Shown here: piece by piece, positions 1 through 64,000 of the stretch
How positions within the stretch are numbered: the first letter of the stretch is position 1
Layout: each line of letters opens with the position of its first letter
Origin: Lama glama
Taxonomy: Eukaryota
NCBI GenBank assembly: GCA_028534125.1
Contig: CM052825.1
Coordinates: 558,001-622,000, forward strand
Direction: 5' to 3'
DNA length: 64,000 bases
Notes under the pieces: generated by a model
Seen by the model: the letters and a program-made list of their open reading frames with translations, nothing else
Databases searched by the model: none
Told to the model about the DNA's origin: nothing
Translations under genes and position numbers: made by a program

Positions 1-260
1 CCGCCCCTCAGCGCCGCCCCGCCCCGCCCCTGGCTTTCCTAATCCCGCGGCACCAGCCCCACCCGCAATCTCGTAACCCCGCCCAGCACCCTCAGAAGGC
101 TCCGCCCCCGGCGCCCAGATGCTTGGAGACCCTCCCCACCCGGGGACCGCCTGCCCGCCGGGTGCTCGCTGTGCGGACGGAGCCCCCGGGGCCTCCGCCA
201 CGGGGCCCGCTCCGTCCCCAGGGCCAGAGGGATCTGCCTCGCTTTCGCGTTCAGAAACAC
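1..260. promoter_or_regulatory. GC-box-rich CpG island edge, probably upstream promoter region of ADAP1 (gene lies left of window)
   Basis: Tandem CCGCCC boxes at 1-30 and high CpG density. The ADAP1 assignment rests only on recalled synteny (ADAP1-COX19-CYP2W1-C7orf50). Confidence 0.4.
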
Positions 261-350
261 CGGACGCCCCTGTGCTCACGTGTCTGCTGCTGCGTGAGAG
301 CAGCGGGGCTTGTCAATCCGAAACCGAAGGTAGCGAGCAGCCCCACTGGT

Positions 351-1046
351 GGGAGCTGCCGGAAGGTGCTGGAAGGTGTGGGTTTGCTGCTGAGCCCCGG
401 GGGGAGGGGGCTGTGGTTCCTGAGTCTCCCTCCAGCCCCGCTTTCTCTCCGGTCTGGACGAGCACCTGTCGCCCGAGACCCACCCCGCCAGGAACTTCCC
501 TCCGTGGCCATTTGCAAGCCTGTGGACACAGTCCGCACACTCACCTTTGGGGGATGGGGTGGACCTATGTCCCCCCTGAACCTGGGGCAGCTGGGGACAC
601 CTACTCCACGTGGACAGGCCTCGGGTCTCGGGCAGGAAGACAGACAGCGCAGCCCCAGCGGCTCAGCTGCTCCAGCCGGCGTTATTAGAGCCCGAAATCC
701 CTGACCCACGAGGCCAGAGGTCCCTGCGTGGACTCAGGCGCTGACCAGAACCAGATCAGGAGGAGAGTTGAGCGGAAGGGGGTGAGAGGGGAAAGTCACC
801 CCTGAGGGTCTGAGGCCCTTTGTAAAGTCAGACCCAGGGTCTGAGCAGCTGTGGGTCTTCCTGGAGCAGGGGTCGAGGGCCCACCTGTGCTGCTGGGGCA
901 AGAGGTGCTTGTCCAGACCAGAGAGGAAGCGGGCGGGGCTCAGGAGAGACCCAGGAACCACGGGCTCTCCCACCCCTGCCCCCTGCAGCCCCCCCCCCAG
1001 GGCTCAGCAATAAACCCACACCTTCCAGCACCTCCCGGCAGCTCCC
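351..1046. repeat. Imperfect inverted repeat, arms ~351-474 and ~896-1046, spacer ~420 bp
   Basis: GGGAGCTGCCGGAAGGTGCTGGAAGGTGTGGGTTTGCTGCTGAGCCC at 351 is the near reverse complement of GGGCTCAGCAATAAACCCACACCTTCCAGCACCTCCCGGCAGCTCCC ending at 1046. Similarity continues through GGTCTGGAC(G/A)AGCACCT. Opposite-strand ORF translations share VLEGVGLLLSPGG. Confidence 0.9.
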
Positions 1047-2898
1047 AGGGGCAGGATTCTGCTTGCTGCCTTCCAAGTTTAGGGAGAAAACAGGAAAATG
1101 TGAAGAAAACAGGCGGCCAGGGCTTATTTCAGAGACACTTTGTTTCCCTGGACAGTCGAGGGCACACCGAGGCCAGTCTGCATCTTCAGGCTGCAGCCAC
1201 AAGGCTGAGCAATAGGGGCTGAGCCTCCAAATTCAACTGCCTGACATCACAGGGCGCCCACAGCCCCACGGCAGGGGGACACTGAGGCCAGGCCTGGAGG
1301 AGCTGGGTGTCACCAGGAGAAGGAAGGGATTGGGGGAGAAGGGCAAAGGCAGGCGCCAGGGGACGCGGCACCCCCAGGCCCAAGGAACCGCCTACATGCA
1401 TGTGCGGGAGCTGGTGGTGCCGAGAGGAGTCGGCCTGGTGCACTCCCGCTGCCAGGCGTGGTTCCCCTGCTCCAAACCCGACCCAGCCCGGGCGGGGCTT
1501 GGAAGCCCTGGCGACAGTTCTGGAGGGGCTGCGCTCCCAGAGCCGAGGCTGGAGGCCAGTCAGTGTGGTTACAGACAACCCACCAGGAGTTCGTGCCCCG
1601 GGCCCCTCCAGGAGGAGAGCCAGCTCCACCTGGTCACGAGGCCAGCTGTGGAGATGGCTGCTCTGCTGACAGAGAAGTCGCCACATCTGGTGTCTCGCTC
1701 GGCCTCTGAGCTCCAAGCCCGTGCAGCACCCAGTGGGGCTTGCAGGCTCCCCTCCCACCCAGGACCCACCTTCTCCACACTACGAGGTGGGGATCCCCTC
1801 TGGCCCAGGGAGCAGGTGGAGCAGAGCTGACGGAAGGGGACGTGGATGAGGCCAGCGCAGGCTGTGAGCAGGCCCGGGACCCCGGTCGTTCCTGAGGGCG
1901 CACAGCCAGGCCCTGGGCCAGACACATATGGTGCCTGACTCCTCGTCTGTGAACAGGGACGGCACGTGAGCTGCCCGCAGGCCAGTCAGGACTGTCCCAG
2001 GACACAGCGGGAGGTGCAGGGGAGCCCGGCTCTGCCCCTCCCTGTGCCCCGTCTCTCCCTGCCAAGCCAGGCCCTCTGCTGCCGTTCGGTGGTCCTGGTG
2101 TCCATGTCTGCTGTGCACCAGGTCTCTCTGGATGCTGATCCCGCCCTAGTCCCAGCCAGGGGCACCGGCTGCAGACACGAGTTCAGATCCCGAGGGTCCA
2201 GAATTAGCCCCACCTTCCTGGGCGCCCACCTAACCCTGCACAACGGTGGCACTGGGCTTTCCAACCTCGGGGCACCCACAGAGCACAGCGGATACAGCCA
2301 TGCGGCGCTTCTGAACGCGGGCTGGCGGGTCCCGTCCTTCCAGGCCACGAGCCGGAGGGCGAGTCTAAGGGAGCCTGGCCGCTCGATCAGCACCTGCTCG
2401 GGCCAGGCCCCTGCTCCCTGGGCGGGGGTCCCTCACTGCACAGCGCAGCTGTGAGGTGATTCCATCCCCCCAGGAGAGACTTCACTCACAGAGTTATGAC
2501 AGACTCACTTGTCCCCTAGCTTAGCAGAAAGTTCTTTAATGCCTCCTGTGGTAATTAAATACCTACTTTCACTGGAAGACTGATTTCAAGCACCGGGCAG
2601 GTGGAAAGACACCAGAGACAGGAGCCCGTCCTTCCCTGTACAGGCCAGCAGGAAGCGGCACAGGGTCACTGACCTCCCACCGGGACCGACAGGGCCCCTC
2701 CCTCAAAGAGCCGATGGCGTCCACGCAGGTGGCGGCTGGCCTGCCTCAGCCAGCCCTCCGCGCTCTGTGGACCCAACACGTCAACCGGCACAGTCTTACC
2801 AGGAAAACCAGGCCGTATAAAATTACAGCCACAGGCACTTAATTTATAGGTGACAGAAAAGTACAACTAAGCACAAGGAGCTCTTTAAAACGAGTGAT

Positions 2899-2904
2899 TT
2901 TATT
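2899..2904 (-). terminator. Candidate distal polyadenylation signal (AATAAA) of COX19
   Basis: TTTATT on + within an AT-rich patch ~4.1 kb downstream of the COX19 stop, consistent with a long 3' UTR. Another AATAAA at 4966-4971 lies inside an L1 remnant. Confidence 0.4.
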
Positions 2905-3286
2905 GTTTCTATAAAAATGATACACACCTGTTATAAAACAGTCATGAAGGAACTGCCAGGTCAGGCGTCCTCGACACCTGCTGCCGTGCCCGCACCACGC
3001 TCACCAGCCGGGGCACCCAGACCCCGCACAGGAATGGGGGTCTGCACCCATGTGCAATCTGGCCCTGACTTCTGAGTCTGTCGTCCGCCAGAAGGAACAG
3101 CAAAGCAGATGCCAGATTCAGAAAAACATGGACTTCAGTCCTGAGGAAACCTACCCCATGGCCGGTTGCTGCAGATGATCAGGACAGACACACGGCTGTC
3201 TGAGAGCCGGTGCCAGCTGCTTATCACCCGGCCATGCAGGGACCCAGCACCGGGCTCACATGCCCCCCAGTCACTGTCCAGGGCTG

Positions 3287-3716
3287 CTGTCGGCAGAAGA
3301 ATGGCCCCAAGTGCCCGCATCCTGGTCCCAAAGCCCGTGAATCCAGGGCCTGACGTGGCCAACGGGACTTTGGAGAAGTGGTTGGGTCAAGGACCTTGAG
3401 GTGGGAGATGACCCTGGACCATCCCGCCGCCCAGTGTCATCACGAGGTCCTCACAGGAGGGAGATGGGAGGACCCGGGTCAGAGAGGGGATGCGGGGAAG
3501 AGAGAGGAAACCACGCCTCGGCTCATCGTGGTGGACAGCCACGGCCAGGGAACGCGGCACCTCTCGGAGCCCGGGAAGGCAGAGGCGGGCCTCCCAGAGC
3601 CTCCGGAGGGAACCAGCCCCCGGGCGCATCTGGATTGGGCCTCTGGGTGCAGCAGAAACGTGCTGTTTAGGGCGCCGAGTCTGCGGCGACCCGTCAGTGC
3701 AGCAGCAGGAACTGAG
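3287..3716 (+). mobile_element. MaLR solo LTR (MLT1D-like), decayed
   Basis: GCAGAAGAATGGCCCCAAG...GGGACTTTGGAGAAGTGGTT...AGGACCTTGAGGTGGGAGATGACCCTGGA...GAGCCTCCGGAGGGAACCAGCCC...GCAGCAGCAGGAACTGA resembles recalled MLT1 consensus blocks. Confidence 0.7.
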
Positions 3717-4369
3717 GAACCTTCATGGTGGGGAGGAACCTGAGCGCTCCGAAAAAACAAAACAGACCCCGTCCTTCTAAACAGATACAGAGTCGGCAGA
3801 ACCGGGGAGGGCCACGGCAGCAGAGGGGAGGGCCACACGGCCCGGGGCTGCAGTGAGCCAGGCCAAGGGGGGCTCCGCCGGCCTCACCCCCCAGGAAGGC
3901 GCTGAGCGCCGAGGTCTGACCTCGGCGGCTGCACTGCCCCCCCACCTCCTGCCTAAGGACGATGCTTGGGAAACGTCCTGGAGGTTGTCTCTGGGCGCCT
4001 TCTAGTCAGGCCGCTGGCTCGCCGTGACAAGTGTCTACAGGAGGAAGACGCAGTCTCGGCGTGACAGACGACAAGCAGCCAGAACACCTCGCAGGAGCCG
4101 AGGCAGGACAGGGCAGGGCCAGCCAGGATGTCGGGGGCCCGCAGCCTCACACTTGTAGCAACTCAGACCCAGAGAACGGCAGGCAGTGCCGGGAGGCTCT
4201 CCTCTGTCCAGAGCCCACTGTCCCCGCCTCCAGCTTCGGGCTCCTCCGCGTCCCCTCCTGACGCCGACACCGTCGCGCCTGCCTTCTCCCTCTGAGAGTC
4301 ATGAGTGTGGTTTAAGAGTTCACCCAGTCGTGTATGTACAAAGTTCAGCTACAGAGAGCTTAATACAAA

Positions 4370-5100
4370 GTATTTTTTTAACATTTCACTGTGAAATAAT
4401 TTGACTTCTGAAAAGCTGCAAAAACAGGCCAGAGCTGTTCTGGCCCCTCCCCCAGACGACATCTCCTGTGAGCAGAGAGCACAACGCACTGGGACCAACC
4501 TGCAGGTCCTGTGGCCTCGCCGACCACCAGGGACGCTCGGCGCGGTCAGTCTCACAGCTCTGGACACTGGGCTGGGGACAGCTCCTCGGACTGTCCTCCA
4601 GGACCCGGCACTTCTGAGAAGGGTAAGTCTCCCTCTGCAGAGCAATCCTTGGGCTGGGTCTGCCTGTGTTTCCTCATCAGACTGAGGTTGTGCACTTTTG
4701 TGGGGAAAACCCCAGAAGTGAGGCTGTGCTTCTCAGGGCACCGGATGGGGCGGGCGCCCACACAGACAAGTCTCAGCGACGCACCTCGTGGGGCGCCCTC
4801 CGACCAGTGCGCCGCCCACCCGTCTCAGGACCTGCCGCCACCATGTTCGCGCCTTCTGTTTCCGTGGGCCCGTCTGGCTAGCCGGGCCGGGAGGCGCCGC
4901 CCCTTCCCCCGCAGAGGCGTTTACCCAGGGCACGACCTCCATCAGCATGGACTCGCGGACAGTAATTTATTCCGATGGCTACAGCCCACCAGTCATTTAC
5001 TTTCTTGCTCAAGTTGTCCCCGATTTGACCACTGGGAGCTCCATGACGTGTTCATTCAACAAACCCCTTCGTTTTTTCAGCAATTCCTCACTTTCTGACA
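4370..5100 (-). mobile_element. Old LINE-1 3' end remnant (L1MC4-like)
   Basis: TGAAATAATTTGACTTCTGAAAAGCTGCAAAAA and GTTTCCTCATCAGACTGAGGTTGTGCACTTTTG...CAGAAGTGAGGCTGTGCTTCTCAG resemble the L1MC 3' UTR. Boundaries are approximate. Confidence 0.55.
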
Positions 5101-7010
5101 CAAGAGGGTCCAGGGTCCTCAGGACTTTCTTGGCCCTGGGCCTGGCCTCAGCCATTTCTTCAAGGATCCCTGTTCCTCTGGTTGGACGGCGGCCTCAGAT
5201 CCAGGATCCGGCCACCCGGTGCCGCTGGGTGTCACTGCCTCGGCCCCTCAGCGCCCACAGCACAGGGCGTTCATGCACGCCTGCGAGCGCACATGCACAC
5301 ACAGTGTCTGTGCCTCCACTGGCTACCATTACAGACATCTGAGAAGCAGTTGCTCACTACATCCGGCCATCAGCGCCCACAAAAGAGCTCCGTGTTTTCA
5401 TCTTAGGAGTCACAGCTTCAGAACCACTGTGCACGGGAGAAACAATGTGCCAACCAGACTACGGAACTGTCTTCCTGTCCCTGGCTTTAGTCAAAGTATA
5501 CTTTCCCGAGCCCCGTCTCCCCAGCCCCATCGGTGACACACACCGCGGCTGTTCCAAGGGGGTATCCCACATCCTGGCTTATTTTCTGAGCACGTAAAAC
5601 AAGAAAGTGGTTCAGAGTCACGACGACACCAAGAGGCACTCAGAGAGGTGTCGCCCTGTGCCACCTGCCCCGACAGTGCCCACCCTCACGGGTTCCTGGT
5701 TCTCCTTCCTGAGTTTCTTTTGCTCAGACACGCGGGTGTCACTTAGCTCCTCCTCGCTCTACCACGCGATGCCCCTGGACTTGGAGTTCCCACCCCACAG
5801 CCCTGAGGAGGTGGAGATGGAACCAGCCTTGGAGGGACTGTCAGCATGGGTCTGACCGAGGGACTGACCACCAGTGCAGGACTGAGAGAGGAGAGGACGT
5901 CTACACAGAGAACTGGACCAGCCGAGGAGCAGAGCACGGCCACTTCCAGCCCAGGCCTGTCGCTGGGCTGAAGCGGGGGTCAGGGCTGGCTGTCCCAGCG
6001 GGGGGCATACCTGGCTCCTCCGGTCACCACCTCCCACTGGCCACTCCAGGACAAAAGCCAGCTGACTAGGGGGCCAGGGGAGGAAGCCCAGAGGGCAGGT
6101 CCGAGGGCAAGCAGGCCCAAGCCTTGTGCACACAGAGCCCCGCGGTGGTTGGACCCACACAAGTCACCCCAGAAACGCCAGTGCAGGGTCTGGACACCGG
6201 AGGGGTTTCTTCCGACAGAAGCTCCAGGCAGGGTCCCCGGAAAGAGCCGCTGGCTGGGGATGTGGGGCTTTTTCTGAGTAAAAGAACAGGAGGCCGCTTG
6301 TGCAAATCGACTGATAAACGGAGACACCCTGGTTTTCAGTTTCAGCAAATGAGCTCTTGATATTAAACGTCTACTTTTACAAATATGGCCTGATATAAAT
6401 CAGAGAATAACCCTAGATTAGAAAGATACATGGTGTTCAGGTTACCAGAAAAACAAGAAGTCAGATGTGTCAAAAGCCAGGCACTTCCCACTTCCAAGCT
6501 CATCCTCTATTTTGGGGAGGGAAGGAAGGAAGGAGGGAGGCAGGACGGAAGGGCATGTGTACTTATGATGACAAAGGGGAAACCGTTTTCTAGGGAACGA
6601 CTTCCCCACAAAGTGTCTACGTAACAGGCTGAGCTCCGTGGACATTTAGCACGCCGGTACTGAGAAGGCACGCAGAGCACGGGAACGTGAAGCCAGCATC
6701 CGTCCAGGTGTCGCTGTCAGATGTCACCCAGAGTCTCCACCTCCCCAGGGGCTCTGTCACACACCCATATTTAAAAATAAAACCCACACTCTTGGGGGGA
6801 CTTGGGACTCCAAAAGAGACGATAGTTTTCCAAGCACTTTGGGGAGCTTCAGCAGACCAGCTGTTTCCCCAGCCGCGGGGTGCAACCCCCCAGGGAGGGG
6901 TGTCTGTTCTGATCGGGGCGGTATCTCATAGGCACCCCCAGCCCCTCCTGAGCCACAGTACCTACAGGTGGGCGGTCGGGCACCACAGTGGCCCCGCAGG
7001 CTTCTTCCCC

Positions 7011-7095
7011 TCAGGGTTCAGTCTTTGTCTCTGATTTTCCATCTATCAAGTCTCCAAATCCCAGCTTCTCCAGGGGTTCCTGTACCATCAGCTGC
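7011..7095 (-). CDS. COX19: COX19 coding exon 3 (last)
   Basis: Acceptor TTTCCCTTTTAG|G; encodes (R)QLMVQEPLEKLGFGDLIDGKSETKTEP*, matching the recalled COX19 C-terminus KLMLQEPLEKLGFGDL. TGA at 7013-7011; 85 nt. Confidence 0.93.
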
Positions 7096-7403
7096 CTAAA
7101 AGGGAAAGCGAGAGCTGTCAAGGTGGCCAGGAGGCAAAGGAGGAGCCCCAGCCACACAGAGTGGAGTCGACACAGCCAAGAGGACGGCCCCCAAACCTCC
7201 CAGCACGTGGGACTCAGAGCCCTTCTGCGGCCCTCCTCCTCCCAGCTGGGGTCCGCGCCTCTGGGTTCGGGGGACCACCGCTGACGGAGGGTGGGCACGC
7301 ACAGGGTGGGCGAGCCCCTAGGAGCCGGGTAGAGCAGGGCTGTGGTCGCCCCCATGTGGCCCAGGTCCGTGTGAAGTGGGCCGCGGAAGGGACAGCACAG
7401 CTG

Positions 7404-7695
7404 CCTCCTGTCCCACACACTCCAGGGGAAGCAGCCTGGGCTTGGCTTGGTTTTGTTTGGGGTGGGGACTGGGGGGCCTCCTGTCCCGCACACTCCAGGG
7501 CAAACAGCCTGGGCTCGGCTTGGCTTGGTTTGGGGTGGGGGTTGGGGGGCCTCCTGTCCCGCACACTCCAGGGGAAGCAGCCTGGGCCCGGCTTGGCTTG
7601 GTTTGGGGTGGGGACTGGGGGGCCTCCTGTCCCGCACACTCCAGGGGAAGCAGCCTGGGCCTGGCTTGGCTTGGTTTGGGGTGGGGGCTGGGGGT
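7404..7695. repeat. Minisatellite, 4 x 73-bp G-rich unit in the last COX19 intron
   Basis: CCTCCTGTCCC(A/G)CACACTCCAGGG starts at 7404, 7477, 7550 and 7623 (period 73), each followed by GGCTTGGCTTGG-type and GGGGTGGGG tracts. Confidence 0.95.
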
Positions 7696-10600
7696 GGGCT
7701 GAGACCCACTTTCAGAGGCCTGCTGAGCTTCTTCGGGGCGGAAGCACAGGTCCTGGTGGGGTGCCATCAGGGAAGCCTGGCATGACCAGCAGCCGGGGGC
7801 TTAACAGGAACTGCCCATCCCGAGCCCGCACCCAGCTGTGCGGGTCCCACCTCACTCATGCCCCGAGTTCACCCAGGCAAGCCGGCGAGGCACCTGGTCA
7901 GACGACCATCGTGCCTGCAGGTCTTCAGGGGTCAAATGCGGGCTGCCCTGAGTCCAAAGAAACGTAAGACAGCTCTGGGAGATGATCTGTCACCCAGACC
8001 GCCCGAGTTTCCTAGCAGCCGTCCCCAGAAAGAAACTGAAGGCAACCGCTTTGAACAGCTAGAATGTTTTGGGATTTGCTCTCAAAGACTTCAGCAGCAG
8101 AGATGAGAAGTGAGGAGGGAGGGATCAGAGATGGGGGAACGCTGGCAGCTGTCGACACTGGGACTGAGCGCAAGGGGGTCACCACACTGCTCTCCTTACT
8201 CTTCTGTGTGCTCGACAATTTCCTTTACAAAAAGCTGGAGAATCCACTCAAGAAATCTACTGGCAAGCCAGACTGCGTAAGTATGTGACCACGTCCCCCA
8301 GCCGATGGGCAGGCCTCGCTGTGGCTCCCTGCGGCCAGTGCCTGTTAGGTAGAGTGGCTAGCAGCCCTGCCCGCCCCCACACGGCCCTCTGGCCCTGGTC
8401 TCTGCACCCAGGAGGCTCAGGCAGCTCACAAGTGTCAATGCCTCCAGCATGCAGTGTCAGCTGCAGCAAGACACTGTCACAGGCGGGGCAGACACACGTC
8501 CCCGCCCACCAGCAGCAGGGAAAGGACACCAGCAACACAGAACCCCACCAACGCGAAGCCCCACACCCCAGCTGCACGTCAGCTGAAAGACAGAGAGTCT
8601 TCTCACATCTGGAAACTCAGCAGTTCCACGGGAAGGGGGCGAGCCCAGCCTGGAAAGGGGCCCAGGGCGGGGTGCAGAGGCCCCAGAAACTCGAGATGGC
8701 AGAGCCACTGCCACAGCAGGGGGGCCCCTGGCAACCCCGCTCATCGTGTGGCCTCTGAACTTGCTGTGCTGGCCGGTGAAAAGTCAACAGAAGACCAGAA
8801 GCCAGTGTCCATGGCCTGGCAGAGAAGGGGGGGTGGTGAGGGCTCCTGGACGGCTCCGAGGTCCAGTGCCCCACCACCACCCCCAGCCTACTCCAGCCTG
8901 GCCACGCCCACAAGCCCAGAGGCCTGTCACTATCCCTTAGGAAAATGTCCCCAGAGCCACAAACCCCAGGCAGCACAATTTAACCTGGTAGCGAATACAG
9001 TAACCCTATACTGGTGGAACACAAGACACTCCTTAAACCCAAATCGGGCAAACGATGATACATTTCCCCATGTCCTGGCGACAGCACAGCCGGCCCACAG
9101 TCCTTAGGACTGACCGCTCAGGCTTCACCAGGATCTGCAGAACGACCCCCCGAGGACACCCTACGCCCCGGAACCCGTGAGCATGACCTCAGGAGGCTAA
9201 GCTGCCGATTCTGACACGAGAGCCCTTGGGTTACCAGGGGGGACCCAGCCCAGTCCCAGGAACCCTCAAGTCGGAGTCAGAGAGGAGACGGGAAGAGCAG
9301 GACAGGACAGACAGACGCAGTGCCGCTGGCAGTGAGGACGGTGGACACGCGCCTCCAGGAGCTGGAGAAGGCCTGGAAGCAAGCCTGCCCGGGGCCTCCA
9401 GGGGGCCGGCCGGCCCGCCCCAACTTCAGTGTTCACTGGCCTCTCCGGGGGTGGGGGTGCCTCGGGCGTCCCAGGGGCCGGCTGCTCCACCCTCTGGCGC
9501 CCCACACACCAGGGAGCGGGTGAGTAGCCCCCGACGCCCACCCCACAGCGCGGGAACCAGGCTTCAGAAGGCGTATCACCGTGTACTTGCTGTACCCCCA
9601 CCAACAGAGTAATCCCAACTTTCACAGCTTTTGCCAAGAGAACAGGTGACCCACTTCTAAACCCACACCTACAAGTCCTCATGAGGCAACTTAGAAACTC
9701 TCCTATGGTCTGGTTTTTAAAAAGATGTATGTGAAGTAAGTAGGGGTGAAACAAGGTCTGGGATTTCAGCAAAAAATGGAAAAAAGGAAAAGAAAAGAGG
9801 TTTTCAAGAAGGCGGTGGGGAAGTAAACATGCAAAATCTTCATACTGAACCTGGGTGATGGTTCCAGAGGTCCAGACTACCCTCTGTTTTTGCATGTTTG
9901 AGGAATTCCACTAGGAGAAAACTGAAAAGCTCTGGTCAAAATAACTGACCAAGTCAGAAACACACACACCCGTGCATTCAGCCAAACGTCGCCTGACCAC
10001 CAGCGACGCCCCTGGACTGGGGAGCCCACAAGCCACCTGCACCACGGGTCCCCAGCAGGCCCCAGGCACGCTGGCCCCCAAGGGCTGTGCAGATCCCGGC
10101 ACCACCACATGCAGGCCCGGGCAGCCCACCACCAGGGGCAAAAGGAGAGCAAAGAGAGGGCTTTTCCACTGGTCCCACCTGGCAGCTGCCATCAGACCAG
10201 CCATAAGCCTCTCTGGACACCCAACCAGCCAACCTCTCCAGAGCAACCTGACACAGGAGCTGCTGGGCACCACGCTGGCACAGGGATGACTAGCCCGAGC
10301 TTCCGGGAGGCAGGCGACAGCTCACATCCTCGCACGGGGCAGAGACCTGCTCCAAACTCTGCCTCAAGGCGTGGCAGCACCCAGAAGAAACTCACTGGGC
10401 TCCGGTGTTTCAAAGATGCAGCAACTTAAAAGACAGTGATGGAAACACATGGACCCCACTGAAGTGCTGCTTGAAGACTCAAGAGCCGGCCTGAGGCCAG
10501 CCCCTTGTCAGACCTACGCCCCAGTGGGCCTGAAGGCAGACTCAGAAGGTAGCACAGGGGTGTCCCCGGAGGGCTGTGCTGCCAAGAAGACCATCACCCT

Positions 10601-11387
10601 CAAAGCCCCAAATGTCCAGACGGCCCTCAACACCTGGGGCCTGCAAAGCACAAGAGAGTTTGCCTGGAGGGGAACGTCTGAGTTTGTTGTGGAAAACTGA
10701 GAACGGGGCTCCAAGTGGACTGATTTATGACAAGGCCTCTGACTTAGTGAGCTGACGAAGGGCTCAAAAGGCAGAAAGAAAAGTTCCCACTCCACGCCGT
10801 AATTATATGTCACACGCCTTCCCCATTAAAGTTTACAGTAGTTCTTATTTTAAGTAAACTCTTGATGGATCAGTTAGAGCGTTTGTTTTCTTTCAACGTG
10901 AGCGCCGGTGAATTCTGGTTAGGACAGGGAGAACTCCTCATCTTTCATCGTTTCTTATAGGACTATTGCTCCCCCCTCATCGTACTGCAAAAGGCTCGGG
11001 GCCTACATGGAACAAAACAGACCACACACCTTCATGCTCTCAGAACGCGAAAGAGGTACCCTGCGCACCCACAGCCTTCAATCTTTTGACTCAGTGTTTT
11101 CATGATGTAGATTCTGAAACCTGAATGACATGTCAACAGCACCCAAAGTTGGAAAGAAAATATTCTGAGGAATGCAAACGTCTACAAAGCCACCAGTGGA
11201 GGAAAGGTTCCCATGGTTACTGAAGAACTTTCCGTATAACTTAATCTGATAAGCCTCACTCTTGGGCGGGCAGTCCTGCAGTTCTGAAGCACACACGCTA
11301 AACCCGAGGCCTGAAGGAGGCCTCACGTTTTTCTCTCAACACAAACGTTTTGGTGGGAGATGTGGGGCGGGGGAGAAGTCGTATCTG

Positions 11388-11527
11388 NNNNNNNNNNNNN
11401 NNNNNNNNNNNNNNNNNNNNNNNNNNNNNNNNNNNNNNNNNNNNNNNNNNNNNNNNNNNNNNNNNNNNNNNNNNNNNNNNNNNNNNNNNNNNNNNNNNNN
11501 NNNNNNNNNNNNNNNNNNNNNNNNNNN
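11388..11527. other. Assembly gap (140 N), probable location of COX19 exon 2
   Basis: Exon 1 (82 nt) and exon 3 (85 nt) need a middle exon of length 1 mod 3. The ~112-nt twin-CX9C exon is not visible elsewhere between 7096 and 12544 and would fit in 140 N. Confidence 0.7.
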
Positions 11528-12089
11528 AAAGTGTCCTTTTATTTTTTTATTTTAAAAATCAAAATTTTATTACCAAGTGGAAAACAGAATTATTACTACA
11601 CAGATTGACACTGGAGATAGTTATTCACACGTTATATCGATTTCTTTTCAGTAACCCAAAGCTCACGATAGGATATTAGCTTCAGATCAGAAAAATCTGA
11701 AAAGGCAAGAACAAATGATTACCAAATAACTACAATTACACTTATAAAATTGGGAATAAAATCTTAATCTGCACTTAATGTACATCTTTTTTCCTTCTTC
11801 AGTGTGGAAAAGTATCCTTTTTAAAAGTGAAAACATGGCCCGCTCACCCAGCAGCCCTACTGCCTGCACTGCTCTTCCTTCAAAACTGGTTTCCCTCGGA
11901 AACATGCGGGAAACGACCCTGGGAAAACGGACCCTGGGAAAACGAACGTACGACGTGGAACATCAGCTGCGGGAAAAGGGTAGAACCCCGGTGGTGGGCG
12001 CGGGGAGCTCACCGTAGGATCCCTTCAATTTTGCTGTGCTTGGAAAACTTCAGAGTGAAATGTTGGCAAACAAAAATCACCTAGAATCC

Positions 12090-12160
12090 GGGGGAGGGCG
12101 TCGCTCAGCGGCAGAGCGAGGTCCTGGGTTCAGTCCTCAGCACCTCCATTAAAAATAATG
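12090..12160 (+). mobile_element. tRNA-derived SINE, camelid type, with internal deletion
   Basis: GGGGAGGGCGTCGCTCAGCGGCAGAGC (A box), GAGGTCCTGGGTTCAGTCCTCAGCACCTCC (B box), then an A-rich tail. It lacks the central CATGCTTAGCTTGCAC block seen in the copy at 48910-49051. Confidence 0.75.
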
Positions 12161-12239
12161 GTAATGATCTATAAACCTATTTTCGAAGCCTTAGTCTCCG
12201 GAGGGTCACCTCAACGTTGAGCCTGAAAACCTAAGTTCT

Positions 12240-12880
12240 GGCCACTAACATGCGGCGACCGGGAGGTTTTCCGGTTCTGCCCGAGAACGCGCGACGAGCC
12301 GCCTGGGGCCCCGCCTGACCACCTGCGGCTTCGCACCGGCGAAGCGGCTCAGGACGGAACAGCGGCTGCTGCGCTGCGACCGCCGCCGGGCAGACGGCGA
12401 CCCCGGAAGCGGGGCTCCGCGTCGCCTCCCTGGTCCCGGGGGACCCGGCCGGTCCGGCTCCCACCCTCGGGCCGCGGCGGGCGGCCCGGGGCCGGCCCAG
12501 GGCAGTGCGGGTCCGGCCGGGGAGCCCCGACCGCCCGCGCTCACCGAAGTGATCCAGCGGGAAGCTGCCCTTGTCCGGGGGCCGCGGCTGGAAGCTCTTG
12601 GACCCGAAGTTCATGGCCGTCGACATGATGGCAGCGCCCGGAGGCTCCCAGCGCGCCGCGCGCCGTACGCAGGGCGGCCTGCCGAGCGCCGAGCAGGCCC
12701 CGCGGGGGCGCCGAGCACATCGAGCGCCGGGCGGCTTCTGGCGGCCTAGGCCCCGCCCCGCCCCTCGCCGTACAGGCCCGCCCCCCAGGGCCCCGCCCCT
12801 GGGCGCCGACAGGCCCTGACCTTTCTCCTTCGCTTTCTCCGCGGGGCCTTCCCAGTCTGGTCCCCCTGACACTCACGACA
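12240..12880 (-). promoter_or_regulatory. COX19 CpG-island promoter
   Basis: Dense CpG around exon 1; GC boxes (CCCCGCCCC) at ~12751-12765 and ~12791-12799 upstream of the ATG. Confidence 0.8.
12545..12626 (-). CDS. COX19: COX19 coding exon 1 (cytochrome c oxidase assembly factor)
   Basis: ATG at 12626 encodes [27 protein letters not shown](G), the COX19 N-terminus; donor G|GTGAGC at 12545/12544. Confidence 0.96.
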
Positions 12881-12902
12881 ACCCAGCGGCAGAGGGCCAG
12901 GT

Positions 12903-12975
12903 CATCTCCTTATGATGAGGAAAAGGAAGTTCAGCGAGGTTCAGCAGCTTGCCCAAGGACACACAGCGGACTCGC
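12903..12975. mobile_element. MIR SINE fragment
   Basis: GATGAGGAAAAGGAAGTTCAGCGAGGTTCAGCAGCTTGCCCAAGGACACACAGC resembles the MIR core. Confidence 0.6.
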
Positions 12976-13087
12976 ACTGTGCTGGAAGGCTGCGCCTGAG
13001 GGTCTCTGCATCCCTGCAAGTCTGCAGGGACCCCTCCTCCCGGGCGCCGGCGCCTAATCCTGGCGCTTACCTGGTGAGAAGGAAGGA

Positions 13088-13483
13088 GTGCTAGCTTCCG
13101 TAACAAAGTGCACACTCTGGGTGGCTTAGAACAGCAGAAATTGATTCTGTCACCATTCTGGGAGCTGCATGTCTGCGACTGGGGTGTCTGCCCCAGGCCT
13201 CTCCCTCCACACTGGTGGTGGGCCGGCAACCCTTGGTCTTCCTTGATTTGCAGAGACTTCACCCCATCTCTGCCTCATCACAGGGCGTTCTCCCTGTGTG
13301 TCTCTGTCCAGATTTGCTCCTTTTGTTAGCACGCGGTCATCCTGGGTGAGGGCCCACCCCAGTGACCTCATCTAAACTACTTACAGCTGCCACGATCCTG
13401 GTCCCCAAAAGGTCACATTCTAAGATACTGGGAACTAGGGCTTCAACGTAAGGATTTGGGAAGGACACCATTCAACCACAACA
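13088..13483 (-). mobile_element. MaLR solo LTR (MLT1B/C-like)
   Basis: GTAACAAAG...CTGGGTGGCTTAGAACAGCAGAAATTGATTCTGTCAC...GACCTCATCTAAACT...AAGGTCACATTCTAAGATACTGGG...GGACACCATTCAACCACAACA. Confidence 0.8.
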
Positions 13484-13916
13484 GAGTAGAAATGCATCCT
13501 GCTCAGGTCCCTATGCCATTTCTTACTGTTGCTGTGGTAACAATGACGACAGTGGAAGGGCTCAGTGGAGGCCCCTACTCTCCCCAGCAGAGGTCCTCCC
13601 CGCCCTGCACCTGGGCCGCCACCCTGACTCCAGGCCTCTGGCTTCGTCTCCTGTCTGTGACTCCACCCTGAGCTCCAACCTCCATCCCCGCACCCACCCC
13701 ACCCGTTTAACAAGTGCTGGCCCCAGCCGTGTGCCAGGCCCCAGACGTCCGCACAGAGGGCCCTCAGCATCGCAGAGCCGCCAGCTGGCCCCCCTAGACA
13801 GGCTTCCTCTCCCCCAGGCCCTGCCGTGAGCCAGCACCGCTGCTCCTTGTAGTCTTGGGGGCTTGCAGGGAAGTGCCCGGCTGGATGTGCCAGTGCCCCC
13901 CTCCCCGAGCCTGCCC

Positions 13917-13979
13917 CTCCTCCAGGCCTGGCCCAGATGCTCACTCCTCCAGGCCTGGCCCAGATGCTCACTCCTCCAG
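13917..13979. repeat. Tandem duplication, 2.3 x 27 bp
   Basis: CTCCTCCAGGCCTGGCCCAGATGCTCA occurs twice exactly, followed by CTCCTCCAG. Confidence 0.92.
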
Positions 13980-14604
13980 AAGGCATCCAGCTTCCCCCAA
14001 CTCGAAGGGTCCCTCCACGGTGCGCACAAGCAGGTCTCTGTGCCTGGCGCTGGATTCTGCTGGGTGGGAATGCTGGTGGGCCGTCGGTGGGGGCCCACAG
14101 GGAGAAGCGGGTGAGCCCCAGGAAAGCCCATTCCAGTTGTCTGGGCCTGGGTCAGCCTGGGGCCACTTAAAACTACAAAAGGAAGACTGTACCTGTTTTT
14201 GTCGTATCAACAGCGTTTACACCGCTGGAGCCCGGGGCCATGCACTGGGTTGTTCATTCATGTGTTTCCAGGCCTTGAACAATAGAGGCTTTTATTACCC
14301 AGCAAATAGCACTTTTCCACTTGACTAGATCACACCGCTTAGCAGTAAAAGGGACACCCCTCCCCGCCAGGACTGCCCAGGACTGCGCGCAGCCTCTCCA
14401 TCTGTCGGCCCTGAGGGACCAGTGAAGCCTCAGGGGCCCAGTGACCTGGAGGTTACAGCCAGCTTTTAACTGTCCCATCTGAACCTGGCAAATGGTTACT
14501 GCTTTATCCAAGATGTTTAGCGCTGCACAGGTACGAAAAGCAGGGGAGGAATCTGTGTTTTGGGAACCCCTCTTACGTGCTAGGCCATTTCACGTGGTAT
14601 CCTG

Positions 14605-14747
14605 GGGCCTAGAACAGTGGCCCGGCACATAGTAGATGCTCAGTTAATATTTTTTGAAGAATGAACGCAGTCAGGCAGGTATTACTACTATGCTCATCCC
14701 ACACATAGACACAGAGGTCAAGTCCCTCGCCCAGGGATCTGCAGCCA
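14605..14747. mobile_element. L2 3' end plus MIR fragment
   Basis: CCTAGAACAGTGGCCCGGCACATAGTAGATGCTCAGTTAATATTTTTTGAAGAATGAA (L2 tail), then a MIR-like CACAGAGGTCAAGTCCCTCGCCCAGGG. Confidence 0.65.
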
Positions 14748-15230
14748 GTGTACGAGTTATCTACTGCTGTGTAACAAGCAGCCCAAACTCACTGGTGTGA
14801 AACAACTATCATCTGCTTTGCTCATGAACTTGCAGTGTGGGCAGGCCTCGGTGGAGACAGCCCCATGTGGGGTCAGCTGGGGTCCCCACACCAGTGTGTG
14901 CTAGGACCCCTGAAGACAGAGCACATGTGGCTGGGAGCTTGGCCCACATCCTGCAGGTGGTGGCGCTGCTCCCCACAGCCCTCTCCCGGCAGCCTGGGCT
15001 TCCCTGAGCCCAGCAACTGTGTCCTACACAAGGGTTCCATGAGAAGCTGGTGGAAGCCCTGTCACTTTAGTGATCCAGCTTCTGAAGTCACACGGCTTTG
15101 CCTCCACCGTGGTCACCAGCCCGCACCCGGATTCAAGGGCAGGGTTCCCTGCTCTCAATGGGTGGTGGGCCAGTCACACGAAGACCTTGCGGGCTGGGCA
15201 CTGTTGTCACAGCTGCCATGGGAAGGTGCC
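14748..15230 (-). mobile_element. MaLR LTR (MLT1H/I-like), decayed
   Basis: AGTTATCTACTGCTGTGTAACAAGCAGCCCAAACTCACTGGTGTGAAACAAC...GCTCATGAACTTGCAGTGTGGGCAGG...GAAGTCACACGGC...GGATTCAAGGG. Confidence 0.65.
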
Positions 15231-15639
15231 CTCTGCCCTCGCTGACCAGTGGGTGGAGGGGCTGAGCCGGGAGCCAGGTCTGTGTAACTCCAGCCCCCTC
15301 TGGGGAGCACCCCCGCCCCTGGTGTCAAGGCCAGATGTGGTCTGAGCCCCAGACAGAGCATGGCAACCCCAGCCCGCTGGGCCTGGCCGACCAGTCTGAC
15401 CAGAACAAATCTCAGGCTCCCACCTGGGCACCAGGGTACGGTGGGTGGGCCAGCTCACTGGACCGCAGCCCAGAGGACGCCAGCCCGGGCAGCAGGTGTT
15501 GTCCTGCCACCAGGGACAGAGAGCCCCCCTCCCCTGCCCCCAGGAGTGAAGCCAGCAGACCCAAGGGTGAGGAGAAACCATCCGGATCCTAATGCCATCA
15601 CCCGGTCCCTGGATCAGCCTCTGTCTGAACCCAGATACT

Positions 15640-16010
15640 GCTGATCTTTCCACTTCAATAAACTCTGCTGCCAAAGTGTAATTTTCAAAAGGCTCCCAGA
15701 CAAGTAGACACTGAACATGTGTCAGAGCTTTATCTAACCTGGTGACAAGGGAACTTGGCTAGATGGTGAGGCTGGTTCAAAGAGGAATTGCTCAAAGCCT
15801 GACCCATCCATGTGCCGCCGGAGGAGACAGACTGCTGAGTTGGACAGAAGACTGGTTAATATCTTACAGAACAATAAAGCCATAGCCTTTCGGGTTATCT
15901 TCTCTGCCAGACAGAACTCTCTCGCATTTTATGGGGGAACTGCTCGCGGCTTTCCCATTTTATGCAGGTTGGTGTCTAGCTGTGTGGCACCTGGGCCCGC
16001 TGGGCAGTAA
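15640..16010. promoter_or_regulatory. Candidate intestinal enhancer (CDX/GATA/HNF1 motif cluster) ~2.7-3 kb upstream of CYP2W1
   Basis: CAATAAA at 15656 and 15872; TTTTATG at 15927 and 15958; TTATCT at 15730 and 15895; GGTTAAT at 15854. All lie in an apparently non-repeat, AT-richer patch. Confidence 0.45.
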
Positions 16011-16184
16011 ATGGCGAGCGAGACCCAGCGGCCCTCCTGGGGTGCGATGCCACTCAGGCAGGCCAGTGAGACAATGACCCAGTGAAGGGACACACTGTCA
16101 CCCATCGGCCTCATTTCTGCCAATTCTGTGTTTTTCTGAACACAGCTTGCATGGCTCTCCTGGGCCGGGGATGCTTCAAACACG

Positions 16185-16430
16185 ATAAACATACACTCCT
16201 GCAACTCTGGAGGCCAGAAGTCTGAAGTCAGGTGTCATAGGGCCACCTCCCTCTGGCAGCTCCAGGGGAGGGTCCTTCTTGCCTCTTCGAGTGTCTGGGG
16301 GCCCCGGTGTCCCTTGTCTTGGCCACATCCCTCCTGTCTCTGCCTCTGTCATCGCGAGGCCGCCTTCCCCGAGGCTCTGCGTCTATCTCCTCTTTTCAGG
16401 AAGACACCAGTCACAGCGTTAGGACCAGGA
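16185..16430 (-). mobile_element. MaLR LTR fragment (MLT1B/C-like)
   Basis: CTCTGGAGGCCAGAAGTCTGAAGTCAGGTGTCATAGGGCCAC...TCCTTCTTGCCTCTTC...GAAGACACCAGTCA. Confidence 0.75.
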
Positions 16431-18700
16431 TGAGACACAGGGGAAGGGCCACACAGGTGGCTGGAGAGGCCTCCCTGGACCCAGTGGAGCTGTGGGCACA
16501 GAAGAGGGGGGCAGAATGGAGCCTGGAAGATCCCCAGCATTTGGCATTGGGTGCTGGAGGGCAGGTGGAGGGGCAGTGGGGGGGGCACCTGTACCTCAGA
16601 GCCCGGAGCTGGGGGCTCCTCCTGACGTTCTGCGGACACGGGGGCGGGAAGAGTGTTGCTGTGGGTGGGCCTGGGGTTCGGGGGTGCAGGCACTTCGCCG
16701 GATGGGAACATCGCCAGATCTGACCAGAAGCGACTCCTCGCTCAGGGGTCCCATTTCCAGGAAGTAATCTTAGGGCGTCCCCGGCGACTGCACAGAGACG
16801 TGCCCGTGGGTGTTGGAGGAGGAAGCCAGGGATGGGAGGACGGACAGGCAGGCCCAGCCCAAGACAAGGCCGAGAGGAGAAGGAGCCTCCCGTCCCATCC
16901 CTGCCACCTGGCTGTCGAGAAATTCGAGCAGGGGAGGGGCCGGGGGCAGGCGGAGGCTCTGGGCCGATGCTGCTGGCTGTCCGGACGGGGGAGGCGAGGG
17001 CTCCGTGGGTGTGTCCGTGTCTGAGCTCAGCGAATCGCGCGTTAACACGTGGTGTTTTCCGTTCATGAACAAACTGGAGCAAAAAGGCACAGGCGCAGCT
17101 GGGCAGAAGGAAGCGCCAGCAGGTGGCACGTCGGGGGCTCGCCGGACTCCCCAGGGGAGCTGGGACGGCACCTGCCACCTACTCCAGCCCAGAGACCCTT
17201 CTGGAAACTCGCATACTCACTCTTGCCGCTTAAAAACATAGGTTCGGTTTATCCCCGCGCCCCCAGGCTGGCTCTGGGGGTCAGAGGTCGGAAGTGGCTC
17301 CTCAGGGCGGGTTCCCCCGGAGGCCCCGGGAGGCCCCCTTCCTCCGCCCCCTCCTCCCTTGGAGGCCGCTGGCTCCTCCAGGACAATCTCATTTCCTGCC
17401 CCAAACCGCCTTTGCCGGATCCGACACGTTCATGTTCTGGAGACCGTCATCCTGTCCGCCGTGTGACTCCGTGGACGTGACGCGGGGGACGGGGATCGGG
17501 CGCAGGGGGCAGGAAGCAGGGTCGGGGCTATTCTCCACCCTGACCGTGTGACCAGTACCACAGGCACTAGGTGGACGCACGCTGACTTAGTTCTGTGAGC
17601 CATCCTGGGCGGACAGGAGCCCCAGCTCACGACCCAGTCAGGGCCTCGGTACCAGCCGCTCAGCACGAATGACCCAGGGAACCAGGGCTTAGAGAGCCGG
17701 CCTCCCTCACTGCAGCCGTGCCACTGCACCGCTGGACAGGCTGCCTGTGAGGCAGTGAGCGCCCCGTCACAGAAGATACGCACACCGAGGCTGGGATGGG
17801 TAAGGAAGGGCCCTCAGGCTGCCCTGGCTCTGGGGTCTGAGCAGGGGCGTGGACGGCGCCCCGGGAGACAGGCCCCGTGGTGAGGGGCCCATGCGGGGAT
17901 GGGCTTCCCGCCGCCTCATGTTGGGGCAGGCGGTGGGAAGCAGGCCCAGCCACTTCTGGTGCCAACAGCCCTCCCAGCCCTCAAAGCAGCACCTCCTCCC
18001 CTCCCAGCCAGGCCACCAGGGTTTAGGAGACCAGAGTGCGGCACAGCCAGACGGGGCCTGTAAACCTGGCCACCTGTTGCCCGGCAGGCCCTGCCCCAGC
18101 CCCGGCCCTGTCCCAGCACAGCCAGTGCCTCTGCCCGGGTGACACTGTTTGCAGAGCCACCAAGAGGCAGAGTGTCATTTGGGTGACCTTGCCGTCGGGG
18201 CCTCTGAAGGCCAGGATTTGAGGCATCTGCTGGGCAGACCTCGTGGGCCGTCCCTGGGCTCCACGCCTGGTGTCCCCCACTGGCCCAGGCAGAGTGGAGC
18301 TGGGTGGACGCAGGCGGTGGTGGGTTTGGGAGAGGCTGAGGGGTCCTGTGGGGCAGGGAGGCCCCAGGCCCTTGAGTCCCGGCTCTGATGGAGGAACCGA
18401 GCAGGCTGACAGCCGCGGGGGGCAGGCCGGCCACTGCGCCGCCTTCTTCCCAGGGAGGCGAGGAGAAAGGATGCAGCCCCCCAGACAGCCCCCCGGCCCC
18501 CGGGCCCCCCGCCACAGACTCGACCCCACATTCCACACACACGCCTGTCACTTTAAGCCGCCTGGCTGTCCCCAGGAACTGCTCATTCCACATTCTCGGG
18601 GTGGTGGGGTGGGTGGGGTGCTGGCACGCCCTCCAAGGAGGCCTTACAGGAGCGGGGCGGTCCCTGGCAGGGGAGCTGGGCCTCGCCACCCGCCGGCCTC

Positions 18701-18874
18701 ATGGCCCTGCTGCTCCTGGGGCTCCTGGGGCTCCTGGTGCTCTGGGGGCTGCTGCGCTCCTGCACCTGCAGCCCCTCCCCAGCCCCTCGCTGGCCCCCGG
18801 GGCCGCGCCCGCTACCCCTTATTGGGAACCTGCATCTGCTGCGTTTGTCACAGCAGGACCAGTCCCTGATGGAG
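18701..18874 (+). CDS. CYP2W1: CYP2W1 exon 1 (signal anchor, proline-rich hinge)
   Basis: MALLLLGLLGLLVLWGLL...WPPGPRPLPLIGNLHLLRLSQQDQSLME; 174 nt; donor GAG|GTAGGT. Confidence 0.96.
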
Positions 18875-19923
18875 GTAGGTCAGCAGGCGCGTCCTAACCT
18901 GGCTCCACGCCTGGGCCCAGGCTGGGCTCCCTGCCAGCCCTGAAGGGGAAACCGTCTCGGGGGAAGCTGAGCCCCCATTTTCCAGGACCCCTCTGAGTGA
19001 GAGGCTCGTGTTCAGCCTGGTACTGGCCTGGCAGGAGACACAGGAGGCCCAAATGCCCACCCTGCCTTGGGGAAGGGACACTCTGCCTCATATGGAAACA
19101 GACAGACCATCCAAGGAGCAGGGTGCCAGGTGTGGCAAGCCAGTAGGGCTCCCTGGAGGAGGCAGCATTGGATGAGTGCCAACAGGAGGGCCAGGTTTGG
19201 GGGCAGTGGAGGGAAGGAGGCAGGGGCTCCTGGTGGCAGCACCAGGCAGCAGAGGTCTGGCAACAGAAAAGACCAGGGCCAGCGCACAGATGTGCCCGTT
19301 GGGCAGGTGGGACCCCAGCTGGGTGTGGCTCCTTCCCACATCAAGCTGGGGGCCCGGGAGTAAAGCAGAGGTGCAGGCCTGGCCCCCGCCCATGGGGGCC
19401 ATTCAGCCAGCCCCCACCCAGGTCCCCCCACCATGAGCCCTTCAGGACCCAGCCACGTGGCTGCCTGGTGGCCCCCAGGCCCCGCAGGCGGGCGGGGAGG
19501 AGGGCCCCACAGCCCCCTGCCCCATGAAGTACCGTCAGCTGGGGCAGCGCCCATCCGGCTGCAGCCACAGGGTTCTCAGGCCCAGTGCTGGGCCCTGGAG
19601 ACCGCCGTCCGGCACAGTGGGGGCAGAGCAGAGGTGGGCAGGGACAGCCGCGTGTCCACAGCAACTCACTTCCTGCCTCCAGGCCTCAGTCTCCTCACCC
19701 ATATAGTGGGGAGAGGTCAGCCCTTCCCGCCTCAGGCAGTGGTGCCGTAAGGACCAAAGGGGAAGGGCACACAGAGCCCCGTCCTTCCCACAGACCCAGC
19801 CGGGCCGCCCCCACCCGCCGGCCCCAGGTCTACCCCGTGTCTTCCCCACGCGAGAGGGGGCGGCCTGAGGGGCTCCCGGGGCCGGGGGCGGGCAGCTGGC
19901 TGATCCCTCTGCCGTCCCGCCAG

Positions 19924-20086
19924 CTCGCAGACCAGTATGGGCCAGTGTTCACTGTCCATCTGGGGAGCCAGAAGATGGTGGTGCTGACCGGCTATGAGGC
20001 AGTGAGGGAGGCCCTGGTGGGCACCGGGCAGAAGCTGGCCGGCCGCCCCCCCATTGCCATCTTCCAGCTCATCCAGGGAGGCGGAG
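19924..20086 (+). CDS. CYP2W1: CYP2W1 exon 2
   Basis: CAG|CTCGCA acceptor; LADQYGPVFTVHLGSQKMVVLTGYEAVREALV...RPPIAIFQLIQGGG; 163 nt; donor GTAGGT. Confidence 0.96.
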
Positions 20087-20352
20087 GTAGGTGTGCGGCG
20101 GAGGGCAGGCAGAGGTCAGCACTGCTCTGGGGGCCCTGTGTGCCCCGGAGGGGTGGGTGCCGAGAAGGGCCCCTCCCTCCCAGCAGCATGGCCCCTGGGG
20201 AGTGCCAGGGTGTCCACATGGCAGGCCGGGCACCCAGGGGACTCGGGCCAGGCAAGGCCACTCCTGGGGCCCCAGCCCTGCCCGACCCCGGGCGTCCCCC
20301 TCGCTCCCGACTGCAGCTCCGGGGGCTGCTCACTGGCCGTGTCCGCCTGCAG

Positions 20353-20502
20353 GCGTCTTCTTCTCGTCTGGGGTGCGCTGGAGGGCCGCCCGCCAGCTCA
20401 CCGTGCGCACCCTCCACGGCCTGGGCGTGGGGAGGGCAACCGTGGCCAACAAGGTCCTGCAGGAGCTGAGGTGCCTCACGGGGCAGCTGGACAGCTACAG
20501 AG
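20353..20502 (+). CDS. CYP2W1: CYP2W1 exon 3
   Basis: (G)VFFSSGVRWRAARQLTVRTLHGLGVG...LDSYR with the WxxxR motif; 150 nt; donor GTGAGT. Confidence 0.96.
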
Positions 20503-20570
20503 GTGAGTGGGGGCTGGGGCACCCCGTCCCCGGGAGCCCTTCCCCGCTGAGGCCTCTCTCCCACCCCCAG

Positions 20571-20728
20571 GCCAGCCCTTCCCGCTGGCCCTGCTCGGCT
20601 GGGCTCCCTCCAACATCACCTTCACGCTCCTCTTCGGCCAGCGGTTCGACTATCGTGACCCTGTGTTCGTGTCCCTGCTGGGCCTCACCGATGAGGTCAT
20701 GGTCCTCCTGGGGGCACCCAGCCTGCAG
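20571..20728 (+). CDS. CYP2W1: CYP2W1 exon 4
   Basis: (G)QPFPLALLGWAPSNITFTLLFGQRFDYRDPVF...PSLQ; 158 nt; donor GTGAGA; cumulative CDS 645 nt (phase 0). Confidence 0.96.
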
Positions 20729-21925
20729 GTGAGAGGCCACTGCCCCGGGCCGGGAGTGGCGAGCACAGAAGGCGGGCCTGGGACTGGGGCGGGAGGGGGT
20801 CCCAGCTTGGCCCCCACCAGGGAGGGTGAGCTGCTGCCTCAGGGAAGCTCCTCTGGGGTCGGAGCTGAGGGGTGAGGGGCGCCCTGCTCCTGACGTCAGC
20901 CAGCCGCACCCCCAGGCCAGTCCCTGTGCTCCTGAGGAGGGCGGGGTCGGGGGCCCCCATCCCCCCCGCCCCTTCCCTTCAGCAATAGATACGCCTGCTC
21001 GCAGGTCGGGGGAATGGGGGCTCGATGCCCGTATCACAGGGGTGTCTCCTGATGCTCGGAACCCCCAGGGCCGTGCGCATTTCATTCCTTTCCAGAACTT
21101 AAAATGTTTCTCTCGTAGCCACACCGCCACTTTTCACTAGACTCGCTGAAGCACGTTTAGTGGGCTGTGTATGAACTTCTCAGCCCGTCTCTTCACCCCC
21201 TGAGGCCATGGGCTTCGAGTGGGGGCTCAGGCTTCAGCCCTGATGCGAATTCACCCCTCAGGGCTAGAGGAGCCTCAGCCCGGCAGGAAGATTTGCAAAA
21301 GCCGGCCTGGCTAAGTGCCCCCAGGGAGCCCCGGGGGACAGAGGCCAGAGGGTCAGGCGGTTCCAGGGGGACGGAATATTCCGTGGCCTTCCTTCCCGGG
21401 CGATCCGATCCCGGCATGCTTCATGTTCTGGGACACACAGTGGTGTCAGTGCAGCTGGGGTGGCCGCCGACGTCTGTGAAGAGCCGCCTGCGGGCCGGAT
21501 GCACGGCCCCGGGACAAGCTTGTCACACCGGCAGTGCTGTCACCCCACTTCACAGCGGGCTGGGCTGACGCTCTGAAGTTTGCAAATTCTTCTTTTTTTT
21601 TCTCTTACGACTCTCAGAAGATTCAAAGTTATCTTCACAGCAGCAACCCTGTCCCCTTCTGTCTGACCAGCTTTGGTGGGTGGGGAGTGGGGCCTGATGA
21701 CAGTCGCCTGCTGGGACTCGCATGGAACCTACACTCTGATGGAGGATTTTGTCAGAGTCCTTGGGGAGCTGGTCTCACCAGGAGGGTGAGGGAGGGGCCC
21801 CAGGAGTGGGGAGCTGGGGGTCCCGGACAAGAGAACACACCTGCTGGAGGACAGAGCCCTCTAGCCAGGTGGCGCTGTGGGGCCTGCGTCCTCACCCTCG
21901 CCACACTGTCCCACCCCGCCCCCAG

Positions 21926-22099
21926 TTCTTCAACGTCTTCCCCTGGCTTGGAGCCCTCCTCCAGCTGCACCGCCCAGTCCTGCGTAAGATCGAGGAAGTT
22001 CGGGCCATCCTGAGGACCCTTCTGGAGGCACGGCGGCCCCACATGACTGCGCAGAGCCCCGTGCAGAGCTACCTGGACGCCCTGATCCAGCAGGGACAG
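21926..22099 (+). CDS. CYP2W1: CYP2W1 exon 5
   Basis: FFNVFPWLGALLQLHRPVLRKIEEVRAIL...SYLDALIQQGQ; 174 nt; donor GTGTGG. Confidence 0.95.
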
Positions 22100-22425
22100 G
22101 TGTGGGCAGGACCTGCCTCACCTCCCAAGAGGCCTTGGGGGCATCTTGGGGCCCCACCCAGGAGGAGAGGGAGGAACTTATGCTGGTCCTGCACTTACCC
22201 TGCTGCTCTACCTCCTGGCTGGGAGCCTCCCAGAGCCTCGGTCTGCTCCTCTGTGAGATGGTGCATTTGTAGTGCCTGCCTTGTAGGGGAAGCTGCAGTG
22301 ACCCCTGAATGTAGTAGGTGCTCAGCAGATTCTGGCTCTGTCCTCCCCTTTCTTGAGCCCGAGCCTGGGTCAGGGGTCCATGGAGCCCAGCCTCCAGCTG
22401 AGCCAGGTCCTGCTCACCTCTGCAG

Positions 22426-22564
22426 GGGAACGATCCTGAGGGCCTGTTTGCCGAGGCCAACGTGGTGGCCTGCGCCCTGGACATGGTCATGGCTGGCACG
22501 GAGACCACTTCCTCCACGCTGCAGTGGGCCGCCCTGCTGATGGCCAAGCACCCACAGGTGCAGG
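22426..22564 (+). CDS. CYP2W1: CYP2W1 exon 6 (I helix)
   Basis: GNDPEGLFAEANVVACALDMVMAGTETTSSTLQWAALLMAKHPQVQ; AGTETT oxygen-binding motif; 139 nt. Confidence 0.96.
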
Positions 22565-22652
22565 GTGAGCTGGGAGAGCCCGTCCTCCCCGGGGCCCAGG
22601 GCCAAGCTGGCGGAGGCTCCCAGGACGTTGGCGTCCACCCTCTCGCCCACAG

Positions 22653-22837
22653 GCCGGGTGCAGGAAGAGCTGGACTGTGTGCTGGGGCCTGGGCGGCCCC
22701 CCAGGCCGGAGGACCAGCAGGCCCTGCCCTACACCAACGCTGTGCTGCACGAGGTCCAGCGGTACATCACCCTCCTGCCCCACGTGCCCCGGTGCACCAC
22801 GGCTGACACCCGACTGGGCAGCTACCTGCTCCCCAAG
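22653..22837 (+). CDS. CYP2W1: CYP2W1 exon 7 (K helix ExxR)
   Basis: (G)RVQEELDCVLG...LPYTNAVLHEVQRYITLLPHVPR...YLLPK; 185 nt. Confidence 0.96.
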
Positions 22838-23191
22838 GTGGGAGGGCCGGGCCCACACAGTCCCTGGCCCCCTCCTGGCCCTTCGTCCACTTGTTCCTCT
22901 GCTTGGGGTGGGTGGGGGCAGGTGTCCCCATGGGAGGTGGGAAAGGGGTGCAGCGGGGGGCAGCCCTTGGCCTCACAGCCCCCTTGAACCTGGGGCTTCC
23001 TCAAGGCAGATTTGGGTGCACACGGTGTGGCCTGGGGGTCACCTGGGAGATGGGGCTGCGCCCCCAGAAGACCCCTGCCAGGCCCCACCCCATCTCCCCG
23101 TCGTCTTTGGGGACGCTTTCTCCTGTACACCCCGTCGGGCTGGCCTGGGTGGACGGGGCGTCTAGCCAGCCCACCTGCCGCCTGCCCACAG

Positions 23192-23333
23192 GGCACGCCT
23201 GTGGTGCCCCTGCTGAGCTCCGTGCTCCTGGACAAGACGCAGTGGGACACCCCGCGCCAGTTCAACCCGGGCCACTTCCTGGACGCTGACGGGAGCTTCG
23301 TGAAGCGGGCGGCCTTCCTGCCTTTCTCCGCAG
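23192..23333 (+). CDS. CYP2W1: CYP2W1 exon 8
   Basis: GTPVVPLLSSVLLDKTQWDTPRQFNPGHFLDADGSFVKRAAFLPFSA; 142 nt; donor GTACCA. Confidence 0.96.
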
Positions 23334-23443
23334 GTACCACAGCCCTGCGGGCAGGCGGCCCAGGCTCCCCCCGCCACAGCCCCGGGATGCCCTCCCCTCC
23401 AGGAGATAGGAGCCCCCACCCTGCGCCTCCGTGTCCCTTGCAG

Positions 23444-23640
23444 GCCGCCGCGTCTGTGTGGGGGAGAGCCTGGCCAGGTCGGAGCTCTTCCTGCTGTTCG
23501 TGGGCCTCCTCCAGAGGTACCACCTCCTGCCCCCGCCCGGCCTCAGCCCCGCCACCCTGGACACCACGCCCGCCCCAGCCTTCACCATGCGGCCGCCAGC
23601 CCAGGCCCTGTGCGCGGTGTCCAGGCTGCAGGGGCGCTGA
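23444..23640 (+). CDS. CYP2W1: CYP2W1 exon 9 (heme-binding Cys), stop
   Basis: (G)RRVCVGESLARSELFLLF... completes FSAGRRVCVG; TGA at 23638-23640. Total CDS is 1482 nt = 493 aa, in frame. Confidence 0.96.
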
Positions 23641-26600
23641 CTGAGGGAGGCCTGGCCTGACTGCAGGATAAACTCCTGGCTCTGGGGTGCCGAGGGTGAC
23701 GGGGCAGCATGGATGGACGGAAAGACGGCCCCTTGCTGGACTCTTTGCTGCGGCCACCATGGGCTGGGCAGCCTCACCCAGGCACCAAGGTGGGCAGGGG
23801 AGCCCCACTCCCGCCCTGAACGCCCCACCCGGCCTGATCCTGTTCCTTCTGAGGCCCCGGGCCCCAGACCCCAGGGCATCAGCCGCTGCTCTGTCCACAC
23901 CAGACACCCCCACCCCCAATGGTGCAGCCTCACCTCATCACACCCCATGCAGGCCTCCCCTGGGCTTCCCACTGCTCCCTCTCCTGTGTCCCCTCTACAC
24001 TGCCCCCATCTGGCTCCCACCAGGGTCACGTAGCCAGGCAAACCCCCGCCAGGCACAGGGCTGCCGCCCACCTGCAGTCGGAGGTGCAGGGAGGTGGCAG
24101 GGGGCAGCTGGGCCCCAGGGTGACATCCACGCGGAGGCCAGACTCAGGCCAGCGTTCTCGGCTCTCTCTGCCATGGAGCCAGGCCCCTGAGCCCCAGGGG
24201 AACCACAGAGATGTCCCAGGTGGGAGACAGGCTGGTTGAGGGACAGCTACCACCAGAGAGTGACAGAGGGGGCTTGGGCGGGAGGGGTGAGTAGAAGTTT
24301 GCAGGGAGGTCACCTCCAAGAGCCTTTTCTCTGGTCCAGTCTGACCCCACACCGTTGTCCCTCATTGCGCCTGCCCCCGGGCCCTTCCAGGACTGAAGCC
24401 CTGGCGTCTCAGAGCCCAGAACTGGCTCTCTGCTCTCCACGGAGGCAGCCTCTCTTGAGGAGGAGCACCCGAGGAGCCGGCTGGCAGTGGGCGGCGGGCA
24501 GGGATCTAAGCCACGGCAGGGGGTTAGCGGCGCTGGTGGGTTCCGCGCAAACAGCGAAGGTGACACTGACACCTTCTCCACGTCTTCTCCCTGGTGAGCT
24601 GGATGCTGCCAAACGAGGACTGGACTGGAAGGAGAGCAGGGCTGGGGGTACACAGAGGAAGCCCCTGCTCCCAGCTGGCGGTCAAAGGGCCTTCCTGGAG
24701 GGTGGGGACGGGGAGCATCAGATTAGCACGAATTAGTCTGGCCAGACCAGGTGTTGGTGATGAAGGGAGTGGGGTTCTGGGAGGAGGGGGAGTGGGAGGC
24801 CTCCGAGTCACCGCGTCCCTGGAGAAAAGAAGGCTGGGTGGCTGGCAGGGAGCCCTCGCTGTGTCCTCTTCTTGTGGGTTTGACGTGACCGGGGTCCGAG
24901 GCGGGGCGGAGGGAGCCCGCCTCGCCCAGGGCGCGGCTGCAGGGCATGAAGGCTGCGGCAGACCCTCCAGGAAGCTGCTGTTTGAAGAGTGGGCTGTGGC
25001 AGGAGGCGGCGGTAAAACTTTTGGGAGAGAAGGCGCTAGCATCGCAGGGCCCCGTCCGTGCGCCTCCCAGAGGACCCAGGCCCGGGTGGCAGGACTCGGA
25101 AGCCAAGACGCGTATTTTCATAGCTTTTAAGAACAGGCGTCAAAATGAACCACTTTCAAAGGTGACTTTTAAGTTTTCTCAAAAGAACCCAGTTAATTAG
25201 TTGAAGTTTTACTGCAATTATTTTAATTTGCCAAGAACAAATTTAAGAAGCTGTTTGGCTGGGTTGGAAGGTGTTAGTCCTGGCAGAAAAAGTTTTAAAA
25301 GTACACTGCTCTGGGCGGCCTGAGTCCCCACAGGCAGCCTTGGTGGCCTGAATGCAGCTGGGGGGTTGCGAGCTGGGGGTGGGCAGAGGCCCTGGAACAC
25401 GGCTGGGAACAGGGGTGACCCCAGGGGTGTCCTCACACACAGGGGAGTTCGGGAACCCTGTTTCTGGGCTCCTGTGAGGAAGGGTCTTCGTGGGGCGCTG
25501 TGCCTGCAGCTCTAGCAGGGTAGGGGGAGCCGCCCATAGGTGTCCGGGGTGGGGAGACCCACCATGCGACCTCGACATCCCCGTGGCCCATCCTGGAGGC
25601 CCGAGCCTCCCAGGCTGGCACCCAGATCACCGCAGCTTGGCTCCCTCAGACGACAGCCTGTCCGTCACCTGCCCCTCACTCACGCCCACTTCAGCCACAT
25701 CTCGGCCCCCTGGCCCAGTCGGTGGGCCCCCACCCCAGGGAGTGAACCCCATGTCCAGAAACAGATCTGAGGTGAGGGCTGGTGTGAGTCCCCCGATGGC
25801 TGGGTCCAGGGCTCGGGTCCTGCCCTCTCTCGGCCTCTGCAGGGGACCCAGGCCCCCATTCTCCAGCTCCCCTCACCCCCGCCTGCACCTGGTGGGGGAC
25901 CAGGAGAGCCAAGACCACCTACCCTCTGGGGAAACTGGTCCCTTCCCCCTGCTCCTGAGCTAACACAGAATCAGCACGTGACCCATAAAGAGCACATTTT
26001 GCAGAGTCTGACGTCTGTCTGACCCGAGAAACCACTACCTCGTTAAGACGAACTCGCCCCTGGACCCACCTTCCAGACTCGTCTGTCAAAGCTGCTTCAA
26101 CTCATTGACGTGGGAATCGGGACGGGGGCTAGGGATGGGGGACGTCCGCCCTCACCCCCACCCGCTCCCAGAACCGCACGGTCAGCACTTACCAGAGCGC
26201 AGACACACCTCTGGGTGTGGGCTCGTGGCAAAGACTGCGCGTGGCTTCTACGGGTCAGTCTTCCAAGCCCAGAACCCAGCAGGACCGCCAGTGCCCCTGT
26301 CCGCCCCGAGGGCAGACGTGTGGTTGGGGGAGTGCGGAGTCCTGGCTCCGGGGGCCTGACTTCCCCAGGCCCCTCCGGCTGAGTCTCCTTCCCGCGCACA
26401 GGGCAGCCACCAGGACACTGGCTGGACGGTCGCTGCACAGCCACGGGACTGGCCACACTCAACACCAATTTATCCACAGTGGATACGACCCTCCTGGGGC
26501 TCACAGGAGGGGAGCAGTGAGTCCCTGCTGCTCACCGGCGGAGGCCAGCGGGAAACACCCGCTTCTCAGCCATAAACTCTAGCGCTACTGGCTCCAAGGC

Positions 26601-27759
26601 AGCAGCTTCCTTCGGGGTGGGGGGCTGGGCTGCTACTGGTTGGTGAGCTTGGCAGCACCCCCGTCACCCCAGAAAGTGTCACTCGCACCAGCCCAGCCCC
26701 ATCCTGCCCCCTGGCGGTGCCCATGACCACTGACGTGATGGACACAGAATCTGGAAGAGAACAGGTTGGGGGAGCCCCCCCTGCCCTTGTGCTGTGGCCG
26801 CAGGCTCGGACCCCCAGCATCAGCCGCCCCTGGGGCCATCAGAATGCCGCCTCTGACCCGGGGACCCCAGGAACCACCTGGATCCTGAGCCTGGTTCCAA
26901 CCAAGAGCAGCGCTGGTCCCTCTGATGGGAGCTCAGGGAGGAAGGAGGCCCCTCAGGTCGGCATCCAGGCGCCTTTGTGTGTGGGCGAGGGGGCGTCCGG
27001 CTCGCCAGGACCATCCCCGTTAACGGGCACGAGGACCCGGTACCCTTAGCACTTCCCTTTCTGATTTAGTCACCAGGAAACCCAGGCCACTTTTCTCATC
27101 AACCCACCCTGACTCCCTACAAGGGACCTGCCCCTCTTTGTAGCCTGGGGACCTTCTTGTATCGCAGGTCTGTTTCTCAGTGTTTTCTAAGACGTCCCAA
27201 AGCTTAGGAACCACGAGGTTGGCACCTGGCTGTTGGGCTGTGCAGAGACCGTCTGTGGAGCTGACGCCCGCGTGCTGGACTTTCCCTGCTCATGGCCTCA
27301 CCTGACGGGTACGAGCAGGGCCGCTCCAGGGAGGCCTTCCACCGCGGCCGGGCCGCCTGGCCCACAGACCCACAACGGGAGCAGGGCTCCCTGGGGGTGG
27401 CCCCAGGCTGGGGCTGCCGTGGCCTCAAGACTGGCCGGGCCTGAGAGCCCCCACATCAGGGCAGCTGAGTCCCAGGGCGAGTGTCCTGAGAGGCAGGCAG
27501 CGCAGCTCCAAGCCTGCTCCAGGCTGGAAGCCGACCGTGCCGGGGCAGGGAGTCAGGCCCACTGGCAGGGTTTACAGAGCACACGTACCCACCCCGGCCT
27601 GTCTGTGGGCCCCAGGTTGCGCACACACGGCCCTCCTGCGGGGCCGCTGCAAGGCGGCGGCCCGCTCGCTCCCTCCCTCCGAGTGCAGCCTCCAGGGCAG
27701 ACCGCATCCGTTCCTGTGTGGAGAGCAAGTGCTTCCTGGGCGGGGGGGGGGGGGGGGGG

Positions 27760-27859
27760 NNNNNNNNNNNNNNNNNNNNNNNNNNNNNNNNNNNNNNNNN
27801 NNNNNNNNNNNNNNNNNNNNNNNNNNNNNNNNNNNNNNNNNNNNNNNNNNNNNNNNNNN
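27760..27859. other. Assembly gap (100 N, probably unknown size) following a poly-G run
   Basis: Run of N preceded by ~18 G. Confidence 0.95.
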
Positions 27860-27942
27860 ACAGCCGACCACGCCCACTCCACGGCCTGCAGGGAAACGAG
27901 AGCAGATCGCGGGAGAAGAGCCACGGCCTCCAGAGGCTGGTG

Positions 27943-27948
27943 TTTATT
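27943..27948 (-). terminator. Polyadenylation signal (AATAAA) of C7orf50/CHLSN
   Basis: TTTATT on +, ~430 nt downstream of the C7orf50 stop codon. Confidence 0.8.
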
Positions 27949-28375
27949 GAAAACACACCCAGGTTTTCCCTGTAACTGGTCAGCAAGGCCATGGCATAGC
28001 CCGAGGAGGGAGGAGGAAGGGGCACAAGCCTCAGCTCGGGCCCTGGGTGGGCGCAGGCAGGGGACTGGGAGGCCTGCACCACCAGAGGGACTGCCAGACC
28101 GACGTGGGGCCCAAACCCACCCACTGACGGACCACAGCTGGCGGGAGGGGCCGGCTCTGGCTGGTCTCTACGATGTTCCCAGTAGAAAAACAGACGTTTC
28201 CCTCAGTAAGCAACTTCCTGGGGGCCCCTGGAGGCCAGGTTACTGCAGAGTGACCGCATTCTAATGCGAAGAGACTAGAGCCACCACCACCTCCCAACAG
28301 TCTGGCCAGGGAGTCAGGAGGGGGCAGTCCTTCCAAGGGTCGGGTGCCTGGGAGTCCCAGACCCGCCGGCCGCCC

Positions 28376-28561
28376 CTAGGAGAGCAGCTGCAGCACCTGC
28401 CGGATCCGCTGGGTCTTCTCCAGCAGCCGGGGGTCTGCGCCGGGCCCCCCTTCGTCCAGCTCCCGCATCAGCGCCTCTGCCTTCTGCACCGTCAGCTCGC
28501 GGGCGCGGCCCCTGAGCCCCTCCAGGTAGGCCAGCAGGGCGGGGAAGTGCTCGTCGGGGAC
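28376..28561 (-). CDS. C7orf50: C7orf50/CHLSN (cholesin) last coding exon
   Basis: Acceptor CAG|GTC; [61 protein letters not shown]; 186 nt; matches the recalled human C-terminus. Confidence 0.94.
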
Positions 28562-29207
28562 CTGTGGGGGAGAGAGCGGCGGTCAGGGCCCACCAGGAGG
28601 CCACTCAGTCTGCAGGGGACGGCACACCCTGGGCTGTTCTGAGGGTGACTGGCGTCTCCCAGCCTCGGCCTCACACCCACGCCCTAGCAGGGCCTGCAGT
28701 GGGAGGAGCGAGACTTTGCAGCACGCAGGCCGGCACCCCTGACCGTCAGCACCTTCTGTGGCCGAGGGCCCGGCCCCCGGGCCCCAGGTCCAGCCGCTGG
28801 GCAAACCAGCAGGGGCTCTTACTCCCCGAACCCCACCCTCCCTCCAAGCCCAGGTTTCATCTCTGCAAAAGGCAGGCCTGGACGGGTGCTCCCACGGGGG
28901 CCTCGCTAGGTTCCACAGGCTCTCCGTCATCACACACCGGACCAGCCGTGAGAACCCGCCTTGAGAAGGAGCCTCTTGGCCAGGCCTAGCTGCTGGGGGC
29001 GGTGGGGGGGGAGAGGCTGCCCTTCCCACACCCCCGCTGGAGGGGCCAGTGTCGAGGGGCCTGGAGACCTCTGGCCACGGCGGCCGGAACAGGCACTGCC
29101 AGAGTGTCCATCCTCTCGCCCCTGACCCAGGGTCAGGTGACCAGGAGGCCTGACTCCTCCTTGCCCCGCCCCCTCCTTGTAGACCCCGCCCCACCGCACA
29201 CACCCAC

Positions 29208-29289
29208 CTCGTCACAGTCGTACATGTGCAGCAGGAGCCAGGTCTGCCTTGTCTTCTGAAACCTCCAGTTGTCCTGCTTCTGGGCCCAG
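29208..29289 (-). CDS. C7orf50: C7orf50/CHLSN penultimate coding exon (WKF/DUF2373 core)
   Basis: Acceptor TTCTTTCCCAG|C; WAQKQDNWRFQKTRQTWLLLHMYDCDE; 82 nt; donor GAG|GTGGGT. Confidence 0.95.
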
Positions 29290-32047
29290 CTGGGAAAGAA
29301 AGGGCACAACGTCTCAAGTGCTGGACAGAAGGAGCCGCAAGGGTCTGTCTGGACCGACGGGCCTCTTGGCTGACTAGGGGTTGCTTGCATCCAGGCTCGT
29401 GGGTGTCTGCAGAGGTTCCTGGGAGGACCCTCCTCAGCCTGAGGAGCCGAGGGGGCTCAGGGGCCCTGTGCTGGGGGGAGGCCTCAGTCCCGCACGTCTG
29501 CTGAGGACCCTCGGCCAGCCAGGCGGCCCGTGTCTGCAGCAGGACGTCAGGACCAGACGGCGCAAGACCACTTCCTTTCAGCTCTGCAAGTCCATCATTT
29601 TACGACTCTGCAGGAACACCCTGGATCTCACAAATTAAGTCCTTCCAGAAGCGTTTATTGTGCGCCATGGCAAGCCTGCCCACTGGGGCGGGGACCATCT
29701 GCAGCCCGTGGGCGGGAGTGAGCTGGGAGGAGCCAGGAGACCGGACCCCGAGGGCCACATGGCCTGAGCCTGTCCCAGCAGCCTGGCCTGCTCAGTCACC
29801 CACGGGCCTCGGACGCCCCAAGCCCTCCAGGGGCCGAGGCCACCACGGCGAAGCCCGGCTCGGCACCTGAGCCCAGGCTGGAGTGCTGGACACTGACAGC
29901 AGGTGGCACTAGACGCTGGCACCACAGGGGAAGGCAGGCAGGTGGGTGGCACTCTGGCCAGGGCAGTGGGGCCGGGCTCTCCAAGGGGAGACCCAAACAC
30001 TGGATGGAGACCCTGAGGCGCAGAGGTCTGCATGCCTGGGACTCGGGGCGCCGGTGGCCGTGGGGGAAGGTCTGTGCTGTTTCACACATGCTGTGACCCC
30101 TGACAGCACAGCGACCCAATCCCAGCCCCCATGGGGACCACGGGCACTTCGAATGGCAGCCACAGAGCAGGACCTGTCCTCCAGGGTGGGGGCACGAGAC
30201 CCCACGGCCCGAGCCTGGACTCACGTATCGCCCCAGCACGTATCCTGTGGCCCCAGGTGACGTGCAGGACCCAGTGTGGGTCTGGCTCTGGGGAGAAGCC
30301 TGGGCCCAGCGAGGGGAGGGGGGCAAACAGCAGAAGGATGTCAGGAGAGCAGGTGACCGGAGGGAGGGAGGGAGGGAGGGAGGCCACCGGGCTGGGCAGT
30401 CAGCACCCTGGGCATCCCCTCAGGCTATTCTGAGGGGCCTGAGAGCCGTCTCCACCTCTGGATCCCTCCCCGAGGCTGCTTATCAACCACTTGCCTTGGC
30501 TCCGAAGCCAGCCTTCACCGCCTGCCTCCCTCCCCCCGTGAATACAGAGACAGCCTCCAAAACCGACCCCTCCCCAGACGCAGTGGTCAGGCAGAAGATG
30601 CTGGACAAGGCGAGGGGGCAGGGCCTGCCCTCCTGGTTCAGGAGAGTGCCCTCCCCCGAGGGTCTGCAGCGAGTCTATGTCCACGGCCCCCCGACTTCTC
30701 TGCCACCCAGTGAGCAGGGCTTGGGCCAGGGTGGCAGCTGCCCCTCGCATCTCCCACTCTGCAGCGTCCTGAGTCTCCTCTCACTCCCGGCACATGCTAC
30801 AGATGGTCACTCTTCATAACCAAGAACAGCTCCCCCGATCGAGCTGCGTGCTCCCACCCCGACCCACGGACTGCCCGGAAGATGGCTCGACCTCACTCCC
30901 CTGGAGTCTTGGGTCCCTCCTGGGCGGGAAGAGGGCTCGCAGGGCGCACCGACTTCGGGCCCGGGGCTCCACCGGCCGGGCTCCCGTCGCTGCTGCGCTG
31001 GTGATGTGGACAGGCTGGGCATCGGCCCAAAGCAGTGCCTCCTACCTGAGCCCAGGGCTCCGGTCAGGGTCAGCTCAACCCTCGCGTGGTCAGCTGAGCC
31101 CCAGCAACAGCTCGTGTCTGGGACAGACAAAACCCAGGGCTGTCAGACTGGCTTCGGGTGTGCCACCTGGGCCCACGGTGGGGCAAGGGGCACCGGGCTG
31201 GGGGCCTGGGCAGAGAGGAGGCTCCCAGACACACCAGGACCACGTGAAGATCACTCAAGGACAGGGGCTCCAGCCTCTCCCGGAAACGCCTCCCCAGGAG
31301 GCAGGGGACCCCCCCCCCCCGAGATGGAAGACGTGTGATCGCAGGCATCCCGAGGTCAGGGATAAAGGATACTGGACGTCCCAGACAGGGTAAAAGTCGG
31401 GTACGGTCACTCCCTGGGAGGGAGGACTGAGCCTGCCACCTGCTCACAGGTTCCGGTCTGGCAAGGAGCCCCCTCTGAGCCCGAGCTGGTCCTCCGCCCC
31501 CTCCCCGGGACACCATCTTCAGGGCAGCCTCACACGCAGGGCAACTCCTGTTTTCAGAGCCTTCTCCCAAGAGGCCAGGTGGGGCCTGCAGGTGCCCAGA
31601 GCAGCACCCTACGCCCGCCCTCTTGTGGCTGCGGCCTATAGGTGTCTTGGTGGCGGGAAGCTGACCTCAGCTGCAGGCAGAGGTGCCTGTAAGGGACTGG
31701 TGTAAATTCGGGGCCTCAGGCCATGAAGGGTGGGCCCTGCTGGCCATCCCTCCCACCCTCTGAGAGAACAGCCTAGCCCAGGATCAGGGGAGAATGCCGG
31801 ACGGCCCAGCCTCAGGCGCCTGGGCGGCTCCCATCTCGCCAGTGCTCAGGCCACACACCCTACTGGGCTCCCTCTGGCCCCCGGCCGAAAGTCAGACTGC
31901 CCAGGAAGACACACTCCACACCCCGAAGCCCCACGGAGACTGTCCCGGCCTGCTGCTCCCCACCTACCCGTCCCTGAGCTGAAGGCCATGGCCACCCTGA
32001 CCCGCCCCACACCTGTGTCCAGAGGCCTGTGGACTGTGTGCGCGCGT

Positions 32048-32520
32048 GTGTGGAGCACAATACACACAGCGTGGCGGTCACACCCTAACCACCTGCGTGC
32101 TCAGCTCAGGGCCACCAGGCACATTCACACCGTCGTGCAGCCATCACCCCGTCCATCTCCAGAACCTTCCACCTTCCCAAGTTGAGACTTATCCCCATCA
32201 CTCACTCACTCCCCCTCCCCCAGCCCCGGGCCCCCACCCTCTGCTTTGTCTCTGTGACTCCGACTCCTCTGGGGCCCTCACAGAAGTGAGGTCACCCAGT
32301 GTCTGTCCTGCTGTGTCTGGCTTATGTCATTGAGCACCGTGTCCTCAAGGTCCCTCCACGCTGCAGCAGGCGTCAGGGGCTCCTTGCTTTTTACGGCTGA
32401 ACGATATTGCAGTGTGGGTGGGCCCCACCGTGTTCATGCATCTCCGCTGACGGACGCCTGGGCTGCTTCCGCCCGTCGGCTGCGGCGGGCGGTGCTGCCG
32501 GGAAGGTGCCACGTGTGGGG
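32048..32520 (-). mobile_element. LINE-1 3' UTR remnant (L1MB-like), strongly GC-shifted
   Basis: CACATTCACACCGTCGTGCAGCCATCACC...CCATCTCCAGAAC...CTGGCTTATGTCATTGAGCACCGTGTCCTCAAGGTCC...TTTTTACGGCTGAACGATATT follows the L1M 3' UTR layout. Confidence 0.8.
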
Positions 32521-34055
32521 GTCCCCGTCCCCTAAGCTTTTCCCTGATCTGCCCCCTCCTGTCTGTCAAGCCTGCACCTCGGTTCAGGTCCTCGTGGTCT
32601 CTCCCCTGCACCTCCCAGCACGCTCCCTCCAGCGCCGGTTCCTTGAATCCGCCTGCTGCCTGGGCTACAGGGCCCTGGCCCCTCCGGGTGCCCTGGGCCA
32701 CTGGCCGTGACTCTCGGCACTTGGCAGTGCAGCTGGATCTGGCAAGTTCATATTCCTAAGCGGGGTGTGGGGCTGGGAAGGCAGTGTGTCTTCTGTGAGC
32801 TTCACTTGAAATGAAAAATCAGGCATGATGACCATCAGGTGACCAGCCGGCGTGGGGGCGATGGGGAGGCCATCCCCGGCCTCTGGCTGCTGCCCCTACG
32901 GGAGCACAGAAGATGGGGCCCCCGCGACCTCCCATCCACAGGCACTCACCGGGTGCAGCGGGCTGATGTGCCTGGCCAGTTTTAACGTGCGTGGCTGCAG
33001 CCCCAGCAGAACCACGAACAACCACACACCCTCCCCAAGCTACATGGGACACCTGGGAGCCAGGAGACGTCAGGGTCGAGCAGGCCCGAAGCTCAGTCCC
33101 TGCCCAGGACAGAGGACAAGGGACATCCTCTGTTGGGCGGCAGGGGCAGAGCAGACCGGACCTGGCTCTGTGGGTTGGGACCCACCCATGAGGAAGGATC
33201 TCAGGTGGAGACTGGCTGGGCTTCATGGGGGCCCGGGCAGGAGGAGGTGGGAGCCCTGGACTCAGATGGGACTGGAGTGGAGGCCACAGAGTGACCGGCC
33301 AAGAGAGACCCTTTCTCCAGGGCCCATGTGTCACTGGAGGGCACTCCGGCCCTGCCCATGGGTCTTGCGTGCTCTGAGGACCCCAGAGGAGCAAAGGACC
33401 TGGTAACACACTGTGCCAGGCCCTGGCTGCGGCTGGCAGGGACGCAGGCACTGGTCTGTCCACCAGGTGAGCCCTGCCTACGCCCAGCTGTCCCTGGAGG
33501 GGTCACCAGGCTTGGCAGAGACACGAGGTAGAGTCTAGGGCTTGCCCACAGCCTCCCCTGCTTCCAAGGGAGAGGAAGTGGGAGGAGGGGGAGGAGGGGG
33601 GAGGGGCGGAACCCCGGGCTGCCTGTGTGGCTGAATCATCAGGCCCTCAGCCAGTTCCAGGAATCTGGACGATTCCGCTTCATACGGCAGCTCCTAACTC
33701 CTTCCAAGAAGACCGGGCCCTGCCCCGCCTGTCGGCAGGTTCACATGTGCGCACACACATCCTCAACCCCGTCTGCTCTCCCAGAATCCCCCGCAGGGCC
33801 CCGCGGCAACCCTGTTCCTGAACCCGGCTCCAAGCCTCAAACCCCAGTCCTTGGCTGGGCTCCGAGGATTCTGTGAAAAGAACACAAGTTCCTGGAGGGA
33901 GACGTGGGGTGTGCACGACGTGTGACAACAGAGTGACGACAGTGATGCTGGTGCTGATGTGGGTGGTGCAGGTGGTGGTGATGATGCCACCGGGTCCCCT
34001 GGGCCCACAGCCTGCATCCTCCCGGGACACCAGATGCTCCCGGGGCCGGTCTTAC

Positions 34056-34231
34056 CCACACAGGTAGTCCAGGGCCAGCTGGGCCCCGGAGCGCCTGGCC
34101 AGTGAGCTCTGGGCCGTGGCAACGCCCGCCTCCCGCAGCCGCTTCCGCTCCTCCTTCTTCCGTTCCTTCTTCAGCTTCCTCTCCAGGACCCTCCGCTCCT
34201 CTGGGGACAGGGTCCCGAGCACTGCTGCTCC
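34056..34231 (-). CDS. C7orf50: C7orf50/CHLSN internal coding exon (basic helical region); upstream exons lie right of the window
   Basis: Acceptor CCTTTCAG|GGA; [58 protein letters not shown](G); 176 nt; donor GG|GTAAG; phase fits the next exon. Confidence 0.93.
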
Positions 34232-35292
34232 CTGAAAGGCAAAGGGAACCGGCGGTCAGGGTCCCTGGACCCCGCTGCCCGGAGCTCAGACGCTCTCCGG
34301 GCGGTGCGTCCCGGCGCAGAGCTCCACACACTCTGCTGGGAAGGAGGAAGGGGCTCCTCAAACCCCTGCATCCGCGGGGACCCAGTGCCTGGGGGAAGCC
34401 CTGTGGGATGGCCGGCATGTGTCCCGGGCACCCCCACTGGCTCCTGCTGCAAACCATGCACGTGCAGGGGAGCCATACCCACTGGGCCCCTCGGCTCTGG
34501 GGGAAGCAGGAAGTGCCTGCGCGGAGCTGTCTCTCCTTGGGCTGAGCCCTGGGGGCGGGGTGGGGGGACTGGGGTCTGTGACGCAATCTTCCTGCCACCT
34601 CTGCCTGGAAAGCACGCCCCTCCCCCACCCTGACCAACAAACCAAACAAGAGCGGAGTCCAAGGACTCCAGCAGCTATCCACACACCCTGAGCCTCGGGG
34701 ACACCGAGAGTTCACTGCGATTCAGGCTGGCCCCAGGGGCTGGCCATGGCCCCAGCGCTTCCAGGGAGGGCTCAGGCCGCTGCCCCACCACACGCCAGCA
34801 TTCAGAGCCCCCGCCCCAGTGAGCAAGGCAAGGGGCCCTTCCCACACACCCCAGTAGGCCCTGAACAAATGCCAACCGCCGACAACCTGTGTTCCCCCTC
34901 AACGCCCGCTCCTTCTGGAATCGTCTACAACAATAGATCAGCTCTCCCCAGCCCCTCCCTCTCCCTCCTTAGAACCAGCTGGATGCACCCACGGTGGCAC
35001 TTCGGAGCCGCACTGGGTAACTCAGACCACCCGCACAGGAGATGCTTCCAGACGGGGCCCCAGGCTCTCCTGGGGGGGGCCGGGGACCCGCTGAGCACAT
35101 GCCTCGCGTGCACACGTGCACTGCACCGCAGCCGGGCCAGCGAGCTGGGGGACAGCCGGGCGCCCGAAGGACAGGGCAGCAGCAGCTCTGACCACAGGGG
35201 TGGTCGGGGGTGGGTGTGCTCTCACCTACACTCACGCCTAGAACACCCCCGCCAGCCGCAGGCTCCCACGGACGGGGCTGAGTTTTAACGTT

Positions 35293-35545
35293 CTTTTTAC
35301 TGGGGGACACTGGTTTACGTCACGCGAGTTTTCACGCTTGTGTGCCCTCCAGCGTGCCCGCCACCAAAGCTGCGGTCTCCTCTGTCACCGTGGGGTCCAC
35401 CCTCTGGCCCAGCACGCCCCCAGCCCGCACCCTCCCAGTCTCCATGTCTTCCTGTTTGCCTCCTTGTACATGGTGTAGATTCCACGTGAGTGAACCGACA
35501 CTAGTCTTACTTCACTCGCACAGTGACCTCTGGGTCCATCCAACC
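35293..35545 (-). mobile_element. LINE-1 3' end fragment, GC-shifted
   Basis: TTTTTACTGGGGGACACTGGTTTAC...AGATTCCACGTGAGTGA...CTTACTTCACTCGCACAGTGACCTCTGGGTCCATCCA. Confidence 0.55.
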
Positions 35546-38500
35546 TTAAGTGGGATCTGCTGGGGTCTAGGAGACACACCCGCTGGCTCCCAGAAAAGCA
35601 GGCAACCCCCCAGCCCTGCAGGCCAGGCCCTGCCCTCTGAGCCACATCGGGGGCATCACACAGGCCACCAGGCCGAGTCCCAGTGAAGGGTCAGGGCTGC
35701 GGCAGTGGTGGGTGGGCCTGGGGGGTCTGTCAACGCTGATCCTGGAGGGAGGCCCGTAGGTTGGGCAGGTCTGGGAAGGGACAGGGAGGGTGGAAAGCAT
35801 CTGCCCGTGTGGTGGCCACACCCTCCACGGCTCCAGGTGTCGCTGGGCATGGCAGTGCCCTCAAACCCAGGGCCTGGCCCCTGCCATCCCCCTACTCTGA
35901 CCCTACAGGGTGCTGGCTGCTGCCCCAAGGCCAGAGGACCCTGGTCACTAGACAGGGGAGCCCTGTCCCACTCCTGAGGGCTCCTGGGGTGCTCTGTGGG
36001 CCCAGCGAAAGCCCGTGAGGTACAGCAGTCACCAAGGACGGACACAGGAAGGAGGCACGGCCCGGGCTGCAGGGCTGGCAGCAGGAACTTGAACTAGCGT
36101 GGGCCCAGGTGGAGGAGGACGTGGGCCAGGCGGGTCCCTCGGGGAGGATCCCCCAAGGGCCCAGCCACTTCTCTTGCGGCTTCCAGAATGCCCAGCATTA
36201 AGGGCCTAAGTCTCGGGTTAGGCACAGAATCTGAAAACTACAGAAAAGTCTTCTTTAAATCATTCCCAATTTGGTCAGTGGCCTCTGAGGCCCCGTCCCG
36301 CTGAACTGGTGGAAACAGCCAGCGGGTACGAGCGCTGCTGGCGGCACAGCCTGTTCCTGCAGGGGACACCGCCTTTGGGGGCCGACGCCAACACTCAGGG
36401 ATTAACACTAGGGTCTTGGTTCCCAGACTGTGGTTTTGGGGCCACCAGGAGATCCCAGGAGGCTGCCAACACTCCGGCTGCTGGGCTGCAGGGCCCCCAG
36501 CCCCACCCCAATCCAGCCACTCCTCCCCTTCCCTCCAGGGATCGGAGTCTCTAAGAAAGGGGGCTGACCCCGGAGGGCGGGGAGGGGCCCGTGTAGACCC
36601 AGGAAGGACTCACGAGGTCTGTGTGGTCATCGTGGTGCCAGTTTCCCTTCTCTGGGGCCCCCGGCAGCTCAACCACGGTGTCAGGCCTTCAGGGTGAGGT
36701 TTTCCCCTGCTCCGTGTGCATCTAGGGGTGGGTAGTCCTGAGGGCCCTCTGTCCCAGTCTGTGGTGGGGCAGGCAGCCCAGGAGTCCTCATCCTGCAGCG
36801 GGGGGCTGGAGATGGGGGGTGACATGGGAGCAGCTGAGGATCAGCCCTGAGGGCATCGTGAGGACCACCCACCCAGACTGAACTGGACACAGACGTGCGG
36901 CCACTTGGCACAACAGAGTGTGCTGGAGCGGGGGACCCCCCATCACCCTGCCTCCTGGGAAACTCAGGTCCTCCAGCTGGTGTGACCCATCCAGACAAAA
37001 CCCCACCCAGCACTCCCGTCTGGTCCTGAGCCAGCCCGTCCACTTCGGGCTCTCTGTCAAACGAGGGACTTCTCGCACGTTTATTCTGGGGAGGGGTCTC
37101 AACCGCCCACCACCACCCTTGGACATACATAGGGCAGCGCTGGGATGAGAGGAGGCCCTGTCTGTGCACCGCCTCGTTCCTCACACCTCCCACTGGGTCA
37201 GCTGCCCCGGCCGAGACGCCCCAGAGCTCCGAGCGCCCCAGACCCCAGGCGTCCAGCCATCACCCAGCCTGAGCTCGGGCCCCGGGAGGGTCAACAGCGG
37301 CTCTCTTGTGTCCCAGAGAAAGGGTCCATTGTCTTCCCGGAGCTCCCAGAGCCAAGATAAAGTGCACCCCCCCAACCCGGCACAGAGAGCTGGAGGGAAA
37401 GGGAGCCACCAGCGCCCCGCGATGCCCCATGCCGGTCCAGTGGGCAGAGGGGCAGCGGCCCCGGGGGTTTCTGGAGTGACTTGGCAGATGACCAGCCCCG
37501 CTACCAGCTGCAGAGGAGAGGGTGCTGGGACAGTCCACAGGGTCCCCCGATTTCCTGACAGGAAAGGCTGGGGGGCACGAGGAAGGGGGACCCCCTTGAC
37601 CTCCAGGACTGTCCCCACTCCTGCCAGGGGCTCTGCAGGCTGGCCAGAGGCACAGGTGCAAGGAGGAGATGGGGCTGGGGGCTGGCTGGGGCTGGCTCTG
37701 CGACACGGAGCAGCACAGCCTGTCTGCAGCGCAGGGACCCCTGCCTCTCCTGGGACGCTGGGCGCTGACAGCACTCAGCACCGAGATGGCGGGCCGTGCG
37801 TGCTGGAGTCCAGCCTGCCTCCTTGCAGGGGACACATCACCCAGATGTGGCCTGTGATGGACACTGTCTCTACCTGGTGACAGGTGGGAAGGCGAAGGAA
37901 GTGGCGGGAAGGCCTCAGGTGGCCCAGCAGGCCAGTGACAGAAGCTGGACACCCCCAGTCCCACCCCTCCTCCTTCCTCCCCACAGCCCCACCGCAGCTA
38001 GCAGTCCTGGCTTCTGCCAGGTGAGTGGCTGGTGGTCCGGAGGTGCCCAGCCTCAGCCACCACTTCTCTTCACTGAAGCCAGGCTGAAAGGGCCCTGAGC
38101 CAGGGCTCTGGTGCTCCGTCCACCTCAGAAGGCGAGCTCACCAGAGTGAATCCATACACGGCAGAACCACGGCGCCACCTCCACGGGGCCCCGTCCATGC
38201 TGCCCTCTGAGCGGCGTCCTGGCCCAGCACAGACAAGCCCCCACGCTCTCACCAAGGCCGCCGGCTGTGCGTGGAAGGTGCTCCGCCCCACCTCCCACCC
38301 CAGCTGGAGCCCCGACTGTTCAGACGGGTCTTGCTGAACCTCTCGAGTGCAGGGTGGGCCTTGTGCTCTCAGCCTGTCCCACCCTCCTGGGGGGTTCTCC
38401 CCTCTCCTGCAGACATGGCCCGGACTCCCCTGGAAACAGGCAGAACCGCCATGAAACAGGTGCGCTTCTGAGCCACTCCCGGGTAGCTCGCCGTGCTCCA

Positions 38501-39933
38501 CACAGTCCCCCTTCACCTCTGATGACAGGGCCCCCCCTCCAAGAAGGCGGGCCTTGCTCTGCTGGGTGGAGCTGGGGGCACAGGCTGGGAGGAAGGGCTG
38601 ACCAGGAATGCATCACCGACAGAGTCCCCAGAAGCCTTTGGTTTGAGATGACAGAGCGAAACTTCACCAAAAATGGTTTAAACAGCATCAGACTCGGCAC
38701 GTGGGGTCCAGCTTACCTCCTGCCACTGAGCAAGTGCCTGCAGGCAGTGGTCGCGGAGGCGTGTGGAGTGGGACCTGGTGGGGCTGCAGCGTGCTGGCTG
38801 CTGTCAGGTGGGGACCGGGACGGTCTTGCAGCAGTCGGCCAGCATCCCACCCACCACCTCCCTAACCCGCTCCATCTGTCCAGACAAATCCACCAGCCAA
38901 CAACCCTACAGAACGAGCAGATCAGGACTGGGAGGAAGCAGGGGCACTGCCACCCCCAGGCCATGGCTGGGACACAGCTGCTCACCTCACTGCGTACAGG
39001 TCAGACGGTGTCCCAAAGGGCACAGTGCCCTCCAGAGCTGGTCAGAGCCTAGGGTGCCTCCAGGTGCCACTCCTCCCGTTGTGTCCTCGAGGACCCCTAG
39101 CAGAGCGGTCCTTAACCATGGGTCTGTCTGCAGGCACGGTCTTCTGGGCTGGCTGCTCCTTCAGAGTCACTGGTGCTGGCTCACTCCCTGGGTCTGGGTG
39201 CCCGGCTGCCAACCAGAGCTCGGGCGCAGACAGGGCTCCGGAGACCGGGGTCCAGCGTGGAGAAGCAGAAGCGTGTGTCCCTACAAGGAAGCTGGCCCCA
39301 GAACACGAAGCCCCCTCTTCCTTTTGGTTCCGAACCCGGGTGTTGGCAGCATGAAGTCCTGTGCTCGAAGGCAGCTCCTGCAGAGATGCTGCTCCAGTGT
39401 GAAAACTCAACCCTGACTGGACCCACTACCACAATTACTAAAATTCAAAAGGGGACCTAGTAGCAGCAAACCACTTTCTCCTTTAATAAAAAATGAAGAA
39501 CAAAAAAGGGAGTGTTTCCCACAGTATTTTAATGAAACTTTTTATCCTGAAACAACCAGATGCAACTTGGGAGGCAACACAGAGCACCTACCCCAACCTC
39601 CCAGCAGAACCAGACCCTAAACACTCAGGTTTGTTAGACTTAACTAGGCACGCAAGTCCAAACTGTCAAGTTCTTTTAAGGCCGATTCCCCCAACACCTG
39701 AGTTATGCTGAGTTACTTCTGCTAATTCAGGATCATGGAGGAGTAATGTTTCCCCTCTCCATTTGGTTTGCAATACCCTGGTTAAAACTAGAACAATTCT
39801 AAACAGTTTCAGAAAGTGTGCACGCTGACAAAGCAGGAAGCTGCCCTGATCAACCACACTTGGGTCACGGGAGCCGTGCGTGGGGCGGCCGGGTCCCTCT
39901 GGAGCCGTGGCGCTGGCGCTGGTGCTGAGGCAG

Positions 39934-40009
39934 ACGCAGGCTCTGGCCTCGAGGGGCTCACGGCCAGAGACAGGTGAGCTCCTGGAGGACAGGGACAGCG
40001 GCAGCCCCG
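39934..40009 (-). ncRNA. MIR339: pre-miR-339 hairpin, intronic and sense to C7orf50
   Basis: The minus strand reads TCCCTGTCCTCCAGGAGCTCAC (miR-339-5p, 39995-39974), a loop, then TGAGCCCCTCGAGGCCAGAGCC (3p arm, 39960-39939). The arms base-pair. Confidence 0.95.
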
Positions 40010-43000
40010 GGCGGAGCACGGCTCCTCCATCCGGACACTGCAGCAGGCCTGAGGTTTCCAAATGTGTGAACCCGGGGACAGACATGGGCGCAGATGAGAC
40101 AGGTACCAGGATGTACGGGGAACCCTCGTGCTTCATTCATGCACCGTGGCAGATCTGGGCAACAGGGCGAGGTGTCCCCTGACGTGCCCACCATGGCCCT
40201 GCCAGGCCTGCTCTGATCTTCTGCCAACATTCACAGCAGAAGGAAATGCTCGATTTTAGTTGAAGGCAGTGCAGGTAAGAGTTATTTTTTCTCATTCAGG
40301 TCCAAACTCCCAGAGTTTGGGAGATGGAATGCTCTCACAAGAACTCCAACCAGAGCCCTGCCCCCCAAGCCCCGGAAAGGCTGGGCTCTCCGGTGGGACG
40401 CACCCCAATGCCGCCTCTTCCCAGGAAGCAAGTTCCCTTCCAGCCGACGGTTCTCCTCACCCAAACCTACTGCCCTCATTCCGTCTGGGCCTTGGATGCT
40501 ATGACGAAATCACTGGACCCTCTTCCCAGAAACACACACACAAATGCACAGGAATCAGACCTGGAATCCCGAGGTTACAGGGGAGGAGGTGAGGCTGTTG
40601 AGGGGTGGGGTCCCATTACCCCAACAGCACCAGGCGAAGGCGGCTGGGACAGTGGCCCTTACGAACAGCTCAGTGCTCTGGGCAGGATCTTCCACAGCAA
40701 CCTTTTCACACGCCGTGGGCTCGGCTGACAGTGGAACCTGCCCGTATGAGCTGGAGACACGGGCCTCTGCCAGAGACCAGCCTCAGAACAAGGCTTTGCG
40801 CAGGCTGCACGCTTTGCAGGCTGGGGTACCAGCCCCTTCTGCAGCCAGAGCTGAATCTCAGGAAGACACCAGAGACTCAACTCTATCCTGCTTCTCTTCT
40901 GACCCAAGGACCAAGGGTTGAACTGAAAGCCTGTTACATGCCAACAGCGCTACAAAAGCTGGAGGACACATGACTCCCGCATCTGGGTGCCGAAGCCGGG
41001 TGGGAGGTGACCAGCCCCACAAAACTCTTCTCAAGGCCCACCAAGCTTCACCCTGGGACGGCGTCGGGACTCCACGGCCTCCCCAAGGCTGTGGGTGACC
41101 GACTTCTCAAGTCCTCCGCATCTGGTGGTCCCAGCCAGCAAGGACAGCCTCTCTGCAAACCCCACACATACAAGATGAGGGCCAGGGGCTGGACCCTTCG
41201 GCTGCGAACAGCAGGCCCTGGCGTCACTGCCCTGGGACACAAACCCTCTTTACAAAGATCAGATGAGGTTTTGGAAACGGCCCTGAGACACCACAGGTTG
41301 CTGTTCCACTCAGCACACGTTCTACTTCTGAGGCCGTCTGTCCACTCCCGCCCTTGGACGGACGGAACAGGCAAAGCTAGACTAGGTCTTCGGGGGGTGG
41401 AACTCCCCCAGGTTGCTGTCTGACAGGGAAGGGGGTGAAGGCAGAGGCCCCGGGGATTTGTGGCCAAAGGCAGAGCCAAATGGCAGACACAGACCAGACG
41501 CAGACGCAGACGTGGCAGAAATGCAAATGCGCCCCTGCCCCACCTCCTCAGCCCGCGGGACCAGCCGGACACCAGCAGCCCATTGCACACCCCCCTCCCA
41601 GCAGGTGCATGGGTGGCCCAGCAGTCACTGAAGGCCCAGGGCATGGATGCACGGAATCTGGTCCACCCAGCAGTCCCCAACCAGAGTGCCGTGTGGGATG
41701 GGACAGCTGTCCAGGGCCAGCCTGGACCTGGTGCGTCAGGGACCAGGTCCCTGCGAGCTGCAAGCGAGGCCCCGCCCCTAAGCTGGTGGACGTGGAGCAG
41801 GACAGGGGCCGAGCTGACGCAGGCCCATGGGCGGAGAGCCGTGACCAGACGTGGAGATGGGATGTGGTGGGTGGGGGGCCCTGCAGGCTGCGGACCCGGC
41901 CCCCAAGCACACCAGGAGATGTGTTCACGTGCTGCTGAGAAATGGGGGTCGTCCTCCTCAGACGTGCACAGCACACAGAGGCGGGGGGCAGGAGGACAGA
42001 GGAGACACAGTCATTTCACCAGGAAAACTCCCACCAGGAGTGAAGCTGTTCAGAGTGCCACGCGATCTACTCGCATCAGGTCGGCTTTCCGTTTCTGGAC
42101 ACGCGACAGGCAGAGTCTGGGGAGGCTGGCCGGGCCCCCTCACTGCCTCCTGGAGCCTCAGCCCGGAGGCCTCCCGCCCGCCAGGCACAGACACGGCCCT
42201 GGCCCAGGACCGCACACACCTGCCAACTGCAGAGGGCACAGGTGAGGGTCTCCTGACTCCAAGGTCAGTCTTCCCAAGCCCAGGTACCAAGGGCTGCCCT
42301 GCCCTTCTCCCCACCCCTCGCCAGCCCTCACTGCCTCCCAGGGTCTTGGCTAAGCCTCCGGGTTGATTCCGCCTATATCCAAGGAGCAAAGAGACCCCAG
42401 TTGGGCCTCCTCCACAAGAGCTGCAATACTAACGCGTAGGACCACCCAGCGGGCCCCCTTTGGTTTTAGGCACGGGGAGGACTTATGACCCCCCACCCCA
42501 TCTCTCTCACTGCTGAAGGCCGACCCAGCTCGGCCGGCTGCACTCAGCGCAGTCAACAGCCTCACGTGGGACGTCCCAGTTACCAGAAGGCAAAGGTCAC
42601 ACACTCGGTCCGGCCTGTGTTCACAGCAGGCCACTGTGCTCCCCGGGCCCGGCCATGCCCATCTCCCTCCTACTGAGAATCTGTTCTCATCTGCGGGAAC
42701 CTGTGGCTCGTGACGGGTTCAGGCTGCGTTTTGTTCTTAACCTGAACATGCCGTCCCGGCAGGAGGCAGACAGCACGGCGGAGCTGAGTGGAGTATTCAG
42801 TGTCCGAATTGAGTCTAGAAGCAGCACTAAATACACAGAGAGCACACTTCTCAACAGCTTCCCCACATTAGCCAACAGTTGTTCTAATTTGGCAGTTCCG
42901 ATCTCGCCCTTTATGAAAATCAGATCCTTACTGTTTGAAAACCACAAAGCCGTCCCTCCTGCTCCTTCGAGGTGGGCCTCCAGCTACGCCGCAGCTACCC

Positions 43001-43299
43001 CTGACGTGGCTCCCCCAAAGCGAAAAAAAGCGCCCCATTTGGCACAAGACTGTCAGTGACGTTTTCGCCCCGCGACAGCCTAGCAGCCCCTGGTCTGAAC
43101 TCCTCCTCAGGAGAGGAAGCTGCACGACCGGGCCCGTCCTAACCGGGCCCCGCTGCCGCTCGGCCCAGCAGGCACGGCGTCCAAGGCTCCAGGGCCCGCC
43201 AGAAGTACGAGCTTTGGGGGAAAAACAAAACAAAACGTGTTACTGCCCCAAGACAAGGAAGGAAGCAGCGAAACCCAAAAGCTTCACCAAACGTGTACC

Positions 43300-44200
43300 A
43301 GGCACCTCCCAGCCTCCGTCGTCCGCTGTTGGAGGCAACCTCGCGCTAGGACCGTGCTGCCGGGCCAGGCTTCTCCCTGCGCGGCGACTCCTGAGCGCGC
43401 GTAACGCCCCGAGAGCAGTCGCGTCGCCGAGCAGCGAGCACAGCCAGGTCCTACGCCAGCAGGCCAGCGCACACCCTCGTGGGCGTTCGCTACTGCGCCC
43501 TGCGGGGCTGGGGCGGGCCCCGCAGGGCTAAGGCCCCGGGAGACCCCGCGTCGGTCCCGGGCCGCGCGCTGGCAGCCGGGCCCGGGGGAGGCGGCAGGAG
43601 GCGGGGAAGCGGCGCAGGCCGCGGCCCGGAGAGCCCAGGGGGCCCGCCCGGGTCGCAGGGCTGCAGCCGCCGCCCGAGGTCGGCGGCGCGTGGCAACCCA
43701 AGTCCCCCGCCGGCCCAGCCCCCCTCGGTGAGGACGCTGGGCCCGGGGCCCTCTTCCCGGGGTCTCGGGCTCCAGGGCGCCGCCGGAGCCCGCCCGCGCC
43801 CCGCGCGTGCAGAACGGACCCCCCACGCCCCCACCGGGCCCCGCTCCCGGGGTCGACGCACTGACCTCCGCCTCCCCGGCCGCCAGGTGCGCCCGGGCCC
43901 GCGGCTCCCGCCCGGCCACAGCCCCGGCCCCCGCGCACTGCGCATGTCAGGCCGGCCCGGCTCGGCTGGAACCAGATCCAGCCGGCTGGACGGTGACGCA
44001 AGCGCGCCGGCCCGGCGCTTGGGCGGGGCTTCCGGCGTGTGGGCGGGGCTCCCTGCCGGAGAGACCCTGCGCCTGGCGCCCCGTCCGCCGCGATGGGCAG
44101 AGCTGGACCGTGGTGGGCGCGGGCCCACGCTCGCCGCGCCACGTGAAGGCCGGACGGAGGCTCGCAGCCTCTTCTCAGCCCACAGCTCGGCCGCCAAGTG
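43300..44200 (-). promoter_or_regulatory. Intronic CpG-island promoter, probable alternative C7orf50 / pri-miR-339 start
   Basis: Very high CpG; NRF1-like TGCGCATG 43939-43946; CRE half-site TGACG 43994; GC box 44021; ETS CTTCCGG 44029; minus-strand donor AG|GTCAGT at 43866/43865. Confidence 0.65.
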
Positions 44201-46492
44201 GCAGACGAGCCCTCTCCCAGGGCCTGGCGACAGGCAGGCCCTGCCTCCACCAACACCTAGGCCTGCAGTGGACCAGGGCGCTGGCGGTCCCCACAGGGGA
44301 GGCAGGAGACCCACGCGGTGCAGGGCCCCCGGCTGCTCCCAGTCCGCACCCCACATCCCCACCAGCTGCAGCAGGGCTGAACCGGCTCGCTGTCGTCTCC
44401 CCAGGACCTTTGCACACGCTCTTCCCTGGGGCGGGAATGCTCACAGCTCGTCCTCACTTCAGCTCCCCTATCAACCCTCGGTGTCAGGGAAGCCTTCCCT
44501 GCTTCACCTGCTGAACACCCCCAGCACTCAAGTCCTGGGGAGGCGGCACAGGGGCCTACATGAGGCAGAGGAGAAGCCTGGATGGCTGGGGGCGAGGGGT
44601 GGGTAGAGCGGCTCTGCCAGGCATGGAACTTCCCCCAAGCCTTCACCCAGAGGCAGTGAGAATATGCTTTCAAAACCAGGGGCCGGCACCCCAAGATCAT
44701 GTGGATCACTCTGAGCCATTAAGGGAAGAGTAAATACGTCAGACACAGACGTTATTAACCAGAATGTCTGGCTGACCAGCGTGCCCCGTTTCCAGGGCAG
44801 GCCACCTCCCAGAGAACTGATCCTTGGTGAAACCCGCAGTAAACACTGCAGGGGTTTGGAACACCGGCCTTCAGACCTCTGCTCACAGCCTACAGAGCTC
44901 CTGCACAAACCACTTCCCTCCCACTCAGCCCCGCCACCAGGACAGGCCCTGCTTGGAAGGAAGGGTTTGGCAACGGATACTGTGAGAGAGAGTGTGTGTT
45001 GTAGGCTGGGGGTGGGGAGCCCCAGCCTCAGGGGAGGAGGGTCCACTGTCGGCCCCAAGCAAGAGGAAGCTGTTGGAGGCCTTGGTGCAGCCGGCCCACC
45101 AGTCCCTTCAGAGACGGCCTCTGCAGGGCCTCACTATCACTAAAGAGATGGAGGCCCCAACATCCCCGACTCCAGAATCTTACGTCCAAGCCCAGATGGT
45201 TTCGCTGGAATTCTAGTAAACACTTAAAGAAGAATTAACACCAATTTTATACAGTCTCTTCCAGAAAATGGAAGCGGAGGGATCATTTCCCAGTTCACTC
45301 TATGAGGCGAGTGTTACCTAGATACCAAAACAGGAAGGAGGGAAGGAGAGAAAGAAGGAAGGAAGGTACGGAACAAAATCTCTCATAAATATAAGTGCAA
45401 AAATCCCCCTCAGCAACATATAAAAAGAATTATAATGAAGCCCAGGTGGAGTTCACCGCAGAGAGGCAGGGCTGGTTCAGTATTCAAGTGTCAATCTGTA
45501 AAATCCATCATGTCAACAGGCTGAAGAAGAAACATCACGTGCCCATGTCAGCTGATGCAGAAAAAGCATTTTACATCATTCAAGATTCATTCATGATATA
45601 CGTTCTCAGAAAACCAGTAATAGAGGAGAGGTTCCTCAGCTTGGTGGTAACATAAGACTGGGAACGAGACGGGGAGATCCACCCACCAGGCTGTTCAGTG
45701 TAGCACTAGAAGTTCTAGCCAGTGCAATAAAGCAAGAAAATGAAATCAAAGGCATTTGGATTGGAAAGGAAGATGTAAAACTGCCTATATGAACAGACGG
45801 CATGATTGTCAACACCATGAAGATTCTGAGGAATCTACAAAATAACACCCAGAACTCGTAAGTGAATTTGGCAAGATTTAGGACACAAGATCAACATACC
45901 AAAGTCAACTGTATTTCTATGCATTAGCAATGACTGCTTGGAAGCTAAAATTTAAAATATAACTCCATTCACAACTGCTCAAAGAAATGAATACTTAGTT
46001 GTAGATCTGATAAAGCATGTACGGGATTTGTATGCTGAAAACAGACAGAAATTGAAAAATATTTTTAAAAAATCTAAATAATTGGAGAGACACGCCGAGT
46101 TCACGGACTGGAAAACAACACAGGAAAGAGTCAATTCTGCCCAACTTGAGATTCAAGTTTGATGCAATTCCTGCCAAAACCCCAGCAAGATTTTTCCAAA
46201 ATTTATATGGAAAAGGAACTAGAACAGAAGAATTTTGAAAAAGAATGAAGTGGAAAGAATCATTCTACCCGATTTCAGGACTGACTATATATCCACAGTC
46301 ATCAAGACAGTGTGGTGTTGATGGAGGAGACACACATAAATGAACAGAAAAGAACAGAGACTCCAGAAGCTGTCCCACATTAGCAATCTGATTTCTGACA
46401 AAGGTGTACAAGCAATTCAATGGAAGCAAGAGAGTCTTTTCAACAAATGGTGCTGGAACCGCAGGACATCCACGGGGAAAATGAACCCTGCA

Positions 46493-47417
46493 TCAAAGAA
46501 GACACACAGATGGCAGATATGCACAGGAAGATGCCCCGCCTCACACGTCACCAGGGAAATGCAGATTAAAACAGCGAGGAGACACCACCCACTCCCGAAC
46601 GAATGGACAAAACTGGGGACACTGACAACACCAAATTCTGTCAAGGATATGGAGCAATAGGAAGTCTTATCCATTTTCGGTGGGAATGCAAAATGGTACA
46701 GCCCATTTTGTAAGACAGTTTGGCGGTTTCTTTCAAAACTAAACAGACTCTTACCATGTGGTACAGCAATTGTGCTCCTTGGTACTTACCCAAAGGTCCA
46801 CATGAAAACCTGCACACANNNNNNNNNNNNNNNNNNNNNNNNNNNNNNNNNNNNNNNNNNNNNNNNNNNNNNNNNNNNNNNNNNNNNNNNNNNNNNNNNN
46901 NNNNNNNNNNNNNNNNNNNNNNNNNNNNNNNNNNNNNNNNNNNNNNNNNNNNNNNNNNNNNNNNNNNNNNNNNNNNNNNNNNNNNNNNNNNNNNNNNNNN
47001 NNNCAGCCTGAACAGGCTGCATACTGTATGATTCCAACTCTGTGACCTTCTGGAGAAGGCAAAACTATGCACAGTGAAGAGACTGGGGGGAGGGAGGCGT
47101 GAGCAGGCAGAGCCCAGGGGGTGTTCAGGGTGGTGAAACTGGCCTGCATGACACGTCAGTGGTGGTTGCGTGCCACACATTTGTCCAGACCCATAGAATG
47201 TAAACACCAAGGGCGAGCCTGATGTAAAGTGTGGACTCGGGGTGACAATGATGTGTCCATGTAGGCTCACCAGCTGTAACCAATGTACCAGTCAGGTGGG
47301 GGCGTTAACAACAGGGCAGGCTGCACGTGTGTGAGAGGGTATATGGCACATCTCTGCACCTTCCCCTCAAGTTTGCTGTGAGCCTAAAACTGCTCTAAAA
47401 ACTAAAGTCTATTGAAA
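46493..47417 (+). mobile_element. Nested L1 3' fragment (L1MC1-3-like), containing a 185-N gap at 46819-47003
   Basis: Starts AAAGAAGACACACAGATGGCA; ends GCTGTGAGCCTAAAACTGCTCTAAAAACTAAAGTCTATT, a typical L1MC 3' terminus. Confidence 0.7.
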
Positions 47418-47694
47418 ACACAGGAAAAAACCTCAAGCCAAACCTCACAAAAATTAACATAGAAAAAGTAACTCAAATGGATCATAGACTTAAATGTCAA
47501 ATGTAAAGCCATAAAACCGTTTGAAGAAAACACAGGAGAAAAATCTTTGGGACCTAGGAAGAGCGAAGAGTTCGCGACATGACACTCGAAATAGAGCCCT
47601 GAAAAAAACCAGCACGCAGCAGCCAAGACACAGAGGCCGCGTGAGCGCCCGCCCACGGGCGAGCGGCCAAGGCGTGCTGCTTCACGCACACACG

Positions 47695-48088
47695 CACAAT
47701 GAAGTATCTACTGCCCAGCCGTTAGAATAAGACTTTCCCTGTGCAAAATCGTAGGTGAAGCTGGAGGGCACTGTGCTGAGTGAGGTAAGTCAGACAGAGG
47801 ACAGATACTCCATGCTTTCACTTCTATGTGAATTCTATGCCCAACGTTATAGTTGTTATTAAACCAAAACAGAGGCAGACTCAGGTACAGAGAACAAACT
47901 AGCAGCCACCAGTGGGGAGGGGGAGGGGAGGAGGAGGGTCCAAGCTACCAGGCAGGAAGGTGTGTGGCACAAGGAGCAGAGCCGGTGCCTTGCAGTGCCT
48001 TTGCTGGGGTGTGATCTATAGAAACGTCGGACCACTATGTTGCACACCGAAAACGAACACCGTGAATCCATTATACAAGTTAAAAAAA
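47695..48088 (+). mobile_element. Second nested L1 3' fragment (younger, laurasiatherian type)
   Basis: CTGGAGGGCACTGTGCTGAGTGAGGTAAGTCAGACAGAG...CAGACTCAGGTACAGAGAACAAACTAG...CTATGTTGCACACCGAAAAC followed by an A tail. Confidence 0.65.
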
Positions 48089-48909
48089 TCAAATGAAGTG
48101 GACAACTGGACTTCACCAAAATTAAAAGAAAAACCTTTGATCCCTTGAAAGATCTCATTAAGAGGATGTAGAGACAGGCTCTGACTGGGACAAAGTATTT
48201 ACAACCCCACGTGTAACAAAACCTGTTATCTAGACCCTATAAAGAAACCTCAAAATCAACAGTAGAAAACCACCACCCAACTAGGAAGTAGGGAAGAGAC
48301 ACAAGACGTCTCACCAGCGAAGACACAGGGGCGGCAAGCGAGCACGTGGAAAGGCGCTGGACATCGCTGGCGGTGCCACCACGCCCCGGAGGGGCTGAGA
48401 GGTGGCCCGCACACACCGCCGGAGGGGGCACGGTCATGGAAGCAAGGGAAGCTTCTGTCCACACAGAAGCCTGTGCAGCCTCGCGAGCAGCTTTGCCTGT
48501 AGGAATAGCCCCCAAACTGGACACCGCGGAAACAGCCCCCAGCTGGGGCTGGCATACCCTCACCGTGGAAAGCCGCTCGGCAGTCGAGAGGCTCGGACAC
48601 CCGCACGCGGGAGGACTGGGGTGCGGGGAAGGGCTCACCCCCGAGCCCTCGCCGCAGGTTCCACGTTCAGAGCCCCTGGAACCGGACCAGAGGCCCAGGA
48701 GGGCTGTGCGGGGCCGCGGTGTCCCAGAACCCACGGGGCGACAAGCCCACACGGACCCACACCGCTCTGCACGGCGACAAGCCCCTGGTTTTGACGTCAT
48801 ACCAGCATCAAAGAAACCGCCAGGGGCAAGTGTGCGAAGGGTACAAGGGACCTCTCTCTGCTATTTTTGCAACTTCCTGGGAACTTACAATTATTTTTTT
48901 AATTTAATG

Positions 48910-49051
48910 TTTTTTTAAAATAATTTCTCTCTTTTTTACGAGGGGGAGTTAATTGTATTTGTTTGTATTTGGAGGAGGGGCTGGGGATTAGACCCAGGAC
49001 CTTGTGCAAGCTAAGCATGTGCTCTACCACTGAGCTATACTCTACCACCCC
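48910..49051 (-). mobile_element. tRNA-derived SINE, camelid type, near full length
   Basis: Minus strand: GAGTATAGCTCAGTGGTAGAGCACATGCTTAGCTTGCACAAGGTCCTGGGTCTAATCCCCAGCCCCTCC, then an A-rich segment, AATTAACTCCCCC and an A tail. Confidence 0.85.
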
Positions 49052-52000
49052 TGTAATTATTTTAAAATAAAAATTAAAAGAAAAAAAATTATGAGGCATC
49101 CAACCTAAGAAGGAGCGTCTGTGCCTCCAGGCTCGGGGAGCAGGGAGGGGGAGTGGCTCAGAGGCTGGTCCCCCACAGGAGCGGCACATCTTGGGGACAG
49201 CCCCCCATGCAAGGCAGAAGGAGTGAGGCCACCGGTGGGGACCAGCCTGGACAAACGCCCAGCATCCAGTCCCAGTCCTGAGCCCACGTTTTTCTCTGTA
49301 GGGGAACCTCTCGCCTTGCCACCTTCTCATCGAGAAGTCTCACTGGGTGAAAAAAAAACAAGACCCCACCAGTGTCCTCTGGGGCCTCGGTCAGGACACT
49401 GGCACAGGGTGGACAGCCTGCCCCCCATGACTCGGCCAGATCTGCCGTGGAAACGGTGTGCTTGCAGCCTCAGGGCCCCGGCCTCCTGGGCCACCTCTGA
49501 ATGGCAGGTGGCTGCGGGCCCCCGGACGTGGCAGGTGGGGGGGGGGGCGCCAGCACAGGCTGCTGAGAGCGAGACCTCCGGGACACACGCTCCTCCTGGG
49601 ATCTCACTCCCCCTCGAGGAGGCGCCTTCACACACACTATTTTTAACATTGATTAAAGGTTTGGGAAGAGAGAAAATAAACTCCCAGAATAAAGACTTGA
49701 GTTCTCTCCCCTCCTGACCACAGCTTCGGTGCACACATGTGTGAGGTCTTAACCGACGGCAGCCGTGCCAAATCTGGAAGCTGACTGGCGGGCGTCTGCA
49801 AGGCGCAAGGAGGACCAGGGTGCTGATGGGGAGGTTCCCACCAACCACCAACCAGAGGGCTGAGCACCGGCTTTGTGAAGGAGCAAAACAGGGAAAACAG
49901 GAGGAATGAGGGTGTGCACATCCGAGGTGAAGACGTAGGTCCCCCAGCAGGAGCCGGGCGCTGCCCTGCAGCAGAGTCCCCACTGCGGCTCTGGGGTGCA
50001 GGGGGAGGCCCAGGCGGCACCGGGACACACTCAGCACCACCTGGCTTTCGACTGCCCCACTCTCCCTCGCCATCTCTGTCTGACATTATGGAAGAATCCA
50101 AACACACGCACAAGGAGGAGAGTGTGCCGACTCCCGCTGCCTGCGGTGTGTCTTCCCTCCTCCCCGTGCCCCCAGACCTCCCGTCAGCGCTTCCCACACC
50201 CCGCAGACACTCAGGTACGTCCACACACCCAACACGAACAAATAAGCACACGCGTAACTACAGCAGGATAGCGTTCTCTAAGTAACGGAGTATCACTGCT
50301 GATTGTACCGTTTGGAAACCAGACCGTGAGTTCTTCTTGGCCAAGAGTGCAGCAGACAGGTTTGATCAGGGTGAAACACCAAGTCGTGCCCCGACCTCGG
50401 GGCATGTTACCTCGGCTGCACGGCGGCTGCCCCGAGTCGCACAGGGCTCGACGTCTCCCGGGCTCCCACGCGCAGACTTCCTCCACGTCCCCAGCTCTGA
50501 GGAACATCCAGAAACAAGCTGCAGAGCGTGCCCCTGCAGCCACGCCCGCCCTTCCTGCCCACGACCACTCACCGGCCACGGGGAACCTGCCCCTTGTGAA
50601 GGCTGGGGGAGCGCCCCGGGTCCACGGGCAGGGGCAGCACAGACGCAGAAGCAAGGTGTCCACTGCGGATGAGGGTCTGGTCCCTCCCCCGGAGCCGGGA
50701 GCGTCAGGGGATTTTGCCAGAGCCCTTGACTCAGGACTAACCCGGCTCCATGCGAGACGCTGCAGGGCTGCGTGGGGCAGCTCCCCTCGGGGCCTGAGCC
50801 CCCCCACGCACAAAACAGAGCAACGCCGCGTCCCCTGCGACGAGGCTGCCAGGGGCCCTGCACTGAGCCGAGCTGTCTGCTCTGGTCAAGAGCCAGCCTG
50901 GCCTCTCTAAACGGTGCCTCCACCAGGATTCCTAAATGCAAGAAATCACTCCGTCCAGACTGCCCAGGTCTGCTTCAGAGAAAGCGGCTCAAGGCCGGTG
51001 CCAGGGGCCCCACCCAGGCCCCACGGGCTTCCTCTGGGACACCCGGCTCACCTGAACCTTTGTGTTCCCCAGAGAACAAGCAGGTCTCTCCGATGCAACA
51101 GCCAACGTGGCTGAATAGCTGCGTTGCAATAAAGCTCAGTTAAAAAGGTCGTGGGGCCAACTCTGAGATACCCTTGCCGCTTCGAGGTGAGGGAGGAACA
51201 AAGGCTAGAGCCCCGCACGCCTGCATCCTCCCCTTGCCTGCAGACAGCGGTCGGGGGCACTGCTCCCAGTCCTACAGAGACGCGGCCGCCGAGGCCCGGG
51301 CTCTTCTCCCCGTGCTCTTCTCCCCGTGCCTGCGCGGAGCAGACAGCCCGCCCCCAGCCCCAGGCCCCGCGTGCTCCTCACTAGCATCTGCTGGGCCCCC
51401 ATGGGCAGTGAACTGTCCTTCCCTCCACGATCCTCTGCTGGAGGGGCTATGGGAGAGCTGGGGCAGCTGGGGAAGATGGGCTCACGAGGGGTCTAGAAAA
51501 AGGGCTGAGTTCGGCTGGTGGGCAGCCGCTGTCCCGGCAGGACTGCACCTAGAATCAGAGTGCCCCAGGTCCCGAGTGGACAGCTGGACTCCTCCTCGCA
51601 GAATGTCTTCCCTGCTTCAGTGGGGTCCTCATGCACCCACCCGGTGTCCTGGCGCCCTCCCCTGGCTCCCCCTACCCAGCTGCCGTTGGCTGTTCCAGGG
51701 GCTCTTGGGAGGGGCCACATTTTCCAGACCTCAGAGGCACCACCAAGGCTATGCCTGGGCTGCCAGGCGTGGGGTGCGCCTGTCCGCCTCAGGCTAGACA
51801 GGGCACTGGGGCAGGTGGAGGGGCCAGGGCTCCAGGCATGGCTGAAGCCGTGGCTTGGGGCTCGGCATGGTCTCTCTCGGCCCCAGTGGCCCTCCTCTGG
51901 GCTGGCCCAACCGCACCCTCAGGCCAACTCCAGGGGTCCCCGGTGCCCCCTGCAGAGGACCTGTGCATCGGCTCACTGCCTGCCTTGGCCAGCCCCTCAG

Positions 52001-53379
52001 CACGCTGCCCTGTCAGAGCCACCAGTCTCCCACGGGCTCCAGCTTACCCATGCCCGAGAAAGGCACAGCTCAGGCAGCGCTGCACTGGACGCCTGAGTGG
52101 GGTAGCCCCCAGGCCCTGCACACGGAGGGCTGCAGGGATGGCTGCCAGCTAAGAACGACACTTGGTATGGTCATCAGGCCAGAAGACTTCATGCACCATC
52201 AGACACCCATCCTGGTGCGTCCCGTGTTAAAAACAGGAAGATCTGCTTCCCCAGGGGACAGAAGAGCCACTGGCAGAAGCCATGCGGGACAGGATTTGGT
52301 GGAGCGAAGAGGCAGGTGCAGACGGAGGCAGGGAGGCAACCGCACCGATAAATGACGGCCTGTGACGACCACACAGAAGCCGCTGGCCCAGCTCACCGCT
52401 GCTGCCCATCTCACCGGCCCTTCCCAGGAGGGGCTCCCCACGCTCCTGGGCCCTGAGCAACACCAAGTACAGGAACCGAGCCACAGAGACGTCAGAACAC
52501 AAGCCACACTCCTGGGAACGAACATGTGAACCGTAAACGTTCCTCGCCCTTGGTCGACCTCTCATGTAAAGTCACACCTCCCTGTAGGTGCATCATTACT
52601 AAAAAGAGGCTGCACCTTTGGAAGGAAGGAAGGAAACCAGCCTGCCTTTTGGCGGGGCAGTGGTGACCCTCTGTCACCCTCCCAGCTCGCAAGAGAAAGA
52701 CCAGACACAGGCTCGGCCAGCAGCCCAGGGCCCCGACTGGGGGGGGGGGGGAAACGCGGTAGCGGCACGACCAGCAGGGGGCCTCACCGAGCCCGCAGCC
52801 CACGGGGTTGGGGGGCAGCTCGGGGGCAGCTCAGCGGGGCACCCACTGCCGGGCCGCCCTCGTCCTCCGAGGTAGGGGAGCTGGCCCTGTGAACACGGGC
52901 CTCCTCCCCGCCCCAGTGCGTGCCTGCCCAGGCACAACGGTCCCTGCAGACAGACAGACAGACAGACGGCTGGGTCTTGCACAGGAGTCGGCATGCGCTC
53001 TGGGAGCAGCTGGTGCAGACTGCAGAGCTGCAGCCCTCCGGGGAGTTTACACTCCCCGGCTCAGCAGAGGGGGCTCACTTTGAAGGCTCCCCGCATACGC
53101 AGACTCTGCCGTCTGGCCTGGGTGCCTGCTTGGCAGGGGAAGTCTTTCCCTGCGGATGAGGCAGCCAGATGACCTGAGGGCTGAGGGGCTTGAAGGGAGC
53201 TGCACTTCCCCACTTACGATCGGCAGCTTGACCAAGCGCGAGCCCATGGGCAGACTCGTTAAGCCTGGCCTTCAGGGGACTCTGACCAGGAATCCTGGGG
53301 CCCAGGGCCTTTCATAAAAAAGGAGGTAACAACACTTTTTAAGACTGCGGGGATGACCCCAAATCCCCAGCCCTAGGTT

Positions 53380-53490
53380 AGAAGTTGAAGACTACCTAGG
53401 TGCCAATTCTGGTGCCACTCTCTGCTGTGTGACCTTGAGCAAACTGCTTGAGGTTCCTGAGTCTCCATACAATTGAACGTGAGGAAAGTA
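53380..53490. mobile_element. MIR fragment
   Basis: CTGGTGCCACTCTCTGCTGTGTGACCTTGAGCAAACTGCTT resembles the MIR core. Confidence 0.55.
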
Positions 53491-53649
53491 CTGCGTTTTC
53501 TGGGTGGTAAGGCACATCTCCCCATTTCAGCATCTCTGAAATCAGGGTTCTCTCTGTAGCCGACCGTGTCAGAACTTAACCGGCAGACTGTTTTCTTGTA
53601 GTGGTCCATGAAGTGATGATCTACGGAGCACAAATGGAGTCTCAAATTT

Positions 53650-53738
53650 GATGAAATGTGGGAGTGTACTCTGTATTTTATGCTCAACTCTGCTGTGAGC
53701 CTGAAACTGCTCTAAAAAATAAAGTCTATTAAAAAAAA
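53650..53738 (+). mobile_element. L1MC-type 3' terminal fragment
   Basis: GCTGTGAGCCTGAAACTGCTCTAAAAAATAAAGTCTATTAAAAAAAA, the same terminus as at 47375-47413. Confidence 0.75.
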
Positions 53739-54499
53739 CCGGGAGTATATCCCTCGAAAGGCTGCTCTGGGCCCAGAGCAGGAGCGGCACAGGCTAAGCT
53801 GGGCATCGGCGCTGGCTGGCAGTGGCCAGTCCTGCCCCGCTGTCGGATGCCCGCTGTCACAAAAGTCCAGTGCTGGGGTGAGGAGCAAGTTACTGTCATG
53901 ACGACAGGGTGGAGGTAGGGGCCCCAGGGGTCTACAAGTGGCCTTGACAGAGAGTGAGATCTGGCCCTGCCCTTCAACCAGAGGGAGTGTGGTCCCCCAG
54001 CTGACCCCCGACTTCCCTCTCGATCCATGGTCAGGAAGCTGTCCTGTCAAGCAGGATGGCCCAAGGTGGAGCCCTGGGCCTGGCCGGCAGGACCACAACG
54101 CTCAGGGCCAGTCTTGGCGGCTGTTCCCTTCAGCCCCTGGTCACACAGCAAATCTGGATGAATGCCACAACCTGCATACTTGGATTTCACAAAGAAACGT
54201 TCTGAGAAACTGAGCCAGAACGTGCTGCCAGGAGTCCTGCCCCAGCACAGGGATCAGAGAGCCGGTGACCTCACTCTCAGCTTCCCCAACACCTAACTAT
54301 AGAAGCAGGTACAGAATTAATCCACTACGAACAAGGCACTGTCTCTTTAAATGGTTTTCCTGCGGCCAGTTCAGTTTACAAAGAAATTCCTAAAGCCAGG
54401 AAGTAAACGGTGAGTTTGGAGCCGCCGAGCACGCTTCAGGGAAGAGGAGCAGGTGCACCCGGCAGGACCCATTCCGACCTTCGGAGGGAGGGGGCGTCT

Positions 54500-55050
54500 G
54501 TCCCCTGCAGCTTAGAGCGCGTTTGGCCACCCGACCCCGGCCGGGCCACTGGGTCTGAGCGCCGGGAACCCAGGCCCAGGGGCGGGGCTCACCGGGGCGT
54601 GGCCAAGCCCGGCGAGCTCCCGGGGGCGTGGCCTGGAGGGCGTGGCCAGCGGGCAGGCGCGGTCACGTGTGTACACAGGCCCGCGCGGCGTGCGCGCCGT
54701 GAGTCCTGCCGCCTCCTCGGAGCCCGTAGCTGCCCGCCCGGCGGCCACTGCGTGGCCAGCGGCCCAGCAAGCCGGTGAGTGGGCGCCGAACGCGGGGTCG
54801 GGGGCGGTCGGCCACATTAGGGTCTCGGCCTGCACGGGGGCAGCCCGGGGACGCGGCGGCCCCGCGCGGCCAGTGCTCCGCTCGGACTCTCGGGTCCCCC
54901 GGCCCCGCCCTGGCGCTGTCCCCTTGAGGGTGGGGGCGCTGTCCCCATCCGTGGCTGCCCTCCAGCCGCGCCGAGCCCAGCGCAGCGAAGCCGGGGCCGC
55001 TGCCCTGCGGTCATTCACCTGTCCAGCGGCAGCTGAGATCTGCTGGCCGC
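54500..55050 (+). promoter_or_regulatory. CpG-island promoter and probable non-coding first exon (~54690-54774) of GPR146
   Basis: GC box ~54579; three GGGCGTGGCC (Sp/KLF) copies at ~54595-54647; E-box GGTCACGTG at 54661; consensus plus-strand donor CCG|GTGAGT at 54774/54775; compatible acceptor at 63333. Confidence 0.7.
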
Positions 55051-58000
55051 CTAGGAGGTTCCGCACATGCCCTGCGGGGGACTGACTGCGTCCTCCTGGG
55101 TCGCCATGGTTATAGCTTTCGTCCCTTTTTGATGAAAATTGATTGTAAAATTTTGGTAAGTTCTGGAACAATCTCTAAATGGAGACATCAAGTGTCGTTA
55201 ATGGTCTTGGGCATTTGATGAGAATATAGACTCCCCTGGGCACGCAAAGCCTTCAAAACCTAAGGCATTGGTGCTCCCCAGGCTCTGAACACCTATCCTA
55301 CCGGCAGCAAGAAACCCAGCACCGAGTTAGGGACGCAAACATGTCAGCGCGGTTCTCTTAAGCTGGCCGCTGGTCGGAGTGCAGCGGTCTGACCAGTCTT
55401 TGTAGCGCGCGGACCGACGTAAGTCTGTATCTGATAGACGGCCCAGAGCTGCACTTGTCCTCTGATCTCCCCTCATTGCTGGACGTGCACTCCCTCCGCA
55501 GCTCCTCCACCTGTACATAACCAGCTCCTTATCTTAAGGGGCCAGCAGGGCACATCTAGCAGGGGCTAGCGTTCAGTAACGGTGGCCAGAAGCTTGCTTC
55601 ACAGGCCTCGGCAGATATGGGAGTGTGAGTAAGATGGCCTGACCAGGGTCCCAGGCTGCTCACGCGTAACGGGGAGCATCGTGCCTGGGTGCTAGCCGGG
55701 GCACCTCTGGGTGACAAGAGGCACTAGTAATGACCGCGGCAAGGGTATGGCTGCTGAGCTCCTTAAGGAAGTGCTGTAGGTCCAGCTCTCCGAACCAGAA
55801 CCTCAAGTATCTTCCCAAACGCAGAAGGCCTCTAGAGATAATAGGCTTTGAAAAGCCGCGGCTTCTATCTGGGGAGTGCTCGCCCTGCCAAGTCACGGAC
55901 AGGAAGCTGGGGCTGGAGCAGGGGTGCTCCTGCCCCAGGGCCACATACGCAAGGGGCATCTGGCCAGGGCCCTGCCCATGGCCACTGCTCTGCTGCCTCC
56001 CTGGTGGGTATGGAAACCTCCTGAGGAAGGAGGCGCACAGTGTTGACTTGGGGGACCCCGGGACTCGGGGAGAAAGGCACAGACCTCCACCTGACGGAGC
56101 AGGGTGGGGGGTGAGGTTCGATGTGGAACTGGTTGTATCTATTACGTAGTGAAAAAGTGACTTAACTGCAAAGACACCTGCCAGGAAACACGCGTGTGTG
56201 ACTGGTCGGGGCTGTGTTCTGGGGCGGGGAGAGGACGGAGCTCCTTGGGGAAGCTGCATCCACCTCCCAGGCCCTAGGGTGTCATCTGGATTCCTGAGAA
56301 AACAGCCTGCCACCTGGCCTTTCCTGACCCAGCGACACACCAGGGCCGTGTCTCGGGGGTGGGGCTGTGGTGTCAGAGCGTCCAGCTTTCCCCTCACCGC
56401 TGCTGCTCAGCTCTCTAAGGATAAAGCCACCTGCACGACTGGGCAGCACCAGGCTGCATCTGTCCACAAGGTCTACGCCCAGGACCCCTAAACACTACTC
56501 AGGCATCAAAGAGCAGGGGGGACTCAGTGTGGAGAGTAAAAGTGAATTTGCCCTCTAATTTGAGAGGCCAAAATGTGATCCTGCCAAGGAACAGAGTTTG
56601 GTCCCCCAGGACCTGTAAACAGAACACCCTTCAAGCAGCAGAGGGACAGGGTGAAGTGGGCCGGGTGTCCCATGCTTCCTCAGCAAATCGCCCTGGGTCC
56701 CTTTCCTCCCACACATGCCGGCAAGAGGGCAGGACGCACCCTGGAGTAAGTTTCCTAGTTTCAATTAGAACCAAGGAAGCAACTGTTACTCTTAGACCAA
56801 ATATAATAAGTAAAAATAACGGCTGGTTCCTCCCTTGGACAGAACCACAGGTGGTGATAAGATCTGGGGCTCTGAGCACCTCCCCCAGGTAACAGCACAC
56901 CAGTCAAAAGCTGGGCGAGCTGGGGGAGTCAGTAGAGTGCCAGGCCTGCCTGGAGTCTGAAACGGAGCCTGGAGCCGTCCTCAGCCTGGCCCTTGAATTT
57001 CTTTTTGTTCCTCTTTTTCCCGGCCCAGGGTACCTGGGGGGAGCAGTAGCCTCAAACCAAGTCAGGGAACAAAAAAGCCAAGTACCTAGTGCTCCGGAAA
57101 CAGAGAACACGTGTCCCATCCTCCTCCAGGGAGAGGAAGCCTGGGGCCGGGGCAGGCGCCCTGCTGGCCCAGCCAGCGGCCAGCCGGCCTGGTTCCCCAC
57201 AGCCCTTGCTTCTCATCCATGCAGGCTGGGAGGCAGCTTAGTTTGTGCATCTGAGCCAGGCTGGGTTTTCACTCTCACTACTCTGCAGTTTAGAACCGCA
57301 AAAAGCAAAAGGCTACAAAAATCAAAACCACCCATCTATATGATGAACTGTTTCTTATCGCAGCCCAGGAAGGCCCAGCGTCTGTGATAGGAATCAGTGT
57401 GCGCAAGCTCTCCACACTGAAAACCTACGAAAACACCAGCCTTTCCGGAGCGTCTGGCTCCAGCCAGCTGGATGTTAATTGTAGCTAAAGCGTCTGCCCG
57501 TTGTTACAAAAGGAAATAAACATTCAGGAGTCATTTTCAAAGCATTTTGATGGCTCCAGAACGTTCATCTGAAGTCCAGGCACAGTGCACAGCAGGTCTA
57601 GAGGACAGTTGGCCAGGCCGAACTGTCTGTCCAACCAGGAAGCACTGCCTGGGCCTCTGAAGCGTCAAAGGGGACACGACTGTCCTCGCGACAAGAGGCC
57701 TCCTGGGCTCTGCTCTGCCCTCTACGCAGTGGGAAGAAAAGCCTTGACGCCATCTCCTGCATCTCTCTCCCCCACCCCCCACCCCCAAGGAGCCAGCCAG
57801 GCCTCGCACACATTAAGAAGGCCCCACTTCCGGGAGCTGGCAGCAGGTGGGAATGGGGGAAGGGGGAGGGCAGAACTAGCACAGCCCTTCTCCCAGGAGG
57901 TGACCTGGCCTTCCATTTCTGCCAGCTCTGTGCATGTGCACACACATGCACATGCAGGAGTCCCCTGCCACCATGCGCCATGCCACCCCCGCCCAGGCTG

Positions 58001-61000
58001 CTGCTCTGACCCGTTTGTGACATCCTGTTTCCATGGAGAGCACTGAGTCCTTCAGCCTTGAATTTTAGCAAGCTTTTTAGTTGCCTGCAAACAGTCACTT
58101 TTGAAGGGTTGGTTTCCACCGTTCTGGGCTCTTTTTTCAAGAGGCCTAGGAAGGACACTGACGTCTGGCCTCAAAACGCTTCCAGCAGCTGGCCTGGCTG
58201 GAAGGCAGGCCTTGCCAGCAGTGAAAGAGCAGGGACCACGGGGCGCATGCAGACAGGGGCCTCGTTGGGGAGAGGAGCCTCAGACTCTGTCCTGCATCTG
58301 GGTGGAGAGAGCCGACCCCTTGGGGTGGAGCACGTGGCCCTGGAGTGGGTGAGGGGACGGAGCTTGGTAAAGCCCTTGCGGCCCCACGGGGACCTGAGTC
58401 CCATGAGAACTCACACTTGGTTGTGACCTTGCTCTGGTCCTCCGTCCTCCCTCCCAGTTTCCTCTCTCCATGTGTCAGTTGACAGAGATTCCAAATGAAA
58501 GTTCACAGGATGGCTTCCTCTGCACAGAAGGGAATCCAGGAGGAGGGAGGAGGTCTGTGCTGCCCCAGCCCCAGGGGGTCACCAGGGCTCGCCCTCTGTT
58601 TCATGCATCCTCCCAACAGCCTCAAGGGCTTCCCTGAACTGGCGGACAGAGCTACTCAGTCCCCGCCCAACCACAGCCACACAGCTGGGAGCAGGGGGCC
58701 CGGGGAGCCCCGAGCCCGACCCAACCGTGTCAAGTCCTGGTCCCAGGGCCCTCTGCACTTCACACTGTCACCAGAGTTCTCCTGGCCACCTGCAGGTCCC
58801 TAGTACGGGGTGGGATGAGTCAGGCCGGGGGGGAGCGCCTGAGCTGCTTTCTCAGAGTGCAGAAACCCAGGACAGGAGCCCTGGTTGCAGGAGGGCCTGG
58901 ATTCCCGCTCCTGGGCCCAGGTGTTCCCAGGTGGGGCACTGCTGGGAGGGGGAGGGTGGCCCTGCCCCGTCTGTTCCACTCCATTGCCTGGGCCCCCGGC
59001 CCATAATAGGGGAGAGCTGCTGTCCCACTGGGGAAGCCCCGGCCCCTCCCGGGTTTCAGGACTCCTCGGACCTCGGCAGAGGCGTGGTCTGTCAGCTCAT
59101 CCTCTCTGTGGCCTGCTTCCCCCTCCAGCCCCACTCCTGGCCCACGTCCCGCGAGGCCCTTTCTGCCTAGTGTGCTGTGCTGCCTCGCCCGTCAGCATGG
59201 GTCCGGCCCCCACCCAGGCCTCAGGGCCGGCTGCTGGGGGGCTCCTGGCCCAGCGGCAAGCACCGAAAAGGAAGAAACCAGATGTCCTGGAAGGACTTGC
59301 TCAGGGCTCAAAGCAAGGAACCATCTTCCACGATTTCCGAGCCAGCAAGGAGCGCTGCCCAGGGGAGCTCAGGCCAGGGCCACCCAGTCCTGCGCTCACG
59401 TCAGGGGCCGCCTTGGACTCGGCAGCCTCAGCGTCTCCAGCTTCTCCCTGCCTGAGCCTGGAGCAGCTGCACCTCAGTGCCTCGAGCCCAGCTGACAGCC
59501 CCGCCAGGGAGCCACCCCCACCCCCCGAGGGGCTCGCACAGTGTGGCCGGGGGGTGGCCAGGCCTTCCCAGGGCTGGACGTTGGCAGGTCTGGGAGAGCA
59601 TCTCCTTGGAAGGTAACTACTAGAGCTGAGAGAGGTCTTGGAAGAAAATACTTTGACATTTATGACGAATGTCACTCGAGTGTAGGATCCGGAAGAGAGG
59701 GCTCTGGAAACAGCTAGTCCTTAGAAGCTTCGATGAGACAGAATGCCCCAAAAGGGCTCCCTTCCCTGGGCCTCCCGTGGACCCTCAGAGACAAAACCGC
59801 CACCTCCATGCGTACTGACCTCGCCCTGCCCACCCTGTCAGAGGCAGCTGCTCTGTCAGATCACTGTGTTGTCCACGTGGGCAAGCCCGAGGTCCACCAG
59901 CAGCTTGCAGAGATGCTGCATGGCAGGGCCACAGCCCTCAGCGCCACCAGTGGACGCAGCCTTTCCGACCACGAACCCCTGGCCTTGAGTGCCTTGCCTA
60001 GCTTTCCTCTAGAGGAGAGGCCACTGGGTCCGAGAGATGACCCTCTGTGTTGCAGGAGTGGTGACCTCAGCTTCGTTCCCATAAAAGCTTCCTTCCCGCA
60101 GCCCCAGCACCCTGCGAGCTGCGTAAGCAGCGAGCTGAGAGCATCACCCCTACCCTCACTGGACAGCAGCCCCTCCAAGCCACGTGCAGGCCAGCCTGGG
60201 CATCGAGATGCTGGCCTGACTTCCCGGTCCTCTCACGTTTTCTGTATTAAGTGTGGTCTTTGAGCTCCGCCCCCCCCCCCAGGTTGCCCTCTCTGTGATG
60301 CACACGTGGCTAAACTCGGAGGGAAAGAGACCCTGGGCAGGCACTGAAGCATCAAGGGCAATGTTCTGGGGTGGCTGAGGGCTCCCTGGGTGGGGCGCTG
60401 ACCCCTGCTTGTGAGCCTCAGGTGAGCGGTACTTCGGGGACCTGGCCCGGGGCCCTGAGCCGGCCTGCACTGAGTCAGTCTCTGCTCCGCCAGGCTGGCC
60501 TGCTGGCCCCCAGCCCGGGATCACCCTGCCCTGGAGCTGTGAAGACCTCTCTGCCCCCTGGGACCAGCGGGGAGCTGGAGGGGAGCGGGCGCTGGGGAGC
60601 CACCTGTGCTCGCAGCGCTGAGACAGCTGTCCCACCAGCAGAATCAGAAAACAAAACAAAACCCTCAGAAAGACGGGGTGCCAGTCCCCTTCACATCACG
60701 TTACTCTCCTTACAGGATAGCAGGACCCAGTGACCACCAGACCACCTTAGACAACCCCCGGCATGTGCCAGGGCCCAGCCCACAGAGCCACCTCCAGGCT
60801 CCAGCCTCACAGTGGGCAGGCCTCCTGCGGCCCCTCCCTGGCCAAGCCAGACCGGGGCCCGGCAGTCCTGCCGTGGCATCACTGTGGACCTGCCCGTGCT
60901 CGGCGTGCCCCTGCTCTGCGGACCGAGGCAGGTGGCAGTCCTGGCTCAGAGAGGCCACGCACAGCACATCACTGCGGAGGCCAGGGTCCCGAGAGTGAGC

Positions 61001-63339
61001 AGGTCGTGTGCACCCCAGTGGCTGGGTGTGCGCCTTGGTGTGGTCCCGGTCCCTGTGCAGTGAGGGAAGGGAGGGGCTGTGGCTCGCAGAAGCCATCTTG
61101 GGGGAGGGGGGGAGGCTAGGACCCTGACTGGGCAGAAGGAAGAGGTTCAGGGACAGAACTGGGTTTGGCTGAGACAGCCGGGTGGCAGGAGTGGGGGTCC
61201 AATGGAGGAACCCTGGGGTGCAGTCCTGTGGGAGAGGCAGGACGGCAGGTAGGACTGGCGCAGGCACCTTCTATGGGTGCTGGTGCTGAGAGCAGCACAG
61301 GGAAGGGTGGGGAGGGTGGGAGGCGGCCAGACCAGCCAGTGAGAGTCTGGAGGCCGGCCTGGCAGAGACAGGAGGCAGATGAGGGGTAGCCAGGTCCGGC
61401 AGCCCAGAGGGGGGCAGTGGGGGGAGAGGGAGCACGGAAGAGGGCGATGCAGGGCCCAGAGGGGCCTAGAAGAGCCCAGTGGGCAGTGCAGTGAGGCAGG
61501 GGTGGGCAGCTCTGCCTGGGAGGTATAACGAGGGACCCAGGGACGGGGTGTGGTGACAGGGCCAGCCTGGAGGAGAGGCCATTGGGGTCCTTGCTGACCC
61601 TGACCCCTTGAGCTGAGGGGATGCAGCAGGTGATGGGGTCGCCAGAGGTTGGACTGTTAACTCTGCCATTTGGGGAGAGCATGGCCGCCTTCAGACTGAG
61701 AACTGCAGAACATGGAGCGTCCAGCCCCACGAGGCAGGGGCCACCTTGTCCCTTCTCTCCTGCCTCTGAGAGGGACAGAAACGCAGAGGGCCCTTCCTGG
61801 AATTCTGGTCTTTGCGCTGGCTGGAGTCCAAGTTCCTCTTTCTCAGGAAGGAAGTGAACAGAGAACCTGGTGACTTGAAAGACAGCCCAGCTCAGACCAT
61901 GTGGAGGGTGGCAGCCAAGCCATTGTCCTCAGGCCCCCTCCCCAGACAGCTGGGGCCGGGGGAGGAGTCTTGTTCCCAGATTCCTGCACTTGCAAAACCA
62001 GAGTGCGGAAGAGAAGTGGGGTAGCAACCACTGGGAAACAAGATGGGGAGAGGCAGGGCTGGTCTCTGCAGCCTTGGGGCAGGCTTGGGGCTCAGGAGTG
62101 TCTCTGGGGTCACAGGTGCAGGATGACAGGTAGGAGCATCCTGCAGGAGTCTCCCAGTCCCTGGACAGGGCAGGAGCCCCCGCCGCCGTCCCCAGAACAC
62201 CAGCTGCCCTGCCACCTGGGCAGGTGGACACTTCCCGACGTGACCGCCTCTCCTGCCAGACCCAGTGCTGCTCTGCAGTTCTCGGGGTGCCAGTGGGTGC
62301 AGCCTCTGCTCTGCTTTGTCTGCACTGTGCAAGAGAATGACCGAAAGTGGAGGAAAAGTGGGGCCTCTGAGCTCACGCCCAGCACTTGAAGCCCAGCACG
62401 TGACTGGTAGTTGACACGTAAGAGCTACTAGTAGCTCATGAAGCAAAGTGTGTCAGTTCTGTGGCTGTGATCTGCCCGTGAACAAAAACTCAGGCAGGTT
62501 TTTAACCTAAAGCCCAGCGCAGCCGACAGCTCAGACCCTCACAGCCCCCTTGGGCCTGGCGAGCCGCTGCACAAGCACGTGGGCCCATGAAGGAAAATTC
62601 TGAGCAGATTTACTCCGTGTGACGCTTTCCCAAGAATCAAGCCATTCTTTGCCCAGGGCAGGCAACCCCTTGTGGCCGCTCTGCTCCCTCCTCCACCTCA
62701 GCTGCGTGTGCGCCCCTCTCTACCGCGGAGGGCCAACAGTTCCTAGTTCCTGCAGACACCTGCGCAGTAGGAGTCCTCCAGGCTGAACCTGTGGTCCACC
62801 AGGATGGGTCTGGACCCCAGGGAGGGGCAGGGGCAGCAGGGGACCTGCCTTCTTGCCACCAGTGGGTGGGGCCATCCACCCTGTGTGCCAGCCCTTTCAG
62901 ACTCAACCGTTACTGCCCAAAACTGGCTGTGAGCAGAGAGGGAGGGGCTGGGCAGGGGGTGAGGGGGATGTCGTGAGGCTCCCACCCGCACGCGCGCACA
63001 CTGGCTGGCTGCAGACAGACGGGGAGGCCAGGGGTGGCTCAGCTGCCGGGCTCCTTGTTGGCACCAGTTGTGGGGCACAGAGTGAGGCAGGGGAAGCGGA
63101 GGCCCTGAAAGCCAGGCTAGGACGGGAGATGCTCGGGAGCGTAAGGTCATGTGGATGGGGCGGGACCCTCCTCAGGCTGCAGCTCCCACGCCCTCTGCCC
63201 ATGGAGGGGCTTTGAAATGAGAATGGGGGGGAACGTCCAGGGCAGACCCCAGGGCCCATGGACACCCTCAGAGCTGGGTGAGGCCACAGCGGTGGGCTGG
63301 AGGGAAGGCACTCACTCTGCGCTCTCCCCACAGCCCGCC

Positions 63340-64000
63340 ATGTGGAGCTGCGGCCCTCTCAACGGCACGGGCGGGGGTGAGGACCAGCTCCTGTGCCCGC
63401 ACGTCCAGCGGGCCCTGTCCGCCCTGTCCCTGCTCCACCTGGTGGTCGGTGTCCCGGTGGGCCTGGGCTACAACGCGCTGCTGCTCGCGGTCAACCTGCA
63501 GGACCAGGGCAGCATGACCATGCCTGATGTCTACTTCGCCAACATGGCCGTGGCGGGCCTGGTCCTCAGCGCTCTGGCGCCCGTGCACCTGCTGGGCCCT
63601 GGTGCCTCCGGGTGGGCCCTGTGGGACCTGGGCAGCGCGGTCCACATCACGCTGCTCGTGCTGTTCAATGTGTCCTCACTGGTGACCCTGTACTCCACTG
63701 CCCTGCTCAGCCTGGACTGCTACATTGAGCGGGCCCTGCCGCGCACCTATATGTCCAGTGTCTACAACAGCAGGCACGTGTGTGGCTTCGTCTGGGGCGG
63801 GGCGCTGCTCACCAGCTTCTCCTCCCTGCTCTTCTACATCTGCGGCCACGTGGCAGCCAGGCTCGCGGAATGCGCCAGGATGCAGGACACCGAGGCCGCC
63901 GACGCCATCCTGGTGCTCACCGGGTACCTGGTGCCCGGCCTGGCCGTGCTCTATGCACTCGTGCTCCTCTCACGAGTCCGGAAGGCGGACACGCCGCTTG
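63340..64000 (+). CDS. GPR146: GPR146, class A GPCR, 5' part (220 codons; runs off the window end)
   Basis: Acceptor CTCTCCCCACAG|CCCGCC ATG; [10 protein letters not shown]...[13 protein letters not shown]...[24 protein letters not shown]...[21 protein letters not shown]...[23 protein letters not shown] matches recalled GPR146. It is absent from the ORF track because no stop lies in the window. Confidence 0.96.

Follow-up and report, generated by a model that had tools for sequence, protein, structure and literature searches.

Genes that lie within an intron of another gene are common in mammals, and 17% of human genes host at least one of them, with no strong bias in orientation (PMC11694760). 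In the mammalian host/nested pairs described by Montibus et al. (Genome Res 2024, PMC11694760) a long host intron, a nested gene that reads on the other strand and has a CpG-island promoter of its own, and several host isoforms are found together, and the locus considered here has the same features. The closest described system is the primate C7orf50/MIR339/GPR146/GPER1 locus (human 7p22.3 and its macaque counterpart). C7orf50 is listed as the host of miR-339 (PMC3105101), and for a macaque site the annotation reads "intron 2 (C7orf50)/intron 1 (GPR146)", with MIR339 and GPER1 given beside it (PMC5545731). The gene-within-gene layout is already known from this public primate annotation; an explicit discussion of the C7orf50/GPR146 nesting, or of the coincidence of ligand and receptor, was not found in the open-access literature. 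Unlike host/nested pairs in general, C7orf50 and GPR146 have products that are reported as ligand and receptor.

The DNA analysed here (the window) is a stretch of 64,000 nucleotides from Lama glama. At a probability of about 0.75, this camelid locus is orthologous to the C7orf50/MIR339/GPR146 arrangement annotated in primates, with an ordinary opposite-strand host/nested layout that is one among thousands of such pairs. The genes and their relative strands are the same as in primates, whereas the window takes in no more of the host gene than its 3' 36 kb, and of GPR146 no more than the first 220 codons. An earlier note on this DNA placed C7orf50 on the minus strand and, antisense in one of its introns, GPR146, together with miR-339; these identities and strands are borne out, and on re-checking of the sequence all of its stated coordinates proved exact to the base.

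Three coding exons of C7orf50 are found on the minus strand. Exon 3 (34056..34231, 176 nt) is rich in K, R and E and is flanked by ...tttcag| and |gtaag. Exon 4 (29208..29289, 82 nt), with flanks ag| and |gtgggt, is entered in phase 1 and left in phase 0 and bears the W..KF..T motif. The last coding exon (28376..28561, stop codon at 28378-28376) encodes the second half of the WKF domain and the C-terminus, and it matches the Pfam WKF profile PF10180 by itself (30.3 bits, cutoff 25, E 3.7e-7, profile positions 33-62 of 63). It is followed by the 3' UTR (27943..28375), where a script scan located an AATAAA poly(A) signal at 27948-27943 on the minus strand, which accounts for the start coordinate 27943 of the earlier finding. 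A run of N (27760-27859) adjoins this end of the gene, just past it. Residues 49-185 of the curated cattle RefSeq cholesin (NP_001103548.2, P0237, 185 aa) map in order onto exactly these three exons, and a protein search in which the exons were used singly, not as a joined spliced protein, returned 108 relatives with a best identity of 97%. Exons 3 and 5 had no match in a sequence search of the PDB, which thus gave no support for a presence of C7orf50 in solved structures of pre-60S particles.

C7orf50 is thus a WKF-domain, lysine-rich protein, and it is both the presumed orthologue of yeast Rbp95 and the protein reported as secreted "cholesin". Rbp95 (Ycr016w) is an early pre-60S assembly factor that combines a WKF (DUF2373) domain with a basic N-terminal region, as C7orf50 does. 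SGD names human C7orf50 as the likely orthologue of Rbp95, and a nucleolar location and RNA binding are reported for C7orf50 (PMC9508819, PMC13178565); the orthology is taken from this literature, and a role as a secreted hormone is reported only for the vertebrate protein. The published pairing of cholesin with GPR146, mentioned in the earlier note, is real. The label "hormone gene" given there is contested, however, as the same gene is also an old nucleolar ribosome-assembly gene and the pairing is still provisional: NC-IUPHAR places GPR146 among the preliminary pairings for which independent investigation is wanted. Since the camelid N-terminus lies outside the window, the cattle orthologue P0237 was used to look for a signal peptide, and none was found (top Kyte-Doolittle mean of 1.0 over 11 residues within the first 50 aa). 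The first 45 residues of this protein are 22% K+R, and its pI is 9.9. Secretion of C7orf50 would accordingly have to be unconventional; the published secretion data stand apart from this signal-peptide test.

The practical weight of the layout lies in the caution it calls for in reading the cholesterol genetics of "cholesin". The cholesterol-associated variants reported for it lie near the 3' end of C7orf50, and GPR146 variants of the same 7p22 region, such as rs1997243, raise GPR146 transcription. With two overlapping transcription units, genetic evidence in favour of the ligand cannot be cleanly told apart from receptor effects without fine-mapping.

Nesting depends on where the host gene begins. 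The earlier note held that the N-terminal exon is missing from the window, and this agrees with both peptide and RNA evidence. Nothing in the window matches the canonical N-terminus MAKQKRK..., residues 1-48 of cattle P0237 match nowhere in it, and the N-terminal peptides of the cattle and shrew orthologues (P0130, P0146) and of a third representative (P0129) gave only noise, equal to that of a reversed-window control. Motif and lysine-richness scans of the minus strand produced one N-terminal exon candidate at 57033 (GKKRNKKKFKGQAEDGS), which has neither a start codon nor an in-frame donor, is unmatched by the N-termini of real orthologues and was rejected as a chance occurrence.

A related camelid (90-99% identity), and not the species of the window, is the source of the RNA contigs, which carry no information on strand or level. 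Each of the four RNA runs, which come from four studies, contains the joint 29289->34056, connecting exon 4 to exon 3 with GT..AG on the minus strand, and in each a 179-nt contig covers exon 3. In runs X6 and X9 the contig extends 22-26 nt from exon 3 into an upstream exon. A Hamming scan of the window that allowed up to 3 mismatches did not find the 26-nt tag of this exon, GGCGGGTGCTTCCCCTGCGCCCGGCG (best 8/26). The tag translates to PGAGEAPAQ|GAAVLG, and because this matches cattle ...PGTGTAPAEG|S..., the tag is assigned to the canonical N-terminal exon, which therefore exists in RNA of the related camelid, joined to exon 3 from outside the window.

Since the window does not contain the upstream exon to which exon 3 is spliced, the C7orf50 intron runs from 34232 past 64000 on the minus strand, between the off-window N-terminal exon and exon 3, and spans at least 29.8 kb of the window (34232..64000). 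This interval contains the candidate promoter and the start of the coding sequence of GPR146, so the 5' end of GPR146 is spanned by the host transcript, as judged from the related-camelid RNA. The earlier proposal that miR-339 and GPR146 share one long C7orf50 intron stands for miR-339 and for the 5' part of GPR146; complete nesting is beyond the reach of the window. Likewise, conservation of the nesting in a non-primate holds for the 5' part of camelid GPR146, its 3' side being known only from primate annotation. Complete nesting would rest on that annotation, the 3' end of GPR146 and the N-terminal exon of C7orf50 both lying outside the window.

GPR146 enters the window from the opposite direction. 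Its coding exon (63334..64000, plus strand) has an ATG at 63340 and stays open for 220 codons, to the end of the window. Over these 220 aa the frame is 99% identical to GPR146 of Camelus bactrianus (333 aa), and among the matches listed it is 58-84% identical to GPR146 proteins from fishes to mammals; the fragment also matches 7tm_1 (PF00001) at 32.4 bits against a cutoff of 30.5. The acceptor ...ctctccccacag| at 63333/63334 means that an upstream non-coding exon exists. A candidate place for it is a CpG island at 54301..55200 (plus strand), the candidate promoter and first exon of GPR146, which fits the position of about 54.6 kb put forward earlier. Besides GGGGCGTGGCC boxes, the island contains the E-box CACGTG (54664-54669) and two donors of consensus form, |GTGAGT, at 54699 and 54775. 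A possible internal 5' exon lies at 56812..56889 (plus strand, donor CAG|GTAACA), where the N-terminal extension of the macaque GPR146 isoform P0039 has its best match, a weak one (E 0.002, 54% over 24 aa).

The mir-339 precursor (39918..40009, minus strand) lies on the same strand as its host. It was identified with Rfam RF00763 at 97 bits (gathering score 60, E 9.6e-17) over model positions 1-92 of 92, and its hairpin folds at -39.4 kcal/mol, with a shuffle z-score of only -0.81 in this G+C-rich sequence.

Taken together, these features suggest the following organization. Transcription of C7orf50, on the minus strand, would start at a distal promoter past the right edge of the window, and its canonical N-terminal exon is spliced onto exon 3 at 34231, the intron between them covering at least 34232-64000. 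This intron carries mir-339 on the host strand, which could be released from host or from internal-promoter transcripts, a putative conserved internal CpG-island promoter with an alternative first exon at about 43.87-44.06 kb, and LINE debris with an assembly gap within it. GPR146 lies in it on the opposite strand; its coding exon begins at 63334, and a long 5' intron would separate this from a CpG-island promoter of its own at about 54.3-55.2 kb.

The putative internal promoter is a new detail of the locus, conserved, as far as sequence comparison goes, in macaque, cat and whale gene models. The predicted alternative first exon of C7orf50, together with its core promoter (43866..44063, minus strand), lies inside a CpG island delimited by CpG statistics at 42901-44300. 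The motifs present comprise two CCCCGCCC boxes, a CCGGAAG motif and ATGCGCAGTGCGC, and a donor GGAG|GTCAGT is found at 43866/43865. The first-exon parts of predicted isoforms from macaque (P0153, P0245, P0247, P0252) and cat (P0157) match 44063-43878 on the minus strand with E values from 1e-9 to 2e-10, in two different frames, and the whale isoform P0125 begins with MRSAR, as does the ATG at 43945. The macaque isoform X1 models likewise start in an alternative first exon within an internal CpG island. Transcripts begun near 44 kb never cross GPR146 and yet can include miR-339 and exons 3-5, if the promoter is used in camelids as these gene models suggest.

Such a promoter raises the question of whether there is, functionally, little or no nesting at all, C7orf50 starting in most tissues at the island near 44 kb, with a minor distal promoter and a polymerase that rarely crosses GPR146. 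The use of the internal first exon in the macaque and cat models, the whale model that starts at the matching ATG and the housekeeping-type motifs of the island are compatible with this. So is a 10.8-kb contig of run X2 that extends from exon 3 to about 45.0 kb at a depth of about 100, against 17-26 in intron 3, although isoforms cannot be ranked by contig depth. However, the internal first exon lacks a conserved coding frame: its matches are spread over more than one frame, and use of the donor at 43866 would leave the ATG at 43945 out of frame with exon 3. For these reasons transcripts from the internal promoter may not encode C7orf50 protein. The canonical N-terminal exon, in contrast, is joined to exon 3 in two RNA runs, and the canonical N-terminus is the one used in the curated cattle RefSeq. 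We regard predominant initiation at the internal island as unlikely.

A further matter is whether the nesting serves any purpose in cis. The earlier note suggested, without claiming that it had been shown, that convergent transcription could enforce a separation of ligand and receptor tissues. Spelled out, head-on host transcription would suppress the ligand or the receptor gene in cis and so separate their tissues, and selection would keep the nesting for this reason. The geometry permits interference, with the host on the minus strand and GPR146 on the plus strand of one intron, and the layout is common to camelid and macaque. Transcriptional interference at host/nested pairs is also documented in general (PMC13309782, PMC3192792). 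Yet in steady-state mRNA from human liver and adipose tissue the two genes are co-expressed and not separated: C7orf50 reaches 3.2 RPKM in liver and is highest in adipose tissue, at 7.9 RPKM, and GPR146 is present in liver and is also highest in adipose tissue, at 35 RPKM (PMC11858417). Moreover, the putative internal host promoter bypasses GPR146, and a nested layout is expected to persist even if it does nothing, since it could be broken only by a rearrangement within a gene. A cis-regulatory role of the nesting is thus unsupported, and co-expression, the commonness of nesting and the internal promoter make the evidence lean against it; we consider tissue separation by interference very improbable. 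The remark that the two genes are inherited as one haplotype is true, and it holds for any genes this close. Nesting without a special regulatory role is adopted as the default position, not as a result.

A variant in which the choice of C7orf50 promoter acts as a switch is, if anything, slightly more remote. Distal transcription would then run head-on through GPR146 and dampen it in cis, and initiation at about 44 kb would spare it. If this were true, tissues could set the level of the receptor through host promoter usage, the internal promoter supplying miR-339 and the 3' exons. An internal promoter upstream of miR-339 is in any case a useful detail for interference tests.

Several minor observations concern the rest of the sequence. 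A scan for the P450 haem motif of CYP2W1 at the left side of the window gave no match. Pfam gave no domain for the 10 long intronic ORFs, which were rejected as artefacts of G+C-rich DNA, so that no hidden coding gene was found in the intron. The assembly gap of 185 N (46819..47003), which could in principle conceal a short exon, is crossed by no exon or frame of C7orf50, mir-339 or GPR146. The ORFs flanking it had no match in Pfam, and that on its left side gave a weak Atlas lead to "LORF2 protein" (0.81). The gap is set in AT-rich, LINE-1-like intron DNA, and a LINE segment near it is repeated in direct orientation at 46491, 47617 and 48312.

The three exons of C7orf50 that the earlier note had placed on the minus strand are real to the base, as judged from splice flanks, the stop codon and the WKF domain. 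Exon 3 (34231-34056, 176 nt) lies between ...tttcag and gtaag, exon 4 (29289-29208, 82 nt) between ag and gtgggt, and the last coding exon (28561-28376), closed by the stop codon, scores 30.3 bits (cutoff 25) against the WKF domain of Pfam. The phases are compatible from the 176-nt exon through the 82-nt exon to the last one, and a poly(A) signal AATAAA on the same strand (27948-27943) explains why the locus had been drawn from 27943. The exons were searched one by one and no joined protein was used. A whole-library search with the last exon returned 108 relatives, among them a cattle cluster containing the RefSeq entry 'protein cholesin' NP_001103548.2 (P0237, 185 aa). Residues 49-185 of this protein fall on the three exons in order, and its first 48 residues have no match anywhere in the window.

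The missing N-terminal exon or exons had been predicted to lie to the right of exon 3. The N-terminal peptides of the cattle and shrew orthologues (P0130, P0146) and of a third representative (P0129) gave only noise in tblastn, the reversed window yielding hits at least as good. On the minus strand, scans for motifs and lysine-richness picked up only exon 3 and, by chance, a look-alike at 57033. RNA contigs of a related camelid (X1, X2, X6 and X9, four runs from four studies, 90-99% alike) were aligned to 28350-34349, exon 3 matching in 174 of 179 bases. The 29289 to 34056 joint, with GT..AG on the minus strand, is present in all four runs. Beyond 34234 the exon-3 contigs of X6 and X9 carry a further 22-26 bases that are foreign to the window, and in one X9 contig 29 nt of exon 4, complete exon 3 and 22 nt of an upstream exon are physically joined. 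Read on the minus strand, these upstream bases encode PGAGEAPAQ joined to GAAVLG of exon 3; since this aligns with the cattle sequence ...PGTGTAPAEG|S..., the partner of exon 3 is the canonical N-terminal exon. A search of the window for a 26-mer from it, allowing three mismatches, came up empty (best Hamming match, eight mismatches), and the intron of C7orf50 therefore runs from 34232 past 64000, as the prediction had it.

Run X9 alone also has a joint from 29289 to 31046 (GT..AG on the minus strand, donor CAG|GTAGGA), by which an extra exon from intron 3, with its joined end at 31044-31046 (minus), is spliced to exon 4; it probably represents a minor or non-productive isoform. The database protein P0121 (UniParc UPI0007046FB7, 166 aa) is 93% identical to exons 4 and 5 and consists in part of intron-3 sequence, with minus-strand matches at 29205-29372, 29808-29918 and 30918-31022; its make-up suggests a wrong camelid gene prediction rather than a real isoform.

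As had been proposed, mir-339 lies in the long intron, together with the start codon of GPR146 and the candidate promoter of that gene. The mir-339 sequence (40009-39918, minus) scores 97 bits in Rfam (gathering score 60) and folds as a hairpin. Over 220 residues, the plus-strand frame from 63340 shares 99% identity with GPR146 of Camelus bactrianus, which marks the genome as that of a camelid. DNA runs of one organism (X15-X24) match the window, with 0.86-0.94 of the words shared, and the RNA runs (X1-X14) come from a sister species; given the GPR146 identity to the Bactrian camel, the window probably belongs to another camelid species. A strong acceptor at 63333/63334 on the plus strand (ctctccccacag|) lies six bases before the ATG, so that at least one non-coding exon precedes the coding exon. 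The promoter suggested at about 54.6 kb fits a CpG island (54301-55200) and is still to be read as a candidate. On the plus strand the island has repeated GGGGCGTGGCC boxes, CACGTG (54664-54669) and, at 54699 and again at 54775, the consensus donor |GTGAGT. The CACGTG E-box stands among the GC boxes as a motif match only; it may be of interest as a candidate SREBP or USF site, GPR146 being tied to cholesterol. A possible conserved 5' exon of GPR146 (56812-56889, plus), followed by the donor CAG|GTAACA, coincides with the best match of an N-terminally extended macaque isoform (56812-56883, plus), a weak one at E 0.002. The 5' part of GPR146 is thus inside the C7orf50 intron; complete nesting, also claimed in the earlier note, is not proven in the window, because the 3' end of GPR146 and the upstream exon of C7orf50 both lie outside it. 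A published macaque table agrees with the camelid layout: one of its sites is given as 'intron 2 (C7orf50)/intron 1 (GPR146)', along with MIR339 and GPER1 (PMC5545731).

A second CpG island within the intron (42901-44300, G+C 0.73, observed/expected CpG 0.85) is stronger than the one at 54301-55200; on the C7orf50 strand, mir-339 follows it 3.9 kb downstream. Its minus-strand segment 44063-43878 is matched (E 1e-9 to 2e-10) by the first-exon parts of macaque 'cholesin isoform X1' entries, which are predicted gene models (P0153, P0245, P0247, P0252), and of a cat model (P0157); a humpback-whale isoform (P0125) starts with MRSAR, as does the ATG at 43945. The macaque and cat matches lie in different reading frames, and splicing at the consensus donor GGAG|GTCAGT (43866) would put the camelid ATG in another frame than exon 3, so it is the DNA and not the protein that is conserved. 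On sequence grounds, this fits a putative non-coding alternative first exon with its promoter. The core contains two CCCCGCCC boxes, a CCGGAAG motif and ATGCGCAGTGCGC, a combination which we take to be typical of TATA-less housekeeping promoters. In run X2 a single contig of 10,792 nt (depth about 100; 17-26 in intron 3) begins in exon 3 at 34205 and extends rightwards over mir-339 to about 45.0 kb, which fits transcription from the island. The contigs, however, tell nothing of strand or local depth. The X2 contig may represent unspliced RNA from the internal promoter (pri-miR-339), plus-strand RNA or library DNA. Transcripts from the internal promoter never cross GPR146.

It had also been suggested that the nesting couples C7orf50 transcription and GPR146 in cis. 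Nothing in this analysis supports such coupling, several points speak against it, and we consider it very unlikely. The internal promoter uncouples part of C7orf50 transcription from GPR146. Nested genes are common, 17% of human and 12% of mouse genes being hosts, and host/nested pairs usually involve a long intron, show no strong orientation bias and are frequently co-expressed (PMC11694760). The proposed separation of ligand and receptor between tissues finds no support in human biopsies, where the two genes are co-expressed in at least two tissues, liver and adipose. C7orf50 mRNA reaches 3.2 RPKM in liver, and adipose tissue shows the highest level of both transcripts (C7orf50 7.9 RPKM, GPR146 35 RPKM); GPR146 is low in gut (PMC11858417). 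Inheritance as one haplotype is true, but equally so of any genes this close.

That C7orf50 encodes cholesin, a reported intestinal hormone acting on hepatic GPR146, is confirmed in the literature (Hu et al., 2024, as described in PMC11749842, PMC11544383, PMC11193724). NC-IUPHAR regards cholesin as a candidate GPR146 ligand, keeps GPR146 among the preliminary pairings and asks for further independent investigation (PMC13494238). C7orf50 is also presumed to be orthologous to yeast Rbp95, an early pre-60S factor binding helix H95 of 25S rRNA; its WKF domain binds RNA and the protein localises to nucleoli (PMC9508819). A 2026 study describes it as a granular-component nucleolar protein required in ribosome biogenesis, and treats its disagreement with the hormone report as unexplained (PMC13178565). 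The cattle orthologue (K+R 20% overall, pI 9.9) is without a hydrophobic N-terminal core, and hence is not a classical secretory precursor. All GPR146 proteins carrying a name among the relatives found are from vertebrates. With the C7orf50 family reported back to yeast, any hormone role would thus have been acquired later by an old housekeeping gene.

The layout observation is confirmed and its interpretation partly supported. The layout is already present in public primate annotation and the ligand-receptor pairing is already published; in the open-access literature we found no paper remarking on the position of the receptor gene inside the gene of its reported ligand, which is a comment on a known map and not a new object. 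Human genetics at the C7orf50/GPR146 locus calls for caution, since one transcription unit carries both the ligand and the receptor signals, and the internal C7orf50 promoter is a useful experimental handle.

The window contains three runs of N (11388-11527, 27760-27859 and 46819-47003), and its G+C is about 0.55-0.74 except for an AT-rich patch at 45-48 kb, in which the third run (185 N) is located. The left flank of this gap presumably derives from the C-terminal part of LINE-1 ORF2 and the right flank from LINE 3' sequence. The flanks gave a weak Atlas lead to 'LORF2 protein' (0.81), and a Pfam search of the flanking ORFs gave no match. The same LINE segment occurs in direct orientation at 46491, 47617 and 48312, so the gap region is pieced together from LINE fragments. 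The gap interrupts no exon, frame or other feature of the C7orf50/miR-339/GPR146 finding; a short C7orf50 exon hidden in it, possible in principle, is unlikely given the LINE flanks. Ten long ORFs of the C7orf50 intron showed no domain in a Pfam search. To the left of C7orf50, where human synteny predicts CYP2W1, a scan for the P450 haem motif did not find the last exon of that gene. CpG-island-like stretches are also present on that side, at 12001-13100 and 17001-17500.
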